This document shows positions 1 through 64,000 of a DNA stretch of 64,000 nucleotides, in pieces (positions within the stretch are counted from its first letter, which is position 1; each line of letters begins with the position of its first letter). The stretch lies in assembly GCA_963805015.1 (NCBI GenBank), contig CAWDSL010000012.1, positions 1,712 to 65,711 on the forward strand, given 5' to 3'. The position numbers and the translations under genes were made by a program. The stretch comes from an uncultured bacterium. Lineage in GTDB: Bacteria > Acidobacteriota > Aminicenantia > Aminicenantales > Saccharicenantaceae. The notes below the pieces were generated by a model that ran no database searches, was not told the origin of the DNA, and saw only the letters and a list, made by a program, of their open reading frames with translations.

Positions 1-275
1 TCCCCAGAGGAATCCGACCACGCCAGGATGAAAACGACGATGCTGGCGACGGCCGCGACGGCCAGGGAAACGAGCCAGTAACGCCGGACCCTCCTCGACG
101 TCCTCTCTTTGACGCACTCATCGCAGATGGGTGTCTCGAACCGGTAGATCGGAACGACGCCGACCTTCATCTCGCTGGACTTGGCGCAATAGAACGGGAC
201 GGCGCTCTGAGCGATCCGCGTCCCGCAGACGCGGCAGATCCCGACCATCCCCGAAGTCGCGTCACTGGTGTTCAT
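1..275 (-). CDS. zinc-ribbon membrane protein (partial, C-terminus beyond window start)
   Basis: My own translation from ATG 275..273 gives MNTSDATSGMVGICRVCGT..PICDECVKERTSRRVRRYWLVSLAVAAVASIVVFILAW, i.e. CxxC..CxxC, a basic patch and a TM helix. It is absent from the ORF track because it has no stop in the window. An ATGA overlap (272..275) with the stop of the upstream ORF suggests translational coupling. Confidence 0.5.
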   Translation of the reverse strand, partial: MNTSDATSGMVGICRVCGTRIAQSAVPFYCAKSSEMKVGVVPIYRFETPICDECVKERTSRRVRRYWLVSLAVAAVASIVVFILAWSDSSG

Positions 276-886
276 GATCGGCGCTCCTCTTTGTCTTCCC
301 ATCCCCAGCGGACGCCGCAATGCGGACAATGCTCGCCGACCTTGGACGAAGCCGGGACCTCGGCCTTGCACGCGCCGCAGCGTTTGACGATCCGGGGCGG
401 CAGACCGGTCCCCTGGCGCATCCGGAAGGCGTCTTCGGTCAGCGTGTCGATCCGGAACCGCTCTCCGGGGTGTTCCTTACTGAGGGCGGCCGAATGCTCC
501 CGCTTGATGCGGCGGACGAGCCGCTGGACCGGCAGGAAACGGGAATTGGCCAACATGTAGGCGAACAGGACGGCCAAGCCGATCATGGGAAAGAGCGGGC
601 TTCGGCTCTCGATCGCCAGCCAGATCCAGCCCGCCAACATCCCCAGCGAGATACCCAGGAAGACCGCCCGCCGGCGTTCGCAGCGAGCGCAGACGCGGTA
701 GTCCTCCGGCCGGAAATCGTGCGCTTGCTTGATCGCGGCCGTGTCCAGAGTCGTGAAGTCGAGCCCTTTGTCCGCCAGGGGCACGTCGCGGACGAAGATC
801 CGATAAAGCTTCGGATGGTCGGTGACGAGGCGGCAGAGATCGCAGCGAACGCTCTCGGGCTCCCGCCCGTTCGGAGCGGATGGCAT
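272..886 (-). CDS. zinc-ribbon membrane protein (CxxC..CxxC, 2 TM helices, second CxxC..CxxC)
   Basis: ORF 272..907. I prefer ATG 886..884, preceded by AGGAGG with a 4-nt spacer. Motifs are CDLC..CARC, TM helices (FLGISLGMLAGWIWLAI, MIGLAVLFAYML), then CGAC..CPHC. Confidence 0.6.
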   Translation of the reverse strand: MPSAPNGREPESVRCDLCRLVTDHPKLYRIFVRDVPLADKGLDFTTLDTAAIKQAHDFRPEDYRVCARCERRRAVFLGISLGMLAGWIWLAIESRSPLFPMIGLAVLFAYMLANSRFLPVQRLVRRIKREHSAALSKEHPGERFRIDTLTEDAFRMRQGTGLPPRIVKRCGACKAEVPASSKVGEHCPHCGVRWGWEDKEERRS

Positions 887-1047
887 GGGCCCTCCTGAAC
901 TCGACAATTGCGCCCGATGATAGCCGCGCGAGGGACCGAAGTCAAGGCAAGGCCGGAACGCGCTTGTGTCCGTCCCCGCAAACGGGGTATGCTCGCTGGC
1001 AAACGTCCGGACAGAAAGGCTTTCGCGCCGAAGGAGGGAGGAACGCC

Positions 1048-2517
1048 ATGATCCGAGCGAACGCGGTGATCTCGAGGGCCCGCCGGGACATCTGGGATTG
1101 GCTGATGGAGCCGGCCCACTGGAAGCTCTGGGGACAGGGCGATCTCGTGGAGGTGACGCCCGGCTGGCAGGCCGGCGCTTCGATGAAATGGGCCATCGGG
1201 CCGCCCTCGAAGCTCGCCGCCTTCCAGGAAGAAACCGTCATCGGCATCGAAAGCGAGTTCCTGCTATCGACGATCGGCCTCAAGGCCGTGGGGCCCGGAG
1301 AGACCGAGGTCGAGATCGTCGAAGCGCCTCTGCGCGGGGCGTCGTTCTCCGACGCGGGCCAAGGGCGGCTCGCCCAGCTCGATAAAAGCCTCCGCGATCT
1401 CAAACGGCTGATGGAAACCCGTCCGGCCTTCCTGGCCCCTTTGAGCGCCCAGGAGAAGCTCGCGGCGGGGAATTTCCCGCTGGACGTTTACGAATCCATC
1501 ATCCTCGAAAAGACCCCGGGCGTTCCCAACATGGTCATGGCCTCGCCGGGCCCCGATGCCTTCGCCCGCCTTCAGGACCAGCAGGACATCCTCCGCAAGC
1601 TGGAGGCCGGTGATATCAGGCGTCTCAAAGAGTCCGTCGCCCAGGTGATGGAGGCCGACCTCGTGGCCCGGGGAGCGAAACCCGTCGGGCCCGTGATCGT
1701 GGCCAGGGGCGGGAGCGCCCAGGACCTCGTTCGCGGCGCGGAGATCTACGGTCTGGCCGCCCGATGGAACCCCTACAACGCCCTGGCCCTGATGAGCTGC
1801 GGTGTCGCCCTGGCCAAGGCGGGATATCTGCGAGAGGCCTTGCCTTGGCTCGAGCGGGCCCGCGAGGTCGATCCCGAAAGCCAGCGGATCAAGACCAATA
1901 TCGAGGCCATCCGGGCCGACGTCGCCAAAAGCATGCGATCGCGGACTCTTCCGCCGGATCTTCCCGGCGTCCTCCCGGCCAGCTTGGCGGCGGGGGCCAT
2001 CCCGCCGTTCGACCTCGTCTGGCCGCCCGTACGACAGGCGGCTCCCGAGGCCGCGAAGGGCCGTATCGCGCCCCGGCCCCAGGCCCAGCCCCTTCCGCCG
2101 ACGGAAACGTCCTACGCCTCGCCGGGCACGCGCCTCGCGGCGGCTCTCCTCGATGGGCTGATCGTCTCGCTGGCCACGATGCCGCTCCAGGTGGCGGCGG
2201 TGATCGGAAGCTCGGGACCTGCGGGCCGCGGCCCCAAGCCCGGGTGGATGCTGGCGGTGATCGCCGTCTGGTGGCTCTACTGTGCGCTCCTCGAATCCTC
2301 GGCGAGAGGCGCGACCTTGGGCAAACGGATCCTCGGCTTGAGGGTCGTCGATCTGGACGGCCGTCGCCTCGGCTTCGGCCGCGCGACGTGGCGCTTCTTC
2401 GCCAAGCTCTTGGGCCTCCTGACCTTCATGATCGGCTACGCCATGGCCGTCTTTACGCCGAAGAACCAGGCCCTCCACGACTATCTGGCCAAAACCCTGG
2501 TCATCAAGAACTCCTGA
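1048..2517 (+). CDS. SRPBCC-like / helical-repeat / RDD-family fusion membrane protein
   Basis: Lies within ORF 880..2517; ATG 1048 is preceded by AAGGAGGGAGG. The N-terminus resembles SRPBCC/AHSA1-type proteins (AVISRARRDIWDWLMEPAHWKLW). The C-terminus is a typical RDD TM domain (LLDGLIVSL..GATLGKRILGLRVVDLDGRRLGFGRATWRF..ALHDYLAKTLV). Confidence 0.7.
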   Translation: MIRANAVISRARRDIWDWLMEPAHWKLWGQGDLVEVTPGWQAGASMKWAIGPPSKLAAFQEETVIGIESEFLLSTIGLKAVGPGETEVEIVEAPLRGASFSDAGQGRLAQLDKSLRDLKRLMETRPAFLAPLSAQEKLAAGNFPLDVYESIILEKTPGVPNMVMASPGPDAFARLQDQQDILRKLEAGDIRRLKESVAQVMEADLVARGAKPVGPVIVARGGSAQDLVRGAEIYGLAARWNPYNALALMSCGVALAKAGYLREALPWLERAREVDPESQRIKTNIEAIRADVAKSMRSRTLPPDLPGVLPASLAAGAIPPFDLVWPPVRQAAPEAAKGRIAPRPQAQPLPPTETSYASPGTRLAAALLDGLIVSLATMPLQVAAVIGSSGPAGRGPKPGWMLAVIAVWWLYCALLESSARGATLGKRILGLRVVDLDGRRLGFGRATWRFFAKLLGLLTFMIGYAMAVFTPKNQALHDYLAKTLVIKNS

Positions 2518-2528
2518 GAGGTTCCGCC

Positions 2529-3890
2529 ATGTCAAGATCCAGCTCAAGGCCGACAAGAAGATCGCGGAAAGTCCCGATCCTCGGAGGGATCGCGCTCCTC
2601 GGGCTCGTTCTCACGGCCGCGTTCCTGGCCGGAACTAAAAGCCTGGCTGCCCAAACGGACCCATCCCCAAGCCCCCAAACGCGCGAGCGCCGGCAACTTC
2701 CGGACGAGCAGGTCCCGTTCGTCGTCATCGGGGTCCTGGCGTTGACCATCACTCCAGTCATTCTCGGGATCAAGGCGGCGAAGCGAAAGGGCGTCTCGCC
2801 GCACTGGATGTGGTTCGGGCTTCATCCCCTCGGCGGCTGGATCGCCTATCTGGTCATCCGCAGCCGGCCGGATCGGAGGCCGGCTCCTTTGCCTCGAGCG
2901 AGGCACGCGGATAGGATCGTCCCGACGGAGCGCTCCGGCGCTCCGGCCGGGTCGGTCGTCCAGGCCGCGAGGGCCGTAGAGAAAGCCGTCCCGGCCCCCC
3001 CGGCACCCCCGGCCAAAGGTCTGGTCAATCGGGGGGACCGGCAGGATGATCTACAGCAGGCGATGGCCTACTGGATCGAGCGCTTTTCCTCGCCGGTGAA
3101 GGACCCGTTCGTCATGTATTTTTTCGACACCGGGAAAGAGGCCCGCGAGGCGCTTCTGGACCTCCCCTGCATCCACGAAGGACCGGACGGGAAGCTCATC
3201 TGCACCGAGCCCCTGATCTTCGGTTATTACCGGCAGTCGGACGGTCTTTACGAGGCGGTCATCTGCGGGGACAAGCTGACTCACGACCTGTGGGAACGGG
3301 CCAAGGCCAGTTTCGAAAGTCACGGCGGCCGGAGGAAGAACGATCTCGAGCCCGTGGTGGCCGGCCCTACCGCTCCCCCGGCCGGTCCTCCCGCTTCGCC
3401 CGAGGACGTCGTCTTCGTGAAGGAAGAGCGAAAACCCACCAAGTTGGGATCGGGGATCGCGACCTACCGGATCCATAAGGGGCCTGACGAGGCTTCGGCC
3501 CGGGCCTTCTTGGAGCGCCATCCCGTCACCAAGGAATTCCATTATCTGGTCGTCGAGACTCCCGAAGGCAGCTTCGGGCGCGATATCCAGGGGATCTATG
3601 AGGAGACCGGCGGCCGGCCGGCCGTCGCCGGGTCCGGCGGACCGCCCGCCTCCGCGCCGATGAGCGACTCGGCTATGTTCAAGGCCCTCGCGGACCTCTG
3701 TTATGCCTATCAGCAGAACGACCGGGCGGCGATCGACCGGCTCGAGCCCGTGGCCACGGCCATCGGCCAAGAGCTCAACCGCCGGGGAGGCAAAGGGGCC
3801 ATGCTCGCGATGTGGGAGAGCTTGGGGAACAGGCCCGGTGCCAGGACCTTGGATATGCATTGGAGCGGCATCGGGGAGTGGCTGGGCTAG
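2529..3890 (+). CDS. hypothetical membrane-anchored protein
   Basis: In frame with ORF 1764..3890; ATG 2529 is preceded by GAGAGG. The N-terminus has TM helices (ILGGIALLGLVLTAAFLAG, VVIGVLALTITPVILGI, GLHPLGGWIAYLVI), followed by a ~300-aa soluble region with no family I recognise. Confidence 0.6.
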   Translation: MSRSSSRPTRRSRKVPILGGIALLGLVLTAAFLAGTKSLAAQTDPSPSPQTRERRQLPDEQVPFVVIGVLALTITPVILGIKAAKRKGVSPHWMWFGLHPLGGWIAYLVIRSRPDRRPAPLPRARHADRIVPTERSGAPAGSVVQAARAVEKAVPAPPAPPAKGLVNRGDRQDDLQQAMAYWIERFSSPVKDPFVMYFFDTGKEAREALLDLPCIHEGPDGKLICTEPLIFGYYRQSDGLYEAVICGDKLTHDLWERAKASFESHGGRRKNDLEPVVAGPTAPPAGPPASPEDVVFVKEERKPTKLGSGIATYRIHKGPDEASARAFLERHPVTKEFHYLVVETPEGSFGRDIQGIYEETGGRPAVAGSGGPPASAPMSDSAMFKALADLCYAYQQNDRAAIDRLEPVATAIGQELNRRGGKGAMLAMWESLGNRPGARTLDMHWSGIGEWLG

Positions 3891-3914
3891 GGCCCAACCC
3901 CGGTCCGTCCGGCC

Positions 3915-5753
3915 CTACGCGGCCGGGCGGAGGCGCTTGCGGAACCAGGGCTGAAGGGCCTTCATCTTGGCGATCTGCGAGGCCGGGGCCCGGCGTCGGG
4001 CGGTCGCGAGCTCCGCGCTCCCCGCAGGCGCTCCCCAGCGGATCTCGATGCTGTCGTTGGGGTTGTAGCCCGTCTCGAAGGCCTCCTGCCGCCGGAAGAT
4101 CTCCTCGAGGGTCAAGACGCGCGAAGAGCCGTCCGAGCCGGCGTAGGTGATCGAGAGTTCCGCCGCACGCTTTCTCAGCACGGCCTCGAGCTTGCGCAGG
4201 ATCCCGTCGGCCGTCCCCTTTCCGTCCATCCCGTAGGCCGCGGGGTCCCGGGCGACCTTCTCCGGGAACTCGAGGACGGTGTCGATGGCGATGAGCAGGC
4301 GCAAGTCGCGGTTCGGCGTCGAGTAATCCTCCCACAGGCCCAGGGTCTGGAAGACGCCCTTGCCCGACGGCATGGGGACGACCGTGCCGGGATGGGCCCG
4401 CATATACGCTTCGCCGTTGGCCACCGAGTCGACGCGGACGAGGAGCTGCTCGTGGAGGGCCCGGAAGAGGTCCGCGAAGGCGGCTTCGGCGTCGAGCGGC
4501 TCGGGATTGATGAGCTTCTCCATGGCCGCGTAGAAATCGGCCATCGCCATATGCTCCTGGGCGAGCGAGTAGTCGCCATAGTCGGGGCTGGCCGCGATCT
4601 CCGCGTTCGACAGGAGCCGCGGCCGGCCCGACTCGACGGCGATGGGCCGGAAGACCTTGAAGCCCGGCTCGCCGACGACGTCCTCGGTGGTGAAGAGGAA
4701 GTTGCCCTTCCAAAAGCGCTTGACGCCGATCGTCCCGTCGGGCTGGGCGTCGACGCCGAGGAGCAGGCCGGGCTTACCGCGCGTCTGGGGGACCCAGCGG
4801 ACGAGGGTGTAGGTGTGCCCGTAGGGATCGGCGTAGACGGTCCCGGGCCGCAGGGCCCGGCGGGTGAGCGCCAGCGGGTAGTAGTCGGTCCCGTCGGCCC
4901 GGAGCGCAGTCCGGCCGTTGCCGGCGTGGACGACGTTCTTGACCTGATTGAGCAGACGCGCCATGGCCGAGACCGGCGACGGGGCGCCGGTCGGGGAAGG
5001 AGTCTCGGCGGCGATGAAGCGCCCGGCTTGCGGCGGCGATTCGACGGTGCCCCAGCTCGTCTCGTGGAAGCCGAAGGGCAGGCCGGTCTTCCAGGCGAAG
5101 TAAGCCCGCAGGAAGTAGGGGTTGTCGGCGCAGTCGGGGGTCATCCCCAGCGCGCTCTTTCCGGACGGCTCGTCCTCTCCAAGGCCGAGGTGGCCGTGGA
5201 GGAGGTTCCTGCTGCTGTCGCGCGTGACCTCGTGGAGGGCCTTCCAGGAAGAGCGTTCGTCGGCGCCGGCGAAGAGGGCTTCGATCCAGGCCGAGTAGAG
5301 GATCTCGGCGGCCCGGGACCAACCGCCGCCGGCGGAGAGGCGCGCGTCAGGGCCGATCTCGATCTCGGCGCGGCCGGAGCGGAGGAGGACGACGGGATCG
5401 GTCGAGGGAGAGGCGGTGAATTCCGCGGCCACCCAGAACGGAGGCCCCCCTCCCCTTCTTATTCGCGAGGGCTCGACGGCGCCGTCCGGGCCGCGGAGGG
5501 CGATCCCGACCTTGGAGGCCTCCGTTTCGAAAGCGGCCAGGACGCAGAGCGGTTCACCCGCGCGCGGGGAACGGGGCGAGACGAGGACGGCCGGAGCGGC
5601 GGGAACGGCGGTCGAGGCCTCGAGAGAGGGATTGCCGGGCGATTCCTCAGACCGGCAGGCGACGGCGGCCGCGATGAGAAGCCCGGCCGCGAGCGCGGCG
5701 GCGAATAATCCCCTCGCTGGGCCCGGCGGGCCTTGGAGAGGCGAGGCGGTCAT
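3915..5753 (-). CDS. large lipoprotein, function unknown (possible papain/transglutaminase-like Cys-His-Asp core)
   Basis: A 612-aa intact ORF. Signal peptide with lipobox (LLIAAAVAC). Sequence context DCADNPYFLRAYFAWKTGLPF .. YGHTYTLVRW .. VDAQPDG resembles C/H/D triads. Sits directly downstream of the OMP gene on the same strand. Confidence 0.65.
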   Translation of the reverse strand: MTASPLQGPPGPARGLFAAALAAGLLIAAAVACRSEESPGNPSLEASTAVPAAPAVLVSPRSPRAGEPLCVLAAFETEASKVGIALRGPDGAVEPSRIRRGGGPPFWVAAEFTASPSTDPVVLLRSGRAEIEIGPDARLSAGGGWSRAAEILYSAWIEALFAGADERSSWKALHEVTRDSSRNLLHGHLGLGEDEPSGKSALGMTPDCADNPYFLRAYFAWKTGLPFGFHETSWGTVESPPQAGRFIAAETPSPTGAPSPVSAMARLLNQVKNVVHAGNGRTALRADGTDYYPLALTRRALRPGTVYADPYGHTYTLVRWVPQTRGKPGLLLGVDAQPDGTIGVKRFWKGNFLFTTEDVVGEPGFKVFRPIAVESGRPRLLSNAEIAASPDYGDYSLAQEHMAMADFYAAMEKLINPEPLDAEAAFADLFRALHEQLLVRVDSVANGEAYMRAHPGTVVPMPSGKGVFQTLGLWEDYSTPNRDLRLLIAIDTVLEFPEKVARDPAAYGMDGKGTADGILRKLEAVLRKRAAELSITYAGSDGSSRVLTLEEIFRRQEAFETGYNPNDSIEIRWGAPAGSAELATARRRAPASQIAKMKALQPWFRKRLRPAA

Positions 5754-5787
5754 CGGAGCGGCGCCGGGCGTTTCGGACAGACCCGGA

Positions 5788-6240
5788 TCAGAAGTAATAC
5801 CGGAAGCCCACCGCGCCGCCCATGCCCACTTCGGTCGAGGGGATGAGGTCGAGCATGGGCACGATCTCGAGGAAGAGCTCCACGGGCGTCTTCTCGAACT
5901 CGTAGGAGAGGCCGACGGGCACGCGCAGGCTGACGATGGTGTCGGTGGCGAACCAGACCCGGGCGCCGATGCCGTAGTAGAGGGCCATGCGGCCGGTCTC
6001 GACCCGGAAGAGGCCGAAATTGTGGAAGAGCAGGTCGCCGTGGACCTGGAAGTGCTTCTCGTCGACGATCGACCAGGCCGCGCCGGCGTCGAAGGCCACG
6101 GTCTGGCGGTTCCAGATCTTGAAGCTGATGCCGGTCGGCTCGCCGAGGATGATGCCGAGGCCGATATTGTGGTTGCTCTCGGCGAACGACAGTCCGGCGA
6201 GGCAGCCGAAGATGACGAGGGCGAAGGCGACTTTCTTCAT
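5788..6240 (-). CDS. small outer-membrane beta-barrel protein
   Basis: A 150-aa ORF with AAGGAG upstream and a signal peptide (MKKVAFALVIFGCLAGLSFA). Alternating hydrophobic beta-strand pattern and a C-terminal aromatic end (GFRYYF). Confidence 0.7.
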   Translation of the reverse strand: MKKVAFALVIFGCLAGLSFAESNHNIGLGIILGEPTGISFKIWNRQTVAFDAGAAWSIVDEKHFQVHGDLLFHNFGLFRVETGRMALYYGIGARVWFATDTIVSLRVPVGLSYEFEKTPVELFLEIVPMLDLIPSTEVGMGGAVGFRYYF

Positions 6241-6391
6241 CGTGTTGACTCCTTGTTCCCAAGCGGATCGCTAAAAACGATACCACCAAAGCGCTGGCCG
6301 GTCAAACCCGAAAGGGGGTATTTTAGGTCATTGACACGGCCTGCGGCCCGGTATATCGTCCTGCCATCCAATGCTCGAAAAGGGGAACGAA

Positions 6392-7813
6392 ATGACCATT
6401 CAAGGATCTTGGCAGGGGATGACGCTGCGCAAGCTTCTGGGCTGTGACGGCGCGCGGATCGATTGGCGGTTCCCGGTTGTTTTTATGGTCGCCCAGCTTC
6501 TGTCCAACCTGCCGGGGATGATCCGAAGTGTGGCGGTCTGGAACGTCATACCCAAGGACTTTCGCCTTTGGATCATATTGGCCCCGTTCATCGGGCCGCT
6601 TCTCCTGACCGCGGCCGCGGTCTTGGCGTTCCGCGCCGTCCGGAACGTCTGGCTCGCCGCCGCGGTGGGCGCTTCGGCGTATGCGCTGGCCATGGTCCCC
6701 GTCCGGATCGCGTTCGCTCCGGGGTTCCAGGCCTTAAACATCTTCTACAGCTGGCTGTGGATGTTCTTGTTCTTCGTCGGCTTGGCTCTGGCGTTGCGGC
6801 TGATCTCCGTTCTTCCTCTGGCGCTCGCGGTCGGGGCCGCCGCGGCGGACCTGTTGAATTCGGCGATAAACACCGCCATCAACGTTTTGACCCATCCGGG
6901 CATCCGGTTGAGTTTTTCGGGCGAGCTGAGCAATGCCGTGATGACCCTGGTCGCGTCCGCGGTCTTCGGGCTCGCGGTTTGGGGAGGGTTGCATCTTGTC
7001 GGCGCCCGTTTCGAATCCGCCGACGCCCAGGCCCCGCCCCTGACGGCGGAAGCGGCCGGCACGGATGCCTGGCTGCGGAAAGCCCTGACGTTCTATGGTC
7101 TGCGACGGCAGCTGCGCGCCGCGGGTATCGGCAGCCTGCTGTTCGGCGTTATCGCGTTCTTCTTGGGAGCCTCCACGATGGGCCAGGTCCCGCTCAATGG
7201 CATGCTCGCGCTTTTGGGCCTCCTCCTGATCGTCGAGGGCGTCTGGGTCATTGCCGCGCCTTCCGCCTCCGGCATCATCGTCGACGGCCTTTTCGTGACC
7301 GCCATAGGCGTCTGGAACATCGTTGTCAGCCTGGTGGAGATCGGCGGGAATTCCGGGGGCTCGCTAACGGGGCGTTTCCTGATATTCGGCATCTTCCAGA
7401 TCGGTTGGGGGATCGGGCGGATCGCCCAATACAAGCGCTACGCCTATCTCCGGGGCTTCACCCTGGACCCCGCCGGCCGGGCCCGGATCGAGCAGGAGAT
7501 CGCTTCCGTCCGATCCGATACGATCCGTCCGGACGTCGTGGCGTTCAAGACACGGTCGCTCAGTCCCGTGGAGGGACGCCTTCGACTCATTGAGGGCTCC
7601 GCGGCCTTCTTCCTCCGCGGCAAGATCGTCGAGGTGCTCTCTCGGGATGAGATCGCCTGCGAGGCGGCTGTCGCCAAGGACCCTGGCGGTCCGCTCAAGG
7701 CTTCGCTTCGCGCGGGAAAGCGAAAGCTCTCCGTGACCATCTCCCCCGACGCCTGCGAACGCCTGAGACGCTGGGCCACTGCCCAGCCGGCGGGGGTTCC
7801 TTCATCTAAATAA
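6392..7813 (+). CDS. polytopic membrane protein with soluble C-terminal domain
   Basis: ORF 6371..7813. The internal ATG 6392 has AAGGGGA 6 nt upstream. At least 8 predicted TM helices, then a ~110-aa soluble tail. No family recognised. Confidence 0.6.
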   Translation: MTIQGSWQGMTLRKLLGCDGARIDWRFPVVFMVAQLLSNLPGMIRSVAVWNVIPKDFRLWIILAPFIGPLLLTAAAVLAFRAVRNVWLAAAVGASAYALAMVPVRIAFAPGFQALNIFYSWLWMFLFFVGLALALRLISVLPLALAVGAAAADLLNSAINTAINVLTHPGIRLSFSGELSNAVMTLVASAVFGLAVWGGLHLVGARFESADAQAPPLTAEAAGTDAWLRKALTFYGLRRQLRAAGIGSLLFGVIAFFLGASTMGQVPLNGMLALLGLLLIVEGVWVIAAPSASGIIVDGLFVTAIGVWNIVVSLVEIGGNSGGSLTGRFLIFGIFQIGWGIGRIAQYKRYAYLRGFTLDPAGRARIEQEIASVRSDTIRPDVVAFKTRSLSPVEGRLRLIEGSAAFFLRGKIVEVLSRDEIACEAAVAKDPGGPLKASLRAGKRKLSVTISPDACERLRRWATAQPAGVPSSK

Positions 7814-7830
7814 AAACGTCCCCATTATCG
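7812..7830. repeat. partial copy of the GGGGAC/GTCCCC interspersed element
   Basis: The sequence aaaaacgtccccattatcg lies 14 nt upstream of the mntH ATG. It shares the GTCCCCAT core and A/T flank with the full copies listed below. Confidence 0.3.
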
Positions 7831-7846
7831 ACATGGGAGGGACGGG

Positions 7847-9102
7847 ATGAGGCTGGCCGAGCTGCTGAGGAGACACCGCCCCCGTCTGGAGGCGCCGGCT
7901 TTCCTGCGCTACATTGGCCCGGGCCTGCTGGTCACCGTCGGCTTCATCGACCCGGGCAACTGGGCCTCGAACATCGCCGCCGGCGCCTCTCACGGCTACA
8001 CCCTGCTCTGGATGGTCACCCTGGCCACGGTTATGCTGATCGTCCTCCAGCACAACGTCGCCCATCTCGGTATCGCCACGGGCCTGTGCCTGTCCGAAGC
8101 GGCGACCAAGCACATGCGCCCGGCCGCGTCGCGCCTCGTCCTTTCGAGCGCGGTCCTGGCCGCGGTCTCCACGGCCATGGCCGAGATCCTGGGCGCGGCC
8201 ATCGGCCTGGCCATGCTCTTCCCCTGGCTCCCGCTCCGGGCCGCGGCCGTCCTCGTGCTCGGCGTCGTCCTGGCGCTCCTTTTCTCGAACTCCTACCCGC
8301 GCCTCGAAAAATGGATCATCGCCTTCGTCTCCCTCATCGGGCTGTCGTTCCTGTTCGAGCTCACGATGGTCGACGTCTCGTGGGGCAAGGCGGCGGCCGC
8401 CTGGGTCGTGCCCGCGATCCCGGCCGGCTCCCTGCCCATCGTCATGGCCGTCCTCGGCGCCGTGGTCATGCCCCACAACATCTTCCTCCACTCCGAGGTC
8501 ATTCAGAGCCGGCAATGGAACCTCGGCGAGGAGAAGGTCATCCGGCGCCAGCTCAAGTACGAGTTCGCCGACACGCTCGTCTCCATGGTCGTCGGCTGGG
8601 GCATCAACAGCGCCATGATCCTGGTCGCCGCGGCGGCCTTCTTCGGCCGGTCCCCGGTTACCGAGCTCGGCCAGGCCCAAAAGATGCTGGGGCCGCTCGT
8701 CGGGCCGGCGGCCGCCGTGGTCTTCGCCCTGGCCTTGCTCCTCTCGGGGCTGTCCTCGTCGATCACGGCCGGGATGTCCGGGGCGACCATCTTCGCCGGC
8801 ATCTTCGGCGAGTCCTACGACATCAAGGACCTGCATTCGCGGGTCGGCGCGGCCGGGACGCTGGTGGCCGCGACCGCGGTCATCTTCCTCATCGGGGACC
8901 CTTCCGGGGGCTGGTCGTCTCGCAGATGCTGCTCAGCATGCAGCTGCCGTTCACCATCGTCACCCAGATCCGCCTGACCTCGTCGCCCAAGGTCATGGGC
9001 AAGTACGCCAACGGCACGGGGCTCAAGGTGCTGCTGTGGACGGTCGCCGCCGTCGTGATCGGCCTCAACGTCCTGCTGCTGAAGGCGCTGGTATTCGGCT
9101 AG
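7847..9102 (+). CDS. mntH: NRAMP-family divalent metal (Mn2+/Fe2+) transporter, one frame break near 8900
   Basis: ORF 7847..8977 carries the NRAMP signature (GPGLLVTVGFIDPGNWASNIAAG). The conserved C-terminus (FRGLVVSQMLLSMQLPFTIV..) continues in the frame of ORF 8086..9102. The junction is at gaccc/ttcc (8898-8902), a C-run. Confidence 0.85.
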
Positions 9103-10146
9103 GGCTTCTCGAGGGTCACGGCGCGGGGCGGTATGGCCAGCTTGATCCCTCCGGCGATAGCGCTGGTGGAGCTTCTCGAGGAAGATCGTACCGAGGCGGT
9201 ACATCTCCCGGAACTCCTTGACCGGGAGATGACCGAAAGCGGACGCCGAGCTCGGTGAAGGGCGTGAAGCGGAAGGCGGGCTCGAAGGGGATGCGCTCCG
9301 GCCAGCCAGGACCTCGCGGGCGACCTCGACGGTGACCCGCTCGACCAGGGCCAGGTCGCTGTCGAAGGCCACGACGACGGGGAGGAAGAGCCCCATCTCC
9401 TGCTCCGGCAGATGGGTGTTGGTGTAGATAGCCGCGGCCAGCTTGGCGTTGGGGACGACGACCATGTTGTCCTCGGGGGCCCGGATGGTCGTGTTGCGCC
9501 AGGTGATGTCGCAGACCTCGCCCTCCTCCCCCGTGTCCAGGCGAATGTAGTCGCCCGGCCGGATCTTGCGGGTCATCAGGATGTTCAGCCCGGCGAAGAG
9601 GTTGGAGAGCGTGTCCTGCAGGGCCAGGGCCACGGCCAGGCCGCTGACGCCGAGGGCCGTGAGGAGCGGCGCGATGGAGACGCCGAGATAGTCGAGGACG
9701 AGCACGAAGCCGATGAGATAGATGAGGCCCGCGGCGAAGTTCTTGAAGATCGACGAGGGCACCTCGATCTTGCGGTCGATGTAGACGTGGATGGCCTTGC
9801 GGGCCATCCGGGTGAAGAAGACGGCCGCCGACAGGATGCCCAGGACGCCGATCGTGCGGCGGACGACGAGCCCGATCTCGGGGCGGAGCGGGACGAAGCG
9901 CAGGACGACGGCCAGGCCGATGAGCAGGAACCAGGGCACGACCAGGCCCTTCATCGAATCGACGAGGATGTCGTCCCATTCGGAGGCCGAGCGCTTGGCC
10001 CAGGCGTGGATCGTCGAGGCGAAGACCTTCTGGACGACCAGGCCGAGGACGACGGCCAGGACCAGGATGCCGGCCATGAGGAGAAGACGGAAGAGATCGA
10101 AGGCCGGGATGGCGGCGACGGCGGCCGCGGGGTCCTGGACGTTCAC
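9099..10146 (-). CDS. MscS-family mechanosensitive channel, about 3 frame breaks in the last 250 bp
   Basis: Part of the 1081-aa ORF 8815..12060. Only the stretch from GTG 10146 (GTGA overlap with the nrdJ stop) looks like MscS (TALGVSGLAVALALQDTLSNLFAGLNILMTRKIRPGDYI). The C-terminal pieces IPFEPAFRFTPFTELGVRF / PVKEFREMYRLGTIFLEKLHQRY / GGIKLAIPPRAVTLEKP lie in three frames, switching near 9300, 9225 and 9155. Confidence 0.75.
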
Positions 10147-12227
10147 GCGCACTTGCTCCAGCCGCAGTTGTTGCAGACGGGGCACTTCTCGTCGGGCAGG
10201 AGCGCGCCGCAGATCTTGCAGCGGACGGTGTAGAAGTCCTTGGCGTTGTGCTTGACCTCGCCGAAGTGCTTCTCGAGGACCTTGGCGATGGCGTCGGGGA
10301 TGCTCTGGATGAGCCCGCCCTCGGTGAAGATGGGCTCCGAGCCGCCGATGCCCTTGAGCTGGGCGATGACCTCCTCGGCCTCGACGCCGCTGCGCAGGGC
10401 GGTCGAGATGAGGCGGCCGAGGGCCTCGGCGTCGGCCATGGTCGAGTACCCGCTCTTCCCGATCGAGGCGAAGACCTCGAAAGGCTTCTGGTTGTGGAAC
10501 GAGATGGTCACGTAGAGGTTGCCGAAGCCGGTCTTGATCTTGTCCGTGACGGAGGGCAGGGAGTCGGGCCGGCCGACGGGGTGCTTGATCTCGGTGCCGT
10601 TCTTGTAGAGGACCTGGCTCTCGCGGCAGCCGTCGCGGTAGATGGTGATGCCCTTGGTGCCCAGGTCCCAGGCCAGCCGGTAGGCCTTCTCGACGTCGTC
10701 GACCGCGGCCTCGTGGGGGAAGTTGATGGTCTTGGAGACGGAGTTGTCGACGTGCTTCTGGAAGGCGGCCTGGGTCTTGATGTGCCATTCGGGCGCGATC
10801 TCGTGGGCGGCCTTGAACCACTCCGGCAGGGGCTTGCCGGGGTTCTTCTCCTTCCACTCGGCGTAGATGGGGTGGACGTCCTTGAGCTCGGAGTCGATGA
10901 TCTTCGAGGTCACCTCGAAGGCGAAGACGGGCTCGATCGAGGACGAGCAGCCGGCGATCCGCGAGATGGTCCCGGTCGGGGCGATGGTGAAGACCGTGGC
11001 GTTGCGCATCTTGCCGCCCTTGTAGGCCGACTGGGCGATGGCCGGGAACGAGCCGCGCTCGCCGGCCAGGTCGCGCGAGGCGGCCGTGGCCTCGGTCCTG
11101 AGGAAGGCGGCGACCTTGTCGGCCAGGGCCAGGGCCTTGGGCGAGTCGTAGCGGACCTTCAGGAGCAGGAGCAGGTCGGCCCAGCCCATGACGCCGAGGC
11201 CGATGCGGCGCGAGGCCCGGGTCGTCTTGTCGATCTCGGGCAGCGGGTAGCGGTTGACGTCGATGACGTCGTCGAGGAAGCGGACGCCGAGCCGGATGAC
11301 GGCGCGGAAGCGGTCCCAGTCGAAATGGTCCTTGGCCTTGGCGGCGAAGAAGTTGGCCAGGTTGATCGAGCCGAGGTTGCACGACTCGTAGTCGTGGAGG
11401 GGCTGCTCGCCGCAGGGATTGGTGGCCCGGATGGGGCCGAGCCCGGCGGTCGGGTTGCCGGCGTTGATGCGGTCGATGAAGATCAGGCCGGGGTCGCCGA
11501 TGGCCCAGGCCGACTCGACGATGAGCTGGAAGACCTTGCGGGCGTCCTTCTGGCCGGCGGGGGTGCCGAGGTGGGGGTCGACGAGGTCGTAGGACGTGCC
11601 GGCGGCGAGGGCGGCCATGAAAGCGTCGGTGACGGCGACGGAGATGTTGAAGTTCGCGACCGAGGCGCCGTCGAGCTTCATCTGGACGAATTCCTCGATG
11701 TCCGGGTGGTCGACGCGGAGGATGCCCATGTTGGCGCCGCGGCGGGTGCCGCCCTGCTTGACCGCTTCGGTGGCGGCGTCGATGACCTTGAGGAACGAGA
11801 CCGGGCCGGAGGCGACGCCCTGGGTCTTGCGGACGAAGCTGCCCTTGGGACGGAGGAGGCTGAAGTCGAAGCCCGTGCCGCCCCCTTCTTTGTGGACGAG
11901 GGCGGCGTTCTTGACCGTCTCGAAGATGGAGTCGAGGGAGTCCTCGATGGGCAGGACGAAGCAGGCGGACAGGCACATGCCGCGGCCGGCGCCCGTGAGG
12001 GTCGGGCTGTTGGGCAGGAAGTCGCGGCCGTTCATGGCCTGGAGGAAGAGGTCGGCCCATTTCTTGCGGTCGGCCTTGGACCTCTCGGCCGAGGCGACGT
12101 AGGTCGCGACGCGGCGGAAGAGGTCCTCGGGCGACTTGTCGAGGAGCTCGCCTTTCTCGTTCTTCAGGAAGTAGCGGGCCTTCAGGATCTTCAGGGCGTT
12201 GTCGGAAAAACCGCCGGACGCGGGCAT
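10143..12227 (-). CDS. nrdJ: class II (adenosylcobalamin-dependent) ribonucleotide reductase
   Basis: ORF 10143..12257. Start taken at ATG 12227, with GGAGG 6 nt upstream. Intact 694 aa with typical NrdJ blocks (NPCGEQPL, TIAPTGTIS) and a C-terminal Cys4 zinc ribbon (CKICG..CPVCNNCG). Confidence 0.9.
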   Translation of the reverse strand: MPASGGFSDNALKILKARYFLKNEKGELLDKSPEDLFRRVATYVASAERSKADRKKWADLFLQAMNGRDFLPNSPTLTGAGRGMCLSACFVLPIEDSLDSIFETVKNAALVHKEGGGTGFDFSLLRPKGSFVRKTQGVASGPVSFLKVIDAATEAVKQGGTRRGANMGILRVDHPDIEEFVQMKLDGASVANFNISVAVTDAFMAALAAGTSYDLVDPHLGTPAGQKDARKVFQLIVESAWAIGDPGLIFIDRINAGNPTAGLGPIRATNPCGEQPLHDYESCNLGSINLANFFAAKAKDHFDWDRFRAVIRLGVRFLDDVIDVNRYPLPEIDKTTRASRRIGLGVMGWADLLLLLKVRYDSPKALALADKVAAFLRTEATAASRDLAGERGSFPAIAQSAYKGGKMRNATVFTIAPTGTISRIAGCSSSIEPVFAFEVTSKIIDSELKDVHPIYAEWKEKNPGKPLPEWFKAAHEIAPEWHIKTQAAFQKHVDNSVSKTINFPHEAAVDDVEKAYRLAWDLGTKGITIYRDGCRESQVLYKNGTEIKHPVGRPDSLPSVTDKIKTGFGNLYVTISFHNQKPFEVFASIGKSGYSTMADAEALGRLISTALRSGVEAEEVIAQLKGIGGSEPIFTEGGLIQSIPDAIAKVLEKHFGEVKHNAKDFYTVRCKICGALLPDEKCPVCNNCGWSKCA

Positions 12228-12268
12228 CGGGACCTCCAAGTATCGACGAATTCCCACCCGAGGAAAAT

Positions 12269-12318
12269 TAATCCTAGTGGAATGCTAGGATTATAAGCGG
12301 ACGCGGGCCGGATTGCAA
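12269..12318 (-). promoter_or_regulatory. predicted sigma70-type nrdJ promoter plus overlapping 9-bp-arm palindromic operator
   Basis: On the minus strand: TTGCAA (12318..12313), a 17-nt spacer, then TATAAT (12295..12290). The palindrome TAATCCTAG-N7-CTAGGATTA (12269..12293) overlaps the -10 box and the expected TSS. Confidence 0.5.
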
Positions 12319-12328
12319 CATTTTTTTT

Positions 12329-12445
12329 AATTCGGGGACACAATACCTATTCACCAATTTAATTGGGGGACCTGGTCCATTCTTAAAATAGGTGAATAGG
12401 TACTGTGTCCCCGATTTTTTAACAGGGGATTGTGTCCCCGGTTTT
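12329..12445. repeat. interspersed inverted-repeat element cluster (GGGGACA/TGTCCCC family)
   Basis: Left arm aattcggggacacaatacctattcacc (12329..12355). Right arm ggtgaataggtactgtgtccccgatttt (12391..12418) is its reverse complement with 2 differences (one in the core, one in the A/T flank). A degenerate unit lies between them (12362..12385), and a mini-palindrome ggggattgtgtcccc sits at 12425..12439. Confidence 0.8.
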
Positions 12446-12446
12446 C

Positions 12447-12455
12447 TGGTACAAT
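12447..12455 (+). promoter_or_regulatory. candidate extended -10 promoter element (TGgTACAAT)
   Basis: TGGTACAAT lies 27 nt upstream of ATG 12482. I found no convincing -35 element. Confidence 0.3.
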
Positions 12456-12481
12456 CGATGTCCGTCGCAGGGAGTGGAACA

Positions 12482-13006
12482 ATGAGCGAATACGGCGTCA
12501 TGGACAAGCTGGAGCGGCCCGAGATCGACGAGGGCGCCTGGGTGGCCCCCGGCGCGGTCCTCGTCGGGAAGATCGCCCTCCGCCGGGGCGCCAGCGTCTG
12601 GTACGGCTGCGTCCTGCGCTCCGACATGGCGGGCGCGGCGATCGTGATCGGCGAGGACTCTAACCTCCAGGACGGCTCGGTCGTCCACGTCGACGAGAAC
12701 CTCCCCTGCCTCATCGGGGCCCGGGTGACCATCGGCCACGGCGCCATCCTGCACGCCTGCGTCGTCGAGGACGAGGCCATGATCGCCATGGGCGCCACGG
12801 TCCTGTCCGGGGCGAGGATCGGCCGCGGCTCGGTCGTCGCCGCCGGGGCCGTCGTCCCCGAGGGCATGGACGTCCCGCCCGGGGTCATCGTCGCCGGCGT
12901 CCCGGCCAAGGTCCGCCGCGAAACGACCGAGGCCGACCGGGCCCGCCTCGAGCACGGCTGGAAGGCCTACGCCCGCCTCCGCGACCTCCATAGATCGGGG
13001 ACATGA
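12482..13006 (+). CDS. gamma-class carbonic anhydrase-like / hexapeptide-repeat (LbH) protein
   Basis: In ORF 12392..13006; ATG 12482 is preceded by GGGAG. The N-terminal extension in the track is a translation of the repeat element. Shows left-handed beta-helix hexapeptide periodicity and YrdA/PaaY-like blocks (SVWYGCVLRSD, IGEDSNLQDGSVVH, IGHGAILHAC). Confidence 0.8.
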   Translation: MSEYGVMDKLERPEIDEGAWVAPGAVLVGKIALRRGASVWYGCVLRSDMAGAAIVIGEDSNLQDGSVVHVDENLPCLIGARVTIGHGAILHACVVEDEAMIAMGATVLSGARIGRGSVVAAGAVVPEGMDVPPGVIVAGVPAKVRRETTEADRARLEHGWKAYARLRDLHRSGT

Positions 13007-13064
13007 TACCAATTTTCCAGGAGGAACATGAGGAAACTGGTGAATGGCACTGTCCCCCATTTTA
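12992..13064. repeat. interspersed inverted-repeat element copy overlapping two gene termini
   Basis: Arms are agatcggggacatgataccaattttcc (12992..13018) and ggtgaatggcactgtcccccatttta (13039..13064). The left arm supplies the last codons and stop of the upstream gene. The right arm covers the annotated HAD start. Confidence 0.75.
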
Positions 13065-13713
13065 GCGGTGATATTCGACCTCGACGGGACGCTGCTCGAC
13101 ACCATCGAGGACATCACCACGGCCTCCAACCGCGTCTACGAGCCCCGCGGACTGGCGCCCTGCAGCCTCGAAGAGATGAAAGCCCTCGTCGGCGACGGCG
13201 CCGAGGAGCTCATCCGCCGGGTGTTCGCCTCTCGCGGCAGGCCGGCGCCCGGCGATGCCGAGGTCACCGATATCCTGAAGGAATACCGCCGGGAGTACGA
13301 GGCGTGCTGGCGCTCCCACAGCCGCCCCTACGACGGCGTCCCCGAGCTGCTCGGCGAATTGAGCCCGCCGCGGCATCAGGACGGCCGTCCTCTCCAACAA
13401 GGCCCAGATGTTCACGGCCCTGATGGCCGAGGAGCTCCTGGCCCCGCACCGTTTCGACATCGTGCGCGGCGCCCGGCCCGGCGTCGCGCTCAAGCCCGAC
13501 CCGGCGCCGGCCCTGGCCCTCGCCGCCGACCTCGGGGTCTCCCCCGCCGACTGCGCCTTCGTCGGCGACACCAACGTCGACATGGCCACGGCCCGCTCGG
13601 CCGGCATGTTCGCCGTCGGGGCGCTCTGGGGCTTCCGCACCGCGGCCGAGCTCACCGCGAACGGCGCCGACGCCCTGATCGCCTCGCCGGACGATCTGCT
13701 CGATCTTATTTAA
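13044..13713 (+). CDS. HAD-superfamily phosphatase (phosphoglycolate phosphatase-like), frame break near 13362
   Basis: The N-terminus (IFDLDGTLLDT, motif I) is in ORF 13044..14651. It continues as RGIRTAVLSNKAQMFTALMAEELL..FVGDTNVDMATA in the frame of ORF 13408..13713. An in-frame GTG at 13068 is an alternative start. Confidence 0.8.
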
Positions 13714-13743
13714 AGGACGCGCGACGCGTCCCGGAGGTCGCCG

Positions 13744-14460
13744 ATGAAACACACCGCCAAGCTCGCCCTCGGCCTCGTTGCCGCCCTGGCCGCCGGCTGG
13801 ATCGCCGGGACCTTCCTGCCCTTGCCCTACCATCTGGCCCTCAACTCCGGGCTCGCTCCCGCCGCACCCCTCCCGCTCGCGGCCTCTCTCCCCTCTCCCC
13901 TCTCCGCCTTCGCCGCGATCCCCGACGTCCGCCAGAGCACCGGCTATACCTGCGGCGTCTCCGCCCTCCAGGCCGTCCTCGCCTACTGGGGCATTTCCGA
14001 GCGCGAGGACCGCCTGGCCGTCCGCCTCCGCAGCACGCCCGAGAACGGCACCCATCCCCTCGACATCCTGCGGGTCGCCCGCGAGTTCGGCCTCACGGCC
14101 GAGCTCCGCGAAGGGCTCGCGCTCGCCGACCTCGAGTCCGCCCTCGGCTCCGGGACGACCGTCATCGTCGACCTCCAGGCCTGGCGCGAGCGCACGGACG
14201 CGCCCTGGACCGAGACCTGGGACGACGGCCACTACATGGTCCTCCTGGCCATGGACGCCGACGCCCTCTACTTCGAGGACCCCTCCCTCCTCGGGGCCCG
14301 CGGCGTCATCCCCCGGGCCGAGTTCGTCGACCGCTGGCACGATTACGAGGGCGACGCGCCCCTGGACCCGACCGACCGGACGTACGTCCACATGGCCATC
14401 TTCCTCAAGGGCGGCAAGCCCCCGGTCGCCTCAGCCTCGACCGTCGAACGGGTTTACTGA
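13744..14460 (+). CDS. membrane-anchored peptidase C39-like (papain-fold) domain protein
   Basis: A 238-aa ORF with an N-terminal TM helix and a Pro/Ala-rich linker. Catalytic-type context QSTGYTCGVSALQAVLAYWG (Cys) and WDDGHYMVLL (His). Confidence 0.7.
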   Translation: MKHTAKLALGLVAALAAGWIAGTFLPLPYHLALNSGLAPAAPLPLAASLPSPLSAFAAIPDVRQSTGYTCGVSALQAVLAYWGISEREDRLAVRLRSTPENGTHPLDILRVAREFGLTAELREGLALADLESALGSGTTVIVDLQAWRERTDAPWTETWDDGHYMVLLAMDADALYFEDPSLLGARGVIPRAEFVDRWHDYEGDAPLDPTDRTYVHMAIFLKGGKPPVASASTVERVY

Positions 14461-14703
14461 CCCGCTCGCCCTTCCCCCCGGGGACACGTCCCGAGCCTCG
14501 AGGGGCAAGTCCCCCCTTCGGCGGCCTCCCTCTCGGGGGGCACTCTCTCCTGGGGTCAGGGGAGGTGAGGGACATTCCCCCCCCCTTTCACCCCCAGCGG
14601 CTATGGACGCCCCATGGGGGTGGCTTAAAATCGGTGCGTCGAACGCGATAGCCGTGCTCAGCCGAGCGCCCTTCGCGTATCGATAGGATAGAAAAGAGGG
14701 CGC

Positions 14704-15075
14704 GTGATGCGCGAGAACAGAAAAGACAAACGGATCGCCGAGGAGAACCGGGTGGTCATCGAGCTGCCCGGGCCCTCCCCCGCGGACGATCCCCGTCTTG
14801 TCAACGCCCTGACCAAGGACATCTCGCTCGGCGGCGCGCGCGTCGTCACGGATCGCGTGTTCGAGGTCGGCGCCTCGCTCCGCATGACCCTCTATCTCTC
14901 GAAATCCAAGCAGATCGTCAAGGCCCGGGGCGATGTTCGTTGGTGCCGCATGGTCGAAGAAGGCCTCTACGAGATCGGGGTCGAGTTCGAGCACGGCATC
15001 CCCACCGGCGTCCTGGTCCTCATCAATCATCTCTACGGAAAAGGCCAGGGCGCGCCGACGTCCGTCCAACCTTGA
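14704..15075 (+). CDS. PilZ domain protein (c-di-GMP receptor-type)
   Basis: A 123-aa ORF with AGAGGG upstream. It has an RxxxR-type motif (NRKDKR) and a D/NxSxxG motif (KDISLGGARV). Confidence 0.75.
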   Translation: MMRENRKDKRIAEENRVVIELPGPSPADDPRLVNALTKDISLGGARVVTDRVFEVGASLRMTLYLSKSKQIVKARGDVRWCRMVEEGLYEIGVEFEHGIPTGVLVLINHLYGKGQGAPTSVQP

Positions 15076-15086
15076 AGGAGGTCCCC

Positions 15087-16397
15087 ATGAGTCCCAACCC
15101 CGAACTCAACATCGAGCCCACGGCATTCCTCGACGACATCGAGAAGCGCGTCGGCGAGATCTTCTCGGCCCAGAAGAACGAGGTCGAGCAGTCCCTGATG
15201 GAGAAGATCAACCGCGAGAAGGAAGAGGCCCAGAAGCGCATCGAGGACGTCAATCGGGAATTCGCCCAGGTCCGCGGCTTCCTCGAAGAGCACAAGCAGG
15301 CCATGGCCGAGCTCCAGACGTCCGAGACCTACCTCCGGGGCGAGATCCGCGGACACTTCGAGCGGGCCTCCAACTACCAGAAGATGATGGAGAACGCCGC
15401 GGCCCTGGCCGGCGACGAGCTCGAAAAGATCGGCGGCCTCAACCGCGAGCTGGAGAAGGTCCGGGTCAAGGCCGAAGAGGAATACGCCAGCCTCAAGAAG
15501 AGCCTGGGCGGCTACGCCGGCATCATCGCCAAGCTGCCCGCCCCGCCCGCGAGCGCGGACACGGACCAGGTCGACTGGAACGAGGAGCTGGGCAAGCTCC
15601 GCAGGGTCCGCGACCTGCTCGCGACGCTCCACCAGCCCGAATCCTCCCCGTCGGTCCCGGCCGCCAACGGCGCGGAGACGACCGCCCCCGCGGCCCATGA
15701 AGCCGAGGAGCTGGCCGCCTCACTGGGTCTCATCGACGAAGATGAAGACGCCGTCCGCGACGACGCCGAATTCGTCCTGGGCACGCCCGCGCCCGCTCCC
15801 GAGCTCGCCGCCGAGGCCTTCCCGGAGATCGCCGACCTCACGGCCGAGATCGAGATCGAGGCCGCCCCCGAGCCCGAGCCTGTCGCCGCCCCCAAGGTCG
15901 ATCCCGCCTTCGAGGCCCTGGCCCGCTACCGTCGGACCGAGCCCGTCAACAACGGCATCGAGATCGGCTTCTATACCGGCGAGACGGTCGCCGTCCTCGA
16001 CGTCGACGGCTTCATGGCCTCTGTCGGCAAGGTCGTCGACAACGCCGGCCAGCTCCACTCCCAGCTCTCGCAGACGTCTTCGGTCAAGGACCTGTTCCTG
16101 CTCAAGCAGGAGATCCTCAACCAGCAGGAGATCCTGAGGAAGCTCTTCTTCCGCGTCGTCCGGTTCTGCGAGAGGGAGAACGGGCGCCTGCCCGATACGC
16201 TCGGCGAGTTCCTGGGCTCCCAGGGCATGAAGGACCTGATCGAGCGGCTGACCATGGCCAACTGGAGCGATCCCTCGGACTTCAAGCCGTTCCAGAACGA
16301 GCTCAAGGCCCTCAAGCGGGCCTTCGAGACCCGCGCCGCGGCCAATCCGCACTATCTCCAGTCGGTCCTCGACCAGGTCGAGGGCAGAGAGAACTGA
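15087..16397 (+). CDS. hypothetical coiled-coil protein
   Basis: In ORF 14940..16397; ATG 15087 is preceded by GAAGGAGG, 11 nt after the PilZ stop. The N-terminal ~150 aa are heptad-rich, followed by an acidic Pro/Ala/Glu linker and a ~150-aa C-terminal domain. No family recognised. Confidence 0.65.
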   Translation: MSPNPELNIEPTAFLDDIEKRVGEIFSAQKNEVEQSLMEKINREKEEAQKRIEDVNREFAQVRGFLEEHKQAMAELQTSETYLRGEIRGHFERASNYQKMMENAAALAGDELEKIGGLNRELEKVRVKAEEEYASLKKSLGGYAGIIAKLPAPPASADTDQVDWNEELGKLRRVRDLLATLHQPESSPSVPAANGAETTAPAAHEAEELAASLGLIDEDEDAVRDDAEFVLGTPAPAPELAAEAFPEIADLTAEIEIEAAPEPEPVAAPKVDPAFEALARYRRTEPVNNGIEIGFYTGETVAVLDVDGFMASVGKVVDNAGQLHSQLSQTSSVKDLFLLKQEILNQQEILRKLFFRVVRFCERENGRLPDTLGEFLGSQGMKDLIERLTMANWSDPSDFKPFQNELKALKRAFETRAAANPHYLQSVLDQVEGREN

Positions 16398-16415
16398 CCC
16401 CAGCGATCGAAGCCG

Positions 16416-16450
16416 AAGGGGCTGTTCCCAGCGGGAACAGCCCCTTTTTA
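16416..16450. terminator. bidirectional Rho-independent terminator
   Basis: The sequence aaGGGGCTGTTCCCagcGGGAACAGCCCCtttttat forms a perfect 12-bp GC-rich stem with a 3-nt loop and a T-run. It lies between convergent genes. Confidence 0.8.
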
Positions 16451-16454
16451 TCTC

Positions 16455-17664
16455 TTAAATAATCTCTAAGTAGTCCTTGTCCGGGAGCTTGGGGAACTTG
16501 GCGTGCGGCTCCTGCTGGTACCAGAACGCCACCGAAGCGATGTCGTCCTGGAGCGGCAGGTAGCGCCCGCCCGTCCGCCAGCCCAGCGCCTGGATGGTCA
16601 CCTTCAGGTCCTTCTCGAACCGGATGGGGTCCATGATGTGCCAGCGGTACAGCCCGAACCTCTGCATGACCTGGTAGTGGCCGTCGCCCCGGATGACCTG
16701 CGGCAGGCCCGCGTAGGGCGTCGTGAACTCGTGGTACTGGATCGAGCCGTCCGGCGCCTTGGCGTCGAAATCGTACGAGCCGCAGAAGTAATCTTCCGTG
16801 CCCGTGCCCGCGATCGTCGGGAACTTGCCAGTCGCCGTCCATGAAGAACTTGATCTCGCCCTCGCCCCACCAGCCGTTGTTGTGGACGCCCCAGGCCATG
16901 TAGGTGCCGACGTAGTGGCCCCAGCCCTTGACGCCGTCGAGGATGGTGTAGACGTCTTTGTACGGCAGCGGGTTGACGCGCCGGAACTGGGCGTGGAAGT
17001 AGGCCGCGTCGTCCGGCACGTCGGTCAGCGTGTAGTTGATCTGGTAGTAGACGGTGAACTGGTTGGTCGTCGGCGCCTCGTTCGGCCGCGGCTTGGCGCC
17101 GATGTTCTCGAGGGTCATCTTGAAGCCCTTGCGGAAGGGCATCTCCCAGTAGCAGTTGAAGGCGCTGCCGGGATTGACGCAGACGGGGAGCGACGTGACC
17201 TGGGCGTACTGGCCCCAGCCGCTGGCGAAGAAATCGCCGACGGGGCACTCGACCGAGGGCTCGGTCTCGCCGTCCCAATAGATGCGCAGGATGGCGTGGC
17301 GCCAGGTGCCGGCGGGCGTCAGCCAGATCTGCTGGATGGCCCCCTCGCCCTTGACGTCGGCCATGACGAAGGTCTCCCCGGCCGGGACCCGGACGTAGGG
17401 CGAGACCTTCCAGCCCTGCCCGAGGTCGCGGGCCGCGCTCATGGCCGGCCCGTCGGTCGACATGGCGGCCTTGCCCTTCTCGCCCGTGAAGTTCTCCGGG
17501 CTGATGGACCGGGTCTGCGCCTTCGACAGGCGCGACAGGTTGCCCAGGCCCATGCCCAGTCCGTTGAAGCTCTTGTCCTTGTCGCTCTGCGGGGCCGCGG
17601 CCGCCGCGAAGACCGCGAACATCAGCACGGCCAGCCCGGCCTTGATCAGGATCGCTTTGTTCAT
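16455..17664 (-). CDS. DUF2961-like secreted protein (GH172-like fold family), frame break near 16830
   Basis: ORF 16312..17664 gives the signal peptide and N-terminal ~280 aa (..WWGEGEIKFFMDGD). It continues as KFPTIAGTGTEDYFCGSYDF..RFGLYRWHIMDPIRF..KDYLEII in the frame of ORF 16455..16667. The junction is at gactggcaag (about 16828-16832). Confidence 0.75.
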
Positions 17665-17705
17665 GCCTGCCCTCCTGTGGATTTCGGGCCCATTTTATTC
17701 CGGAT

Positions 17706-17898
17706 AATTCGGGGACACAATACCTATTCACCAATTAAAATGGGGGACATGATACCTATTTCCGATTTATTGCCATGCCCGGCGAGGTTAGAGGGAGCTT
17801 AAATGGGAAATAGGTATCATGTCCCCCATTTTTTGATTCGCGCCCAAACCCGGGGATGACGAAAGAAAATTGGAAACGGGTATCATGTCCCCCATTTT
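17706..17898. repeat. interspersed inverted-repeat element cluster (4 units)
   Basis: Unit A at 17706..17732 is identical to 12329..12355, and the identity extends to 31 nt. Unit B aaaatgggggacatgatacctatttcc (17737..17763) has a perfect reverse complement at 17806..17832. A third copy on the minus strand at 17872..17898 has 2 changes. Confidence 0.85.
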
Positions 17899-18005
17899 CG
17901 CGGTATGATTAATTTTCCCCAGGGGGATTTTTTTCGCTGGCCGGCTGTATCAAAAAAGAGCGCGGCTGAGCCGACTAATTTACGAGTCCGATCCGGGAGG
18001 AACGC

Positions 18006-21000
18006 ATGACCAGCCAGGAGCCGAATATGGAAACACGCGACGCCGAAAACGCCCGGAAGAGCAAGGACCGCCCATAGCCGTATTGGCCGTCCTCCTGGCC
18101 GTCCTCGGCGCGGGGCTCTACGCCGTCGTCGCCGATAACTCCTGCCCGCTCGCCGCGGGCCCCGCTAACGCGGGACTCGTCGCTAGCGATCCCGGAGCCG
18201 CGGGCCCCGCTGACGCGGGACTCGTCGCTGGCCCGATCCGGAACCGCGTCGCCCCAAGCTTCCGCCCAGTCCGCCAAGGCCGCCCGCGAGGCCGTCGATA
18301 AACTCGTCAACGAACAGAAGTTCGAGGCCGCGGCCGCTGAGTGCGCCCGGATCCGCGAAGAGGCCCGCAAGTCGCACGCCGTCCCCCTCTGGACCTGGGC
18401 CCTGATCAAGGAAGGCCAGCTCCGCTCGGCCCTCCACGGCTACGAGACCGCCGTCCGCTTCTTCAAGGAACAGCCCTGGCCGGACTCCCCCGTCGAGCGC
18501 GACATGCTCGACCTCTTCTACGCCCAGTCGCTCGTCACCTACTACCGGGCCTACTCCTGGGAGATCAACACCCGCGAGAAGGTCGAGGCCAAGGGCCCGA
18601 TCGACCTCAAGTCCTGGACGCGCGACCAGATCTTCGACGAGGCCTGGCAGTCGCTCCTCCGCGTCTGGAAGGACCGCGACCGCCTGGCCAACCACAAGGC
18701 CGTCCAATACCCCGACTTCTGGAGCGCCGGCGACTACCCCGCCGGCGTCCGCGACAATCTCCGCGACGGTGTCGTCTACCTCCTCGCGCAACTCCTCGGC
18801 GACACCTCCTTCTGGACGCCGCGCCAGTCGAACGAGACCTGGCTCCTCGACCTCGCCAAGATCCTCGCGAGCGCCGGCAAGACCAGCTCCGCCGACGCCG
18901 CCGCCGTCCTCGCCGACGCCTCCCGCCACCCCGTCGAAAGGATCGCCGCCCTTCTCGGCGAGCACGAGTCCTGGAGCCGCCGCAACGAGCGCCCCGCCGC
19001 CGCCCTCGAAGCCCGCTTCGAGCTCGTCCAAGCCCTCCACGAAGCGTTCAGCGACGAGGACGGCCGGGCCCTCCTCCGCAAGCACCTGACCGCTTTCCTC
19101 GCCGCCAACCGCAAGAACTCCTGGTGGGCCGTCGGGCAAGCCCTCCTGGCCGAGTACACCCGCTCCGAGGACGCCCCGGACGCCCTCGTCCGGGCCCGCA
19201 AGATCGCCCTCGAGGGCGTCGAGCGCTTCCCGGACACTCCCGGCGGCGACCGCTGCCGGCACATCGTCGCCTCGATCGAGGCGCCCGATTATTCCTGGAA
19301 GCCATGCGCCTCGACGCGCCCGGCCGCCGCTCCGTCCGCCTCACGCACCGCAACTTGGATCGCGTCTTTTTCCGCGCCTACGCCCTCGACCTCGAGGCCG
19401 AGGTCAAGGCGGCCAAAGACTACAACCTCTTCCCGCAGGGCGACGAAGCTCGCCGCTTGGTCACCGAGCGCAAGCCCGACGCCGCGTGGAAGACCGACCT
19501 CGCCCCTACGCCGGATTACCGCGACCACCGGACCTACGCCAACCTCCCCGACACCCTGGCGCCGAGCGCTCTATCTCGTCGTCGCCTCGGCCCGGGAGGA
19601 TTTCGCCGAAGCCGGCAATCAGACGATCGGCGCCGGCGTCATCGTCGGCGACCTCGTCCTAGTCAAGCGCGAGAACGCCGGGCCCGTCGCCGGCGCCGCC
19701 GGATCCGGCGGAGGGATGGAAGCCCTTGTCCTCTCCGGCGCTACGGGCCGGCCCGTCGCCGGCGTCACGGTCGACCTCTACGCCTACAACTGGCGCCGCG
19801 GCCACACTAAACTCGAGTCCAAGACGACCGACGCGCAAGGCCGCGTCTTCTTCGCTCCGCGCGGCCGTGGCGGCTCGTTCTTTGTTATCGCCAAGAAAGG
19901 CCGCGACGTGGTCATCGACACTTCCGGCTTCAACCTCGAAAGGGATAGCGACCTCAGCGACGACCAGGCCGCGCTCGTCTACACCGACCGCTCCATCTAC
20001 CGCCCCGGCCAGAAGATCTACTGGAAGGTCCTGGCCTATAAGGGCCGCTACGACCTCGGCCGATTCTCACCCGAGGCCAACCGCCCAGTCTCCGTCCGGC
20101 TCGAGGACATCAACAATGAGCCCGTGGCCGAAGCCACCGTCACGACGAACGCCTTCGGCACGGCCAGCGGCGAATTCGTCATCCCGGCCGCCGGGCGGCC
20201 CCTCGGGGCTTGGAGCCTGGTGGTCTCGCCCGACGGCGAAGCCGACATCCGCGTCGAGGAGTACAAACGGCCGACCTTCGAAGTCTCGGTCAAGGACCCG
20301 GAAAAGCCCCTGCGACTCAACAAGCCCGCTTCCCTCAAGGGCGAAGCCCGCTACTACTTCGGCCTGCCCGTCACGGGCGGCGAAGCCGATCTGGCAGGTC
20401 CGGCGCGAGCCCGTCTACCCGAGATGGTGGTGGTGGTGGGGCGACGGCGGCGGCTCCCGCAGCCAAAAGATCGCCGGCGGCCGGGCCAAGATCGACGCCG
20501 ACGGCGCCTTCGCCGTCGCGTTCACTCCGATCGCCGACGAGAAGAAGGACGGCGGCGCGTCGTCGGGCCTGACCTACCGCTACACGCTCTCGGTCGACGT
20601 CACGGACGAGGGCGGCGAGACCCGCTCCGCCGAGCGCTCGTTCCGCCTCGGCTTCGTCAGCGTCGAGGCCAGGGCCGCGTCGGAGACCGAGTTCCTGACC
20701 GCGGATTCCAAACCCAAGTTCACCGTGTTGCGCACCGATCTCAACGGCACGCCGAAGGCCGGCAAGGGCGCGTATCGCGTCGTCCGGCTCGTCCAGCCGG
20801 AGAAGACCCTCCTCCCCGCCGACCAGCCTCTCCCCGTCCGGCCGGGCACGGCCGAGGACCGCCTCTATCCGCCGACCCCCGGCGACCTCCTCCGGGCCCG
20901 CTGGGAAACGGTGGACCCCGCGACCATCGTCCGGATGTGGAAGGAAGGCGCGGAAGCGGCCAAGGGCGCCGTCGAACATGACGCCAAGGGCGTCGCCTCG

Positions 21001-24000
21001 ATCTCGCTTCCCGCGCTCGGCGCCGGGGCCTATCGCCTGCTCTACGAGACCAAGGACGACTTCGGGGCCGTCTGCAAGGACAGCCTCGATTTCCTGGTCG
21101 CAGGCGGTGCCAAGCCCGCCTTCAAGCTGCCGCTCCTCCTCAAAGCGGAGAAGGGCGTCGTGCCGGTCGGCGGCAAGGCCCGCATTCTCCTCGACAGCGG
21201 CTGGAGCGGCCAGCCCGTCCTCTTCGAGACGTTCAAGGGCGGCACGCTCTGGGAACGGCGCTGGCTCGAGGCCGGCAAGGACAGCGGCATCGTCGAGATC
21301 CCGGTCGGCGAGGACCTGCGGGGCGGGTTCGGCGTCCGGCTGACGGCCGTCCGCGACCACCAGTTCATGAGCGAGGAAGCGCTCGTCTTCGTCCCCTGGG
21401 ACAACAAGGAGCTCGGCGTTTCGTTCGCGACGTTCCGGGACAAGCTCACGCCCGGCGGCCGCGAGACCTGGCGCGTCACGGTCAAGACCCCGGCCGGCAA
21501 ACCGGCCGAAAAGGGCGCGGCCGAGCTCCTGGCCTACATGTACGACCGCAGCCTCGACATCTTCGCTCCGCACCGGCCGCCGCGCCGATCTCGGGGCTCT
21601 ATCCCTACCGCGCCGGCACGGAGGCGTGGGACCCGGTCCTGGGCACGGCCGAGATCATGCTCTCCTACGGCGACGGCTGGCACCACATCCCCGGCTATGT
21701 CACGTTCCGCGCGGACGAGCTCTTCTCGCTCGGCGGCTACGGCATCGGCGGGCCAGGGCGGCGCTACAAGGGCGGGATCGTCGGCGGCGTGCTCGGAGGC
21801 GTCGAGCGGGCCGACGCGGTGGTCGAGGCCGCCGCGCCGATGATCGATGTCAAGATGACTCAGGTGGCCGGCAAGGCGCCCAAAGAGGAGGCCCTTAACG
21901 AACAAGTGACGATCATCGAGCGCGGCGATCAGGGCCCCGCCCTGCGCTCGAATTTCTCCGAGACCGCCTTCTGGCAGCCGCATCTTCTGACCGGGGCCGA
22001 CGGCACGGCCACCATCGAGTTCACCGTGCCCGATTCGGTCACCGGCTGGCGCGTCTTCGTCCACGGCGTCACCCGCGACCTGGCCGGCGGCACGCTCGAG
22101 GCCGAGGCCAAGTCGGTCAAGGACCTCATGGTCCGGCCCTACCTGCCGCGCTTCTTCCGCGAGGGCGACCAGGCCGAGCTCAAGGTCGTCGTCAACAACG
22201 CTGGCGAAAAGGAAGCTTCGGGCGAGGTCGCGCTCGAGATCACCGATCCCGCGACGGGCGAGAACCTGGCCCCGGCCTTCGGGCTGCCGGCCTCGGTCCC
22301 GCCGCGCCCGTTCACGGTCGCCGCCGGCGGCGGAGCGACCGTCGTCTTCCCGTTGGCCGCGCCGGCCCGCGTGGGCACCGTGGCCTTCAAGGTCACGGCC
22401 AAGTCGGGCGCGCTCTCCGACGGCGAGCTGCGGCCGCTCCCGGTCCTGCCGGGCCGGATGCACCTCGTCCAGTCGCGCTTCGCCACGCTTAAAGAAGGAA
22501 AGACGCGCGAGCTCCGGTTCGAGGACATGGCCAAGTCCGGCGACCCGACGCTCCTCCACGAGCAGCTGGTCGTCACCGTCGACGCCCAGCTCTTCTACGG
22601 CCTGCTCGAAGCCCTGCCCTACCTCGTCAATTACCCCTACGAGTGCACCGAGCAGACCCTCAACCGCTTCCTTTCGACGGGCATCCTCACGAGCCTCTAC
22701 GCCAAATATCCCTCGGTCGGGCGCATGGCCCAGGAGATGAGCAAGCGCGAGACGGTCTACGAGTCGTTCGACGCGGCCGACGCCAACCGCAAGATGGCCC
22801 TCGAGGAGACGCCCTGGCTGCAGGAGGCGCAGGGCGGCAAGACCGACGGCCTCGACGTCGCCAAGGTCCTCGATCCGCGGGTGGCCCGGGCACAGCGGGA
22901 GTCGTCGCTGGCCAAGCTCCTCAAGGCCCAGACCTCGCTCGGGGCCTTCCCCTGGTGGGCCGGCGGGCCGCCGTCGCCCTACATGACCCTCTACATCGTC
23001 CACGGCTTCTCCAAGGCGCTCGAGTTCGGCGTCGACGTGCCGAAGGACGCCGTGGTCAAGGCCTTCGCCTACCTCCATCGCCATTACCTCGACGAGGTCG
23101 TGGCCGAGATGATGTCCCACGACATAGGCTGGGAGTTCGTCACGTTCCTCGGCTATACGCTCTCGAACTTCCCCGACGCCTCGTGGACGGGCGGCGTCTT
23201 CACCGACGCCGAACGGAAGCAGATGCTCGACTTCTCGTTCAAGCACTGGAAGGACCACGCCCCTTATCTCAAGGGCTATCTGGCGCTGACGCTCAAGCGG
23301 GCGAACCGCCCCAAGGACGCGTCGCTCGTCTGGGCCAGCGTCATGGACAGCGCCAAGACGACCGAGGACGGCGGCACGAGCTGGGCGCCCGAGGACCGCG
23401 GCTGGCTGTGGTACAACGACACCATCGAGACCCACGCCTTCGCCCTGCGGACGCTCATGGAGCTCCAGCCGGCCGACAAGCGCGGCGAGGGGCTCGTCCA
23501 GTGGCTCTTCCTCAACAAGAAGCTCAACCACTGGAAGTCCACCCGGGCCACGTCCGAGGTCCTCTACTCGGTGGCCTGGTACCTGAACAAGACCGCGGCC
23601 CTCGGCGCGCGCGAGACGGTCACGGCCGAGACCTGCGGCCAGACGACGACGTTCACCTTCGAGCCCGACAAGTACACGGGCAAGAAGAACCAGCTGGTCG
23701 TCCCCGGGACGAAGCTCGGCCCGGAGTGCGCGACGGTCAAGGTGACCAAGGGCGGCAAGGGCCTGGCCTTCGCCAGCGCCACCTGGCACTTCTCGACCGA
23801 CCGGATGCCCGAGAAGGGCGACGGCGACCTGTTCTCGGTCGAACGGACCTATTTCAAGCGCGAGAAGAAGGGCGAGGAAGTCGTGCTGAAGCCGCTCGCC
23901 GAGGGCACGCCTCTCGCCGTGGGCGACGAGATCGAGGTCCAGCTCTCGATCCGGGCCAAGCACCAGGCCGAGTACGTCCACCTGAGGGACCCGCGGCCGT

Positions 24001-24248
24001 CGGGATGCGAGCCGGTGGCGCTGACCTCGGGCTACAAATGGGACCTGGGCCTCGGCCGCTACGAGGAGATCCGGGACAGCGGCACGAACTTCTTCGTCGA
24101 GTGGCTGCCCGAGGGCCAGTACACGCTGAAGCACCGCATCCGCTGCACGATGGCCGGGACGTTCAAGGCCGCGCCGGCGACCCTGCAGTCGATGTACGCG
24201 CCGGAGTTCGCGGCCTATTCGGCGGGGACGCTGATCACGATCAAGTAA
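18006..24248 (+). CDS. alpha-2-macroglobulin family lipoprotein (~2080 aa) with CxEQ thioester motif, about 6 frame breaks
   Basis: ATG 18006 is preceded by GGAGG. A signal/anchor (AVLAVLLAVLGAGLYAVVADNSC) lies in the next frame. The body is spread over ORFs 18504..20981, 18341..19810, 19726..21843 and 21657..24248, with frame switches near 18070, 18245, 19290, 19565, 20385 and 21578. MG-domain-like repeats are present, together with YPYECTEQTLNRF (thioester-type CxEQ) and a conserved receptor-binding-like C-terminus. Confidence 0.85.
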
Positions 24249-24263
24249 CGAATCGGTGAGCGG

Positions 24264-24367
24264 AAAATCGGGGACATGATCCCATTTCTCCGTGAAATTG
24301 GATCGGGTCCCCTGATATCCCCTTCGAAAAGAAATCGGTGATTCAGGTATTGCTGTCCCCGATTTTC
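24264..24367. repeat. interspersed inverted-repeat element copy
   Basis: Arms are gaaaatcggggacatgatcccatttctcc (24264..24292) and ggtgattcaggtattgctgtccccgatttt (24338..24367). A degenerate core atcgggtcccctgat lies at 24302..24316. Confidence 0.75.
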
Positions 24368-24369
24368 AA

Positions 24370-24398
24370 TTGACACCCGCGCGCCGCCGATCTACCAT
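24370..24398 (+). promoter_or_regulatory. predicted sigma70-type promoter, -10 only 9 nt from the ATG
   Basis: TTGACA (24370..24375), a 17-nt spacer, then TACCAT (24393..24398). The ATG is at 24408 with no Shine-Dalgarno sequence in between. Confidence 0.45.
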
Positions 24399-24407
24399 CC
24401 CTTCACC

Positions 24408-26033
24408 ATGAAAAAAACAACCGCCCTTCTCGCGCTCGTTCTCACGATAGCCCTCGCCGGCGCCTCTCCCCTTCTCGCGGCGGCGCCGCAAGCCTCCGCC
24501 AAACCCGCCGCTCCCGCCAAGGCCGCCCTCAAGCCCGCCGCGGTCCTGCCGCCGGGCTTCGACGCCCTGGTGGCCAAGTCCCTGAAAACATTCGGCGTCC
24601 CGGGCATGGGCATCGCCGTGGTCAAGGACGGCCAGGTCGTCCTGGCCAAGGGCTACGGCGTCCGCAAGCTCGGCGAGCCGGCGCCGGTCGACGCCCAGAC
24701 CCTCTTCGGCATCGCCTCGAACACCAAGGTCTTCACGGCCACGGCCCTGGCCCTGCTCGTCGAGGAAGGCAAGCTCGCCTGGGACGCCCCCGTCACGCGC
24801 TACCTGCGCTGGTTCCAGATGTCCGATCCCTACGTCACGCGCGAGATGACCGTCCGCGACCTCCTCGTCCACAGGAGCGGGCTCGGCCTCGGCGCGGGCG
24901 ACCTCATCCTCTTCCCCGAGTCGACCTACAGCCGCCGCGAGATCGTCGAACGCCTCCGCACTATCCCGCTGGCGACGAGCTTCCGCAGCGCCTACGCCTA
25001 CGACAACATCCTCTACGTGGCCGCCGGCGAGCTCATCGAGGCCGTGAGCGGCATGACCTGGGAGGACTTCATCTCGAAGCGCATCCTCGCGCGCGTCGGC
25101 ATGGCCTCGAGCCGGCCGCGCCATTCGGCCGACACCGCGGGGATGAACGTGGCCATCCCCCACGCCGACCTCGAGACGGGCGTCATCCCCCAGCCCATCG
25201 ACGAGAACGACAACATGAACGCGGCCGGCGGCATCCTCTCCTGCGCCGAGGACATGGCCCGCTGGATGCTCGTCCATCTCGGCGAGGGTCAACTCGCCGA
25301 CGGTTCGCGCCTCATCTCGGAGCGGACGGAGCGGGAGCTGGCCACGATCGTCACCCCGATCCCGATCGGGACGCCCGCGCCGGAGCTCGCCGCCCAGCGC
25401 ATGAACTTCAACGGCTACGCCCTGGGCCTGCGGATCAACGACTACCGCGGCAAGAAGATCGTCAACCACACGGGCGGGCTGACCGGCTACGTCTCGCGGG
25501 TCTTCATGGTCCCCGAGCTCGAGCTCGGCATCGCCGTGCTGACCAACCAGGAGTCGGACGCCGCCTACAACTCGCTCATCTACGCGGTCGTCGATCAGGC
25601 TTTGGGCGTCCCCCCGACCGATTGGATGGCCGCCTATCTCAAGGTCGCGGCCCGCTCGCAGGCCTCGACGGACGATGTCCTCAAGAAGGCCGCCGCCAAG
25701 CGCGACGCCTCGCTCAAGCCCTCGCTCCCGCTCGACGCCTACGCCCGGACCTACGAGGACGCCTGGTACGGCCCCATCCTCATCATGAACGAGGGCGGCC
25801 GGCTGGCCATGAGCTTCGCCAAGACGCCGGGCATGGTCGGCGACCTGGAGCACTGGAGCCGGGAGACCTTCGTCGTCAGGTGGCGCGACCGGGCCCTGCG
25901 GGCCGACGCCTACGTCACCTTCGCCATCGATCCCGACGGCGAGATCGTCGAAGCCCGGATGAAGGCCGTGTCGCCCGCGACCGACTTCAGCTACGACTTC
26001 CACGACCTGCTGCTGAAGCCGGCGAAGAAGTAG
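24408..26033 (+). CDS. beta-lactamase-fold serine hydrolase (class C / PBP4*-like) with C-terminal extra domain
   Basis: An intact 541-aa ORF with a signal peptide. It has an SxxK motif (ASNTKVFTA) and a YxN-like motif (YAYDNILY). A ~130-aa C-terminal lipocalin-like extension is typical of this family. Confidence 0.8.
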   Translation: MKKTTALLALVLTIALAGASPLLAAAPQASAKPAAPAKAALKPAAVLPPGFDALVAKSLKTFGVPGMGIAVVKDGQVVLAKGYGVRKLGEPAPVDAQTLFGIASNTKVFTATALALLVEEGKLAWDAPVTRYLRWFQMSDPYVTREMTVRDLLVHRSGLGLGAGDLILFPESTYSRREIVERLRTIPLATSFRSAYAYDNILYVAAGELIEAVSGMTWEDFISKRILARVGMASSRPRHSADTAGMNVAIPHADLETGVIPQPIDENDNMNAAGGILSCAEDMARWMLVHLGEGQLADGSRLISERTERELATIVTPIPIGTPAPELAAQRMNFNGYALGLRINDYRGKKIVNHTGGLTGYVSRVFMVPELELGIAVLTNQESDAAYNSLIYAVVDQALGVPPTDWMAAYLKVAARSQASTDDVLKKAAAKRDASLKPSLPLDAYARTYEDAWYGPILIMNEGGRLAMSFAKTPGMVGDLEHWSRETFVVRWRDRALRADAYVTFAIDPDGEIVEARMKAVSPATDFSYDFHDLLLKPAKK

Positions 26034-26053
26034 CGGGACGGACGGAGATCCCG

Positions 26054-27298
26054 ATGATGACCCGCAGACAGTTCGTCGGGAACGCGGCCGGCCTGGCCGG
26101 CGGCGTCGCCCTGCTCGGCGGCTCGTGGGCCTGCCGCGGCGCGAAGACCGCGGCCGCCGCGAAGAGCCGGGTCGTCTCGGTCGCCGCCGAGGACATGCTC
26201 GCCGACCTCGACTACAACCCGGCGGCCGTCCACCGGGCGTTCGAGACCGGGCTCAAGGAGCTCACGGGCGAGAAGTCGCTCGCCGGCGCCTGGTCCTCCC
26301 TCGTCTCGCCCGACGACGTCGTGGGCATCAAGATCAACTGCATCGGCGCGCCGCGGATCTCGTCCTCGCTCGCCTCCATCAACGAGACGATCGCCGGGCT
26401 CAAGAGCGCGGGCGTCAAGGAGAACGCCGTCGTCGTCTGGGACCGGATGGACCGGGACTTCCGCCGGACGGGCCTGGCCATCAACCGGGGCGCCGAGGGC
26501 GTCCGGGTCATGGGCTGCTCGGCCGAGTGGGAGGGCGTGGTGCCCTGGGTCTCGGGCTACGACCCGAAGGTCTTCGTGTCGTTCGACGACGGGACCCTGA
26601 AGAAGTTCCGCGAGCTCGTCGGGCGCGGCTTCACCCGGGAGGGCTCGCACCGCGAGATCTTCAACTCCGTCTCCTGGCTCTGGACGCTGGCCCAGCAGGG
26701 GAACGCCGAGGCCCGCCGCTACGAACAGGAGCTGCGCCGGCTCTACACGGACTACGACGACCGCGAGGGCATCAAGAGGATCGCCGAGGAGGTGGCCAAC
26801 GCCTTCGACGGCGTCGCCATCGAGAACGAGGAGCGGTCCTGCTTCGCCGACATCGTGACCAAGGACATCACCAAGCTGGTCAACATCGCCGTTCTCAAGC
26901 ACAACGAGGACAGCGGCGTCACCTGGGCGGCCAAGAACATCGCCCTGGGGGTGACGACGAACAAGGTCCGCTTCCACATCGACTTCTGCGAGAAGGCCAT
27001 CCCGGAGATCCTGGCCGCGCCGTGCATCAGGGACAAGACCGTGCTCCACATCGGCGAGGCCGCCAAGATCTCGACGGTCAGCGTGGCCGGGGCCCAGATC
27101 GCCCGCGACAACCGCATCTTCTTCAGCCGCGACCCCGTGGCCATGGACCGCATCGGCCTCGACATCCTCGAGGAGAAGCGGGCGGCCCAGGGGCTCGGAT
27201 CGATCCGCGACATCGCGACGCACGTCGCGGCCTGCGCGCGGAAGGGGCTGGGCACGGACGATCTGGCGCGGATCGACCTCCGCGAGCTCCGGGCCTAG
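26054..27298 (+). CDS. DUF362-like protein with twin-arginine (Tat) signal
   Basis: In ORF 25622..27298, starting at ATG 26054. The N-terminus MMTRRQFVGNAAGLAGGVALLGG is Tat-like. The body resembles DUF362 proteins (VVGIKINCIG..), but the family call is from memory only. Confidence 0.55.
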   Translation: MMTRRQFVGNAAGLAGGVALLGGSWACRGAKTAAAAKSRVVSVAAEDMLADLDYNPAAVHRAFETGLKELTGEKSLAGAWSSLVSPDDVVGIKINCIGAPRISSSLASINETIAGLKSAGVKENAVVVWDRMDRDFRRTGLAINRGAEGVRVMGCSAEWEGVVPWVSGYDPKVFVSFDDGTLKKFRELVGRGFTREGSHREIFNSVSWLWTLAQQGNAEARRYEQELRRLYTDYDDREGIKRIAEEVANAFDGVAIENEERSCFADIVTKDITKLVNIAVLKHNEDSGVTWAAKNIALGVTTNKVRFHIDFCEKAIPEILAAPCIRDKTVLHIGEAAKISTVSVAGAQIARDNRIFFSRDPVAMDRIGLDILEEKRAAQGLGSIRDIATHVAACARKGLGTDDLARIDLRELRA

Positions 27299-27324
27299 GT
27301 CCGGAGCCATCCGGTTTCCGTTGC

Positions 27325-27825
27325 CTATTTGGACTGCAGATAGTTAACGAGAAAATGCAGGATCTGCCAGCTTTGATCAGGTTGCCGCTGCCAAACGATG
27401 CCACATCTTGCAAGAGCACGAACGGGCGGCTGACTACCCTCTTGTTCCAGCTCATTGATCGTAACGAACGTGTAGGCCTTCGAGCCGACGACATCACAAT
27501 GAATGAGAGTGAATGTCATCTCGAGAACCTTCATTGCCGGCATCCCTTTTGCGAATAGCTCTTGAAGGCTATCACGGCCCCTGAGCTCGGGCATGTCGGG
27601 GTAGATCAGAACGGCATCCTTCGTGAACCAACCGGCACATTTGTCTGGCTGCAAGGTCTTGACAGTCTCGATATAGTCGGTCAAGAGGCGCGTGCAGAGT
27701 TCCTTTGCAGCAACGGCATTCATGGCCACTTCACCCTTCTGTCGGCAGCCAATGCCGAAAACAAGGAGTGATACCATGAAGACGGCGGTTAAAAAGACAG
27801 GGCGGCATCTCGACGTTCTATTCAT
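27325..27825 (-). CDS. NTF2-like (DUF4440/SnoaL-like) lipoprotein
   Basis: ORF 27325..27858. Start taken at ATG 27825, 9 nt after GGAGG. Lipobox LLVFGIGC. NTF2-like length and pattern, ending ..CGIVWQRQPDQSWQILHFLVN. Confidence 0.6.
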   Translation of the reverse strand: MNRTSRCRPVFLTAVFMVSLLVFGIGCRQKGEVAMNAVAAKELCTRLLTDYIETVKTLQPDKCAGWFTKDAVLIYPDMPELRGRDSLQELFAKGMPAMKVLEMTFTLIHCDVVGSKAYTFVTINELEQEGSQPPVRALARCGIVWQRQPDQSWQILHFLVNYLQSK

Positions 27826-27860
27826 TGGCATATCCTCCCCCCTTGGGTCCAAAATCATCC

Positions 27861-28406
27861 CTATTTCTTTATGGCCTCTTTAGGCTTGAGCTCCATGCCG
27901 AGCTGCTGCATCCATCCCATAACGTCAAATTCTTCCTTGGCGTTAGCGATCTTTCCGTCGATGACCTGGCCGATCCACATTCCGCTGGCCTCAACCTTCT
28001 TTCCGGTAGGGGGGATCCCTTGGTACTCTCCGGTATGTGTGCCTCCTGTGACAAATCGCACCATGACCTTGTCGACGTGGGCGACCATTTCTTTGATATC
28101 GTAACGCATATCGGGGAATCCGGCCCAAAGCATCTTGGAGAATCCCTCTTCCTCTTCGCGGGTAAGGCCCTTAGGATTATTCGAAGGGAAGTGCCAGCCG
28201 TAATCGGGAGCATACAGTTCTTGATAAACTCCGGTGTTCTTCTTGTTCAGTTCGTCAAAAACCTTCGTAACAAGGGCCATGTTCTGCTGCTCGATCGCCG
28301 CCTGGGCCTTATACTTTTCCAGCTCCGCCAAGGCCGTCTTGTCCTGGCAAGCGATAGTGAAACAAAACAGAACGATCAACGGAACCGCACAAAGATACTT
28401 TTTCAT
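27861..28406 (-). CDS. SnoaL-like (predicted ester cyclase family) lipoprotein, paralog 1
   Basis: ORF 27861..28421; ATG 28406 is preceded by AAGGAGG. Lipobox FCFTIAC. Family pattern GTHTGEYQGIPPTGKKVE..DGKI..EEFDVMGWMQQLGMELKP. Confidence 0.7.
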   Translation of the reverse strand: MKKYLCAVPLIVLFCFTIACQDKTALAELEKYKAQAAIEQQNMALVTKVFDELNKKNTGVYQELYAPDYGWHFPSNNPKGLTREEEEGFSKMLWAGFPDMRYDIKEMVAHVDKVMVRFVTGGTHTGEYQGIPPTGKKVEASGMWIGQVIDGKIANAKEEFDVMGWMQQLGMELKPKEAIKK

Positions 28407-28436
28407 TTTCCCCTCCTTCATAGCCCGTGCCGAATT

Positions 28437-28976
28437 CTATTTCTTTGCCGCTATCGGCTTAAGCTCCATGCCGAGCTGTTGATACAGGCCCAAGCTATCC
28501 TCAATCACATACGCCCGCTTGATTTTCCCGTTAACGACGACGAAGGAGTATAGGCCCGGCTCTATCACTTTCGTTTCAGTGGGGGGTATTCCTTCGTACG
28601 GAGCTTTATGGGTCCCTTTCTGGACAATCTTCATAACCACGTTGTTCCCTTCTGCGACAGTGTCTTCAATCGTATGCTGCCAATCGGGGAACGCCGAATA
28701 ATGAGCCTTGATGACCTCAATGAGAGTATCGACGTTCACTGGTTCAGGTAAACCCGGCGCACTGAGCGCAAAATCAGCGGCGCCTAGCTCCTTGATCATC
28801 GCGAAATCGTTCCTGTCGATGGCGGCGATTAAATTGCGGGCCACGTCCTTATTCTGGTCCTCAAGCTTTGCCTGGGCTTTGAACTTCTCCAGCTCCGCCA
28901 TTGCCGCCTTGTCCTGGCAGGCGATAGTGAAACAGAACACAAGGACCAACGGAACGACATAAAGGCATTTTTTCAT
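28437..28976 (-). CDS. SnoaL-like lipoprotein, paralog 2
   Basis: A 179-aa ORF with AAGGAGGGGG upstream. It has the same lipobox (FCFTIAC), the block GTHKAPYEGIPPTETKV and the tail QQLGMELKP. Confidence 0.7.
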   Translation of the reverse strand: MKKCLYVVPLVLVFCFTIACQDKAAMAELEKFKAQAKLEDQNKDVARNLIAAIDRNDFAMIKELGAADFALSAPGLPEPVNVDTLIEVIKAHYSAFPDWQHTIEDTVAEGNNVVMKIVQKGTHKAPYEGIPPTETKVIEPGLYSFVVVNGKIKRAYVIEDSLGLYQQLGMELKPIAAKK

Positions 28977-29007
28977 TTTCCCCCTCCTTCATAACCCGCG
29001 CTGATTT

Positions 29008-29558
29008 TTATTTCTTGAGCTCTTTCGGCCTGAGCTCCATGCCGAGCTGCTCAAGTAAGCCCATACCGTCAAACTCTTCCCACATCTCCACGACCTTTCC
29101 ATTCTTGATCCGGAAGACGAGAATTCCACTTCGGCCTTAAACTTGTTCCCAGTCGGCGGGATCCCAAGAAATTCTCCTTGGTGAATTCCGCTCATCACAT
29201 ATCGGCTTGTGACCATGTCTCCATCAGCGCATGGTTCGACCAAGTGGATCGTAAAATCGGAGACACCTCGATGGATCATCTTTATATGCTCTACAAATTC
29301 TGCCAGGGAACGCATAGCAATAGTTGTCGACGGTGTATATTCAATGAAATTCGGAGAGACCAATTCTTCGACAACGGCAAGGTCCGCTGCGCCTATAGCT
29401 GCCATGACACGCCCTACGAGTGCCTTATTCTGCTGCTCGATCGCCGTTTGGGCCCTGTACTCCTCCAGCTCGACGATCGCCGCCTTGTCCCGACAAGCAA
29501 TCGAGTAACATAAGCACAACACGAGCCCCGACAAAGCCAGAAGGGAACCTTTTCTCAT
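29008..29558 (-). CDS. SnoaL-like lipoprotein, paralog 3, frame break near 29125
   Basis: ORF 28989..29558 (lipobox CYSIAC; GIHQGEFLGIPPTGNKFKAEV). The conserved tail ILVFRIKNGKVVEMWEEFDGMGLLEQLGMELRPKELKK* is in another frame, with its stop at 29010..29008. An upstream ATG at 29571 with a better RBS is out of frame across an A-run. Confidence 0.65.
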
Positions 29559-29610
29559 GCTGCTTTTTCATGATCCCCCCTTATTAGAATCTATCAGGAA
29601 CCCGGTCCGT

Positions 29611-31546
29611 TCACACCTCAAAATGCTCCCACTCGTATTTCACCCGCTCCATGAGCTTCTTGAATCGCTCCTCGCCGCGGATGCTTGCCAGAAACGGGTC
29701 GTGTTCCATGAGGAATGGATAGTGAATAAAACCCCAATTGACTGCGTTTTCCATCAATTCGATAGCTGCGCCTGTCTCGCCTAGCAAGGCATAGCTCTCC
29801 GCCAACCAAATGGGGAATCCCTCGTCGTCCCTAACTAAATTCATGAATTCTGGTGTGACCGTTTGAAGAGCTATCTATTTTCTTGTTCTCTAAAGCATAT
29901 CGGTGAAAAGAAGCGAGGCCAGCCCAGACGGTCCCCGGAGCCTTCTTTTCGATAAGGGCCGAAAGATCGTGAGCTTGCCCCAGATGTTGCGCATAACTGA
30001 AAGCCCGAGAGAGCCAGAACTGAATAAAGGGATTTTGCTCATCCATCCGGGTGGCCTTATCGAGCTCCTTGATCCCATCCTCGAATTTGCCGTCAAAGAC
30101 CTCGACACTTCCGCTCAAGAAATAAGTCAGCGAATTCAGCGGGTCGATCTTGAGGAGTATATCTACGAGCTGCCTTGCCTCCGAAATCCTTCCAGAATGG
30201 ACATAGACCCAGGTCAGCCACAATAGAGCATCTGGATGATTCGGATCTATGGCCAGCGATCTCTTGAATTCTCTTACCGCCTGCTGGGGATTCCTTCTTT
30301 TTCTTTGGATCATTCCCCTCAGGTAGTGTCCATAAGCAGATTCGGGATTCAGGGAAAAGACTTTTTGAATGAATTGCTCAGCTTCAACAAGAACACTCTC
30401 ATCCTTTCTAATGCCGGAATCGATGTACATAAGATTTATGGAACTCAAATCTGCATATAGGATTTCGTTATCTCCAATGAGATCGAGTCCCTTCTTGGCA
30501 AGCCGAGAGGCACGCTCCAATCCTTGTTCTGTCGCTTGCCAATATTCATGGCGCGCCATGATATGAAGATTATAGGCTTCAGGGCTGGCGATGGGCCTTG
30601 CGACCATCTGCTTTTTCTCTTCCGGCGTCAGCTTCAGTTTCAGGGCATTGCCAATGGAGCGGGAAACCTTGTCTTGAATATCGAAAATGTCATCAAGAGT
30701 CCCGTCGTACTTTTCGGCCCAGAGATGGGCATCATTCAAGGCATCGATCAGCTGGGCGGTGATCCTCAGGCTGTTCCCCGCCTTGCGTACGCTCCCCTCC
30801 AGAACGTAGCGTACGTTGACGTCTCTCGCGATCTCCGGGATCATCTTCTTCGTGCCCTTGAATGTCATCGCCGAGCTTCGCGAGATGACCAGGAGGCTTC
30901 GGACATGAGACAGGTCGGTGATGATCTCCTCGGTCATGCCGTCGCAGAAGTACTCCTGGTCTTTCTGTGGGCTGAGGTCGGCGAAGGGGAGGACGATGAT
31001 GGATTTATCGGGGACGGCCAGGGTGGGAGCAAGGGGCTCGGCAGCAGCCTTGACGCGCTCTATGGACGATGAGGACGGGGCAGCCGCCCATTGCGACAGC
31101 TTGAGGATCATCCAGACGATCCCCAGACTCAGGGCGACGATCCCGATCAACAGCGCCTTGCCGGTGATGCCCGCGATCTGGAGGACGAGGTTCAGATCTG
31201 TGGCGGCGGTGGCCAGAATGATAAGGGGGACCAGGAGGACCTCGATCTTGACGTTTCCCGGCCGTTTCTCCGAGCTCCGGAACCATCGCCAGACCAGGGT
31301 CGCGAGGAGAGCCCCGATGACCGAAACGACCGTGATATCGATCGCCTCGTCAGGGAACTTGTAGTGGCCGACAAGGAGCCGCTCGACGACCTCGACGAGC
31401 AGCCAGCCGCCTGCGATGAACGCGGCCAGGGTCTCGATAATACGGCGCCGTCTGAGCTTGGTGAGAATAGCCCTGAGCCCGGATCCCTTGACCTCGGGGA
31501 GCGCATCGGGGCTCCGCAGAGGTGTCTTCCCCTCGCCTTCCGGCAT
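29611..31546 (-). CDS. membrane protein with TolB-N/FlgO-like domain and TPR repeats, frame break near 29878
   Basis: ORF 29831..31546 has TM helices, then KSIIVLPFADLSPQKDQEYFCDGMTEEIITDL.. and TPR-like repeats. It continues as ..IALQTVTPEFMNLVRDDEGFPIWLAESYALLGE.. in ORF 29611..29844. The junction is at a T4 run (29878-29881). Confidence 0.7.
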
Positions 31547-31660
31547 TCCTGATACCCCTTTCTTCTCAGGAAACTGACGTTTGAGGCGTTTCCAGGACTA
31601 TAACCCAATGCCGGAGCCATTTCAATAAGAGCTGACTTCGAAACATGGGGCCTTCGTTCC

Positions 31661-31689
31661 TTGACACTGTTCTCATCGCGGGCTACCAT
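31661..31689 (+). promoter_or_regulatory. predicted sigma70-type promoter
   Basis: TTGACA (31661..31666), a 17-nt spacer, then TACCAT (31684..31689). GGGAGG lies at 31702..31707 and the ATG at 31713. Confidence 0.5.
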
Positions 31690-31712
31690 CAATCCGCCTG
31701 AGGGAGGACAGA

Positions 31713-32627
31713 ATGAACAAAGCCGGTCTTTCGGTCTCAGTTCTAGCCGCGGCATTTCTTCTCGCCGCCATCTCCCCGGCGCCGGGCGCGGCCCCGTCCT
31801 CGCCTTCCAAGACGGGTCCGGAGGGCTTGCCCCAGAGCGATCCGAGCGAGGCCGACCTGGCCCGCTGGGATAAGCAGCTCACGCTGCCGCCCCACGTCGC
31901 GGCACGTCTCGACTGGGCGCGCAGGTCCTTCGTCCCCTCGGGCTACCGGAAGCTCGAAAGCCTGGCCCAGCGCCAAGGCCTCCGCCATCGCCGCGGGGAA
32001 GGACTTCGCGACCTTGGAGAAGGAAACGGCCTCGGACCGCATCTTCAGCGCCGCCGGGATCTCCGGCATGGATGCTTCGGAAGCCGCCTTTCTCGTCCTG
32101 GCCATGGCCACGAAGGACATGGACGACGACCTCCGTATGATCATGGCCGAGATCAAGGCCGCCAATGCCGCCAAGAAGAAGCTCCGCGACCTGATCAAAG
32201 ACCTCAACGATTGGATCTCCGAGGCGATGGCCAAGGCCGGCGACCGCTCCAAGTCCTCCGACATCGACAATCCAAGGTCTCCGGGAAGCCACCGGCCACG
32301 GCGGCGAGGACTCAGCCCGCGAGAGTCCCTCCGATCCGTTCCGCCGCCCTCCAGAAGGCCTCTTCTCCTGTCATCCACCTCGAATACGTCAAGGCCCCCG
32401 CGATCCGGCCGCTTCCGCCCAGGAATGCGGACGTCTCCGTGTCGAGCCTGAAGGCCCTTCTCGACGAGAACAAGGACCGGCTCGACAGCCTGAACGAGCT
32501 CTCTGAGATGACCATGCTGCGGCTCCAGAAGACCATGGACCGGCGCTCGAAGTTCATCTCGACTCTCTCCCAGATGATGAAGAAAACGAGCACAACGCAG
32601 GACACCCTGGTCCAGAACATCAAGTGA
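31713..32627 (+). CDS. secreted hypothetical protein with T3SS-needle-like C-terminal helix, 2 frame breaks
   Basis: Signal peptide MNKAGLSVSVLAAAFLLAAISPAPGA. The middle part (AIAAGKDFATLEKETASDRIF..DMDDDLRMIMAEIKAANAAKKKLRDLI..) is in the frame of ORF 32014..32451. Frame switches fall near 31970 and 32270. The C-terminus is ..LNELSEMTMLRLQKTMDRRSKFISTLSQMMKKTSTTQDTLVQNIK. Confidence 0.6.
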   Translation: MNKAGLSVSVLAAAFLLAAISPAPGAAPSSPSKTGPEGLPQSDPSEADLARWDKQLTLPPHVAARLDWARRSFVPSGYRKLESLAQRQGLRHRRGEGLRDLGEGNGLGPHLQRRRDLRHGCFGSRLSRPGHGHEGHGRRPPYDHGRDQGRQCRQEEAPRPDQRPQRLDLRGDGQGRRPLQVLRHRQSKVSGKPPATAARTQPARVPPIRSAALQKASSPVIHLEYVKAPAIRPLPPRNADVSVSSLKALLDENKDRLDSLNELSEMTMLRLQKTMDRRSKFISTLSQMMKKTSTTQDTLVQNIK

Positions 32628-32943
32628 ACCGGTCAGGCCGAGAACCACGGCCCGCGGGAGGGTGAAGAATCCGGTGATACCTCCGGACTTCAAAACCCCG
32701 TTATGGGGAATCCGGCGCCTACGGCTTCTCCCCTGTTGGATTGTAACTTATTTGTTTTTCTTGCGTTAACCGATCTTGATGGTTGAATCACGTTTACGTT
32801 AGACTGAGCCATTTTGTGCATTTGTAAACACAATCACTGCCCATATTCGCCAGGGGCATAATGAACTCCAAGTAGACTGCTTTCACGCCGGGCTGATCTA
32901 GCCTTGCGCAGGCACCGAAGGCATAAGGATGTCCGGGCCCGCG

Positions 32944-32972
32944 TTGACATTTGCCGGCTCTGCGCGGAGAAT
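32944..32972 (+). promoter_or_regulatory. predicted sigma70-type promoter of the M16 peptidase operon
   Basis: TTGACA (32944..32949), a 17-nt spacer, then GAGAAT (32967..32972). The ATG is at 32995. Confidence 0.4.
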
Positions 32973-32994
32973 GAAGGATTGAAGGGTGGTGTTC

Positions 32995-34503
32995 ATGAAA
33001 AGCAACCGATGGATTAGCCTGTCTGGCATCTTGTTGGCTCTTGCCTTCGCGTTCGGCCCAGCCCTCCTGGCGGCCCAAAGCCTGGAGGAAAAGGTCACAG
33101 CGCACACCCTCAAGAACGGCATGACTGTCCTCTTCGCCGAGCGCCACGGCGCGCCGGTCTTCAGCACCTTGTACGGGTTCAAGGTCGGGTCGGCCGACGA
33201 ATACCCCGGCATCACAGGGACCGCCCACCTCTTCGAGCACATGGCGTTCAAGGGCACGCCGAGGATTGGCACCAAAGACTACGGGAAAGAAAAAGTCCTC
33301 ATGGACAAGATCGCCCAAATCGGCCGGGAATGGAGCATTGAGCTGGCCAAGGGCGAGCAGGGCGACAAGGAAAAGATCGCTCGCCTGCGGGCCGAGCTCA
33401 CCAACCTCGAAGGTGAGCAAAACACCCTTATCGTCAAGGACGAGATCGACTACATCTACAGCAACGCCGGCGGCACCGGCCTCAACGCGGGGACCGGCAC
33501 AGATCTGACGATGTATCTGATCAGCCTGCCGGCCAACCGGTTCGAGCTCTTCTGCCTCATAGAATCCGAGCGCATCCGGAACGCGGTCCTACGTGAGTTC
33601 TACGTCGAGCGGAGCGTCATCCAAGAGGAGCGCAAGCAGACGACCGATGCGGTCCCGACTCAGCTTCTCAGCGAGATGTTCATGGGCGCGGCTTTTATCG
33701 CCCACCCCTACAAAAATCCTGTCGTCGGCTGGGCCTCGGATATCAACTCGGTCACTCTCGAGGAGGCCCAGGCCTTCAAGCAAAGGTACTATACGCCGAA
33801 CAACTGCGTCTTGGCCATCGTCGGGGACATCCATCCGGAGACGGCCATCCCGCTCGTCGATAAATACTTCGGCGACATCCCCCGCGGCGACGACCCCCCG
33901 GTCTTCCGGACGGTCGAGCCCAAACAGCTCGGCGAGCGCCAGGTCCGCTTCGAGTTCGACGCCGAGCCCCAGCTGATGATGGGCTACCACAAGCCGAACT
34001 TCCCGTCGAAAGAGGACGCCGCAGCCAACGTCCTAGCCTATATCCTGACGAGGGGCCGGACATCACGCATCTACAAGGACCTCATCCAGGACAAACAACT
34101 CGCCGTTTCGGTGTCCGCCCTCCCTGCGTTCCCCGGCGATCGCTATCCGAACCTTTTCGGCTTCAACGCCGCACCTCGGTTCCCCCACACTGTCGAGGAA
34201 GTCGAGAAGGGTATCCTCGAGCACGTCGAGAGGGTCAAGACCGAGCCGGTCTCGGAGCGGGAGCTCCAAAAGGTCAAGAACAATATCGACGCCCAGAATA
34301 TCCGCTCGATGAGCTCGAACTTCGGCATCGCCATGACTCTCGTGGAGAACCAGCTGCTGTTCGGCGACTGGAAGCTGTTCAGGACATATCGGGAGCTCAT
34401 CGCGGCGGTCACGGCGGCCGACGTCATGAACTTCGCCAAGACCTATCTCACGCCGGAAAACCGGACCGTGGCCTACCTTGTCAAGAAGGCCAAGGCGTCC
34501 TGA
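32995..34503 (+). CDS. M16-family zinc metallopeptidase (active subunit, HxxEH)
   Basis: ORF 32986..34503, with ATG at 32995. Signal peptide present. Inverted zinc motif in GTAHLFEHMAFKGT. Confidence 0.85.
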   Translation: MKSNRWISLSGILLALAFAFGPALLAAQSLEEKVTAHTLKNGMTVLFAERHGAPVFSTLYGFKVGSADEYPGITGTAHLFEHMAFKGTPRIGTKDYGKEKVLMDKIAQIGREWSIELAKGEQGDKEKIARLRAELTNLEGEQNTLIVKDEIDYIYSNAGGTGLNAGTGTDLTMYLISLPANRFELFCLIESERIRNAVLREFYVERSVIQEERKQTTDAVPTQLLSEMFMGAAFIAHPYKNPVVGWASDINSVTLEEAQAFKQRYYTPNNCVLAIVGDIHPETAIPLVDKYFGDIPRGDDPPVFRTVEPKQLGERQVRFEFDAEPQLMMGYHKPNFPSKEDAAANVLAYILTRGRTSRIYKDLIQDKQLAVSVSALPAFPGDRYPNLFGFNAAPRFPHTVEEVEKGILEHVERVKTEPVSERELQKVKNNIDAQNIRSMSSNFGIAMTLVENQLLFGDWKLFRTYRELIAAVTAADVMNFAKTYLTPENRTVAYLVKKAKAS

Positions 34504-34519
34504 GGAAGGAGGAACGACC

Positions 34520-35971
34520 ATGAAACGTACCGCAACACAAGTCATCACGGCCGCTGCGTTCGCCCTCCTCATCCTGGCCCTGCCCGTTCTCGGCCAGAGG
34601 CACCCCAGCGAGCTTTCGACTCCCCCTCCCCTGTCGTTCAAGATGCCGAAGCCCGTCATGTTCACCCTGGCCAACGGCGTCCGCGTCGCCTATATCCAGG
34701 ACAACGAGTTGCCTCTTGTCTGGGTGCTCGGCTACTTCAATGGCGGCTCCCTCTTCGAACCAGGCGACAAAGCCGGGCTGGCCCAGATTACAGCTACCGT
34801 GCTACGGACCGGAGGAACGAAGACCAGCAACGGCGACCAGATCAACGAAGAGCTCGAGTTCATCGCGGCCACGATCGAGGCCAGGGGCGGCGCCGAGTTC
34901 ATGACCGTGACCGGCAGTGCCCTTAAAAAGGACTTCGCCAAGCTCATGGAGGTCTACGCCGACCTGATCATAAACCCGGCCTTCCCGCAAGATAAGCTCG
35001 ACCTGGCACGAAACCAGTCTCTGGAGGCCATGCGCCGGCAATGGGACCGGCCTACCCAGGTCTCCAAAATGCTCTTTCAGGAAAAGCTCTACGGCGCTGA
35101 CTCCCCCTACGGCCGGCGCGCGACGCCGGCTACACTCACGGCCATCGTCCGCGAAGACCTGGCAGCCCTGCACAAACGCTTCTTCTCCCCCTCCAACCTC
35201 ATGCTCGGAATCGCCGGCGACGTCTCCGCCGACGAGGTCAAAGCGACCCTCAACCGGGTCTTCAAGGGCTGGGCCAAGACTAAGATCAACCTGCCCGAGC
35301 CTGCGCCATTGACGGAGCGGGCCGATGGGACGATCTATTACGCCTACAAGGACACGCCCCAAGCCAACATGTATCTCGGCCACCTAGGCGTCCGCCGCAA
35401 CACCCCCGACCAATACAAACTCGAAGTCCTGAACAACATCTTCGGGGGCGGCGGATTCACAGCCCGATTGATGAAAGAACTCCGCTCCAACCGCGGCCTG
35501 ACCTACGGCATCTACGGGGGGATTATGGACGGCCGGGACCGCGGACAGTTCATGGTCACCTCCCAGCTGAAGGCGTCCCAGTTCGTCGAGGCCCTCGGGA
35601 TCATCAAGGGCATCATCCGCGACCTCCAAACGAACCTGGTATCCGACGAGGAGATCGAGACGGCCAAGAACTCCATCATCAACAGCTTCGTCTTCAACTT
35701 CGAACAGAAGAACCAGGTAATGTCCCAGGTTATGACTCTCAAGCTCCAGGGCTTCGCCGACAACTATCTCGACACTTACATCGACAACATCCGTAAGGTC
35801 ACAAAGCAGGACCTCCTCGACGCCGCCAAGCGGTACATGGATCCTGACAAGATGATCATTGTGGTCGTCGGCGACGAGAAGCGCTTCGATAAACCGCTAG
35901 CGAGCCTCGGCACAGTGAGATCGATCGACCTCAAGGCTCTCCTGGAGGCGGAGCGAGGGCCTCAAAAGTAG
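34520..35971 (+). CDS. M16-family peptidase-like protein (no HxxEH, probable non-catalytic partner)
   Basis: In ORF 34478..35971; ATG 34520 is preceded by GGAAGGAGG. Signal peptide present. M16 C-terminal-type domains, but I see no HxxEH motif. Confidence 0.8.
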   Translation: MKRTATQVITAAAFALLILALPVLGQRHPSELSTPPPLSFKMPKPVMFTLANGVRVAYIQDNELPLVWVLGYFNGGSLFEPGDKAGLAQITATVLRTGGTKTSNGDQINEELEFIAATIEARGGAEFMTVTGSALKKDFAKLMEVYADLIINPAFPQDKLDLARNQSLEAMRRQWDRPTQVSKMLFQEKLYGADSPYGRRATPATLTAIVREDLAALHKRFFSPSNLMLGIAGDVSADEVKATLNRVFKGWAKTKINLPEPAPLTERADGTIYYAYKDTPQANMYLGHLGVRRNTPDQYKLEVLNNIFGGGGFTARLMKELRSNRGLTYGIYGGIMDGRDRGQFMVTSQLKASQFVEALGIIKGIIRDLQTNLVSDEEIETAKNSIINSFVFNFEQKNQVMSQVMTLKLQGFADNYLDTYIDNIRKVTKQDLLDAAKRYMDPDKMIIVVVGDEKRFDKPLASLGTVRSIDLKALLEAERGPQK

Positions 35972-36024
35972 GCCCTTACGTGAAATTGAATACTCGGCTC
36001 AATACAGTCGCGACGGCCCCTTAC

Positions 36025-37080
36025 TCACCGAGCCGGTCTCCACAGCGGAGAATAATCGACACCTGGAACATTTGTGAGCCGCTTGACATGACTCCCGTCC
36101 GCATTCATGACGTGGATCTCCTCATCGCCTCCATGCGGCGAGTCGCCTGAACCCGGAACGACGCGCACAAAAGCGATACGTTGCCCGTCCGGTGCCCATT
36201 GCGGGACGAAATCCCAGGCTGGATCGCGGGTGAGGTTCGCCTCTCCGGTCCCGTCTGCATATAGCACATAGACCTCTCGCGGTCGTCCCCGTTCGAACAT
36301 GATCTTCCTGCCGTCGGGCGACCAAGTGGGGCCACGGTCCTCATCGGCGTTGTGCGTGAGGTTCGTCTGTCCCGAGCCGTCAGAATTCATGACATAGATC
36401 TCGAAATTCCCGTCCCGTTGGCTCTCGAAAGCTATTTTGCGGCCATCGGGAGACCACACCGGCAAGCCATCGAAGGCGCTGTTATAAGTGGTCCTGGTCT
36501 GCTCGGCCCCGTCGGATCTCATGATCCATATTTCGAGCCTGCCGGAAATCTCTTGTTCTCCCTCCCAACTTCTCACGAACGCGATCCTCTTGCCGTCCGG
36601 AGCCCAACGCGGTGTGGCATCGATGCCGGGATCATTCGTGAGCCGGCGTTTATTCCCTCCGTCCGCATTCATGACATAGAGATCGATGTTGCCGTTTCCG
36701 GAATCCATATAGGCGATCTTGGTTCCGTCCGGCGACCACACGGGGGAGAAGCTCTCGGACGGACCTGCGGTGAGTCTTGCTTTCCGGGTTCCATCCGCGT
36801 TCATGACCACGATCCCTCGGATTCCCGCCAGAACGTTTACGAACGCGATCCTCTTTCCGTCGGGGGACCAGGCCAGGTCGCCGTCCCATTCCTTATTATC
36901 GGTGAGGGCAAGCTGGCCGCTGCCGTCTGAATTCATGATATAGATCTCTGTGTCGCCGTCTCGCCTGCTGACAAAAGCGAGCTGAGGCTCGCCCGTATTC
37001 TTGCAGGAGATCTCTCCGCAGAGGCAGGCCGCGACGAGGATGACGAGCAGACGCACTCGAGTTCTCAGGCACCAGGTCAT
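36025..37080 (-). CDS. TolB-like beta-propeller lipoprotein (PD40/WD40-like repeats)
   Basis: ORF 36025..37191. Start taken at ATG 37080 ([26 protein letters not shown]). Contains six or more DGxxIAFxSxRDGxxEIYVMNxDGSG-type repeats. Confidence 0.8.
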
Positions 37081-37222
37081 CGCCAGAAAGCCCTTTCGTT
37101 CCCGATCGGATGATAGGACGGAACATGGCTTCGCGTCAATCATCCGAGCTTGTTCTCGCCTTGACACCCTTTCGAGACGAGATTCCATCATTCAACCCGA
37201 GGGCGGGATCGAGACAGGAGGG

Positions 37223-37870
37223 CTACTGAACGGGCGGGAGCTCGGCCAGGACGGCGTCGAGCCGCTCGGCCGAGCCGTAGCTCTGGGTCCAGCGGGCCCG
37301 GAGCTTGGCGGGATATGAGGGATCGCGGGCAAGCCTGGCCCTATAGAGCCCGGCCGCGTACGCCTTCTCGGCCTCCTCGAGGGTCGGCCACCACGAGAAG
37401 TAGAGGAAGGCGACGTTGAGGTTCATCGTCTCGTCGGCCGGCTTGAGGCCGAGCGCCTCCCGGAAGTACGACTTGGCCCGGTCCTGGAAGGTCATCAGGG
37501 GGTAATTGTAGAGGAGATAGGCCAGCCCCGTTTCGTAGTGGACGGCGGCGTCGATGGGATTGGCGGCGATGGCCCGTCCGTAGCGGGCCACGGCCTTGTC
37601 GCAGAAGCCGTCGCGCTCCTCGTCGCGGCCCGCGTCGTTCGAGACCCGGGCCATCTCCAGGTAGAGGCGGGCCATCTCGGCCTCGAAAACGGCGCGGGGC
37701 GAAGCGGCGGACGCCCGCGAAAGGCGGGACTCGAGGGCCGGGAAAGCGCTCTCGACGCTGCGGGCCCGGGCGCGCTCCGCCCGGTAGGCGGCCAGATGCC
37801 GGAAGCCGATGAAGTCGCGGACGGCCGGGACGAAGAGGACGGCGGCCAGGATCAGGGCTCCGATCAGCCT
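37223..37870 (-). CDS. TM + TPR-like domain; separate gene or C-terminal part of the upstream Wzy-like protein
   Basis: The frame of ORF 37223..37675 stays open upstream to TAA 37873..37871 (..LIGALILAAVLFVPAVRDFIGFRHLAAYRAERARARS..EAEMARLYLEMARV..). There is no ATG/GTG near its 5' end, so it is probably joined to the 37871..39471 gene by a frame break. Confidence 0.5.
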   Translation of the reverse strand, partial: RLIGALILAAVLFVPAVRDFIGFRHLAAYRAERARARSVESAFPALESRLSRASAASPRAVFEAEMARLYLEMARVSNDAGRDEERDGFCDKAVARYGRAIAANPIDAAVHYETGLAYLLYNYPLMTFQDRAKSYFREALGLKPADETMNLNVAFLYFSWWPTLEEAEKAYAAGLYRARLARDPSYPAKLRARWTQSYGSAERLDAVLAELPPVQ

Positions 37871-37910
37871 TTAATGGGGACAAATACTCCGGGCGCAGGT
37901 CCCCGATCTT
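37871..37910. repeat. short GGGGACA/GTCCCC element copy inside coding sequence
   Basis: The sequence ttaatggggacaaatactccgggcgcaggtccccgatctt lies within a locally AT-richer patch that encodes KNKNKIGDLRPEYLSPLK on the minus strand. Confidence 0.55.
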
Positions 37911-39471
37911 GTTCTTATTCTTGGGCTTACCCAGTACGACCACCCCCAGCATCGCCAGCGTCATGAAATAGACCGCGTTGGCCGTGATCTGGAGGTTGAA
38001 GTCGGTGAAGCCGTGGACGAGGAGGGCCGCGACGGCGAGACCGGCGCCCAGGCCGATGCCCTTGGCGAACGAGCTCCGGCGCCGCCGCCACATCGCGCCC
38101 AGCCAGAAGGCCAGCCCGAGGCCGGCGGCGATGATCGCTCCACCGGCGACGACACCGTTCTCGGCCGCGTATTCGAGATAGTCGTTGTGGGCGAAGGACA
38201 GCCGCATCCGGTCGTCGACCTTCTCGTACATCGGATAGGCGTTGACGTAGGTCCCCTTGCCCGTCCCGGCCAGCGGGAAATCGCCGATGAGCTCGAGGGT
38301 GTTCTCGTAGAAGGTCCGGCGGGCGTCGGCCGTGACGTCGACCTCGGAGAACCGGGAGATGACGGGACCGACGCCGAGCCACACCGCCGCGGCCACGACC
38401 ACGGTGGCCACGACGCGGACGATCCGCCCGAAGCGGCGCCGGCCGCCCTGCCCCGCCCCCTCGCCGCGCCCGCTCCCCTCCCCGCCCCGTCCTCGTCCGA
38501 GAACTCCCGCCACGAGGACGCCGCCGCGGCGGCCAACACGGTCGTCAGGACGAGCACCAGGATGCCGGACCTCGACTTGGAGAAGACGAGGCCGAGCGCG
38601 ATGAACACCGGGACGAGCCCGAGGAGAAGCGTCCACTGCAGGCTCTCCTGGCCGAACCAGACGATCTTCCGCCGCAGGGACATGCCCCTTCTCCATGGCG
38701 AAGTAGCGGGCCTTGACCAGCAGGAAGCCCAGGCTCAGGGGGAAGGCCATCTCCAGGAAGCCGGCCAGATGGTTGCGGTTGACGAAGGTGCCCGTGACCG
38801 AGCCCACCCCGTAGCGCTTCGGGCGCCCCAGCAGATGCTCGTGGCCGCTGAAGACCTCCACCATGCCGAACAGGGACTGGAAGAGGGCCGAGGCCAGGAT
38901 GACCACGACCAGGATCTCGACCTGTCGACGGCTGCGGACCGTCCTCAGGACCAGGTAGCCGAAGAGGGCGTAGCAGGAGAGGAGGATGAGCTCCGAGACC
39001 GTCGCGCTCGGCGTGAGCGACAGCGTCAGCCAGGGCGAGGGCGCCGCGATGCCGTCCCGGACGAGGCCCGCGTATATGGCGAAGGCCCGGGGCGAGAGGA
39101 CCTGGACGAACCCGGCCGGAAGGGGGACGATCTGGAGGACGGAGAACGCGGCGAAAGCCCCGATCAAGTACTTTGACGAAGCGAGGCAGCCGACCTGGGA
39201 CGAGACGCCCGCCGTTAGCGCCGTCGCCGTCAAGAGGGCCGCGACCCGGGCTCCAGGCCTCATGTGATGCCCCGCCCGCCCGGTCGGCCCGGTTCTCCAA
39301 GCCTCTGCCGGGGCGCCGCTTGGCGAAGGCCCGCCCGCCGATATGGAGCAGGAAGAGGCCCACGGTCGCGGCCTCGAAGGCGAAGATCGCCCACTCCTCG
39401 ACCGCGCCGATGGGCAGGGGCAGAAAGACCAGGACCGCGCACAGGCCCCAAAAGACGATTTGGTCGATCAC
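37871..39471 (-). CDS. O-antigen ligase / Wzy_C-like polytopic membrane protein, about 3-4 frame breaks
   Basis: The N-terminus is in ORF 38545..39471 (MIDQIVFWGLCAVLVFLPLPIG..). The body is spread over ORFs 37341..39263 and 37961..38683 (..FVNRNHLAGFLEMAFPL.., ..SKSRSGILVL.., ..SFAHNDYLEYAAENGVV..HGFTDFNLQ), which are typical Wzy_C/O-antigen-ligase blocks. Frame switches fall near 39280, 38685, 38460 and 37870. Confidence 0.65.
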
Positions 39472-39526
39472 GCTATTCCCGCTTGGTTATTGTACCCGAT
39501 ATTGACAAGACAGGACCAGAACAAGA

Positions 39527-39624
39527 AAGGACCAGGTCTTCACGCCGAACAGCAAGATAGGACCAGGTCTTCACGCTGAATCGGCGTACAGACAATACGC
39601 GTGAAGACCAGGTCCTATCTTGCT
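39527..39624. repeat. 26-bp-arm near-perfect inverted repeat plus upstream direct half-copy
   Basis: agcaagataggaccaggtcttcacgc (39551..39576), a 22-nt loop, then gcgtgaagaccaggtcctatcttgct (39599..39624), with a single central mismatch. A direct partial copy aggaccaggtcttcacgc lies at 39529..39546. Confidence 0.85.
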
Positions 39625-39638
39625 CGCCATCTCCCCGA

Positions 39639-40166
39639 TCAACGGATCGGGGAGGATTCCTGGCCGGGGACGAGCAGGAAATACAGGCCGACGCCGATCG
39701 CGGCGATCACCAGGACCCGGCCCGCGACGCTGCTGAAGAAGCCCACCTTCTTCAAGGACGCCTCGCCCGACTCCTGGCCCGCCGCGCCGGGCGCGAGGGA
39801 CATCGACAGCTTGCCCAGCTCGCCTTCCTTCACCAGGAGCGTGTAGTCCAGGTTGAAATCGCCCGCCACGGAGGTCACGCCCAGAAGGTAGCGGCCTTCG
39901 GGCACGGCGGCGACGGTATACATCCCGTTGGCGTCCGTCGGCCCCGAGAGGAGCTCCTTCTGGTCGGCGACGTTCCGGAGCTTGACCACCGCCCCCGCGA
40001 CCGGCGTCTTCATGTCCTTGGCGAAGATGAAACCGGAGAGCGTCCCGCTTCCCGGCGCGGCCGCGCCCGCTGCCGCGTACGGCCCCGCGGGGAAGACGAG
40101 CAGCGCGAACGCCGCCAGCACCGCGCAAACCAAGCCCTTGGATCTTCCGATGGATTTGACGCTCAT
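39639..40166 (-). CDS. signal peptide + CarboxypepD_reg-like beta-sandwich + C-terminal TM anchor protein, paralog 1 (tail ESSPIR)
   Basis: ORF 39639..40172; ATG 40166 with GGAAGGGG upstream. Core block AVVKLRNVADQKELLSGPTDANGMYTVAAVPEGRYLLGV. C-terminus FFSSVAGRVLVIAAIGVGLYFLLVPGQESSPIR*. Confidence 0.7.
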   Translation of the reverse strand: MSVKSIGRSKGLVCAVLAAFALLVFPAGPYAAAGAAAPGSGTLSGFIFAKDMKTPVAGAVVKLRNVADQKELLSGPTDANGMYTVAAVPEGRYLLGVTSVAGDFNLDYTLLVKEGELGKLSMSLAPGAAGQESGEASLKKVGFFSSVAGRVLVIAAIGVGLYFLLVPGQESSPIR

Positions 40167-40261
40167 GGGCACGCCCCTTCCGGAGGAACCTCACGGTTCC
40201 CGAAATAGCGCCCCACTTCTCTAGGATATCGATGCCGGCTCTCGGCCGGCCCATCCGCGTG

Positions 40262-40777
40262 TCAGTCGATGATCGGAGAGGTCTCGTTCTCGAGGAGAAC
40301 GATGGCGAACAGGGTGGCCTCGACGACGCTCAACAGGGTCACGATGCCCGCCGGGGACTTGAAGAACTCGCCGATACCCGATTTCTTCTTCTCGGCGAAC
40401 CCCGACTGGACCATGACCGGCGTTTCGCCGGCCTTCATGGCCACGGACAGCTTGGCCAGCGCGTCCGACTTGATCATGATGCTGTAGTGGAAGTTGTAGG
40501 CTCCGTTGGGGGCCTGAACGCCCATGACGTAGCGCCCTTCCTCGATCCCCGGTATCCGGTACAACCCTTCGGGATCGGTCGGCTCGCTCCAGTACTCCTT
40601 GAGCGTCTCCACGTTGCGGAGCTTGACCACGGCGTTGCGGACCGGCGTCCGCATGTCCTCGTTGTAGATGTGCCCGGCCAGCGCCCCGTTGCCCTTGGGC
40701 GCGGCGGCGATCTGCGCCACCGGGAGGGTCATCAGAACGAAGGCCACCGTCAGCAATACCACCAGGATCTTTTTCAT
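40262..40777 (-). CDS. same family, paralog 2 (tail ETSPIID)
   Basis: A 171-aa ORF with GGGGAGG upstream. Core block AVVKLRNVETLKEYWSEPTDPEGLYRIPGIEEGRYVMGV. C-terminus FFKSPAGIVTLLSVVEATLFAIVLLENETSPIID*. Confidence 0.7.
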   Translation of the reverse strand: MKKILVVLLTVAFVLMTLPVAQIAAAPKGNGALAGHIYNEDMRTPVRNAVVKLRNVETLKEYWSEPTDPEGLYRIPGIEEGRYVMGVQAPNGAYNFHYSIMIKSDALAKLSVAMKAGETPVMVQSGFAEKKKSGIGEFFKSPAGIVTLLSVVEATLFAIVLLENETSPIID

Positions 40778-40910
40778 TTAGTGACCTCCCCACCAAACGC
40801 CATATAATAATGGGCTTACGGAGATGGGCTTGTCAAGAAGAATTTTAGCCCCTGGCCCCTTCCCAGGGGAAAATCGCGGAAAAACCGCCTTTTTTCGGAA
40901 AAATCGCCCC

Positions 40911-41462
40911 TTACCTGATGGGCGAAGCTTCTTCTTCCTTCTTCGTCAGCTCGTAGATGCCGAAACCGGCCCCGGCCACGGCGACGACGATGACCAGGAT
41001 GCCCCCGGGCGTCGAGAAAAAGCTCTTCCCGCCGTTCCCCCCGCTGCTGCCCTTGCCCTCGAGCATGCCCCCGGGCAGCATCTCGACGGAGAGCTTGGCG
41101 GTCTCGCCGGCCTTGATGTAGACGCCGTAGTTGAGGTTGAAGTCCCCCGCGGCCGTGGTCACGCCCAGCGTATACCAGCCTTCCTCGATCATCAGGATCT
41201 TATAGTTCCCCTTGGCGTCGGTCGGCTGGCTCGTGTATTCCTTCTGGTTGTTGAGGTTGCGGATCTTGACGAGGGCGTTGGCGACGCGCGCTCTCATCCC
41301 CTCCGAAAAGACCGACCCCTGCAGCGTCCCCTGCCGGGCAAAGGATTGCTGCGGCTCCGCCGGACTTTGCGCGGCTCCGGTGATCGGCGTAACGAGCAGG
41401 AGGAATGAGGCGATCAGGCCGTAAGCCAGAAACCTAGACCTGGATGCGGTTACACTCACCAT
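40911..41462 (-). CDS. same family, paralog 3 (tail EASPIR)
   Basis: ORF 40911..41507; ATG 41462 is preceded by AAGGAG. Core block ALVKIRNLNNQKEYTSQPTDAKGNYKILMIEEGWYTLGV. C-terminus FFSTPGGILVIVVAVAGAGFGIYELTKKEEEASPIR*. Confidence 0.7.
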   Translation of the reverse strand: MVSVTASRSRFLAYGLIASFLLLVTPITGAAQSPAEPQQSFARQGTLQGSVFSEGMRARVANALVKIRNLNNQKEYTSQPTDAKGNYKILMIEEGWYTLGVTTAAGDFNLNYGVYIKAGETAKLSVEMLPGGMLEGKGSSGGNGGKSFFSTPGGILVIVVAVAGAGFGIYELTKKEEEASPIR

Positions 41463-41515
41463 TGGGGACTCCTTGACCTCATTATACAACATATATTGGT
41501 CGGTCAAGCATTATT

Positions 41516-42364
41516 TTAATTGATTTTTAGGATCGTCGTCGGCCCCGAACCGGGTCTCCGCCCGCCCTTCGCCGGGCGCTTCGGCATCCCCAGGAGACGC
41601 TGGGTCCAGGTCTTTTGCCGCAGGGGATTCTCGGGCTCCCCCCAGTCGGGCAGGGCCTTGTTGTCGAGGATGGCCCGGGGGATCTCGGTGACCATGGCCC
41701 GGGCCTTGCTCTCCCCGACGATCTTGGCCGCGGCCTCGACGGCCCGGCTGAGGCCCGGCGGCCGGCCCATCGTCCCGTGGGCGTCGCTGGCGATGACGTG
41801 GACGAGGTTGTGCGACATGAACAGCCCGGCCGTCGACCGGACCTCTCTGCCCAGCTCTCCCGTCAGGCTGGCCGCGGTCACCTGGGCCGCGCAGCCCATC
41901 GAGACGAATTCGTACAGAAGCTCGGGCCTGGCCGCGAATCCCCTGTTCCGCTCCGGGTGGCTGATGACGGGCACGAAGCCCTTGCTCATGAGCTGGGCCA
42001 GCATGTTGGCCGCGCCGACCGGCACGCCCTCCGAGGCGAACTCGAGGAAGACGTAGCTCGTCTGGTCGACCGTGAAGCGGTACTTCTCGACGGCCCGGAC
42101 GACCTCCGCGTGGACGAAGACCTCGGCGCCGTAGTGGAACTCGAGGCCGATCTCCGCCTCGCGCATCTCGCGGCCGAAATCGACCATCCGCTGCCTCAGG
42201 ATCCCCAGGTCGTCCTGGTGGCGGGTCATCCGGAAGACGTGGGGCGTCAGGCAGATGGCCTTGGTCCCGTCCTTCTCGGCCAGGCGGCACATGGCCCGGG
42301 CCTGGTAGAGGTCGTCGGGCCCGTCGTCCCAGTCCCACAGCAGGTGCGTGTGCAGGTCTATCAT
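41516..42364 (-). CDS. PHP-family protein-tyrosine phosphatase (CpsB/YwqE-like)
   Basis: An intact 282-aa ORF. It has MIDLHTHLLWDWDDG, ..ICLTPHV.., ..ISHPERN.. and ..IASDAHG.., the metal-binding His/Asp pattern of CpsB-type phosphatases. Confidence 0.8.
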   Translation of the reverse strand: MIDLHTHLLWDWDDGPDDLYQARAMCRLAEKDGTKAICLTPHVFRMTRHQDDLGILRQRMVDFGREMREAEIGLEFHYGAEVFVHAEVVRAVEKYRFTVDQTSYVFLEFASEGVPVGAANMLAQLMSKGFVPVISHPERNRGFAARPELLYEFVSMGCAAQVTAASLTGELGREVRSTAGLFMSHNLVHVIASDAHGTMGRPPGLSRAVEAAAKIVGESKARAMVTEIPRAILDNKALPDWGEPENPLRQKTWTQRLLGMPKRPAKGGRRPGSGPTTILKIN

Positions 42365-42367
42365 CGG

Positions 42368-44662
42368 CTAGGACTTATGGTACCCGTGGTAATAGTCTTT
42401 GTAATAATACGCCCCGTGCCGCGGCACGCTGACGTTGTTGATGATGACGCCGATCGTCCGGACCTTGAGCAGGTCCAGCTTCTCGCGGGCCTTCTTCAGC
42501 GCCTCGCGCGAGGTCGTGTCGCCGTGGACGACGAGCACCAGGCCGTCGACCTTGGCCCCCAGCACCAGCGCGTCGCTGATCTCGAGCATGGGCGGCAGGT
42601 CGAACAGGACGTGGTCGCACTCCTCGCTCATCATCCGGATGAAGCGGGTCATCTTGTCCGAGCCCAGGAGCTCGGCCGGGTTGGGCGGCACGGGCCCGGC
42701 GTTGATCAGGAATAGGTTGGGGATCACCGTCGACTTGACGACCGTCTTGAGCTCGATCGAGTCGGTCAGGTAGGTGGTCAGCCCGAAGGTGTTCTTGACC
42801 TTGAACAGCCGGTGCTGGCGGGGCCGCCTCAGGTCGGCGTCGACGATGAGCACGGTCTTCCCGGACTGGGCCAGGGTGATGGCCAGGTTGGCCACCGTCA
42901 CCGTCTTCCCCTCCCCGGGCAGGGCCGAGGTCACGGCCACGGTCTTGACGGGGCTATCGGCCGAGGACAGCAGGAGCGCCGTGCGCAGGGACCGGTAGCT
43001 CTCGGCCAGCCGCGAGTTCGGGAAGTAGTGCGGCACGAGCTCGATGCTGCCCGGGCGCTCGGCCGGCTCGATCTCCGCGACGAAGGGCGCGGCCGCGACG
43101 GCCGGCGCCGCTTGGTCCGTTCCCGCCGCACCCGCCGTATCCGCCCCGGTCGACGTCCCCGCCTCGAGGCGGGCCGGCTCCTTGCCGCTCTTGAGCCTCC
43201 GCCCGTAGCTATAGTTCTTGTCGGCGCCCGCCAGGCTGAACTTGGGCACGACGCCCAGGGTCGGCAGCCCCGCGTAGCGCTCGACGTCCTCGCTCGTCTT
43301 GACGCTGTTGTCGAGGAAGTCGAACAGGAACGCCAGCCCCACTCCCCCGCCGAGACCGAGCAGGAGCGCCAGGATGAGGTTCCTCTTCTTGTTCGGGCTC
43401 GAGGGCCGCACCGGCACCCGGGCCCGGTCGACGACCCGGATATTGGACGTTCTCAAGCCCTTGAGCCGGGCCTCGACCCCCGTCTCGCTCTCGCGCCGCA
43501 GCAGCGAGTCGAGCAGGGTCTTCTTGTTCTGGATCTCGACCTTGAGCCCGTTATACAGCACGGCGCTCGAGTTCATCTTGAAGGCCGCGGTCTTCTGCTC
43601 GTTGAACTCGGACTCGAGCGACCGTTCCCGGTTGAGGGCCGTCTGGAATTCCGAGTAGGCCCCCTTGACCAGGTTCTGGGTCTCGTCGTCGAGCGACTTG
43701 CGGGCCGACTCCATCTCCACCTTCATCCGCTGCAGCTCGGGGTAATCGGGCTGGAAGCGCTCCTCCATCTTCTGGGTCTCGCGCTTGAGCCGGACGTAAT
43801 CCTCGCGCAGCCGCTGGATGAGCGGATTGTTGATGGCCTCGGGCACGTAATCCGCGCTGACGTTCTTGAGGCCGTTCCAGGTGGCCTGCTTCTGCGAGCG
43901 CTCGATCTGGGCCTCGGTCAGGGCCTTGTTGAGCTGGCTCAGGCGGTCGATGACCGTGGTCTCGTTGTCGCTCAGGGCGACGATGTTGGCCTCGGCCTCG
44001 AAGCCCTGGAGCTGGTTCTCCTTCTGCTCGATCTCGGTCTGCAGCCCCTTGATCTGCTCCGAGAGGAAGGTGGTCGCCTGCTCGGTCGCGGCGTACTTCA
44101 TGTTGATGTTGAGGTCGATGAAGGCGGCCGCGAGATCGTTGACGCAGTCGGCGGCCAGCTTGGGGTCCCGGGCCTCGAAGGCGACGTCGACGAGCCGGGT
44201 CAGCCGCACGGGCCTGACCGAGAGCCGCCCCAGGAAGCCGTCGATGAGCCCCTCGCGGAAGACGTGGTCGGTCGGGTCGACGGGCTTCGTCCGTTTCTCC
44301 GGCCGGCCCACGAACTCGGGGTTCTCATAGAGCTTGAGCCTCTCGATGACCGTGTCGGCCAGGCCCCGCCCGCTCAGCAGCCGGTACTGGGTCTGGTAGA
44401 AATCGTCCCGCATCGACTCGATCTGCAGGACCTGCTCGAACGACAGGATATTGGGCTCCTTCTCGATGAGGAGCTGGGATTTGGCGGTGTAGACGGGCTT
44501 CTGGATGAAGGTCCAGAACGCCCCGAGGATGAAAACGCCCAGGGTCACCGCGATGACGGTGCTCTTGCGGCGCAGGAGCCTGTCCCAGTAATCGCGAAGG
44601 TCGATCTGCTGAGGCTCCGCGACCTCGTAATCCGCCAGCTGTATCTCGTTCTGATTCTTCAT
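42368..44662 (-). CDS. wzc: polysaccharide co-polymerase / BY-kinase (Wzc/GumC-like)
   Basis: ORF 42368..44719. Start taken at ATG 44662 (MKNQNEIQL). Has a Wzz-type N-terminal TM, a long coiled periplasmic domain and a second TM. Walker A is SALPGEGKT, and the C-terminal Tyr cluster is GAYYYKDYYHGY. Confidence 0.85.
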   Translation of the reverse strand: MKNQNEIQLADYEVAEPQQIDLRDYWDRLLRRKSTVIAVTLGVFILGAFWTFIQKPVYTAKSQLLIEKEPNILSFEQVLQIESMRDDFYQTQYRLLSGRGLADTVIERLKLYENPEFVGRPEKRTKPVDPTDHVFREGLIDGFLGRLSVRPVRLTRLVDVAFEARDPKLAADCVNDLAAAFIDLNINMKYAATEQATTFLSEQIKGLQTEIEQKENQLQGFEAEANIVALSDNETTVIDRLSQLNKALTEAQIERSQKQATWNGLKNVSADYVPEAINNPLIQRLREDYVRLKRETQKMEERFQPDYPELQRMKVEMESARKSLDDETQNLVKGAYSEFQTALNRERSLESEFNEQKTAAFKMNSSAVLYNGLKVEIQNKKTLLDSLLRRESETGVEARLKGLRTSNIRVVDRARVPVRPSSPNKKRNLILALLLGLGGGVGLAFLFDFLDNSVKTSEDVERYAGLPTLGVVPKFSLAGADKNYSYGRRLKSGKEPARLEAGTSTGADTAGAAGTDQAAPAVAAAPFVAEIEPAERPGSIELVPHYFPNSRLAESYRSLRTALLLSSADSPVKTVAVTSALPGEGKTVTVANLAITLAQSGKTVLIVDADLRRPRQHRLFKVKNTFGLTTYLTDSIELKTVVKSTVIPNLFLINAGPVPPNPAELLGSDKMTRFIRMMSEECDHVLFDLPPMLEISDALVLGAKVDGLVLVVHGDTTSREALKKAREKLDLLKVRTIGVIINNVSVPRHGAYYYKDYYHGYHKS

Positions 44663-44672
44663 CTTATTCCCT

Positions 44673-44691
44673 GGGGACATGCAATGTCCCC
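44673..44691. repeat. perfect palindrome GGGGACAT-gca-ATGTCCCC between wza and wzc
   Basis: 8-bp arms and a 3-nt loop, with the same core as the interspersed family. It lies in the 50-nt gap between the wza stop (44713) and the wzc ATG (44662). Confidence 0.8.
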
Positions 44692-44712
44692 CATCTTCTC
44701 TTCTCTTTCTCT

Positions 44713-45602
44713 TTACCAAAAACTCTCCGGCACATACACCACATCGCCCTCTTGCAGCACGATGTCCTTCTTCCGGCCCTTGATGATGTCCTTCAGGTTG
44801 ACCTTGATCTTCTGCTCTTTGCCGGCCTTATCCTTCCGGGTGATGGTGATGGCGCTCTCTTTGGCTCCCTCGGCCAGGCCGCCCGCGTCGGCGATGGCCT
44901 GGAAGAGCGTGATCCCCTCGGACAGCTTGGCCTTGACCGCCCCGGGCCTCGTGACCCGGCCCATGACGAACACCCGGATCTCCCGGTCGACCGGCACGTT
45001 GATGACGTCGTTCGGCTCGACGGGGACGTTTAGCGTTTGGTTGCCGTTGACGATCAGGTCCTTGAGGTCGATGGAGAGGGTCGAGGTCTTCCCGTCCGGC
45101 CCCTCGCGCAGGATGAAGACCTCGTTGCCGGCCGTCTCGCTGAAGCCGCCGGCCATGGAGATGATCTGGAGCAGGTTCTTGCGGCCGACGAGCTCGTAGC
45201 TCCCGGCGTTCTCGACCGCCCCGATGACGGCCACCTGCTGGTTCTTGTACTCCTTGATGAAGATCGTCACCTGGGGGTTCTTGACGTACTTGGCCTGGAG
45301 GAGGCCCGTGAGCTTCTGGACGACGCCTTCCTGGGTCAGGCCCTCGACGACGACGCGCCCGAGGAGCGGCAGGGTGATCGACCCGTCCTCGGACACCCGG
45401 ACGACCTGGCTGAGCTCTTCCACCTGGAAGACCTTGAGCTCGAGCAGATCCCCCGGGCCGATCCGGTAGGCCCTGACGAACGCGTCCTTGGCATCCTGCG
45501 GGGTGATCGCCGGCGGGGTCTTGGCCTGGGGCACGGCCTGGGAGCCGCAAGGCCGGCAACCGCCAGCACGGCGGACATGGCGAACAGGGCAATCTTCCTC
45601 AT
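44713..45602 (-). CDS. wza: polysaccharide export protein (Wza-like; Poly_export + SLBB), frame break near 45545
   Basis: The body is in ORF 44713..45705 (PGDLLELKVFQVEELSQ.., SLBB-like repeats). The signal peptide MRKIALFAMSAVLAVAG is in the frame of ORF 45336..45647, starting at ATG 45602 with GGAGAGG upstream. Confidence 0.8.
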
Positions 45603-45634
45603 CGTCCTCTCCAAGTAAATCGGCGAAATCGCTT

Positions 45635-45687
45635 GAAATCGGGACATGTAACAATTCTCCTGAATCGGTACGTGTCCCCTGATTTCG
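45635..45687. repeat. interspersed inverted-repeat element copy (arms abutting)
   Basis: Arms are gaaatcgggacatgtaacaattctcc (45635..45660) and tgaatcggtacgtgtcccctgatttcg (45661..45687). Confidence 0.65.
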
Positions 45688-45707
45688 ACCGGTATCCCAA
45701 TCCAAGG

Positions 45708-46959
45708 CTAGAACTCGTACGTCAAGTTTACCCCAAAGAACGTCCTCTTGTCATCTTCGCCCGCCAGGTTGGAGTCCCTGGTCCACCAACTGGCGATAAA
45801 ACCGAGGGCCACGGTCTTCCTGATCCGGAAATAGACGCCTCCCGAGTGGATCGTGAATTCGTCGAGCCGTTTCTCGTCCGGCCCGCCGCCTCCGACTACG
45901 GGATAGCGGTTCCTGCCCTTCGAAAAATCGTAGTCGAAGCGCAGGAATCTCACCGGATAGAGGGACGCCCCGACGCCCGGCCGGCTCTCGATATAGTAGG
46001 GATTCCCGTACCAGAGCGAGAAGCGCACGTCCCTGACGTACGATCCCCGGATGACGAACGGCTTCGCCAGCCGGACGGAGAGCTGGGAGTCGCCGACGAG
46101 CCCCTTGTAGTCCGGCCCGTCCACGGCCCGGACGTCGTATTGCTTGTAGCCGAGGCGGACGCGCCCCCGCACCCGCCTGCCCAGCCGCGAGAATTCGATC
46201 CCGGCGTAGGCCGCCCCGCTCCGGGCGTCGCCGACGGCCGCCTGGCTCGCGAACTCGAAATCGTACTGCCCGTACTCGAAGTCCAGGAAAAAGCGCCTCT
46301 GCGTCGAGGCCTGGTAGAAAAGCGACAGATTGGCGTAGCTCTCCCGGCGGTTCATCCGTTCCCTGACATCGAAGTCGTCACCATAAACGACGCTCGCATA
46401 ATCGTACTTGACCGTCCGCCCGCCCAGGGAGAAGGAGGTCCGATGGGCCAGGTTGACCAGCATGGAACCGCCGTAGGCCGTCTCCTTCCGTCTCGGCCGG
46501 ATGTCGATCTCCGTGTTCCACCGCTCGCGGGCGTCCGAGTAGGCCCCCTCGAGCGCTGAAGAAAACGTTCTTGAGGCTCAGCTGGGCCGCCCCGGCCGAG
46601 TAGTAGTTCCAGGTCCGTTCTCTCTCGGTCTTGCTGTACCAGACGTATTGGGGCGAACCGTAGGCCGTCAGGACGAACTTCCGGTGGATGGGCAGGTAGA
46701 TCGTGGCCGCCGGTCCGGCCGTGACCGTGAAGTCCTTGACCGGCTCGGCCGGCGAATAGAAGACGTTCGAATCGACGCCCGCGTTCGATGATGACGAGCG
46801 AGGGCTGGATCTTGAACGGCCCGAAATGCCACGGGGCATCCGCCATCCGGCGCTGGAGCTCGAGGCCCTTCCAGGTTTCGGCGTTTGCCGGCAGGACGGC
46901 GGCCGCCGCCGTTATGAGCAGGAGGAGACGGGAGAGCGCGCCGTCCGGTCGGACCTCAT
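45708..46959 (-). CDS. EPS-associated outer-membrane beta-barrel protein (EpsL/bbp2-like), about 3 frame breaks
   Basis: ATG 46959 forms an ATGA overlap with the capD stop. The signal peptide LLLLITAAAAAVLPANA and beta-strand-rich body are spread over ORFs 46352..46846, 46378..46839 and 45708..46463, ending ..FFGVNLTYEF*. Frame switches fall near 46925, 46785 and 46550 (a C5 run). Confidence 0.65.
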
Positions 46960-48834
46960 GCCCGGTCCTCCCGATGGAATCCGATCCCCATGTCCGACAG
47001 GACCCGCACGATCCTTTCGGCGTCCCCCGCCCCGGCCGCCTCGAGAATGTCCTGGACGCCCCGGAGCGCCTTCCCGTTCGAGTTCTCCATCGGCGGGGCG
47101 ACGAAGATCTTCTCGAACTTGGTCGACCTCGTCCTCTCCTCGTCGATCAGGATCTCCTCGTAGAGCTTCTCGCCCGGCCTTATGCCCACGTAGCGGATCT
47201 CGATGTCCTCTTCCTTGATGCCCCGAGAGCCGGATCAGGGTCTTGACCATGTCGACGATCTTGATGGGCTCGCCCATGTCGAGGACGAAGATCTCGCCCT
47301 TCTCCCCCAGCGTCCCGGCCTGGATGATGAGGTGGACGGCCTCGGCGATCGACATGAAGTAGCGCCTCATCTCCGGGTGGGTGACGGTGACCGGCCCGCC
47401 CCGCTCGATCTGCTTGCGGAAGAGCGGCACGACGCTGCCCCGGCTGCCCAGGACGTTGCCGAACCGGACGCACGAGAACTTCGTGCCGTTCCGCTTGGCG
47501 CAGTTCTGGACGATGATCTCGCCGAGCTTCTTGGTCGCCCCCATGACGCTCGTCGGGTTGACGGCCTTGTCGGTCGAGATGAAGATGAACCGCTCGACGC
47601 CGGACGCGGCCGCCGTCTCGACGACGTTGATCGTCCCCAGCACGTTGTTCAGGATCGCCTCGGAGACGTTGAGCTCCATCAGCGGCACGTGCTTGTGGGC
47701 CGCGGCGTGGAAGACGATCTCGGGCCGGTACTTCTCGAAGATGAGCTTCAGCCGGTCGCCGTTCTTGATGTTGGCGATGACCGGATGGACGATGACCCCG
47801 TCTCTCCGCTGCGCCTTGAGGTCGTTGTCGATGTCGAAGATGCTGTTCTCGTCCTTGTCCAGGAGGACGATCTCCGCGGGTCTCATGGCCGCGAGCTGGC
47901 GGCAGAGCTCCGAGCCGATCGATCCGCCCGCGCCCGTGACCAGGATGCGCTTGCCGCCGTAGACCTTCGAGACCTCGGGCAGATGCTTCTCGATCTGGAA
48001 AACACTCCGGCCCAGGAGGTCGTCGATGTTGACCTCCCTGACCTTGGTGATCTTGACCTTGTCGTCGAGCATCTCGAAGATGCCGGGGACGATCCGGACC
48101 TTGAGGCCGGCCCCCTGGCAGATCTCGACGATCCGCCGGATGTCCTTGGAGGAGGCGTTGGCGATGGTGATGATGGCCTCGTTGATGCCGTAGGCCTGGG
48201 CGAACTCGGGGATGCGCGAGGTGTCGCCGAGGACCCGGACGCCCTGGATATTCTTCCCCTTCTTTTCCGGGTCATCGTCGACGAATCCGGCGACGGACAT
48301 GCCCAGGTCGGACCTGTTCTGGAGCTCCTTGAGAACGGCGTTGCCGCCATCGCCGGCGCCGATGAGCAGGACGATCTTCCTGGGCGTTCCGTTCTGTGCC
48401 CTGGCCCTCGCGGTCCTTCGTTTCGGCCGATATCCGACGGAGCATCCTGATCCCGGAGGTCGCCCAGGATCACCAGGAGGAACTCGATGACGATGACGCT
48501 GGACGGCACCCGCAGGATCGGGATGCTTCAAGGGCGCAAGATATCTTAAAGCCAATAAGAGCATCGTCAAAGGAACAGACGCCTTGACCAGGAGGAGCGC
48601 ATCTCGAATAGAGACATATCGCCAAACGATCGTATAGACCGCGAAGAGGTAAAAAAGCAGGATTCTCGCCGCGATGATGTACAGCGCCAGAAAAAGCATC
48701 TGGCTGAGATATCCACCCGGAGGCAGCCCCTCGAACCTAACGAAATAGGCCGCAACCCAGGAGAAGCCGAAGATGACAATGTCGATCAGGACCTGACTCA
48801 TCTTGTTGAAAAGCAGCTTGCGAAAAGAAGTCAT
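46956..48834 (-). CDS. capD: membrane-bound nucleotide-sugar 4,6-dehydratase (CapD/WbpM/PglF-like), 3 or more frame breaks
   Basis: ORF 46912..48834 has an N-terminal TM region and the SDR core (ILVTGAGGSIGSEL.., STDKAVNPTSVMGATK). The C-terminus IKEEDIEIRYVGIRPGEKLYEE.. is in ORF 46956..47189. Frame switches fall near 48500, 48420 and 47222 (a C4 run). Confidence 0.8.
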
Positions 48835-48918
48835 AGTTCAGTCCCTACAAGATCCTCTGAGAGGATAACGAATTCATCCGATTTCGGCAACCTTGAACTC
48901 TCGGTGGAGGCTACAATC

Positions 48919-50001
48919 TCAAGACCGTGCCCCTCGAGCCGCCCCACGTTCTCTCGATAGGACCAATAAAAGAGGAACAACCAGGATCATCGCCAGCGCG
49001 AGTATGGAGACGAAATCCGCGATCAGCCTATCCCTCAAGAAGACGAATGAAACAGCGGCCGCGCTGCCGGTTAATCCGAGGAACATATAGATCAGGGCGA
49101 CAGCTCTGTGGCTGAGACCCGTGAGAACCAGCCGCTGGTAGAGATGGGAACGATGAGCTTGTGAGAGCCGTTCTCTTCTCATCAGACGGCGGATGAGGGT
49201 GAACGCCGTATCGGCGATGAAAGGAGAGAGCATCAACACGCCGGCCATGGGCAGCCTTTCGGCCTCATGCCCGATGGCCGATCGCTGCGCATAGAGCGGC
49301 AATACCGCGAACGTATAACCCAGGAACGCGCTCCCGACATCTCCCATAAAGACGCTCGCAGGCGGCCAATTGTGCACAAGAAAACCAAGAACAGCGGATC
49401 CGATCACGATCGCAACGAGAGAAACGATCAACCTGCCTGATAGGAGCCCGACCAGGAGCCAGCCCGCGGCCGCAGTCAGGGCCTGGACACCAGCGATCCC
49501 GTCGATACCATCCATGAAGTTGTAAGCGTTTATCAGCCCCACGATCCAGACGAGGGCGGCAATAGTCCCCAACCATCCCAACTCGATCACTCCAAGAAAA
49601 GGCGTCTGGAGCGAACTCCATCCTCCCAGTGCCCAGATGGCTAGACCGGCCGCCGCGATATGGACGGCCAGGCGGATCGCCGGCGATAGTCCGTCCCGGA
49701 CATCATCGAGCCAGCTTGTGATGATCACCAGGAGCGCTCCCGCATAAACGGGGAGTATTATGCCTATCGAATGTTCGGGATACCCGATACCGCCGAAAAA
49801 AAACAGCCTTTCCGAAACGATGAAGATCAAAGCCACCAGGATTATCCCGATCCCACCGCCTCGTGGCGTCGGCCTCGTATGCAAGCTTCGGTCATTCGGG
49901 TTATCCAATAATTTGTTTTTTTCGGTCGCCCACCGACGGAAAAACAGGATAATCGCCCAGCTCAGAACAGCCGAAATGACTCCAACGCCGATCAACTCCA
50001 T
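48919..50001 (-). CDS. initiating glycosyl-1-phosphate transferase, GT4 MraY/WecA/WbpL family
   Basis: ORF 48919..50052. Start taken at ATG 50001 (MELIGVGV). Polytopic, with NAYNFMDGIDGIAG and VFMGDVGS motifs. Confidence 0.8.
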   Translation of the reverse strand: MELIGVGVISAVLSWAIILFFRRWATEKNKLLDNPNDRSLHTRPTPRGGGIGIILVALIFIVSERLFFFGGIGYPEHSIGIILPVYAGALLVIITSWLDDVRDGLSPAIRLAVHIAAAGLAIWALGGWSSLQTPFLGVIELGWLGTIAALVWIVGLINAYNFMDGIDGIAGVQALTAAAGWLLVGLLSGRLIVSLVAIVIGSAVLGFLVHNWPPASVFMGDVGSAFLGYTFAVLPLYAQRSAIGHEAERLPMAGVLMLSPFIADTAFTLIRRLMRRERLSQAHRSHLYQRLVLTGLSHRAVALIYMFLGLTGSAAAVSFVFLRDRLIADFVSILALAMILVVPLLLVLSRERGAARGARS

Positions 50002-50020
50002 GTTCTTCAGATATCCCCCG

Positions 50021-51028
50021 CTAGATTTCCCCGGTTCTCCGCATCTCGGCAATGACCTCGGACCAGCCGCGAATCAGATCGAATCGGGGCACGAAGCCCA
50101 ACTCGCTCGCGATACGTTTAGAGCTTACGGGCAGGTCCTCCAGATATTTGTTTACGGTCTTTCGGGATAGAGGCAAAGGTCTTCCCGTTATTCTCCCTCC
50201 GAGCTCGACCGCGCCAGCCGCAAAGAGCGCGACTCCGGATGGAACCGATATCCGGGGGGGCCTTCGCCCTAAGAGCTCCGAAAGCGTCCGGACGATCTCG
50301 GCCAAGGAGTAGATGCGTCCGTCCGTGACATTGAAGATCCGGCCCGCTGCCGCAGGATGTACCGCGGCAAGGACGGCCGCTGAGGCCGCGTCTTGATCGT
50401 AGACCAGCGTCCTTCTATTTTCGCCTCTGCCGACGGCGACGAACCGCCTTCGCGCCAAGCCACGCACAAGGCGCCTATAGTTCCCTTTGACTCGCGTCCC
50501 ATAGACGGCACTCATACGAAGCACCGTACCCAGGGCTTGACCCGACGACGCCCCGGCTCCCAGTACAAGTCCCTCCGCGGCGAGCTTCGTCCTAGCATAC
50601 TCGGTGTCCGGATGCGGCAGATCCTCCTCAGAAAAAATTTGGCCCTGGCCGGGACCGTAGACGGCAGACGTACTGAAGAAGACGAGTCTCCTGACATTCT
50701 CTTTGAGGCAGGCCCTGACGATATTCGAAGTGCCCTGAACGTTGATGAGATCGTATTTGGGATCTAAAGATCGAGGCGGATCTTCTTTATGAAGGAGGGC
50801 CGCCATATGCACGACATAATCCACATCCTTCGCGGCCGAATCGATATCGTTGCGACTCGTGATATCCCCTATCCGATTCTCGACCGCATCGGGAAACATG
50901 CCTTGTTCGGGTGGATCGATCGAAAAAGTCCTTACGGAAAAACCCTCTTTCAGGAAGGCATGGACGACGCTGGGCCCGACGGCGCCCGTGGCCCCCGTTA
51001 TCAAGACGCGTCCGGCCGTAGAATTCAT
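50021..51028 (-). CDS. NAD-dependent epimerase/dehydratase (WbjF-like position)
   Basis: An intact 335-aa ORF. It has the Rossmann motif ITGATGAVG and an SDR YxxxK-type region (YARTKLAAE). Confidence 0.75.
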   Translation of the reverse strand: MNSTAGRVLITGATGAVGPSVVHAFLKEGFSVRTFSIDPPEQGMFPDAVENRIGDITSRNDIDSAAKDVDYVVHMAALLHKEDPPRSLDPKYDLINVQGTSNIVRACLKENVRRLVFFSTSAVYGPGQGQIFSEEDLPHPDTEYARTKLAAEGLVLGAGASSGQALGTVLRMSAVYGTRVKGNYRRLVRGLARRRFVAVGRGENRRTLVYDQDAASAAVLAAVHPAAAGRIFNVTDGRIYSLAEIVRTLSELLGRRPPRISVPSGVALFAAGAVELGGRITGRPLPLSRKTVNKYLEDLPVSSKRIASELGFVPRFDLIRGWSEVIAEMRRTGEI

Positions 51029-51044
51029 TCCGTGCTGTCAGGGT

Positions 51045-52292
51045 TTACGATGAAGTGAGTTCTCGGATGAGATGATCGTAACGATCGGTAACCGCTTTCC
51101 TCGAGTATTGCCTTTGGACGTGATCACGGCCCGCTATCCCGAATTTCTCCCATCCTTCCTTGTCTTTAGAGGCCCGGAGAATCGCGTCTGCGAGGTCCCG
51201 GCTGGATCCCGGCTGGACGACGATCCCGCACTCGGCCTCCAGCACCAACTTAGCCAAGTCGGATGTCGATTCCGTGACGGCGATCACGGGGCGGGCGCAA
51301 GCCATGATCCGATACACCTTCGAGGGGATCGCATCGAACCCGGCTTCGGAGGTTTGAGGGACGAGGTTAAGGTTAGAGGTGGCGTAGATCTGCGGGACGA
51401 GGGAGTACGGCTGATGAGGCAAGAAGATGAGATTTTTAAGGCCCAAGGCCGCGGCCCTCTTCCGGAGTGCCGCTGTCTTCATGCCTTCGCCGATCATCAT
51501 GAACACTATCTCCCCTCTTTCTTTCAGCAGGAAGGCCGCGTCGAGGAACGTTTCGAGGCCTTGGGGAACCCCCATATTCCCCGCATAGCTGATCACAAAT
51601 CTATCCTGGACCCCATAAGCACGGCTAAATGTATTGTGCTTTTCCATAGGACGGAATTCGGCAAGGTCAACGAAGTTGGGGATGATCCTGACCTTACCAT
51701 CCGGGACGCCCTTCCTGATGAGGTTCGTTCGCATGCTGGGGGTAATTACGCTGATCCTAGCCGCCTTTCGATAAACAAATCTCTCGAGACGGTATAAAAA
51801 GCTGATCGCCGTCCGGCTCCGAAGCGCGCCCAGACGAATGGCGATATCCGGATAGATCTCCTGGACGTTATAAACGAAGCGCGATCCGCGCACCGCCCCA
51901 ATCATCCAAGCACTGAGCCCGATTGTAAGAGGCGGCGATGGCACGAGGATCACATCAGGCTTCGGGATCACCACGATCCCGGCGAACGTGCTCATCACGT
52001 GAAAGCTCAGCCAAGCGGTCAGTCTGAGGGCCACGTTGCTGCCCTTCCTGGGCATCATTGTATGGAATACGGGAATTCCCTGATAGCTGCTCGTTGCCAG
52101 GAGAGGACCCCAGACGGGTCGCCGGGGTTGCCTTAGCTCTTCCTCTTCGTCACGATTGTAATGAGGGGTGGTCGTTAGGACAGTAACCGAGTGGCCACGA
52201 TCCCGCAGGTCACTCGCCAGATCGCCCATGATATGGGCCGTCGAAACATTATCGGGAGGGAAAACCAAGCTCAGGATCAGGATGTTTGCCAC
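51045..52292 (-). CDS. wbuB: GT4-family glycosyltransferase, WbuB/WbjE-like (L-FucNAc transferase type)
   Basis: An intact 415-aa ORF. The N-terminus MANILILSLVFPPDNVSTAHIMGDLASDL is typical of WbuB-like proteins. It sits directly after fnlC. Confidence 0.65.
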   Translation of the reverse strand: MANILILSLVFPPDNVSTAHIMGDLASDLRDRGHSVTVLTTTPHYNRDEEEELRQPRRPVWGPLLATSSYQGIPVFHTMMPRKGSNVALRLTAWLSFHVMSTFAGIVVIPKPDVILVPSPPLTIGLSAWMIGAVRGSRFVYNVQEIYPDIAIRLGALRSRTAISFLYRLERFVYRKAARISVITPSMRTNLIRKGVPDGKVRIIPNFVDLAEFRPMEKHNTFSRAYGVQDRFVISYAGNMGVPQGLETFLDAAFLLKERGEIVFMMIGEGMKTAALRKRAAALGLKNLIFLPHQPYSLVPQIYATSNLNLVPQTSEAGFDAIPSKVYRIMACARPVIAVTESTSDLAKLVLEAECGIVVQPGSSRDLADAILRASKDKEGWEKFGIAGRDHVQRQYSRKAVTDRYDHLIRELTSS

Positions 52293-52316
52293 AGGAGTAA
52301 AAAGCTCAGGAATAGG

Positions 52317-53453
52317 TTAATTGGATTGTTTATGCCAGACCGAACGATTCACGTAATCCGTGTAGCTCAAAATGATCCTCAAGACCTTCTCGGAAACGTT
52401 CGGAGCTTGATAATCGGACACGATCCGTATCAACCGGTCCTGACCGCGAGGTTGAGAAGCCAAAACGGCGAGCCCCCTCTGGACATTGCCGTAATCCATG
52501 CCCACAAACATTACGGCGCCTTCTTCCATTCCCTCGGGACGTTCGTGAGCTTCCCGGATGTTCAGTGCCGGAAAGTTCAGGATATTCGATTCCTCGGTCA
52601 GGGTCCCGCTGTCGGAAAGCACGGCCTTGGCCCCCAACTGGAGCTTGAGGTAGTCGCTAAAACTGAAGGGCTTGGCCAGAAACACGCGAGGCGACAGGTC
52701 CGGCGCCTCGGTTTCTATCTTCTTGCGGGTTCGTGGATGGGTCGTAACGATGACCCGGCAGCCCTGTTCTTCCGCCAGTCCATTCAGGATCCGGATCAGT
52801 CCCTGAAAACGAGCGGGCGAGTCAATGTTCTCTTCCCTATGAGAGCTCACAAGAAAATATTCGTTTGGCGTAATCGCCATTCGAGCGAGCACATCTGAAG
52901 TTCGAGCCTTCGGCAGATAGTGCTGAATGACCTCGAAGAGCGGACTTCCCGTCTTGATGATACGGTCCGGAGGCAGGCCCTCTTTCAGCAGGTACTCTCT
53001 CGAGATATCGCTGTACGGCAGGTTGATATCGGCTAGATGGTCAATGATCCGTCTGTTGATCTCCTCCGGCACTCGCTCGTCGAAGCACCGGTTGCCCGCT
53101 TCCATATGGAAGATGGGGATCTTCCTCCGTTTGGCGCTGTATGCGGCCAAACAAGAATTGGTATCCCCCAGCACTAAAAAAGCATCCGGCCCAAACCGAT
53201 CGAGAACGCCGTCCATGTTCGAGATGATCTTCCCTACCGTCGCACTGGCCGTTTCCCCCGCGGCTCCGAGGAAACTGTCAGGCGGGCGGATCCCGAGGTC
53301 CTCGAAGAAGATCTGATTGAGCTCGTAATCATAATTCTGCCCGGTATGAACAAGGATATGCTCACATTCCCGATCAAGAACCGCGATGACGCGCGACAAG
53401 CGGATGATCTCGGGCCGCGTCCCAACGACCGTCATGACCTTGAGCCTCTTCAT
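52317..53453 (-). CDS. fnlC: UDP-N-acetylglucosamine 2-epimerase (non-hydrolysing; FnlC/Cap5G-like)
   Basis: In ORF 52317..53564; ATG 53453 forms an ATGA overlap with the fnlB stop. N-terminus MKRLKVMTVVGTRPEIIRL with conserved epimerase_2 blocks. Confidence 0.85.
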   Translation of the reverse strand: MKRLKVMTVVGTRPEIIRLSRVIAVLDRECEHILVHTGQNYDYELNQIFFEDLGIRPPDSFLGAAGETASATVGKIISNMDGVLDRFGPDAFLVLGDTNSCLAAYSAKRRKIPIFHMEAGNRCFDERVPEEINRRIIDHLADINLPYSDISREYLLKEGLPPDRIIKTGSPLFEVIQHYLPKARTSDVLARMAITPNEYFLVSSHREENIDSPARFQGLIRILNGLAEEQGCRVIVTTHPRTRKKIETEAPDLSPRVFLAKPFSFSDYLKLQLGAKAVLSDSGTLTEESNILNFPALNIREAHERPEGMEEGAVMFVGMDYGNVQRGLAVLASQPRGQDRLIRIVSDYQAPNVSEKVLRIILSYTDYVNRSVWHKQSN

Positions 53454-54576
53454 TTCTTCACCTCTGCGGGATACGTATCGGGTTTGTCGGGATCGAAGAC
53501 CTCGCTGGCCCAAAAGAGAACGATCATCTCTGACTGGCCGACGTTTTCTATGGAATGCGTCCAACCGGGCGGAATATCGACGATTCGCGTATCGCGTCCC
53601 GTCAAGGGGTACTCGACCAGTTCGTCCGTATCCATCTTACGGAAACGGATGATCGCCTCCCCTTCGAGAACGATGAACTTCTCGACTTTCAGGTCATGAT
53701 AGTGATTCCCGCGCGTGATCCCCGGCAGGGTTCGAGAGACAAAAAGCTGTCCATATCCATCGAACTTGAGGAGCTCGGCCAAGCTGCCCCGAGTCATCGG
53801 TCTTCAGAGATGGCTCATAATCGAATCCATCGTCCGGAAGATACGAGATGTAGGTGCCATAAAGCCTTCGCTCTAAAGGATCTTGCAGGTCCGGTTGAAC
53901 TAGGCTGATCCGACCCGCCCGAAACCGCCGAATCCTGATCTGCCAGTTCGCCCAACTTGACTCTATAGGTCGGTTTGGCCTGTTCGAATTCAATCCCTTT
54001 GCGGTCCGTTCCCTCGTTGACCGAGTTGATCAGGGCTCCTACCACATCGTCGACATGGACGATCTCGATCTCTCGGGCCGGATCTGAGATCTGGATCGGC
54101 ATGTCTCGAGCGATGTTGTGACAGAATGTTGCCACAACCGAGTTGTAATTGGGCCTGCACCATTTACCGAAGACTCCAGGAAAACGAAAGATCCTCACTG
54201 AAGTTTTTGTCCGGCGGGCGTATTCGATAAGCAGGTCTTCAGCCCGTTTTTTCGATCGACCATAGGGTGTATCGATCAAGGCTTGGGCGGAAGAGGAAAG
54301 GATGATCAATGGATGCCGGCCCCGCCGTTCTAGACCAGAGAGCAACGTAGCCAGGTAATCTACGTTTGCTGCTTCAAACTCGGCGACCCGTTCCGGCCTA
54401 TTGACTCCGGCTAAATGGACGAGCGCATCGCATGAATCCAGCGCCTCCTCCTGAAAAGACGAGGAAGAATCGATATCAATCGAAGAGATCCTGACCTCCG
54501 GAAACCGCTTGAGCGCCAAGACGTAATTCTTCCCGATAAATCCCGAGGCGCCGGTCACCATTACATGCTTTAGCAT
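53450..54576 (-). CDS. fnlB: SDR + cupin reductase of the UDP-L-FucNAc pathway (FnlB/Cap5F-like), 2 frame breaks
   Basis: The N-terminus is in ORF 53815..54576 (VMVTGASGFIGKN..), the middle in ORF 53694..53993, and the C-terminal cupin in ORF 53450..53797 (RGSLAELLKFDGYGQLFVSRTLPGITRGNHYH). Frame switches fall near 53950 and 53800. Confidence 0.75.
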
Positions 54577-54578
54577 GG

Positions 54579-55593
54579 CTATCCTGCCAGTTCCTGCTTA
54601 ATAAAATCCTGTTTCGAGAGGAGATCCACTAATTCATCCAGCCCAAGCCGGCGAGTCGAGTGCGAAGTATAGTCTCGTTCTTCGGAAACGCGTTTTTCGC
54701 CCTGTGTGAAGTATGGATCATAACTGAGGTCCCGGTTATCATACGGGATACGATAATATGCGCCTAGATCCTCGCTCCGGAACATTTCCTCCCTGGTAAG
54801 TAGTGTTTCGTAGAGCTTTTCGCCGTGCCTGGTACCTATTATGTTTATGGGATTATTGGCCCTAAAAACGGCTTTTAGAGCATCAGCCAGCGTCCCGATC
54901 GTCGCCGCCGGGGATTTCTGGACAAAGATGTCGCCAGGGCGGGCGTTTTCAAACGCGTAGATGACCAGGTCCAGGGCGTCGTCGACAGACATCATGAATC
55001 TCGTCATTTCCGGGTCTGTGACCGTGAGAGGTCTTCCTTCCTTTATCTGCTGCATGAATAGCGGGATTACAGAACCGCGTGAAGCCATGACATTTCCGTA
55101 GCGGGTCCCGCATAATACGGTTCCTTCATTACCAAGCACCCGGGCCTTTGCCACCATCAACTTCTCCATCATGGCTTTGGATATGCCCATCGCATTGATC
55201 GGATAAACGGCCTTATCCGTCGATAAGACGATCAGCTTCTTTACTCTCGCGTCGATTGCCGCGTTCAGCACGTTCTCGGCCCCGAGTAGCGTTCGTCCGG
55301 ATCGCCTCCATCGGATAGAATTCACACGATGGGACCTGTTTGAGTGCCGCAGCATGGAAGACGATATCTACCCCGTTCGACCGGCCCATCGATGCTGTCG
55401 AATATCCCGAACGTCTCCAATGTAGAACTTCAATCTTGGGATCGGAATAGAATACGCGCATATCATCCTGCTTCTTTTCATCGCGAGAGAAAATCCTGTA
55501 TCTCGTGGATCTCAGTCCTTAAAAACCGCCTTAGGACGGCATTGCCAAATGTGCCTGTGCCGCCGGTGATCAGCGTTCCTTTTTTTCGAACAT
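54579..55593 (-). CDS. fnlA: UDP-GlcNAc 4,6-dehydratase/5-epimerase (FnlA/Cap5E-like), 4 or more frame breaks in the first 300 bp
   Basis: ATG 55593 is followed by MFEKK; after a T7/A7 run (55580-55586) the sequence GTLITGGTGTFGNAVLRRF appears in another frame. The stretch KFYIGDVRD / YSTASMGRSNGVDIVFHAAALKQVPSCEFYPMEAIRTN / LGAENVLNAAI.. alternates between frames. The C-terminal 258 aa are intact in ORF 54579..55355. Confidence 0.75.
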
Positions 55594-55657
55594 GCTTCTT
55601 CTTCCTTTAGACTCCGCATGGCCATTTTTCGCATTAGCATTGCGAGCAGAGCTAGAC

Positions 55658-56418
55658 TTAACGAGGCTTCTTTTTGGCCTCTGTTCGGATAATTGATGAG
55701 GACAGCGCGATAAATCCCCTTAAAGACGAATAAGCTCCCCGCCGCAGCCCCTATGACTCCGAACCGATCGATAAGCATTTTGATATCATCAAGAGAGCCA
55801 GCGCCCCCAAGAACTGTCATGGGAATACTCAAGGCTTGCGCATTCTTCCGACAAGGTCCAATGTCATATCCCTTCATCGTACCATCTCTGTCGACAGAAT
55901 TGATGATTATTTCGCCGGCCCCGTAACCTTTCCAGGAGTCCGGCAGAATCCGATGGGTCCTTACCAGTATTCCTTTCCGCATTGTGCGTCCATACCTCAT
56001 AATTGCCCTTATTTTGGTTTTTTTTAATGTCCAGGACAACGACCACGCTCTGACTGCCTACGCATTCGGCGAGCTCTGCTACAAGTTCGGGCCTTTCAAT
56101 GGCCGCGGTACTGATCGCGACTTTTTCAACTCCCAATCCAAATATCCTCCTGGCTTGCTCAGCTCTTAAAATGCCTCCGCCATAACACAAGGGCATCCGG
56201 CATTCCTCTGCCAGATGTATCGATCATAGCGTAATCAGGCTCTCGCCTCTCTTTTGTGGCGTCGATATCGAGCACAACGAGTTCATCGACTTCTTTTTCG
56301 TTGAATATCCGAACCGCATTGATCGGATCGCCGACGTATTTGCCGTCCTGAAATTGACGGTTTTCGTAAGCCCTCCGTTCTTGATTAGAAGGCACGGGAT
56401 TATCCTCGGATATAACAT
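55658..56418 (-). CDS. wbuZ: HisF-like cyclase subunit (WbuZ-like), 3-4 frame breaks; 3' end uncertain
   Basis: MLYPRIIPCLLIKNGGLTKTVNF (ORF 56224..56418), DGKYVGDPINAVRIFNEKEVDELVVLDI (ORF 56159..56434), ECRMPLCYGGGI.. (ORF 55864..56196) and ..GAGEIIINSVDRDGTMKGYDI..LGGAGSLDDI..YRAVLINYP (ORF 55512..56039). Confidence 0.65.
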
Positions 56419-56420
56419 TG

Positions 56421-57035
56421 TTATAGCTCAGCAAAATTCTTTAGAAGTCGGATCCCCCATTGGTGACTTTTTTCCGGATGGAACTGAACACCAAAGATAT
56501 TCGCAGGAGTTCACAGCGCAGCAAACTCGCCGCCATAATCTGCGACGGCAATGACATCTTCGGCTTTTTGACAAGACAGATAATACGAATGCAAAAAATA
56601 AAAGCGCGCGCCACGCTCCAGATCTTGAAACAGCCTATTTTCGCCCTTCGGGCTGACTTCATTCCAACCCATATGCGGTACTTTCATTAGATCCCGTTGA
56701 GTGGAGGCTTCGATTTTCTTAACTGTACCGTCGATCCAGCCGAGCCCGGGCAGTCTTCCCTCCTCACTGGAACAGGCAAGCATTTGCATGCCTACGCAAA
56801 CTCCTAGATGGGCACCTTACGGAGTCTCGACGATTTCGTCAAGGGCAGGTCGGAGGCCGGATTTATTCAGTTGCTTCATCGCATAATCAAAAGCGCCAAC
56901 TCCCGGAAGGATGATCTTATTGGCTGCCTCGAGATCAATCTGCTTATTAGTGACAACGGCAGGGACGCGCAGCTTACTAAACACGTGAGCAAAGGCCCTG
57001 ACATTCCCAAGACCATAATCGATGATCGCGATCAC
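56421..57035 (-). CDS. wbuY: HisH-like glutamine amidotransferase subunit (WbuY-like), 2 frame breaks
   Basis: MIAIIDYGLGNVRAF..ILPGVGAFD (ORF 56817..57035), GVCVGMQML..VPHMGWN (ORF 56511..56789), and the tail NIFGVQFHPEKSHQWGIRLLKNFAEL* in a third frame, with its stop at 56423..56421. Confidence 0.7.
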
Positions 57036-58211
57036 CGGATGATCACCTTCTGTACGCCTACCGCACGCAAGGCACTCGTCGCGATGCTGATCAAGGCCAT
57101 ACGAGATTTGTAATCTCTAAAGCTTTTATTTTCACCATCCATTATTGTTAGTAGCTCGGAGACAGACAAGTCAAGCTTTTTTGCCACATATTCAAAATCC
57201 TGCGACATAGTTAGTTCATCGTAAGCAGGTTCAGAGATTCGCTTTAGAGCCCCCTCTCGAGTCATTTGATGTGTCAATATCAAGCTCGAAAAATGAGCCC
57301 TACGCTTGTCGTAGCCGAACTTTCGCGGAAGCCAATAGCCTTCATAGAATCTTCGTAAATCGCGATTCATAGTGCTTATGAGAATACTTTTGCCACCCGA
57401 ATTTCTCTGAGAGTTCTTCCATCGCTCGTTCTTTTATATAGGGCACATAATCCAATATCTTGACTATCCTTACGCCTTTTATATAACGATAAAACAGTTT
57501 ATATTTAAAAATATCAGCCTGGGGGAACGTACGTAATGGGCGTTGCCCGAAACGGCGATGGATATCGCGCAATTGACGTAGATCTGAAGCATGATAATGC
57601 CATTCGAGAGGCTCCCTCACGCACTCTGTCGAATAGTTTGCTCCCGTTATTATGTACTTAAATCTGTTCTTGGCCGCGAAGTTATAGAGCGCGGCGAAAA
57701 AGGCGTGGTCTTGAGGAGTATCGACATGCGGTACTTGGGCTTTAAAGAAAGCTAATTGTAAATCCTTCATCTCCTCCCAGTCGACGACTTCGGTATAGAG
57801 GTCGAGCCCCAGTTTGTCCACGAGCTTCTCAATATTATTGACTGCCTCTTGGGAATTCCATCCAGCATCAACATGAAATAGCATTGGCCTTAAGCCATAT
57901 ATTTCTTTGGCAACATATGTTGCATACGAACTATCGACCCCGCCACTTATCCCGATCAAGCAGTCGTGTCTCCGATTACGACCTTCTCCCTTGATGCTCG
58001 AGATAATCCTCTTAAACTTCTCCCCTCCGATCGAACTGGGATGCCAAATTGGCTGTATATTCTTTTTATAATTCCGACAATAATCGCACCGCCCTTCCTC
58101 GTCAAAGTGAATATTCGGATCGCTAGTATCCATTATGCATTCTGAACAAATTCGGTAAATACGCTGATGCCTATGGGCTGTGTCAACTGACGTTCGCGAC
58201 ATCGGGGCCAT
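57032..58211 (-). CDS. wbuX: N-acetyl-sugar amidotransferase, PP-loop superfamily (WbuX/WbpG-like), 1 frame break
   Basis: ORF 57342..58211 has an N-terminal Cys4 (CSECI..CDYC) and a PP-loop (GISGGVDSSY). It continues as FYEGYWLPRKFGYDKRRAHF.. in ORF 57032..57370. Frame switch near 57355. Confidence 0.75.
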
Positions 58212-58221
58212 CTAAACCTCT

Positions 58222-59372
58222 TCAGTTAGCCGCTTGAGTGGTCAGCTCATGGAGCCTTGCCAAGGACCCAAGGTCCTTGTCCTCCCGGATGTAACGGCGT
58301 TCACTCGCCCAGTCCTTGGGGTAATCGAAGAGGCAGCAGATCGTCTGCCGGACGTAGCTTTCGACCGAGGGAGAGACCCCCACGAACCGGCTGCGCCGGC
58401 GGATTTCCATGATAAGCCGCTCCTGGCCGTTGGACGAGGAGATCCGATTCTTGTCGACCTCGGGGAAGTCGCAGAACGCCCGCGATTCCTCAAGGCCCTC
58501 TTCCAGGTAGCGGATGGCCTGAGGGAACCGCTTCTCGTAGTCGTCGATGAGAGCTGCGGCAGCTCGCCGGGCACACTTCTTGTCCGGCTCGAGCCAGATC
58601 TGCTTCAGATGGGCCGCGAAGCGGACCTTTTGCTTGTGCGAGACCTTAGCCAGGGAGTGATTCACAGAACTACTCTTAAGAAGTGATGTTCCGCATGAAG
58701 TGCACCTTGCAGCACTGCCACAAGACACCCAGCCACTCCTTCATGACCGCGGCATGGATGTCGGAGATGCATAGCGCGGTCCTTTTCATGCCTCGGGTTT
58801 TAGGTTTCCGGAAGAAGACGCGCCACGGGTCCTCCGACTCGTCGAGCATCGGCTCACGGCCAGGATCTCCCGAGAGTCGGCAGGATTAGCACCACAGGCG
58901 ATCATGACGGCCACCGAAACAATCCTCCCTTCAAGACGGAACTTCTAATACAGGGCATCGATCTAGAGGAAGGGATACTCCCTCGGCCAAGGGGCAAGCC
59001 CTAAAAGCGGCTACCTACGAGTCGAGTTCTTTATTGAACTCCGAGACTTGAGAAGCAGATATATTTTCGATGCCCATCGCCCGTGCCAGGCGTTCGATAT
59101 TAACGGTCGATACGCCGTAGATGAAGGCTTCCTGGACGATGGCGATCAGCGCTTGTTCGGATCGGCGCCTCTCCGAGACGAAAAACGGGATATAGCCGCC
59201 CTTCTGGACCTTGGGCACGAGCAAATAGACTGTTCCCAGCTTGGTATTCACCTTCCGGGCCCCAATCTCCGGAGAAGTAGGTTGTGCGGTCCTGAGCATG
59301 CTTTCCCTTGACCGACCCGACCTTGGCTTCGGCTTCGATCCTCATCATATCTGTCATCACCCACCTGAGCAT
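58222..59372 (-). mobile_element. IS256-family (Mutator-type) transposase pseudogene / IS remnant
   Basis: N-terminal pieces: MTDMMRIEAEAKVG..KHAQDRTTYFSG and GARKVNTKLGTVYLLVPKVQKGGYIPFFV..YGVSTVNIERLARAMGIENISASQVS (ORFs 59100..59372 and 59015..59299). Middle: REILAVEPMLDESEDPWRVFF..ISDIHAAVMKEWLGVLWQCCKVHFMRN, my own translation of about 58690-58890, interrupted by stops. C-terminus in ORF 58222..58728 (..ISSSNGQERLIMEIRRRSRFVG..). I found no terminal inverted repeats. Confidence 0.75.
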
Positions 59373-59562
59373 ACCCAGGAAAGGCTCTTACTCCGTGATT
59401 AACTGCAATAGCGCCCTATTTAAGGGTGTCCTATAATGCTGCCGGGCCATCGAGCTAAAAGTCCCCCTCTCATTTGTTTTTGCACCTGAAGAGAGTGTAT
59501 TATAGCCCATCTACTGTGCCATATTGCAAACGTCTCCGTCCACCAGCTAATCTTTTTCGCAA

Positions 59563-60777
59563 TTATTTCAATAAACCTTTATACAATTCAAAATATTCAT
59601 ATAAACGCTCTTCCTTGTTGAAGAACTTCACGACTCTTTCCCTGCAAGATTTGCTGAAAGATGCCTTACCAATCATCTTAATGACATCTATTGCTTTCAA
59701 CAACGATTCCATGTTTTGCCTTTCAACTACCAAGCCAGTTTGCACATCGACAATTTCTGGACCAGCTGTCGAATTATATACAATAGCAGGTGTACCACAC
59801 GCCAATGCTTCAGCAGTTGTCAGGCCGAATGATTCCTCAACTGAAAGATTAAGAAATATATCAGCGGCTTCATAGTAATCTCGTAGTTGTTTTTGGCTTT
59901 CAGTTTTGTTAAGTCCTATAATATTTTTTGGCAACCCTTTAATCTGACTATTGCTTAATCCAATGAGCACGATTACAGTATCTTCTTCAATATTTTTGCT
60001 TAATTCAATAAACTCATTATAACCTTTACGCGTGCTCCACTTGTTTGCCACACCTAATAAAACAAACCTATTATCTTTTTTGAATTTATCCTTAATAATA
60101 TTTATGCTATTTTCAGGCTTAAATACATCTATATCGATACCATTGTAAATAACTCTTCTTTTGATATTACCTAAAAATGATTCCCTTATTACGCTATCAA
60201 GCCATTTCGATACTGCTACAATAGTCATATCCTTGACCGAATTAAATAATCTCTTTTTTAGATAATAATTTTCTTTAGACCTATCGAAAAAGAGGCTAGC
60301 CGGATATTCTCTTTTTTGAGGACAATGATTGCATTCCGTTTTCCATTTCTGACATCCAACGAACTCAGAATGACAGCAATGACCTGTCATTGACCAACAG
60401 TCATGAAAAGTCCAGACCACAGGAATGGAGGCACTAGCCAAATATTCGAACAATATTTCAATGTTAATATAATACCCATGTAGATGGTGTAATTGTATTA
60501 TTCCAGGTTTGGTTTCTTTAATCTTTTTAATTAATTTTATGGTAGCTGCTTTAGACCCTAAACAATGCCTGTCAAGAATGCGTGTTCGTAATCCATGCAT
60601 AAAAACGCTACTTTTACGGCCAATATGAATCAGGTTTGATCTGCTCTGTCTTTGGAACCTAGCAAATGCTATATAACTTTCCCAGCCCTGTTCTAACGCA
60701 ACTACACCCAACGATTCTGCAATTCTTCCAGCCGATCCAGTATTCCCTTCAACACAAATCTGTAATAAGCTATCCAA
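59563..60777 (-). CDS. glycosyltransferase (GT4-like, WcaL-type)
   Basis: An intact 404-aa ORF in ~33 % GC DNA. The GT-B C-terminal half has an EX7E-like region (ESFGLTTAEALACGTPAIV). Confidence 0.7.
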   Translation of the reverse strand: MDSLLQICVEGNTGSAGRIAESLGVVALEQGWESYIAFARFQRQSRSNLIHIGRKSSVFMHGLRTRILDRHCLGSKAATIKLIKKIKETKPGIIQLHHLHGYYINIEILFEYLASASIPVVWTFHDCWSMTGHCCHSEFVGCQKWKTECNHCPQKREYPASLFFDRSKENYYLKKRLFNSVKDMTIVAVSKWLDSVIRESFLGNIKRRVIYNGIDIDVFKPENSINIIKDKFKKDNRFVLLGVANKWSTRKGYNEFIELSKNIEEDTVIVLIGLSNSQIKGLPKNIIGLNKTESQKQLRDYYEAADIFLNLSVEESFGLTTAEALACGTPAIVYNSTAGPEIVDVQTGLVVERQNMESLLKAIDVIKMIGKASFSKSCRERVVKFFNKEERLYEYFELYKGLLK

Positions 60778-60796
60778 GTTACTTAATCGTAACCTA

Positions 60797-61853
60797 TTAA
60801 TCAGTTAATATTGATAGAAAGTTGAAAGCAGACATTTCCGCGGTAATTTTTTGCCCCATTAAGTGACTCTTTTCGGCCATCCATATTAATTCATAATTAG
60901 TTGAGTTAATTATGTTCAGCATCTTATTTTCTAAATCTTCTATACTTCCAGATCTAAATATATAACCATTATATTTATTTATTACAAACACTACTGCCGC
61001 TCCGCAGACATCAGAACAGATTATTGGAAAACCAGCCGCCGATAACTCGTGTATTGCCAGTGACCATTGCTCTTTTCTGCTAGCAAGAACAAAGCAACCA
61101 TATTCTGTAATCCTATCTGCAAGATCCTCGGGCTGCAAATAGTCAACGATTTCTATATCGGGATAATTGGAAATATAGCTGTATAGAGATCCATTTCCAA
61201 TAACGCACAGTTTCCAATCCTTTGTTAAAGCCCTGGTTTTTAGCCTATCCCACGCTTGAACAAGAATATCCACACCTTTTACATATTCAAATCTACCGAT
61301 ATATAGAAAACGGTGCGGGTAACAATCTTTCTTTTTATTGCAGATCGATAATACGCAGAATTAAATAGTTCCGTATCTGCACTCAAGCAATTAAATATAA
61401 TTTCCTTGTTTTTAAAACCCAATCTTTTAGCAAACTCATATTGAAATGGACCGGCAACCCATGCATGGCTAAAGAATCTTGATTTAACATATGGAAATAG
61501 CAAAGAAGCTATTCTCTGCCTAGGAGTTTTCCACCAAATATCGTCAAACCCAGCAACTACCGGAATTCCTCGATTGCGAAGTAACCGGGCTGCTGTAAAT
61601 AGCCTTTGTCCATCCAGCCGGATATATATACTATCTGTGGACCAAGTTCATTAACAAATTCCTTAAGGTGCTTTACCGAATAGTTGGATCTCTTGTAATA
61701 ATATACGCCGCTAATCGCAGGCGGCCTATATAGATTAGACATAGAATAATCCCAATGTATTACGTGGACCTCAACCCCAGGTTTCTTAACATATTCCCGA
61801 AATATTGGAATCTGATATCCCATAAGCTCCGTATATAAATACAATATTTTCAT
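60797..61853 (-). CDS. glycosyltransferase (GT-B fold), 2 frame breaks
   Basis: The pieces ORF 61557..61853 (MKILYLYTELMGYQIPIF..), 61279..61503 and 60797..61273 (..QWSLAIHELSAAGFPIICSDVCGA..) together make one ~350-aa GT. ATGA overlap with the upstream gene at 61850..61853. Confidence 0.6.
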
Positions 61854-63081
61854 CCTAATTCTTCCATCCTTGATACGAAGCAGGAATAAAATCTACTTGC
61901 TTGGAGTTTATTGTTATTTCTATTTAATATAAATTTATTTGCTCGTGCACCGAATTCTAACAGTTCTTCTCTGGGCTTATTTAAAATGGACTTCATCGCG
62001 CGTCTATAACCGTCAACAGACTCCTTTTCGATCAAAAACACATAATCATAGTATTCTTCTGGCATACCTAGAATTTTTGTAGTCAGCAGAGGGGTCCCTG
62101 AAGCCATATATTCGATAATTTTTGATGGAAAAGAATATTTGGTATATTCCTCATGACTAAACCGGGGATTCACTAACACAGTCGCTTCAAGTTGCGCATT
62201 AATTATAATAGAATTATTTACATATCCGAAGAACGTTATCCTAGGGTCTTTAAGTGCGTATTCTCTAATTTTATTAACTAGCTTGCCGTTTCCATAGATC
62301 CATAGCCTATATTCTCCCCCAGACAATCCGGAAAATGCCTCAATTAATTCTTTTATGCCATCTTTTTCGTTCAATCCTCCACTATATAATATGGTCTTAT
62401 GTCTAGATTCATTCAGCTTATGATCTTTCTTTTCGGACATGCAAATATCGGCCAGCCCTTCCATTATTATGAACGGTTTGTTCCTATAATTAATTCGTTT
62501 ATTCATTGCGCTCGTTAAAAACACGAATCCATCAACTCTACTCATTATAGAATTACCAAGATATATAATTATCTTGTCCTTAATACTCAGCTTGCTTTTA
62601 TGTATGTATACCAGTTCCGGCAGATCCGTAACGATCGTTATCAATCTGACTTTTAAGAACCTTGAATAAAGGGCCGTAAAAAACGCGATATCGTATTTAA
62701 TATATCAAATACAACAAACCTTTCTTTACCAGCATTCAATAGAGCCCATGAAGATATCTTCAATAATAGATTAAATGCAATAGCGAGGTATCTGACGACG
62801 GGCAGGAGTATTATCGGAACGTAAGAATACGCCACTCCTTTTTCTATTTCCGGCCTAAACCGATATACAGTATTTTGAGCGCTTCTTTTGTGAACTTCCG
62901 GGACTCCGATAACATGCAAATCAAACAATTCACGATTCAGCGCCATCCCCTGTGCCAACAATCTGTGGTACTTTTGAGCTGCGATATTCGGCAGAGATAA
63001 CCTGCTCCCAAGTAATTTTTCTGATAGATATTCCGAACAGAGAGAATTGCTAATGTATAATACGCTAACTTTTTTGGTCAT
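61850..63081 (-). CDS. glycosyltransferase (GT4-like), interrupted near 62648
   Basis: ORF 62653..63081 (N-terminal half) plus ORF 61850..62644 (C-terminal half, ..SFPSKIIEYMASGTPLLTTK..) look like one GT split by a stop or frame break. Confidence 0.6.
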
Positions 63082-63267
63082 ATGGATATCGGCGAATCTA
63101 GTACATTATTATTCTGTTTGAAGTAGCAAGGGTCCGCAGTTAGGAACGCCTCATAACTAGAATGAATTCATGTGCTGTTCCTGCGACAATTTCGTCAGCA
63201 GCACCAATTTGCCTTGCTATTTGGGCAATTGAACGAATTGCTCCCCTCAATCCATCAGGCAGGATTT

Positions 63268-64000
63268 CTACAATCGCTCTATGCCTCTTGTTTTAACGGC
63301 TGTCCGGTAGATATGATTACTGGCAGGCTCGGGAGGGCCTGCAACTGCGCTGTTTGCTATTGATACTTTTGCTCTTCCTGTCAGTGTGCTCGATGGACAA
63401 TATTTTTTACATATTAGCCTTAATTCATGAGCTTCGAATATTCTTGTTAACTGAGTGGGTCTAAAATAGTTAAGATGTTCCCTATCAACATGAAGCCCGA
63501 AAGCTTTTTCGCCGTATGCGGCAATAGCGTCACCGTTGGGAGCTTGTATTGCTAATAAGCCCTTTGGTTTGACAAGGTCCGCCAGAGCCTTGATAGCCGC
63601 CAGCGGCTCTCCTAGGTGCTCGATTACGTCCATACAAACGACCCAGTCATATCGTCGTCCAGTAGCAAGAAAATCGATTAAGGAGCTATGGAGAAACTTC
63701 CAGTCCTTCACGCACCAACTGGTCCACGATGTTCTTGCTGACTTCGATTCCTACTGCATTATATTTTTCTTTGAGACACCTCCTTAGGATTTCACCGAGT
63801 CCGCACCCAACATCGAGTACACTAATTTCTTTTCGAGGATCAAGCCTTTTCATAAGGCTAATAACCTGGTTGTCAAATAAAGCAGTGCCCAACTTCTTTG
63901 TGACGACCTGTGCACTTTCGGAATATTTCATCTGGATTGTTTTTTCATCAGGCTGTGGCCACAAAGAAAAGTGCCCACATCTTACACATTCCGCAATCCG
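63268..64000 (-). CDS. class I SAM-dependent methyltransferase (partial, N-terminus beyond window end), frame break near 63705
   Basis: ORF 63686..63964 has motif I (VLDVGCGLGEIL), and its frame stays open to position 64000 (..IAECVRCGHFSLWPQPDEK). It continues as ..YDWVVCMDVIEHLGEPLAAIKAL..LLAIQAPN in ORF 63268..63711. The 3' end may extend toward ~63130 in another frame. Confidence 0.65.

Follow-up and report, generated by a model that had tools for sequence, protein, structure and literature searches.

The short inverted units that recur in the 64-kb window (the whole stretch of DNA that was analysed) are very probably arms of non-autonomous, REPIN-like repeats whose cognate enzyme is a RAYT-type transposase. 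The family belongs to an already known class of miniature mobile DNA in bacteria and does not constitute a new kind of element; its arrangement is that of a TIRYT/TIRtron, corresponding to TnpA-Y1 subclass 2.1, a placement made by published motifs and repeats. The REP/BIME-like interpretation that had been offered in a first-pass annotation of this DNA is upheld by the transposase loci of other genomes described below.

Repeat units and their convergent doublets

Each unit is about 32 nt long and follows the consensus (T/A)AAAT[G/C]GGGGACA[TG/CA]ATACCTATT[T/C]CC, in which the positions outside the G-run read (T/A)AAAT[G/C] by position frequencies; two variants are distinguished, namely 'CA' (GGGGACAC) and 'TG' (GGGGACAT). 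As had been proposed, the units form a genuine repeat family whose occurrence greatly exceeds chance: in the window, AAAATSGGGGACA occurs 10 times with at most one mismatch against 0.09 expected, GGGGACAYRRTACCTATT occurs 8 times with at most three mismatches against 0.04 expected, and a profile HMM, built from 194 units of other genomes and then run on the window, supports 11 units at four sites (12.3, 13.0, 17.7 and 24.3 kb; Table 1). To these are added a decayed pair at a fifth site (45.6 kb) and a doubtful palindrome, so that the nine or more sites originally counted come down to five clear sites and one doubtful one. The pair at 45.6 kb, formerly listed as full copies, is visible by eye and folds, but is too decayed for the HMM. 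Among the shorter cores of the same list, those at 7812-7830, 14480-14492 and 37871-37910 have no HMM support, while the one between wza and wzc is a genuine palindrome of uncertain family membership and possibly represents a minimal or collapsed copy, resembling the tight hairpins on either side of the transposase in locus L117. A search of the whole window against Rfam 15 returned zero matches at the gathering score, and below threshold only plant miRNA-precursor look-alikes, that is, generic long hairpins. The whole-genome copy number, estimated from ratios of loci, is probably on the order of 10^2.

Table 1. Units, doublets and related features in the window (E, profile-HMM value; hairpins folded as DNA, z against shuffles)
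Feature	Position	Strand	HMM E	Fold	Context
Doublet A, REPIN-like	12328..12418			12326-12420: -27.9 kcal/mol, z -9.75	between divergent nrdJ-like gene (-) and gamma-CA-like gene (+)
Unit of A	12328-12362	+	1e-10		'CA' variant (TCGGGGACACAATACC)
Unit of A	12384-12418	-	6e-9		'CA' variant (TCGGGGACACAATACC)
Partial extra unit AAAACCGGGGACACAATCCC	12429-12446	-	0.17		1 mismatch; just outside doublet A
Doublet B, decayed	12991..13066			12990-13066: poor, z -1.8	between gamma-CA-like and HAD genes
Left unit of B	12991-13018	+	1e-4		'TG' variant
Right unit of B	13039-13066 (HMM 13051-13066)	-	0.28		
Nested double doublet C	17702..17900			whole region, nested hairpins: -52.5 kcal/mol, z -7.3; inner pair, 17734-17835: -34.7 kcal/mol, z -11.7	between DUF2961 gene (-) and alpha-2-macroglobulin genes (+)
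Outer unit of C	17702-17737	+	3e-10		'CA' variant
Inner unit of C	17736-17772	+	5e-11		
Inner unit of C	17799-17833	-	2e-11		
Outer unit of C	17879-17900	-	6e-5		'TG' variant
Doublet D	24262..24368			24260-24370: -24.5 kcal/mol, z -4.4	between A2M C-terminal gene and beta-lactamase-family hydrolase gene (both +)
Unit of D	24262-24292 (HMM 24262-24280)	+	0.009		
Unit of D	24338-24368 (HMM 24345-24368)	-	0.09		
Short palindrome GGGGACATGCAATGTCCCC	44673..44691		6	z -3.5	between wza and wzc; 8-bp palindrome GGGGACAT/ATGTCCCC; membership uncertain
Doublet E, strongly decayed	45635..45687			-13.5 kcal/mol, z -3.7	by eye and fold

The convergent pairing described earlier holds for every pair in the window, and it recurs in other genomes, where 284 units in 734 kb of loci form 95 convergent pairs against 3 divergent neighbours. 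The arms of doublet A are 32 nt long and 91% complementary, and the perfect 27-bp inverted repeat already noted at 17737/17832 (the inner pair of C) is borne out; over a longer span of 33 nt, its complementarity is 97%. A unit on its own shows no folding advantage over shuffled sequence (z -0.98 and +0.09). A single 44-nt palindrome is formed in Elusimicrobia-type copies by both arms and a loop of 2-4 nt.

With curated starts, the window sites are intergenic except at the 3' end of the gamma-CA-like gene and possibly at the 5' end of the HAD gene. At site B, which lies within an apparent operon, the gamma-CA-like stop codon (TGA, 13004-13006) falls inside the left unit, which overlaps the last five codons, and the HAD ATG at 13044 falls within the right unit, which possibly overlaps the first codons. 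Many copies of the family begin right at or over a stop codon, as read from position frequencies, and the A/T-rich unit ends would provide neighbouring genes with stop codons and, in one instance, with a start codon. Doublet A is 5 nt away from the nrdJ -35 box, and the partial unit beside this doublet is followed by an extended -10-like TGGTACAAT; directly after doublet D, a sigma-70-like TTGACA-17-TACCAT occupies 24370-24398, with its TTGACA 2 nt from the doublet. Doublet E separates the preceding - strand gene from the wza-like gene, whose start (ATG 45602, - strand) lies 33 nt downstream of it. The general assignment of the units to promoter or leader regions was too broad, since the sites in divergent promoter regions number only two in the window, the rest being flanked by co-directional genes. 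An NrdR box upstream of nrdJ (ACACAATA...) was also considered and rejected, because the same unit adjoins unrelated genes and is present in all spacer types.

A Y1 transposase gene bracketed by the units

The check that had been recommended, for a RAYT/IS200-like transposase with matching ends, proved decisive. When the ORFs adjoining units at 238 loci were clustered all-against-all, a single protein recurred across phyla, a Y1 HUH enzyme, and inverted units bracket its gene in 17 of the 17 loci that encode it, in related and unrelated genomes alike (L001, L003, L046, L050, L062, L075, L111, L114, L115, L117, L154, L160, L175 and L240-L243). Typically, a + unit lies 55-100 nt upstream of the gene and a - unit overlaps its 3' end. 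The protein is an HUH/Tyr (Y1_Tnp) enzyme of 215-260 aa that matches Pfam Y1_Tnp above the cut-off; its best NCBIfam match is REP_Tyr_transpos (NF047646) at 52-66 bits, where the equivalog cut-off is 80, and its only PDB relative is 4ER8 (E. coli TnpA-REP), with which the HUH motif and the catalytic Tyr align. Ten aligned proteins, 215-257 aa long and 45-83% identical, have CLMxNHVH, L[WF]QGRF and RY[VI]E[RL]NPVRA in common and end in a conserved C-terminal tail, TGRPxG...GR.L.P.K.GRK. The transposase has diverged to about 45-50% identity while the arm sequence has been kept.

In all nine Aminicenantes-type loci with called genes, the transposase gene adjoins a GH42 glycosidase, and this constant neighbourhood fits a single-copy, vertically inherited gene. 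The gene is absent from the 64-kb window by tblastn, and its presence in the source genome is extrapolated from relatives; among the 15 traced NCBI-sourced homologues, none comes from the window's closest relatives, the metagenome-assembled genomes CAZFZU01 and JBGSUG01, which is not evidence of absence.

In the proposed mechanism, each element would consist of two units of about 32 nt, inverted around a variable centre, and could extrude into a long hairpin where the DNA is single-stranded. Its partner would be a RAYT-type Y1 (HUH/tyrosine) transposase of the 'TIRYT' / TnpA-Y1 subclass 2.1 kind, present in single copy and passed on vertically, with its own gene enclosed by an outsized form of the same inverted arrangement. 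On the model of E. coli TnpA-REP and IS200/IS608, this enzyme may recognise the folded arm or arms on single-stranded DNA, probably at the replication fork, and may cut and rejoin the DNA via its tyrosine, spreading or maintaining the doublets in trans.

The long terminal inverted repeats, the variable internal segment, the size of 60-130 bp, the A/T-rich ends and the frequent TA at the boundary would also suit classical MITEs, that is, deletion derivatives of an insertion sequence with a DDE transposase whose terminal inverted repeats would be the units. This origin is highly improbable, however, because no target-site duplication of 2-8 bp was found at any boundary offset in 188 doublets, and its absence is as expected for Y1 HUH transposition; moreover, the Y1 HUH enzyme is the only protein recurrently bracketed in the 238 loci, next to whose units no DDE transposase cluster emerged. 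In a blastn search with the 17.7-kb cluster, no plasmid was matched, and one viral contig only carried a copy (a single doublet), on which ground a phage-borne element was rejected as well. Correia, ERIC and RUP-type elements owe their origin or their mobility to DDE transposases and show target-site duplications (TA for Correia). The present family resembles them in being small and intergenic, with terminal inverted repeats and hairpin transcripts possibly affecting neighbours, but differs in having no target-site duplication and a Y1 HUH protein as its associated enzyme. Convergent units in L077 and L030 that lie 1.7-2.2 kb from each other were considered as the ends of a full-length element, but they merely enclose ordinary genes (for a hydrolase and a Lysine_decarbox-like protein), and the candidate was discarded.

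Persistence of the copies and possible host functions

The unit of about 32 nt was found in more than 45 metagenome-assembled genomes, mostly of Aminicenantes/Acidobacteriota, and also in Elusimicrobia, Desulfobacterota, Abditibacteriota, Planctomycetota and others; two of the unit-bearing metagenome-assembled genomes are 85-92% identical to the window. An arm of about 30 nt is kept almost letter for letter across phyla, in host loci of 41 to 72% G+C. Copies persist long and turn over at orthologous sites: the gamma-CA/HAD spacer holds a doublet in five genomes, with diverged centres, which is intact in L039, L004, L059 and L010 and decayed in the window, and the nrdJ/gamma-CA spacer holds a 'CA'-type copy in the window, a 'TG'-type copy in L039 and L059 and none in L010. 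In loci from other genomes, the arms stay conserved while the centres decay, and selection for a host function could explain this pattern as an alternative to mobility.

Side effects of the doublets on the host are likely, judging by analogous repeats. The stem base of the doublets is G/C-rich (GGGGGACA/TGTCCCCC) and lies between AAAA(T) and (A)TTTT, and a doublet could act as a bidirectional terminator or mRNA-end stabiliser because of this strong hairpin between an A-run and a T-run. It is unlikely that the units are host-selected RNA or DNA hairpins of this type (bidirectional intrinsic terminators or mRNA 3'-end stabilisers) with a transposase link that is historical only, while a hairpin function as such is compatible with the preferred reading of REPIN-like arms. 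The flanking A- and T-runs, the copies placed at stop codons, the conserved arms with decaying centres and the 28% of 156 classifiable sites that lie between convergent genes all speak for such a function, and REPs are known both for stabilising mRNA and for terminating transcription. However, a terminator would be meaningless at two of the five window sites, which occupy divergent promoter regions, and site B lies inside its apparent operon; a terminator scan of the window flagged only the small partial hairpin at 12425-12439. Terminators, furthermore, are not sequence-conserved, and a near-identical sequence of about 32 nt across phyla and the bracketing of the transposase gene would both be left unexplained.

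The earlier suggestion of a shared operator for a global regulator does not agree with the gene contexts, in which sites between convergent genes are as frequent as those between divergent genes (24% of the 156), and promoter-bearing spacers are not preferred. A related proposal, that the arms are double-stranded operator half-sites, read on the same helix face by a global regulator or by the C-terminal domain of the transposase, draws on arm-to-arm distances in genome loci that cluster at 44, 55, 66, 76, 87 and 108 nt (periodicity of 10.4-10.9 nt, R = 0.40-0.50, above all 2000 jitter nulls) and on copies that abut promoters, such as those at doublets A and D. The proposal is nevertheless very unlikely: the helical phasing was suggestive in the first data set but was not cleanly reproduced in an independent metagenome sample, where R was 0.25 at 10.8 nt only, the best period was 5.9 nt and a strong off-phase peak stood at 69-70; the window spacings of 61, 79, 84 and 91 are out of phase; and the length classes of the doublets are diverged descendants of a few master copies. 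No helix-turn-helix domain was detected in the C-terminus of the protein either; the only Pfam match of the protein, even at E <= 5, was Y1_Tnp. It is unlikely that the periodicity of about 10.5-11 nt reflects recognition of duplex DNA by a dimer.

Relation to TIRtrons and REPIN-RAYT systems

TIRtrons were described as GGGGWSAS inverted repeats that flank RAYT-like 'TIRYT' genes and sometimes form dimer or cluster families (Di Nocera, De Gregorio & Rocco 2013, PMC3733652), and Quentin et al. 2018 (PMC6006769) treat TIRYT as the same group as TnpA-Y1 subclass 2.1 and as RAYT group 1 of Bertels et al. 2017 (PMC5581495). The class to which the units belong has thus been described (PMC3733652) and discussed (PMC6006769), and the statement that they match no described element survives only for the sequence itself, since the 14-mers of the unit did not occur in the literature searched. 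As in TIRtrons, the inverted repeats on both sides of a RAYT-like Y1 gene are not GTAG REPs, the repeats form dimers or clusters, and the 'CA' variant carries GGGGWSAS (GGGG[AT][CG]A[CG]), from which the 'TG' variant departs at the last position; the sharpest group of the published families comes from Acidobacteria, a phylum that now includes Aminicenantes. Similarly, the proteins, at about 220-250 aa, have the length of subclass 2.1 (median ~238 aa) and its motifs, published as NHVH, W[EQ]/FQ and YIELNP / Y[IV]HLNP (Table 1, PMC6006769) and present here as NHVH, [WF]Q and Y[IV]E[LR]NP. By contrast, the C-terminal helix-turn-helix-like domain reported for the subclass (Bac_DnaA_C, HTH_23 or HTH_28; PMC6006769) has no detected counterpart here, and, outside the 8-nt motif, the unit has over 20 further nt that hardly vary among several phyla. 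The family is also far more abundant, in a REPIN-like manner, than the 'moderately abundant' published ones; such abundance is not the published norm, because Quentin et al. found no REP-like sequences near subclass 2.1 genes (PMC6006769) and the flanking 16-mers of group 1 reached a mere 12 or so copies in Bertels et al. 2017 (PMC5581495).

In the broad sense of REP/REPIN-RAYT systems, extragenic repeats and inverted hairpin doublets were found, together with a flanked Y1 gene in other genomes. The REPIN-RAYT systems of Pseudomonas and Enterobacteria, reportedly the subject of work by Bertels & Rainey in 2011, Nunvar in 2010, and Ton-Hoang and Messing in 2012 (the last with PDB 4ER8), are similar in their short extragenic repeats arranged as inverted, hairpin-forming doublets, in a single-copy, vertically inherited HUH/Tyr transposase flanked by repeats, and in long persistence at orthologous sites without target-site duplication. 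Unlike them, the present repeat is common to several phyla instead of being species-specific, and its protein falls into another RAYT clade and scores under the equivalog threshold of NCBIfam. The unit is not a canonical REP of the GTAG super-family, because it has no 5' GT[AG]G tag at the hairpin foot and single units are not imperfect palindromes of 20-40 nt.

Tentatively, and with the balance leaning slightly towards doubt, the family may represent the most widely distributed REPIN-RAYT lineage known, with REPIN-scale copy numbers in Aminicenantes and a diverged subclass-2.1 transposase. If true, this would run against the current views that REPIN populations are maintained by RAYT groups 2 and 3 alone and that each REP sequence is confined to its lineage, and it would offer a naturally occurring series in which to study how DNA is read by a Y1 enzyme. 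Subclass 2.1 / group 1, a large and poorly understood set of RAYT-like proteins that was linked to repeats only sporadically in earlier literature, gains a concrete and abundant DNA partner, and the conservation of the arms across phyla provides a handle for the biochemistry of DNA recognition by HUH/Tyr enzymes.

The family also explains the A/T-rich hairpin islands between G+C-rich genes in Aminicenantes-type genomes, which can mislead gene prediction through the stop codons, and possibly start codons, that the units contribute. A CRISPR-like array was rejected, as the spacing is irregular apart from a three-unit tandem with a 30-nt period in L072. The repeats can break short-read assemblies, and several loci have N-gaps exactly at the repeats.

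Repeat units in the window

The repeat motif is real and greatly exceeds chance expectation: AAAATSGGGGACA occurs 10 times in the window against 0.09 expected when up to one mismatch is allowed, and GGGGACAYRRTACCTATT 8 times against 0.04 when up to three are allowed. A profile HMM trained on 194 distinct units (repeat arms of about 32–34 nt) from other genomes recovered 11 units in the window, arranged as convergent pairs (GGGGACA-> ... <-TGTCCCC), of which two inverted units around a variable centre are termed a doublet.

Units recovered in the window by the profile HMM
Position	Strand	Feature
12328-12362	+	unit
12384-12418	-	unit
12429-12446	-	unit, partial
12991-13018	+	unit
13051-13066	-	unit
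17702-17737	+	unit
17736-17772	+	unit
17799-17833	-	unit
17879-17900	-	unit
24262-24280	+	unit
24345-24368	-	unit

The three good doublets of the window fold into hairpins with z = -9.8, -11.7, and -4.4, and single units fold no better than shuffles. The perfect 27-bp stem that the first-pass annotation described for the 17737/17832 pair is present and reaches 33 nt at 97% complementarity, within the cluster at 17.7 kb, whose fold places one doublet inside a second. The pair at 45635-45687 is a decayed copy (z -3.7) without an HMM match, and the short palindrome at 44673-44691 is of uncertain membership in the family; the degenerate cores once listed at 7812-7830, 14480-14492, and 37871-37910 find no support, including from the unit HMM, which likewise yields zero supported units in the low-G+C stretches at 27-31 and 48-64 kb. 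The gene names assigned from the sequence are borne out by Pfam (class II ribonucleotide reductase, hexapeptide/gamma-CA-like, HAD, DUF2961, alpha-2-macroglobulin, beta-lactamase-family hydrolase, Wzc, and Wza). Every window copy is intergenic once gene starts are curated; the final codons of the gamma-CA-like gene, with its TGA stop, are supplied by unit 12991-13018.

Distribution and anatomy in other genomes

A scan of TSGGGGACAYRRTACCTATT against 185,579 species-representative genomes matched at least 110 stretches. Among the matches listed, Aminicenantes/Acidobacteriota MAGs form the majority, including MAGs labelled 'Eubacteriales' (66-72% G+C, syntenic with Aminicenantes); the rest are Elusimicrobia, Phycisphaerales, Desulfobacterota/Deltaproteobacteria, Abditibacterium, Dehalococcoidia, Omnitrophota, and a few Proteobacteria. 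The host loci span 41-72% G+C and therefore do not represent a single organism under several labels. The window is syntenic with the MAGs CAZFZU01 and JBGSUG01 at 85-92% nucleotide identity, and thus belongs to an Aminicenantes-type bacterium. Zero matches were obtained in Rfam at gathering score or in the plasmids searched, and the viral contigs held one doublet on a single contig.

The conserved unit of about 34 nt reads (T/A)AAAT[G/C]GGGGACA[TG/CA]ATACCTATT[T/C]CC(C)(A/T)ATTT, the dinucleotide after GGGGACA distinguishing TG-type from CA-type units. The genome loci listed (at least 110) hold 284 units, counted as 95 convergent pairs, 94 unpaired, 27 same-strand neighbours, and only 3 divergent neighbours. 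Doublet form varies among loci, from the tight 44-nt palindromes of the Elusimicrobia type to the 27-28-nt arms of the Aminicenantes type, which abut directly (55-58 nt) or surround 10-80 nt of variable sequence. Unlike the usual inverted doublet, three head-to-tail units with a 30-nt period are found in a Thermodesulfobacteriota MAG (L072, 4400-4479), and a similar array of three lies downstream of a transposase gene in L062. In L030, a 1368-aa HrpA-like helicase ORF (225-4331) reads through two units about 800 nt apart, translated as ...MGDMIPIS... and ...GIMSPI..., possibly in-frame copies inside the gene, of a kind reported for some REPs. In several MAG contigs (L039 at ~5850-5950, L056, L060, and L006), N runs start or end exactly at repeats, where short-read assembly evidently breaks or goes wrong.

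In the genome loci, the distance from arm to arm clusters at 44, 55-56, 65-67, 76-77, 85-87, and 108-109 nt, with a period of 10.4-10.9 nt (R 0.40-0.50, greater than all 2000 jitter nulls) that persists with one value per length and MAG. Over genome and metagenome loci together, the doublets sort into discrete length classes of 44, 55, 66, 76, 87/88, and 108 nt, with an apparent period of ~10.5-11 nt in one data set. An independent metagenome sample, covering 58-88 nt only, reproduces this period weakly (R = 0.25 at 10.8 nt); its best period is 5.9 nt, and a peak at 69-70 is off phase, as are the spacings measured in the window. Most of the pattern is attributed to a few master copies from which the doublets descend, and helical phasing is not claimed.

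The associated transposase and known systems

All-against-all clustering of ORFs from the same genome loci yielded one cluster of 230-260 aa proteins drawn from four different phyla, and tblastn brought the transposase loci among them to six. The protein matches Pfam Y1_Tnp above cut-off; its best NCBIfam match, 'REP-associated tyrosine transposase', falls below the equivalog cut-off, and the one relative found in the PDB, 4ER8, is E. coli TnpA-REP in complex with a REP hairpin. Ten transposases (45-83% identity) share an invariant HUH motif CLMxNHVH, L[WF]QGRF, and the tyrosine motif RY[VI]E.NPVRA, and a database search at E <= 1e-20 returned 4,507 homologues, of which Aminicenantes entries named 'transposase' are the closest. 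Units flank the gene on both sides in all six genome loci; for instance, the ATG in L075 lies about 55 nt beyond the end of a + unit, and a - unit begins 8 nt past the stop. With eight loci fetched via homologues (L111, L114, L115, L117, L240-L243) and three encountered incidentally in the metagenome set (L154, L160, L175), the gene is bracketed in 17 of 17, so that the search for a RAYT/IS200-like transposase with ends matching the arms, proposed in the first-pass annotation, leads to a RAYT-type Y1 gene. None lies within the 64-kb window. A GH42 glycosidase adjoins the gene, in two local arrangements, in 9/9 Aminicenantes-type loci with called genes, which fits a single-copy, vertically inherited transposase gene.

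In 188 doublets, no target-site duplication of 2-8 bp was found at any boundary offset; this absence disfavours a classical MITE of the DDE type and fits HUH chemistry. An operator for a DNA-binding protein is argued against by the placement of copies: the 156 classifiable sites lie 24% between divergent, 28% between convergent, and 47% between co-directional genes, compared with 21%, 24%, and 56% in the background, and promoters are therefore not preferred.

The same repeat brackets a Y1 HUH transposase gene as an inverted pair and is scattered as short doublets, which is the logic of REPtrons and REPINs; the REP-like reading initially offered was correct. The match is detailed with TIRtrons/TIRYTs, RAYT-like genes flanked by inverted repeats that share GGGGWSAS (here GGGGACAC) rather than GTAG-tagged REPs, whose best-defined group comes from Acidobacteria; some of these repeats build up 'moderately abundant' families, arranged in dimers or clusters (Di Nocera et al. 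2013, PMC3733652). TIRYTs have been equated with TnpA-Y1 subclass 2.1 (NHVH; W[EQ]/FQ; YIELNP; ~238 aa), the counterpart of Bertels' group 1, and no REP-like sequences were reported beside the genes of this subclass (Quentin et al. 2018, PMC6006769); the flanking 16-mers of group 1 had only ~12 occurrences (Bertels et al. 2017, PMC5581495). The unit 14-mers have no match in the text of the literature searched. The family is thus a new member, abundant and spread very broadly across phyla, of the repeat class already known to accompany RAYT/TIRYT genes, rather than a system of a new kind; it is of interest to specialists in REPIN/RAYT biology.

Turnover, proposed mechanism, and neighbouring features

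The gamma-CA/HAD spacer carries a doublet with diverged centres in five genomes (the window, where it is partly deleted, L039, L004, L059, and L010). Its right arm (window 13039-13066, holding the HAD ATG) codes the HAD N-terminus in all five, MSPILAV / M(A)LSPILAV..., provided that translation begins at the upstream ATG; an alternative GTG lies at 13068, nine codons downstream. The nrdJ/gamma-CA spacer holds a CA-type doublet in the window, TG-type in L039 and L059, both in L045, and none in L010. Six doublets of exactly 76 nt each in L046, and likewise the common 88-nt class in metagenomes, keep their arms around diverged centres. Copies at orthologous sites and this arm conservation indicate old copies with maintained arms and a turnover of site content, behaviour that has been described for REPINs. 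Densities of ~0.2 units per kb in the window, ~0.2 in genome loci beyond the seeding match, and ~0.04 in metagenome loci beyond the seeding pair, together with a transposase in 9/230 repeat-selected loci, point to a copy number between tens and a few hundred units in each genome.

To the established element anatomy, transposase-gene association, absent target-site duplication, and persistence with turnover, a mechanism can be added by analogy with E. coli TnpA-REP and IS608: the transposase would act on single-stranded DNA with folded arm(s), its tyrosine would cleave near the A/T-rich foot, and whole doublets would be moved or copied in trans. Among putative host effects, the hairpins with A-run and T-run flanks likely serve as bidirectional terminators or stabilisers, and likely donate stop and start codons to genes.

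Window 39519-39625 carries a further, unrelated family of hairpin repeats, GCGTGAAGACCAGGTCCTATCTTGCT with core GAAGACCWGGTCC, in three copies, two in direct and one in inverted orientation (26 nt, 96% complementary). Related MAGs carry it as inverted pairs (L014 4528-4581, L045 2125-2184, L132 5576-5628), and a remnant, GGGGGACCTGGTCC, lies at 12366-12377 within the loop of the doublet at 12328-12418. On the - strand, a leader hairpin, TAATCCTAGCATTCCACTAGGATTA then ATTTTCC (12269-12293), lies between the nrdJ-like promoter match (12318-12290) and start codon (12257); almost unchanged in L039, L045, L010, and L059 and without an Rfam match, it may be a leader attenuator or regulatory site. 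Window 27000-31500 and 48000-64000 (34-58% G+C versus ~68% elsewhere) adjoin polysaccharide export genes and are probably horizontally acquired islands. Within window 45540-45705, the wza-like gene has a good ATG at 45602 on the - strand and a signal peptide, MRKIALFAMSAVLAVAGLAAP, in a frame different from the main ORF (44713-45705), reflecting either a frameshift or an assembly error. The alpha-2-macroglobulin region (18504-24248) is divided between at least two ORFs, 18504-20981 (MG2/bMG3) and 21657-24248 (A2M/bMG10), with a third, overlapping ORF at 19726-21843, and may represent frameshifts within one large gene.

What the first reader, a model, noticed from the sequence alone, without database searches (positions are those of the whole stretch)
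39639..41462. Tandem triplet of anchored beta-sandwich proteins with an invariant C-terminal E-x-S-P-I tail, embedded in the polysaccharide export core
Three adjacent minus-strand genes encode clear paralogs with an identical four-part layout.
1. A Sec signal peptide.
2. A ~90-aa domain resembling carboxypeptidase-regulatory-like beta-sandwiches. The shared block is A(V/L)VK(L/I)RN(V/L)..(K/Q)E....PTD..G.Y......EG.Y..GV....G.(F/Y)N..Y.
3. A linker ending FF(S/K)(S/T)(P/V)(A/G)G.
4. A single C-terminal TM helix followed by the extreme tails ESSPIR, ETSPIID and EASPIR.

The order TM helix then conserved motif at the very end is the reverse of LPXTG, PEP-CTERM and GlyGly-CTERM type sorting signals, which run motif, TM, basic tail. 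That predicts type I proteins with a tiny conserved cytoplasmic tail.

The triplet sits exactly between the PHP tyrosine phosphatase / Wzc BY-kinase / Wza genes and the Wzy-like gene. I know of no described component at this position. The conserved Ser-Pro tail could be a docking or modification site for the kinase/phosphatase pair, or an unrecognised sorting tag.
Basis: partly seen in the sequence, partly recalled or inferred. Interest (0 to 1): 0.72.

Follow-up and report, generated by a model that had tools for sequence, protein, structure and literature searches.

The report
Conserved anchored proteins in polysaccharide-export locus
Three neighbouring genes encode an undescribed family of small beta-sandwich proteins with an invariant serine at the very end; in the uncultured bacterial group Aminicenantes the family always sits inside the gene cluster that builds and exports surface polysaccharide, so it is probably an unrecognised part of that machinery.

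Summary
Three minus-strand paralogs (about 42% identical) share one layout: signal peptide, transthyretin/CarboxypepD_reg-like beta-sandwich, FFxxPxG motif, hydrophobic C-terminal helix, and tails ESSPIR, ETSPIID and EASPIR.

The window comes from a Candidatus Aminicenantes genome. In all 33 related loci the genes lie in one fixed order: beta-barrel porin, OPX (Wza), Wzc, CpsB phosphatase, family members (1-4 copies), Wzy_C enzyme.

More distant members have tails such as EEKSPSKK or EEASPFKRK. They stay in Wzc/Wza/Wzy_C clusters, with one exception beside a Wzm/Wzt transporter.

Across the family (38% mean identity) only seven columns are invariant. One is the tail Ser; another is the Gly of FFxxPxG.

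The neighbouring Wzy_C protein models as a WaaL-like 12-helix core plus a periplasmic TPR domain.

Pfam, NCBIfam, PDB and the literature searches name no function for the family.

My best guess (0.4) is a membrane-tethered periplasmic accessory subunit of the Wzc/Wzy_C machine. The rivals are a dedicated glycan-acceptor protein and a private sorting tag.

Sister variants without a membrane helix keep the same Ser at the same spacing.

The CpsB phosphatase is not an obligate partner.

The parts
39639..40172 (-). Paralog A (177-aa ORF; likely start ATG 40166). Layout: signal peptide, beta-sandwich, FFSSVAG, hydrophobic helix, tail ESSPIR. This is the 'A-type' orthogroup, last before Wzy_C.
   Evidence: A-type orthologs occupy the same position in most related loci but are absent from the closest relatives L001, L004 and L005.
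40262..40777 (-). Paralog B (171 aa). FFKSPAG motif; helix with a conserved mid-helix Glu (SVVEATLFA); tail ETSPIID. This is the 'B-type' orthogroup.
   Evidence: The search found 241 homologs; the 120 listed are 66-99% identical and the named ones are Candidatus Aminicenantes.
40911..41462 (-). Paralog C (183 aa from ATG 41462; the ORF is open to 41507). FFSTPGG motif; Gly/Ala-rich helix AVAGAGFGIY; tail EEEASPIR. This is the 'C-type' orthogroup, first after cpsB.
   Evidence: AAGGAG ribosome-binding site before ATG 41462.
39642..39659 (-). Tail of A: E-S-S-P-I-R (residues 172-177).
40265..40285 (-). Tail of B: E-T-S-P-I-I-D (residues 165-171).
40914..40931 (-). Tail of C: E-A-S-P-I-R.
39669..39740 (-). 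A: FFSSVAG motif (39720-39740), one Arg codon, then the hydrophobic helix VLVIAAIGVGLYFLLV (39669-39716).
40292..40366 (-). B: FFKSPAG motif (40346-40366), then the hydrophobic helix IVTLLSVVEATLFAIVLL (40292-40345).
40953..41021 (-). C: FFSTPGG motif (41001-41021), then the hydrophobic helix ILVIVVAVAGAGFGIY (40953-41000).
37226..39471 (-). Wzy_C ('O-antigen ligase family') gene fused to a C-terminal TPR-like domain. In this window it is broken by at least two uncompensated frameshifts. Intact orthologs are about 710-795 aa.
   Evidence: The AF2 model of ortholog P0303 is WaaL-like (7tpg) plus TPR.
41516..42364 (-). CpsB/CapC-type PHP tyrosine phosphatase with a conserved C-terminal extension.
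42368..44719 (-). Wzc-type PCP-2a with a BY-kinase domain and a C-terminal Tyr cluster (YYYKDYYHGYHKS).
44713..45705 (-). Short OPX (Poly_export plus two SLBB domains) ending ...PESFW. The N-terminus of the ORF is uncertain.
45708..46463 (-). BBP2_2 (EpsL-like) outer-membrane beta-barrel. Orthologs are about 410-447 aa, so the 5' part is probably out of frame here.

Best explanation
**Proposal.** The three genes encode lineage-specific (Aminicenantes) accessory subunits of a Wzx/Wzy-type polysaccharide assembly and export machine. That machine consists of a class-3 OPX, a beta-barrel porin, Wzc, and a WaaL-like Wzy_C enzyme with a periplasmic TPR domain.

**How each protein is built and placed.**
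- It is exported by an N-terminal Sec signal.
- It carries a transthyretin/CarboxypepD_reg-like beta-sandwich in the periplasm.
- It is held at the inner membrane by its C-terminal module: FFxxPxG, a small-residue-rich hydrophobic helix, an acidic stretch, and Ser-Pro-x-[KR].

**Inferred mechanism.**
- The helix packs against the transmembrane part of a polytopic partner. The most likely partner is the Wzy_C/TPR enzyme, possibly inside or beside the Wzc ring.
- The sandwich contacts the nascent polymer or the TPR domain.
- This is analogous to BcsB, which is anchored by a single C-terminal helix to cellulose synthase BcsA.
- The A, B and C orthogroups act as non-redundant partners, possibly as a hetero-oligomer.
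- The invariant C-terminal Ser is a contact or modification site essential for this role.

**Shown versus inferred.**
- Shown: family, fold, layout, conservation, synteny and taxonomic range.
- Inferred: topology, physical partners, polymer binding and the role of the Ser.
For: **Synteny in the window's lineage.**
- All 33 loci (29 GTDB species representatives, L001-L003 and the window) show cpsB, then 1-4 family genes, then Wzy_C. Wherever the flank allows, barrel-Wza-Wzc lies upstream.
- The three orthogroups keep their order C-B-A and their own helix signatures.

**Synteny in distant members.**
- Members at 27-51% identity are still Aminicenantes where a source names them.
- They sit at the same place (L034-L036) or elsewhere inside Wzc/Wza/CpsB/Wzy_C/TPR clusters (L037, L039, L041-L051, L055).
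- Variants without the hydrophobic helix occupy the same slot (L058-L060 and the P0423 contig).

**Conservation.**
- Only 7 invariant columns remain at 38% mean identity. They include the Gly of FFxxPxG and the tail Ser. FF and the tail Pro are kept in at least 90% of sequences.
- Tail codons vary synonymously.

**The helix looks like an interaction surface.**
- It is rich in Ala/Gly/Ser and only marginally hydrophobic.
- B-type members carry a nearly invariant mid-helix Glu.
- These are features of a helix that packs against a partner rather than of a passive anchor (inference).

**The partner enzyme.**
- The Wzy_C protein models as 12 helices like WaaL (7tpg_B, E 4.5e-4), plus a 13th helix, plus a TPR domain that is placed in the periplasm by homology.
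- The TPR part is a separate gene next to Wzy_C in other lineages.

**Divergence rate.** The family and Wzy_C diverge at similar rates (52-70% and 58-68% identity), faster than Wzc (75-83%).
Against: - There is no direct evidence of any physical contact. Complex modelling could not be done with the tools available.
- One paralog (L033 = L040) lies beside Wzm/Wzt and a cytidylyltransferase, with no Wzc or Wzy_C within 10 kb.
- In the most distant subgroup the gene is not adjacent to Wzy_C.
- The A-type copy is missing from the closest relatives (L001, L004, L005), so not every paralog is essential.
- The accessory-subunit idea does not explain why one Ser is invariant, or why helix-less variants keep it.
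- The Foldseek and PDB matches are generic sandwiches and say nothing about ligand binding.
Confidence: 0.4

Rival explanations
1. **Dedicated glycan acceptor or anchor.** The neighbouring WaaL-like Wzy_C/TPR protein is not the repeat-unit polymerase. It is a ligase or O-oligosaccharyltransferase. Its periplasmic TPR domain binds the beta-sandwich proteins, and it transfers undecaprenyl-diphosphate-linked glycan to them, most likely to the invariant C-terminal Ser. This parallels TfpO/PilO, which glycosylates the C-terminal Ser of pilin and is encoded just downstream of pilA. The family would then be protein anchors or carriers for the polysaccharide.
For: - The family gene lies immediately upstream of Wzy_C in the window lineage, in group 1 and in the helix-less variants.
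- The best structural match of Wzy_C is the ligase WaaL, and it carries or neighbours a periplasmic TPR domain. TPR is typically a protein-binding module.
- Wzy_C stays 58-68% identical across species whose loci carry different initiating transferases, Bac_transf versus WecA-like. From general knowledge, this is unlike serotype-specific Wzy polymerases.
- The Ser is invariant and more conserved than the Pro.
- The Ser is kept at the same spacing in variants that must be entirely periplasmic.
- The helix flanks (Lys-rich before, acidic after) do not favour stop-transfer (inference).
- The outlier paralog lies next to a Wzm/Wzt glycan exporter, which could also supply a ligase.
Against: - With a cleaved signal peptide and a spanning C-terminal helix, the Ser would be cytoplasmic and out of reach.
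- The locus has a complete OPX/porin/Wzc export route for free polymer and no other Wzy candidate in the window, so Wzy_C may simply be the polymerase.
- WaaL is the only solved Wzy_C-family structure that matched, so the fold match cannot separate a ligase from a polymerase.
- The strongly conserved sandwich surface suggests more than a passive carrier.
Confidence: 0.22
2. **Private C-terminal sorting signal.** FFxxPxG, the hydrophobic helix and the charged tail together form a tripartite signal of the PEP-CTERM/LPXTG kind. An unidentified membrane enzyme cleaves near the motif and transfers the sandwich to the cell surface or to the polysaccharide.
For: - The module has a motif, a helix and a short tail ending in Lys/Arg at the extreme C-terminus.
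- It occurs in EPS loci whose OPX, PCP, kinase and barrel score best, though below the family cut-offs, against the XrtA/PEP-CTERM-associated and EpsE/F/G/L families.
- FF and Gly are as conserved as the tail Ser.
Against: - No NCBIfam sorting-signal model matches.
- No exosortase, sortase, rhombosortase or CPBP gene appears in the Pfam lists of any of the neighbourhoods examined.
- The module was found only on this one family. No other ORF in about 560 kb of related loci carries it.
- The tail is acidic with a specific Ser-Pro, not a simple basic cluster.
- Helix-less variants cannot use such a signal.
Confidence: 0.1
3. **Phospho-switch tail.** The tail is cytoplasmic. Its Ser, in an S-P-x-[KR] context, is phosphorylated and dephosphorylated, or is docked by the Wzc kinase domain or the CpsB phosphatase, coupling the periplasmic sandwich to the kinase cycle.
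For: - The predicted type I topology puts the tail in the cytoplasm.
- The Ser is invariant and followed by Pro and a basic residue.
- In the window lineage the genes directly follow wzc-cpsB.
Against: - Wzc is a tyrosine autokinase with its own Tyr cluster.
- CpsB is absent from L037, L049, L058 and the P0423 contig, which keep the family.
- No Ser/Thr kinase is conserved in the neighbourhood.
- The Ser is retained in variants that lack a membrane-spanning segment.
Confidence: 0.1

Closest known systems
CarboxypepD_reg / transthyretin-like (prealbumin-like) beta-sandwich domains (Pfam PF13620, PF13715). Examples: the N-terminal extension of SusC-like TonB receptors, NOMO and EMC7.
   Same: - Fold and weak sequence similarity: best Pfam hit at E 4e-7 to 6e-5.
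- PDB profile hits to a TonB-receptor N-domain (9gbc) and to NOMO2.
- Foldseek hits to CnaB and transthyretin.
   Different: - Scores are below the Pfam gathering cut-off.
- The domain is joined to a family-specific C-terminal module (FFxxPxG, helix, Ser-Pro tail).
- The family is confined to polysaccharide loci of one bacterial class.
BcsB, the periplasmic subunit of bacterial cellulose synthase (functional analogy only).
   Same: - A signal peptide, periplasmic carbohydrate-binding-type sandwich domains, and a single C-terminal membrane helix.
- The BcsB helix packs on the polytopic glycan-handling enzyme encoded next to it (established knowledge of BcsA-BcsB).
- The same predicted layout and gene adjacency are seen here.
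   Different: - No sequence homology (no BcsB Pfam hit).
- Much smaller, with one sandwich.
- The partner here is a Wzy_C/WaaL-like enzyme in a Wzx/Wzy pathway, not a processive synthase.
- No contact has been shown.
TfpO/PilO with pilin, and PglL-type O-oligosaccharyltransferases (Wzy_C family).
   Same: - An acceptor-like gene lies immediately upstream of a Wzy_C-family gene.
- A conserved Ser lies within the last few residues, flanked by Ala/Pro. This resemblance is recalled from the literature on pilin Ser148 and PglL sequons, so it is a lead and not a test.
   Different: - Not pilins.
- The predicted topology puts the Ser on the cytoplasmic side.
- The locus has a full OPX/Wzc export route.
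- There are no glycosylation data.
PEP-CTERM/exosortase systems and other C-terminal sorting signals (LPXTG, GlyGly-CTERM, PGF-CTERM).
   Same: - A motif, a hydrophobic helix and a short charged tail at the extreme C-terminus.
- An association with EPS loci that contain EpsE/F/G/L-like genes.
   Different: - No known signature motif or HMM match.
- No processing enzyme nearby.
- An acidic tail with an invariant Ser-Pro after the helix.
- Restricted to one protein family.
Class-3 OPX / Wzp porin / PCP secretion systems of Myxococcus xanthus (PMC9601211, PMC9603273, PMC12819527).
   Same: The surrounding locus has the same parts:
- a short OPX ending in an aromatic pair (SFW here; the FF of WzaB docks on the porin);
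- an adjacent beta-barrel;
- a PCP with BY-kinase;
- a PHP phosphatase.
   Different: Those systems, as described, have no anchored beta-sandwich component and no Wzy_C-TPR fusion in the export core.
GfcA-D / YmcA-D accessory proteins of group 4 capsule loci (recalled from the literature).
   Same: Lineage-specific small envelope proteins encoded with wza-wzb-wzc homologues and needed for capsule assembly without being enzymes.
   Different: No sequence or fold relationship was tested or expected. Domain types and order differ.

Membership tests
Pfam CarboxypepD_reg (PF13620) | HMM score at or above the gathering cut-off (32.3 bits). | tested here: not met
   Scores are 30.7, 23.8 and 26.4 bits for A, B and C. 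It is still the best-scoring family for each.
Pfam CarboxypepD_reg (PF13620) | Seven- to eight-stranded transthyretin/prealbumin-like beta-sandwich fold. | tested here: met
   The AF2 model of B has strands over residues 30-128 at pLDDT 86-91. Foldseek top hits are CnaB2, HIU hydrolase and transthyretin (E about 1e-4). Profile hits fall on a TonB-receptor N-domain and on NOMO2.
C-terminal sorting signals (PEP-CTERM, LPXTG, GlyGly-CTERM, PGF-CTERM and similar) | A known signature motif or HMM match for the C-terminal domain. | tested here: not met
   NCBIfam at E<=1 gives no sorting-signal model. The motif before the helix is FFxxPxG.
C-terminal sorting signals (PEP-CTERM, LPXTG, GlyGly-CTERM, PGF-CTERM and similar) | A hydrophobic helix followed by a short basic cluster at the extreme C-terminus. 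| tested here: inconclusive
   The helix is present. The tail is acidic, then Ser-Pro, then 0-3 Lys/Arg. B-type tails (IID) have no basic residue.
C-terminal sorting signals (PEP-CTERM, LPXTG, GlyGly-CTERM, PGF-CTERM and similar) | A cognate processing enzyme (exosortase, sortase, rhombosortase or CPBP) encoded nearby or co-occurring in the genome. | tested here: not met
   None appears in the window genes scanned or in the Pfam lists of the related neighbourhoods. Genome-wide co-occurrence could not be tested.
C-terminal sorting signals (PEP-CTERM, LPXTG, GlyGly-CTERM, PGF-CTERM and similar) | The signal is carried by several unrelated proteins of the same genome. | tested here: inconclusive
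   No other ORF in the window or in about 560 kb of related loci has the module. Whole genomes were not available.
O-oligosaccharyltransferase and acceptor pair (TfpO/PilO-pilin, PglL type) | A Wzy_C-family enzyme encoded next to the acceptor gene. | tested here: met
   Wzy_C lies immediately downstream in all loci of the window lineage, in group 1 and in the helix-less variants.
O-oligosaccharyltransferase and acceptor pair (TfpO/PilO-pilin, PglL type) | The acceptor Ser/Thr is exposed on the periplasmic side. | tested here: inconclusive
   Hydropathy and AF2 suggest a spanning helix, which would put the Ser in the cytoplasm. However, the helix is marginal, and helix-less periplasmic variants keep the Ser.
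O-oligosaccharyltransferase and acceptor pair (TfpO/PilO-pilin, PglL type) | Glycan covalently attached to the Ser. | not testable with these tools
   Requires mass spectrometry of the native protein.
BcsB-like accessory subunit (functional class, not a homology family) | A signal peptide, periplasmic sandwich domain(s) and a single C-terminal membrane helix. | tested here: met
   Met by prediction only.
BcsB-like accessory subunit (functional class, not a homology family) | Sequence homology to BcsB. | tested here: not met
   No BcsB family among the Pfam hits at E<=1.
BcsB-like accessory subunit (functional class, not a homology family) | Physical association of the C-terminal helix with the polytopic enzyme. 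| not testable with these tools
   The structure tool returns no coordinates and accepts no complexes.
Class-3 OPX Wzx/Wzy-dependent export locus (context) | A short OPX, an adjacent beta-barrel porin, and a PCP-2a with BY-kinase and Tyr cluster. | tested here: met
   - OPX: Poly_export plus SLBB, 330-aa ORF ending SFW.
- Barrel: BBP2_2.
- PCP: Wzz, GNVR and a P-loop kinase, ending YYYKDYYHGYHKS.

Class-3 OPX Wzx/Wzy-dependent export locus (context) | A Wzx flippase in the locus. | tested here: not met
   None among the window genes scanned or in the unassigned stretches. The glycan gene block runs off the window end, so it may lie beyond.

The most novel reading that the evidence does not exclude
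The invariant C-terminal Ser is the site at which the adjacent WaaL-like Wzy_C/TPR enzyme ligates undecaprenyl-diphosphate-linked polysaccharide. On this reading, these small beta-sandwich proteins are dedicated protein anchors or primers of the exported polymer: a protein-linked capsule or EPS in a diderm. Their FFxxPxG, helix and Ser module would be a new kind of membrane-proximal glycosylation tag, read by a TPR-bearing ligase.
Probability: 0.18. Interest if true: 0.8.

Novelty: new variant of a known kind. Interest (0 to 1): 0.52.

Why it matters
**A possible missing part.** Wzx/Wzy-dependent polysaccharide export is thought to have a well-known parts list: Wzx, Wzy, PCP/BY-kinase, phosphatase, OPX and, in class-3 systems, a porin. 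Here a whole bacterial class keeps an extra, strongly conserved component at a fixed place in the export core. Next to it is a WaaL-like enzyme that carries or neighbours a periplasmic TPR domain.
- If the family is an accessory subunit, it shows how the polymerase or ligase step can be coupled to the periplasmic conduit.
- If it is an acceptor, it would be a protein-anchored exopolysaccharide made through a dedicated ligase.

**A testable handle.** The single invariant Ser at the C-terminus can be probed by point mutation and mass spectrometry.

**Limits.** The hosts are uncultured Aminicenantes, so tests need heterologous reconstruction or environmental proteomics. The family has not been seen outside this class.

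Tried and rejected
**A DNA-level explanation for the conserved tail (RBS, terminator or attenuator).** Rejected. Tail codons vary synonymously across loci, and Rfam finds nothing in the window.

**A known family or role.** None was found in any of these searches:
- Pfam and NCBIfam;
- a PDB sequence profile;
- Foldseek against the PDB;
- literature searches for Aminicenantes plus exopolysaccharide, and for 'carboxypeptidase regulatory-like' plus Wzc.

**The TPR domain as a clamp for the C-terminal tail (as Hop binds EEVD).**
- This is unlikely if the tail is cytoplasmic. By homology with WaaL topology, the TPR domain lies in the periplasm after a 13th helix.
- It remains possible only if the C-terminus is periplasmic.

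**The Wzc C-terminus carrying the same E-x-S-P motif.** Seen once (L030), not general.

**CpsB as an obligate partner.** Rejected, because several loci lack it.

**Metagenome scans with diverse alignments.** A narrower alignment, A6, worked.

**Modelling a family/Wzy_C complex.** Not attempted. The structure tool returns no coordinates and accepts only single known sequences.

**Searching for the C-terminal module on other protein architectures.** Not run. The only check made was a regex over ORFs of the loci in hand.

**A second Wzy or a Wzx in the window.** Not found.

Full report
**1. What is there**

Three minus-strand ORFs lie head to tail: A at 39639-40172, B at 40262-40777, and C at 40911-41507.

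The likely starts are ATG 40166 for A and ATG 41462 for C. The ATG of C follows an AAGGAG ribosome-binding site.

They are clear paralogs at about 42% pairwise identity, with 46 invariant columns. All three share one layout:
- a positively charged N-terminus and a 14-17-residue hydrophobic stretch ending in Pro, i.e. a signal peptide;
- a domain of about 95 residues;
- a Gly/Ser/Lys-rich linker;
- the motif FFxxPxG;
- a hydrophobic helix of 16-19 residues;
- the tail ESSPIR, ETSPIID or EASPIR.

**2. Fold**

Pfam CarboxypepD_reg is the best hit for each protein, at E 4e-7 to 6e-5, but below the gathering score. NCBIfam gives only a local match to a beta-sandwich repeat of an anammox S-layer protein.

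An AlphaFold2 model of B was built from 70 sequences (mean pLDDT 77). It shows:
- a confident beta-sandwich at residues 30-128 (pLDDT 86-91);
- a short helix at the FF motif;
- a long helix at residues 142-163;
- a disordered tail.

Foldseek against the PDB returns only generic transthyretin, CnaB and pilin-type sandwiches (E about 1e-4). A family profile against PDB sequences hits the N-terminal extension of a TonB-linked receptor and NOMO2. The fold assignment is sound, but it carries no functional information.

**3. Neighbourhood in the window**

| Gene | Coordinates | Evidence |
|---|---|---|
| CpsB/PHP phosphatase | 41516-42364 | |
| Wzc (Wzz, GNVR, BY-kinase, Tyr cluster) | 42368-44719 | |
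| Short OPX | 44713-45705 | |
| BBP2_2/EpsL-like barrel | 45708-46463 | |
| WbpM-like, WecA-like and sugar-modifying / GT1 genes | further upstream | |
| Wzy_C gene | 37226-39471 (downstream) | |
| TolB-like propeller | further downstream | |

- The OPX ends in SFW. This resembles the C-terminal FF of Myxococcus WzaB, which docks on its porin (PMC12819527).
- The Wzy_C gene is broken here by at least two uncompensated frameshifts relative to its closest relative.
- No Wzx and no second Wzy was found in the window.
- Rfam finds no RNA family in the window.

**4. Who has it**

Homologs of B number 241. The 120 listed are 66-99% identical, and every named source is Candidatus Aminicenantes.

A scan of one genome per GTDB species found 29 loci. 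All are Aminicenantes or Aminicenantales MAGs, although some carry a placeholder 'Eubacteriales' label.

A profile search of 1.84 billion representative proteins gave 57 hits below 1e-30. About 94 of the best 150 are proteins of 300 aa or fewer, and most have the same layout. The rest are giant multi-repeat CarboxypepD_reg proteins. Named members of the distant clusters are again Aminicenantes.

**5. Synteny**

- **Window lineage.** Every locus has the same order: (WbpM), barrel, Wza, Wzc, CpsB, family x(1-4), Wzy_C. That is 33 of 33 loci, counting contigs cut at one side.
- **Orthogroups.** Three orthogroups keep a fixed order.
  - C-type (GFGIYELTKKE.EASPIR) comes first.
  - B-type (AVEVTLFA…EASPIID/IR) is in the middle.
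  - A-type (FFSSVAGR…GVGLYFL…E.SPIR) comes last.
  - Copy number ranges from one to four, and the closest relatives of the window lack A.
- **Distant members with tails such as EEKSPSKK.** These are single-copy or two-domain proteins at the same place. Wzy_C there is about 490-505 aa and is followed by a separate protein of 211-335 aa. That protein corresponds to the C-terminal domain fused to Wzy_C in the window lineage.
- **Most distant subgroup (tails …EEEASPF[KR]).** The gene order is shuffled, but the gene is still in clusters holding barrel, Wza, Wzc, CpsB, Wzy_C and a 575-600-aa membrane-anchored TPR protein.
- **Single exception.** One contig, fetched twice as L033 and L040, has the gene beside Wzm/Wzt, a cytidylyltransferase and GlmS.

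The family is therefore a conserved, class-specific resident of polysaccharide export clusters.

**6. The C-terminal module**

Over 30 diverse members (mean identity 38%), only seven columns are invariant. They include the Gly of FFxxPxG and the tail Ser. FF and the tail Pro are kept in at least 90% of sequences.

The general tail is an acidic stretch, then x-S-P-x(1-2), then 0-3 Lys/Arg. Codons of the tail vary synonymously, so selection is on the protein.

The helix has these properties:
- it is rich in Ala, Gly and Ser;
- B-type members carry a nearly invariant mid-helix Glu;
- it is only marginally hydrophobic (approximate Hessa sum 0 to +3 kcal/mol);
- its flanks are Lys-rich before and acidic after.

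The order is thus motif, helix, charged tail, as in known sorting signals, with an extra Ser-Pro. It is not a simple reversal.

**7. An observation that no model explains well**

Sister variants share the signal peptide, the sandwich and an FF-type motif, but the 20-residue stretch between motif and Ser is polar (+6 to +18 kcal/mol). Their C-termini are Pro/Trp/Arg-rich or read PKPPKPPKS.

These variants occupy the same slot between Wzc(/CpsB) and Wzy_C. All nine aligned variants keep a Ser in the same column, about 29 residues after the motif.

If the Ser of the canonical proteins is cytoplasmic, its retention in fully exported variants is unexpected. This leaves the topology of the C-terminus open.

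**8. The constant neighbour**

Orthologs of the Wzy_C protein are annotated 'O-antigen ligase family protein'. A model of P0303 (pLDDT 78.5, pTM 0.81) has twelve membrane helices, a 13th helix, and an all-helical repeat domain.

Its best PDB match is the ligase WaaL (7tpg_B). The C-terminal part matches TPR proteins.

By homology with WaaL, the AHND-containing loop is periplasmic and the RRRR loop is cytoplasmic. This places the TPR domain in the periplasm.

Wzy_C remains 58-68% identical across species whose loci carry different initiating transferases. Over the same species Wzc is 75-83% identical and the B-type protein 52-70%.

**9. Interpretation**

| Reading | Confidence | Main point |
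|---|---|---|
| Membrane-tethered periplasmic accessory subunit of the Wzc / Wzy_C-TPR machine (BcsB-like logic) | 0.40 | Rests on synteny, the conserved interaction-type helix and the periplasmic sandwich |
| Dedicated acceptor of the WaaL-like/TPR enzyme, glycosylated on the invariant Ser | 0.22 | Explains the Ser, the TPR domain and the helix-less variants, but conflicts with the predicted type I topology and with the complete export route for free polymer |
| Private sorting signal | 0.10 | Lacks any candidate processing enzyme and any second substrate |
| Phospho-switch or docking with the kinase/phosphatase pair | 0.10 | Weakened by loci without CpsB, by the tyrosine specificity of Wzc, and by the helix-less variants |

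**10. Novelty**

No library, solved structure or paper searched describes this component. The papers on class-3 OPX systems list OPX, porin and PCP only.

I rate it a new variant of a known kind: a known export system with an additional conserved component and an unusual C-terminal module. Interest is moderate. It is limited by the restriction to an uncultured class and by the lack of any mechanistic evidence.

Noticed in passing
window 37226-39471 (-): The Wzy_C/TPR gene is split over three reading frames, with frame changes near 39170 and 37900 relative to its closest relative L004. A further pair of frame changes around 38690-38380 relative to more distant orthologs is not seen against L004. 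Other window genes also look broken: the OPX N-terminus, the 5' part of the barrel, an FnlA-like gene at 53815-55355, and HisH/HisF-like pieces at 55.5-57 kb. This suggests long-read assembly errors rather than pseudogenes.
   Followed up: partly
window 27861-29558 (-), plus 27325-27858 (-): A tandem array of three paralogous lipoproteins (lipobox …FTIAC / SIAC). The one that was scanned (27861-28421) has a SnoaL-like polyketide-cyclase domain. A fourth, unrelated lipoprotein-like ORF lies next to them.
   Followed up: partly
window 56000-64000: G+C drops from about 65% to 36-50%. The stretch holds GT1 glycosyltransferase fragments, a methyltransferase-like ORF and a Mutator-family transposase fragment (58222-58728). 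It looks like a horizontally acquired or rearranged glycan-gene block.
   Followed up: partly
window 40778-40910 and 41463-41515: In the C-B intergenic region, a T-rich stretch after the C stop codon is followed by a promoter-like TTGACA-18-CATTAT (40836-40807) and a GGGGAGG ribosome-binding site before B. Upstream of C there is a TTGACC…TATAAT pair (15-nt spacer) and an AAGGAG site. B may therefore be transcribed on its own.
   Followed up: no
window 41516-41680 (C-terminal end of CpsB); CpsB orthologs in L002-L032: CpsB carries a conserved extension beyond the Pfam domain: …ALPDWGEPENPL(R)xKTWTQRLLGMPRR, a variable stretch, then TT(V/I)LKI(K/N). No known role.
   Followed up: no
window 44713-44730 (C-terminus of OPX): The OPX ends …VPESFW. 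This is reminiscent of the C-terminal Phe-Phe of Myxococcus WzaB, which binds the WzpB porin (PMC12819527).
   Followed up: partly
L033 / L040 10001-10630: A family paralog (209 aa; Cys-rich insert; tail EEEPEASPFKRK) lies beside an ABC2_membrane plus ABC_tran/Wzt_C exporter, a CTP_transf_like cytidylyltransferase and GlmS. No Wzc, Wza or Wzy_C is within 10 kb.
   Followed up: partly
L058 10001-10594; L059 7013-7603; L060 501-1091; P0423 contig: Sister variants without a hydrophobic helix have Pro/Trp/Arg-rich or PKPPKPPKS C-termini (for example CCSPNKRFWRWLLWWLRRHWRWK). They sit at the same locus position and keep the tail Ser column.
   Followed up: partly
L001, L004, L005 (closest relatives of the window): These loci have only the C- and B-type genes. 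B is followed directly by Wzy_C, so the A-type copy of the window is dispensable or recently lost there. L018 has four copies.
   Followed up: partly
L039 3741-5125: In one distant locus the family gene follows an ECF-type sigma-70 gene and a 44-aa ORF, and is followed by response-regulator/PAS and HD-domain genes.
   Followed up: no
window 36025-37191 (-); L035 4009-5301: A TolB-like PD40 propeller lies next to the Wzy_C/TPR gene, both in the window and in a distant lineage. In the distant lineage TonB, ExbD and ExbB genes lie alongside it.
   Followed up: no
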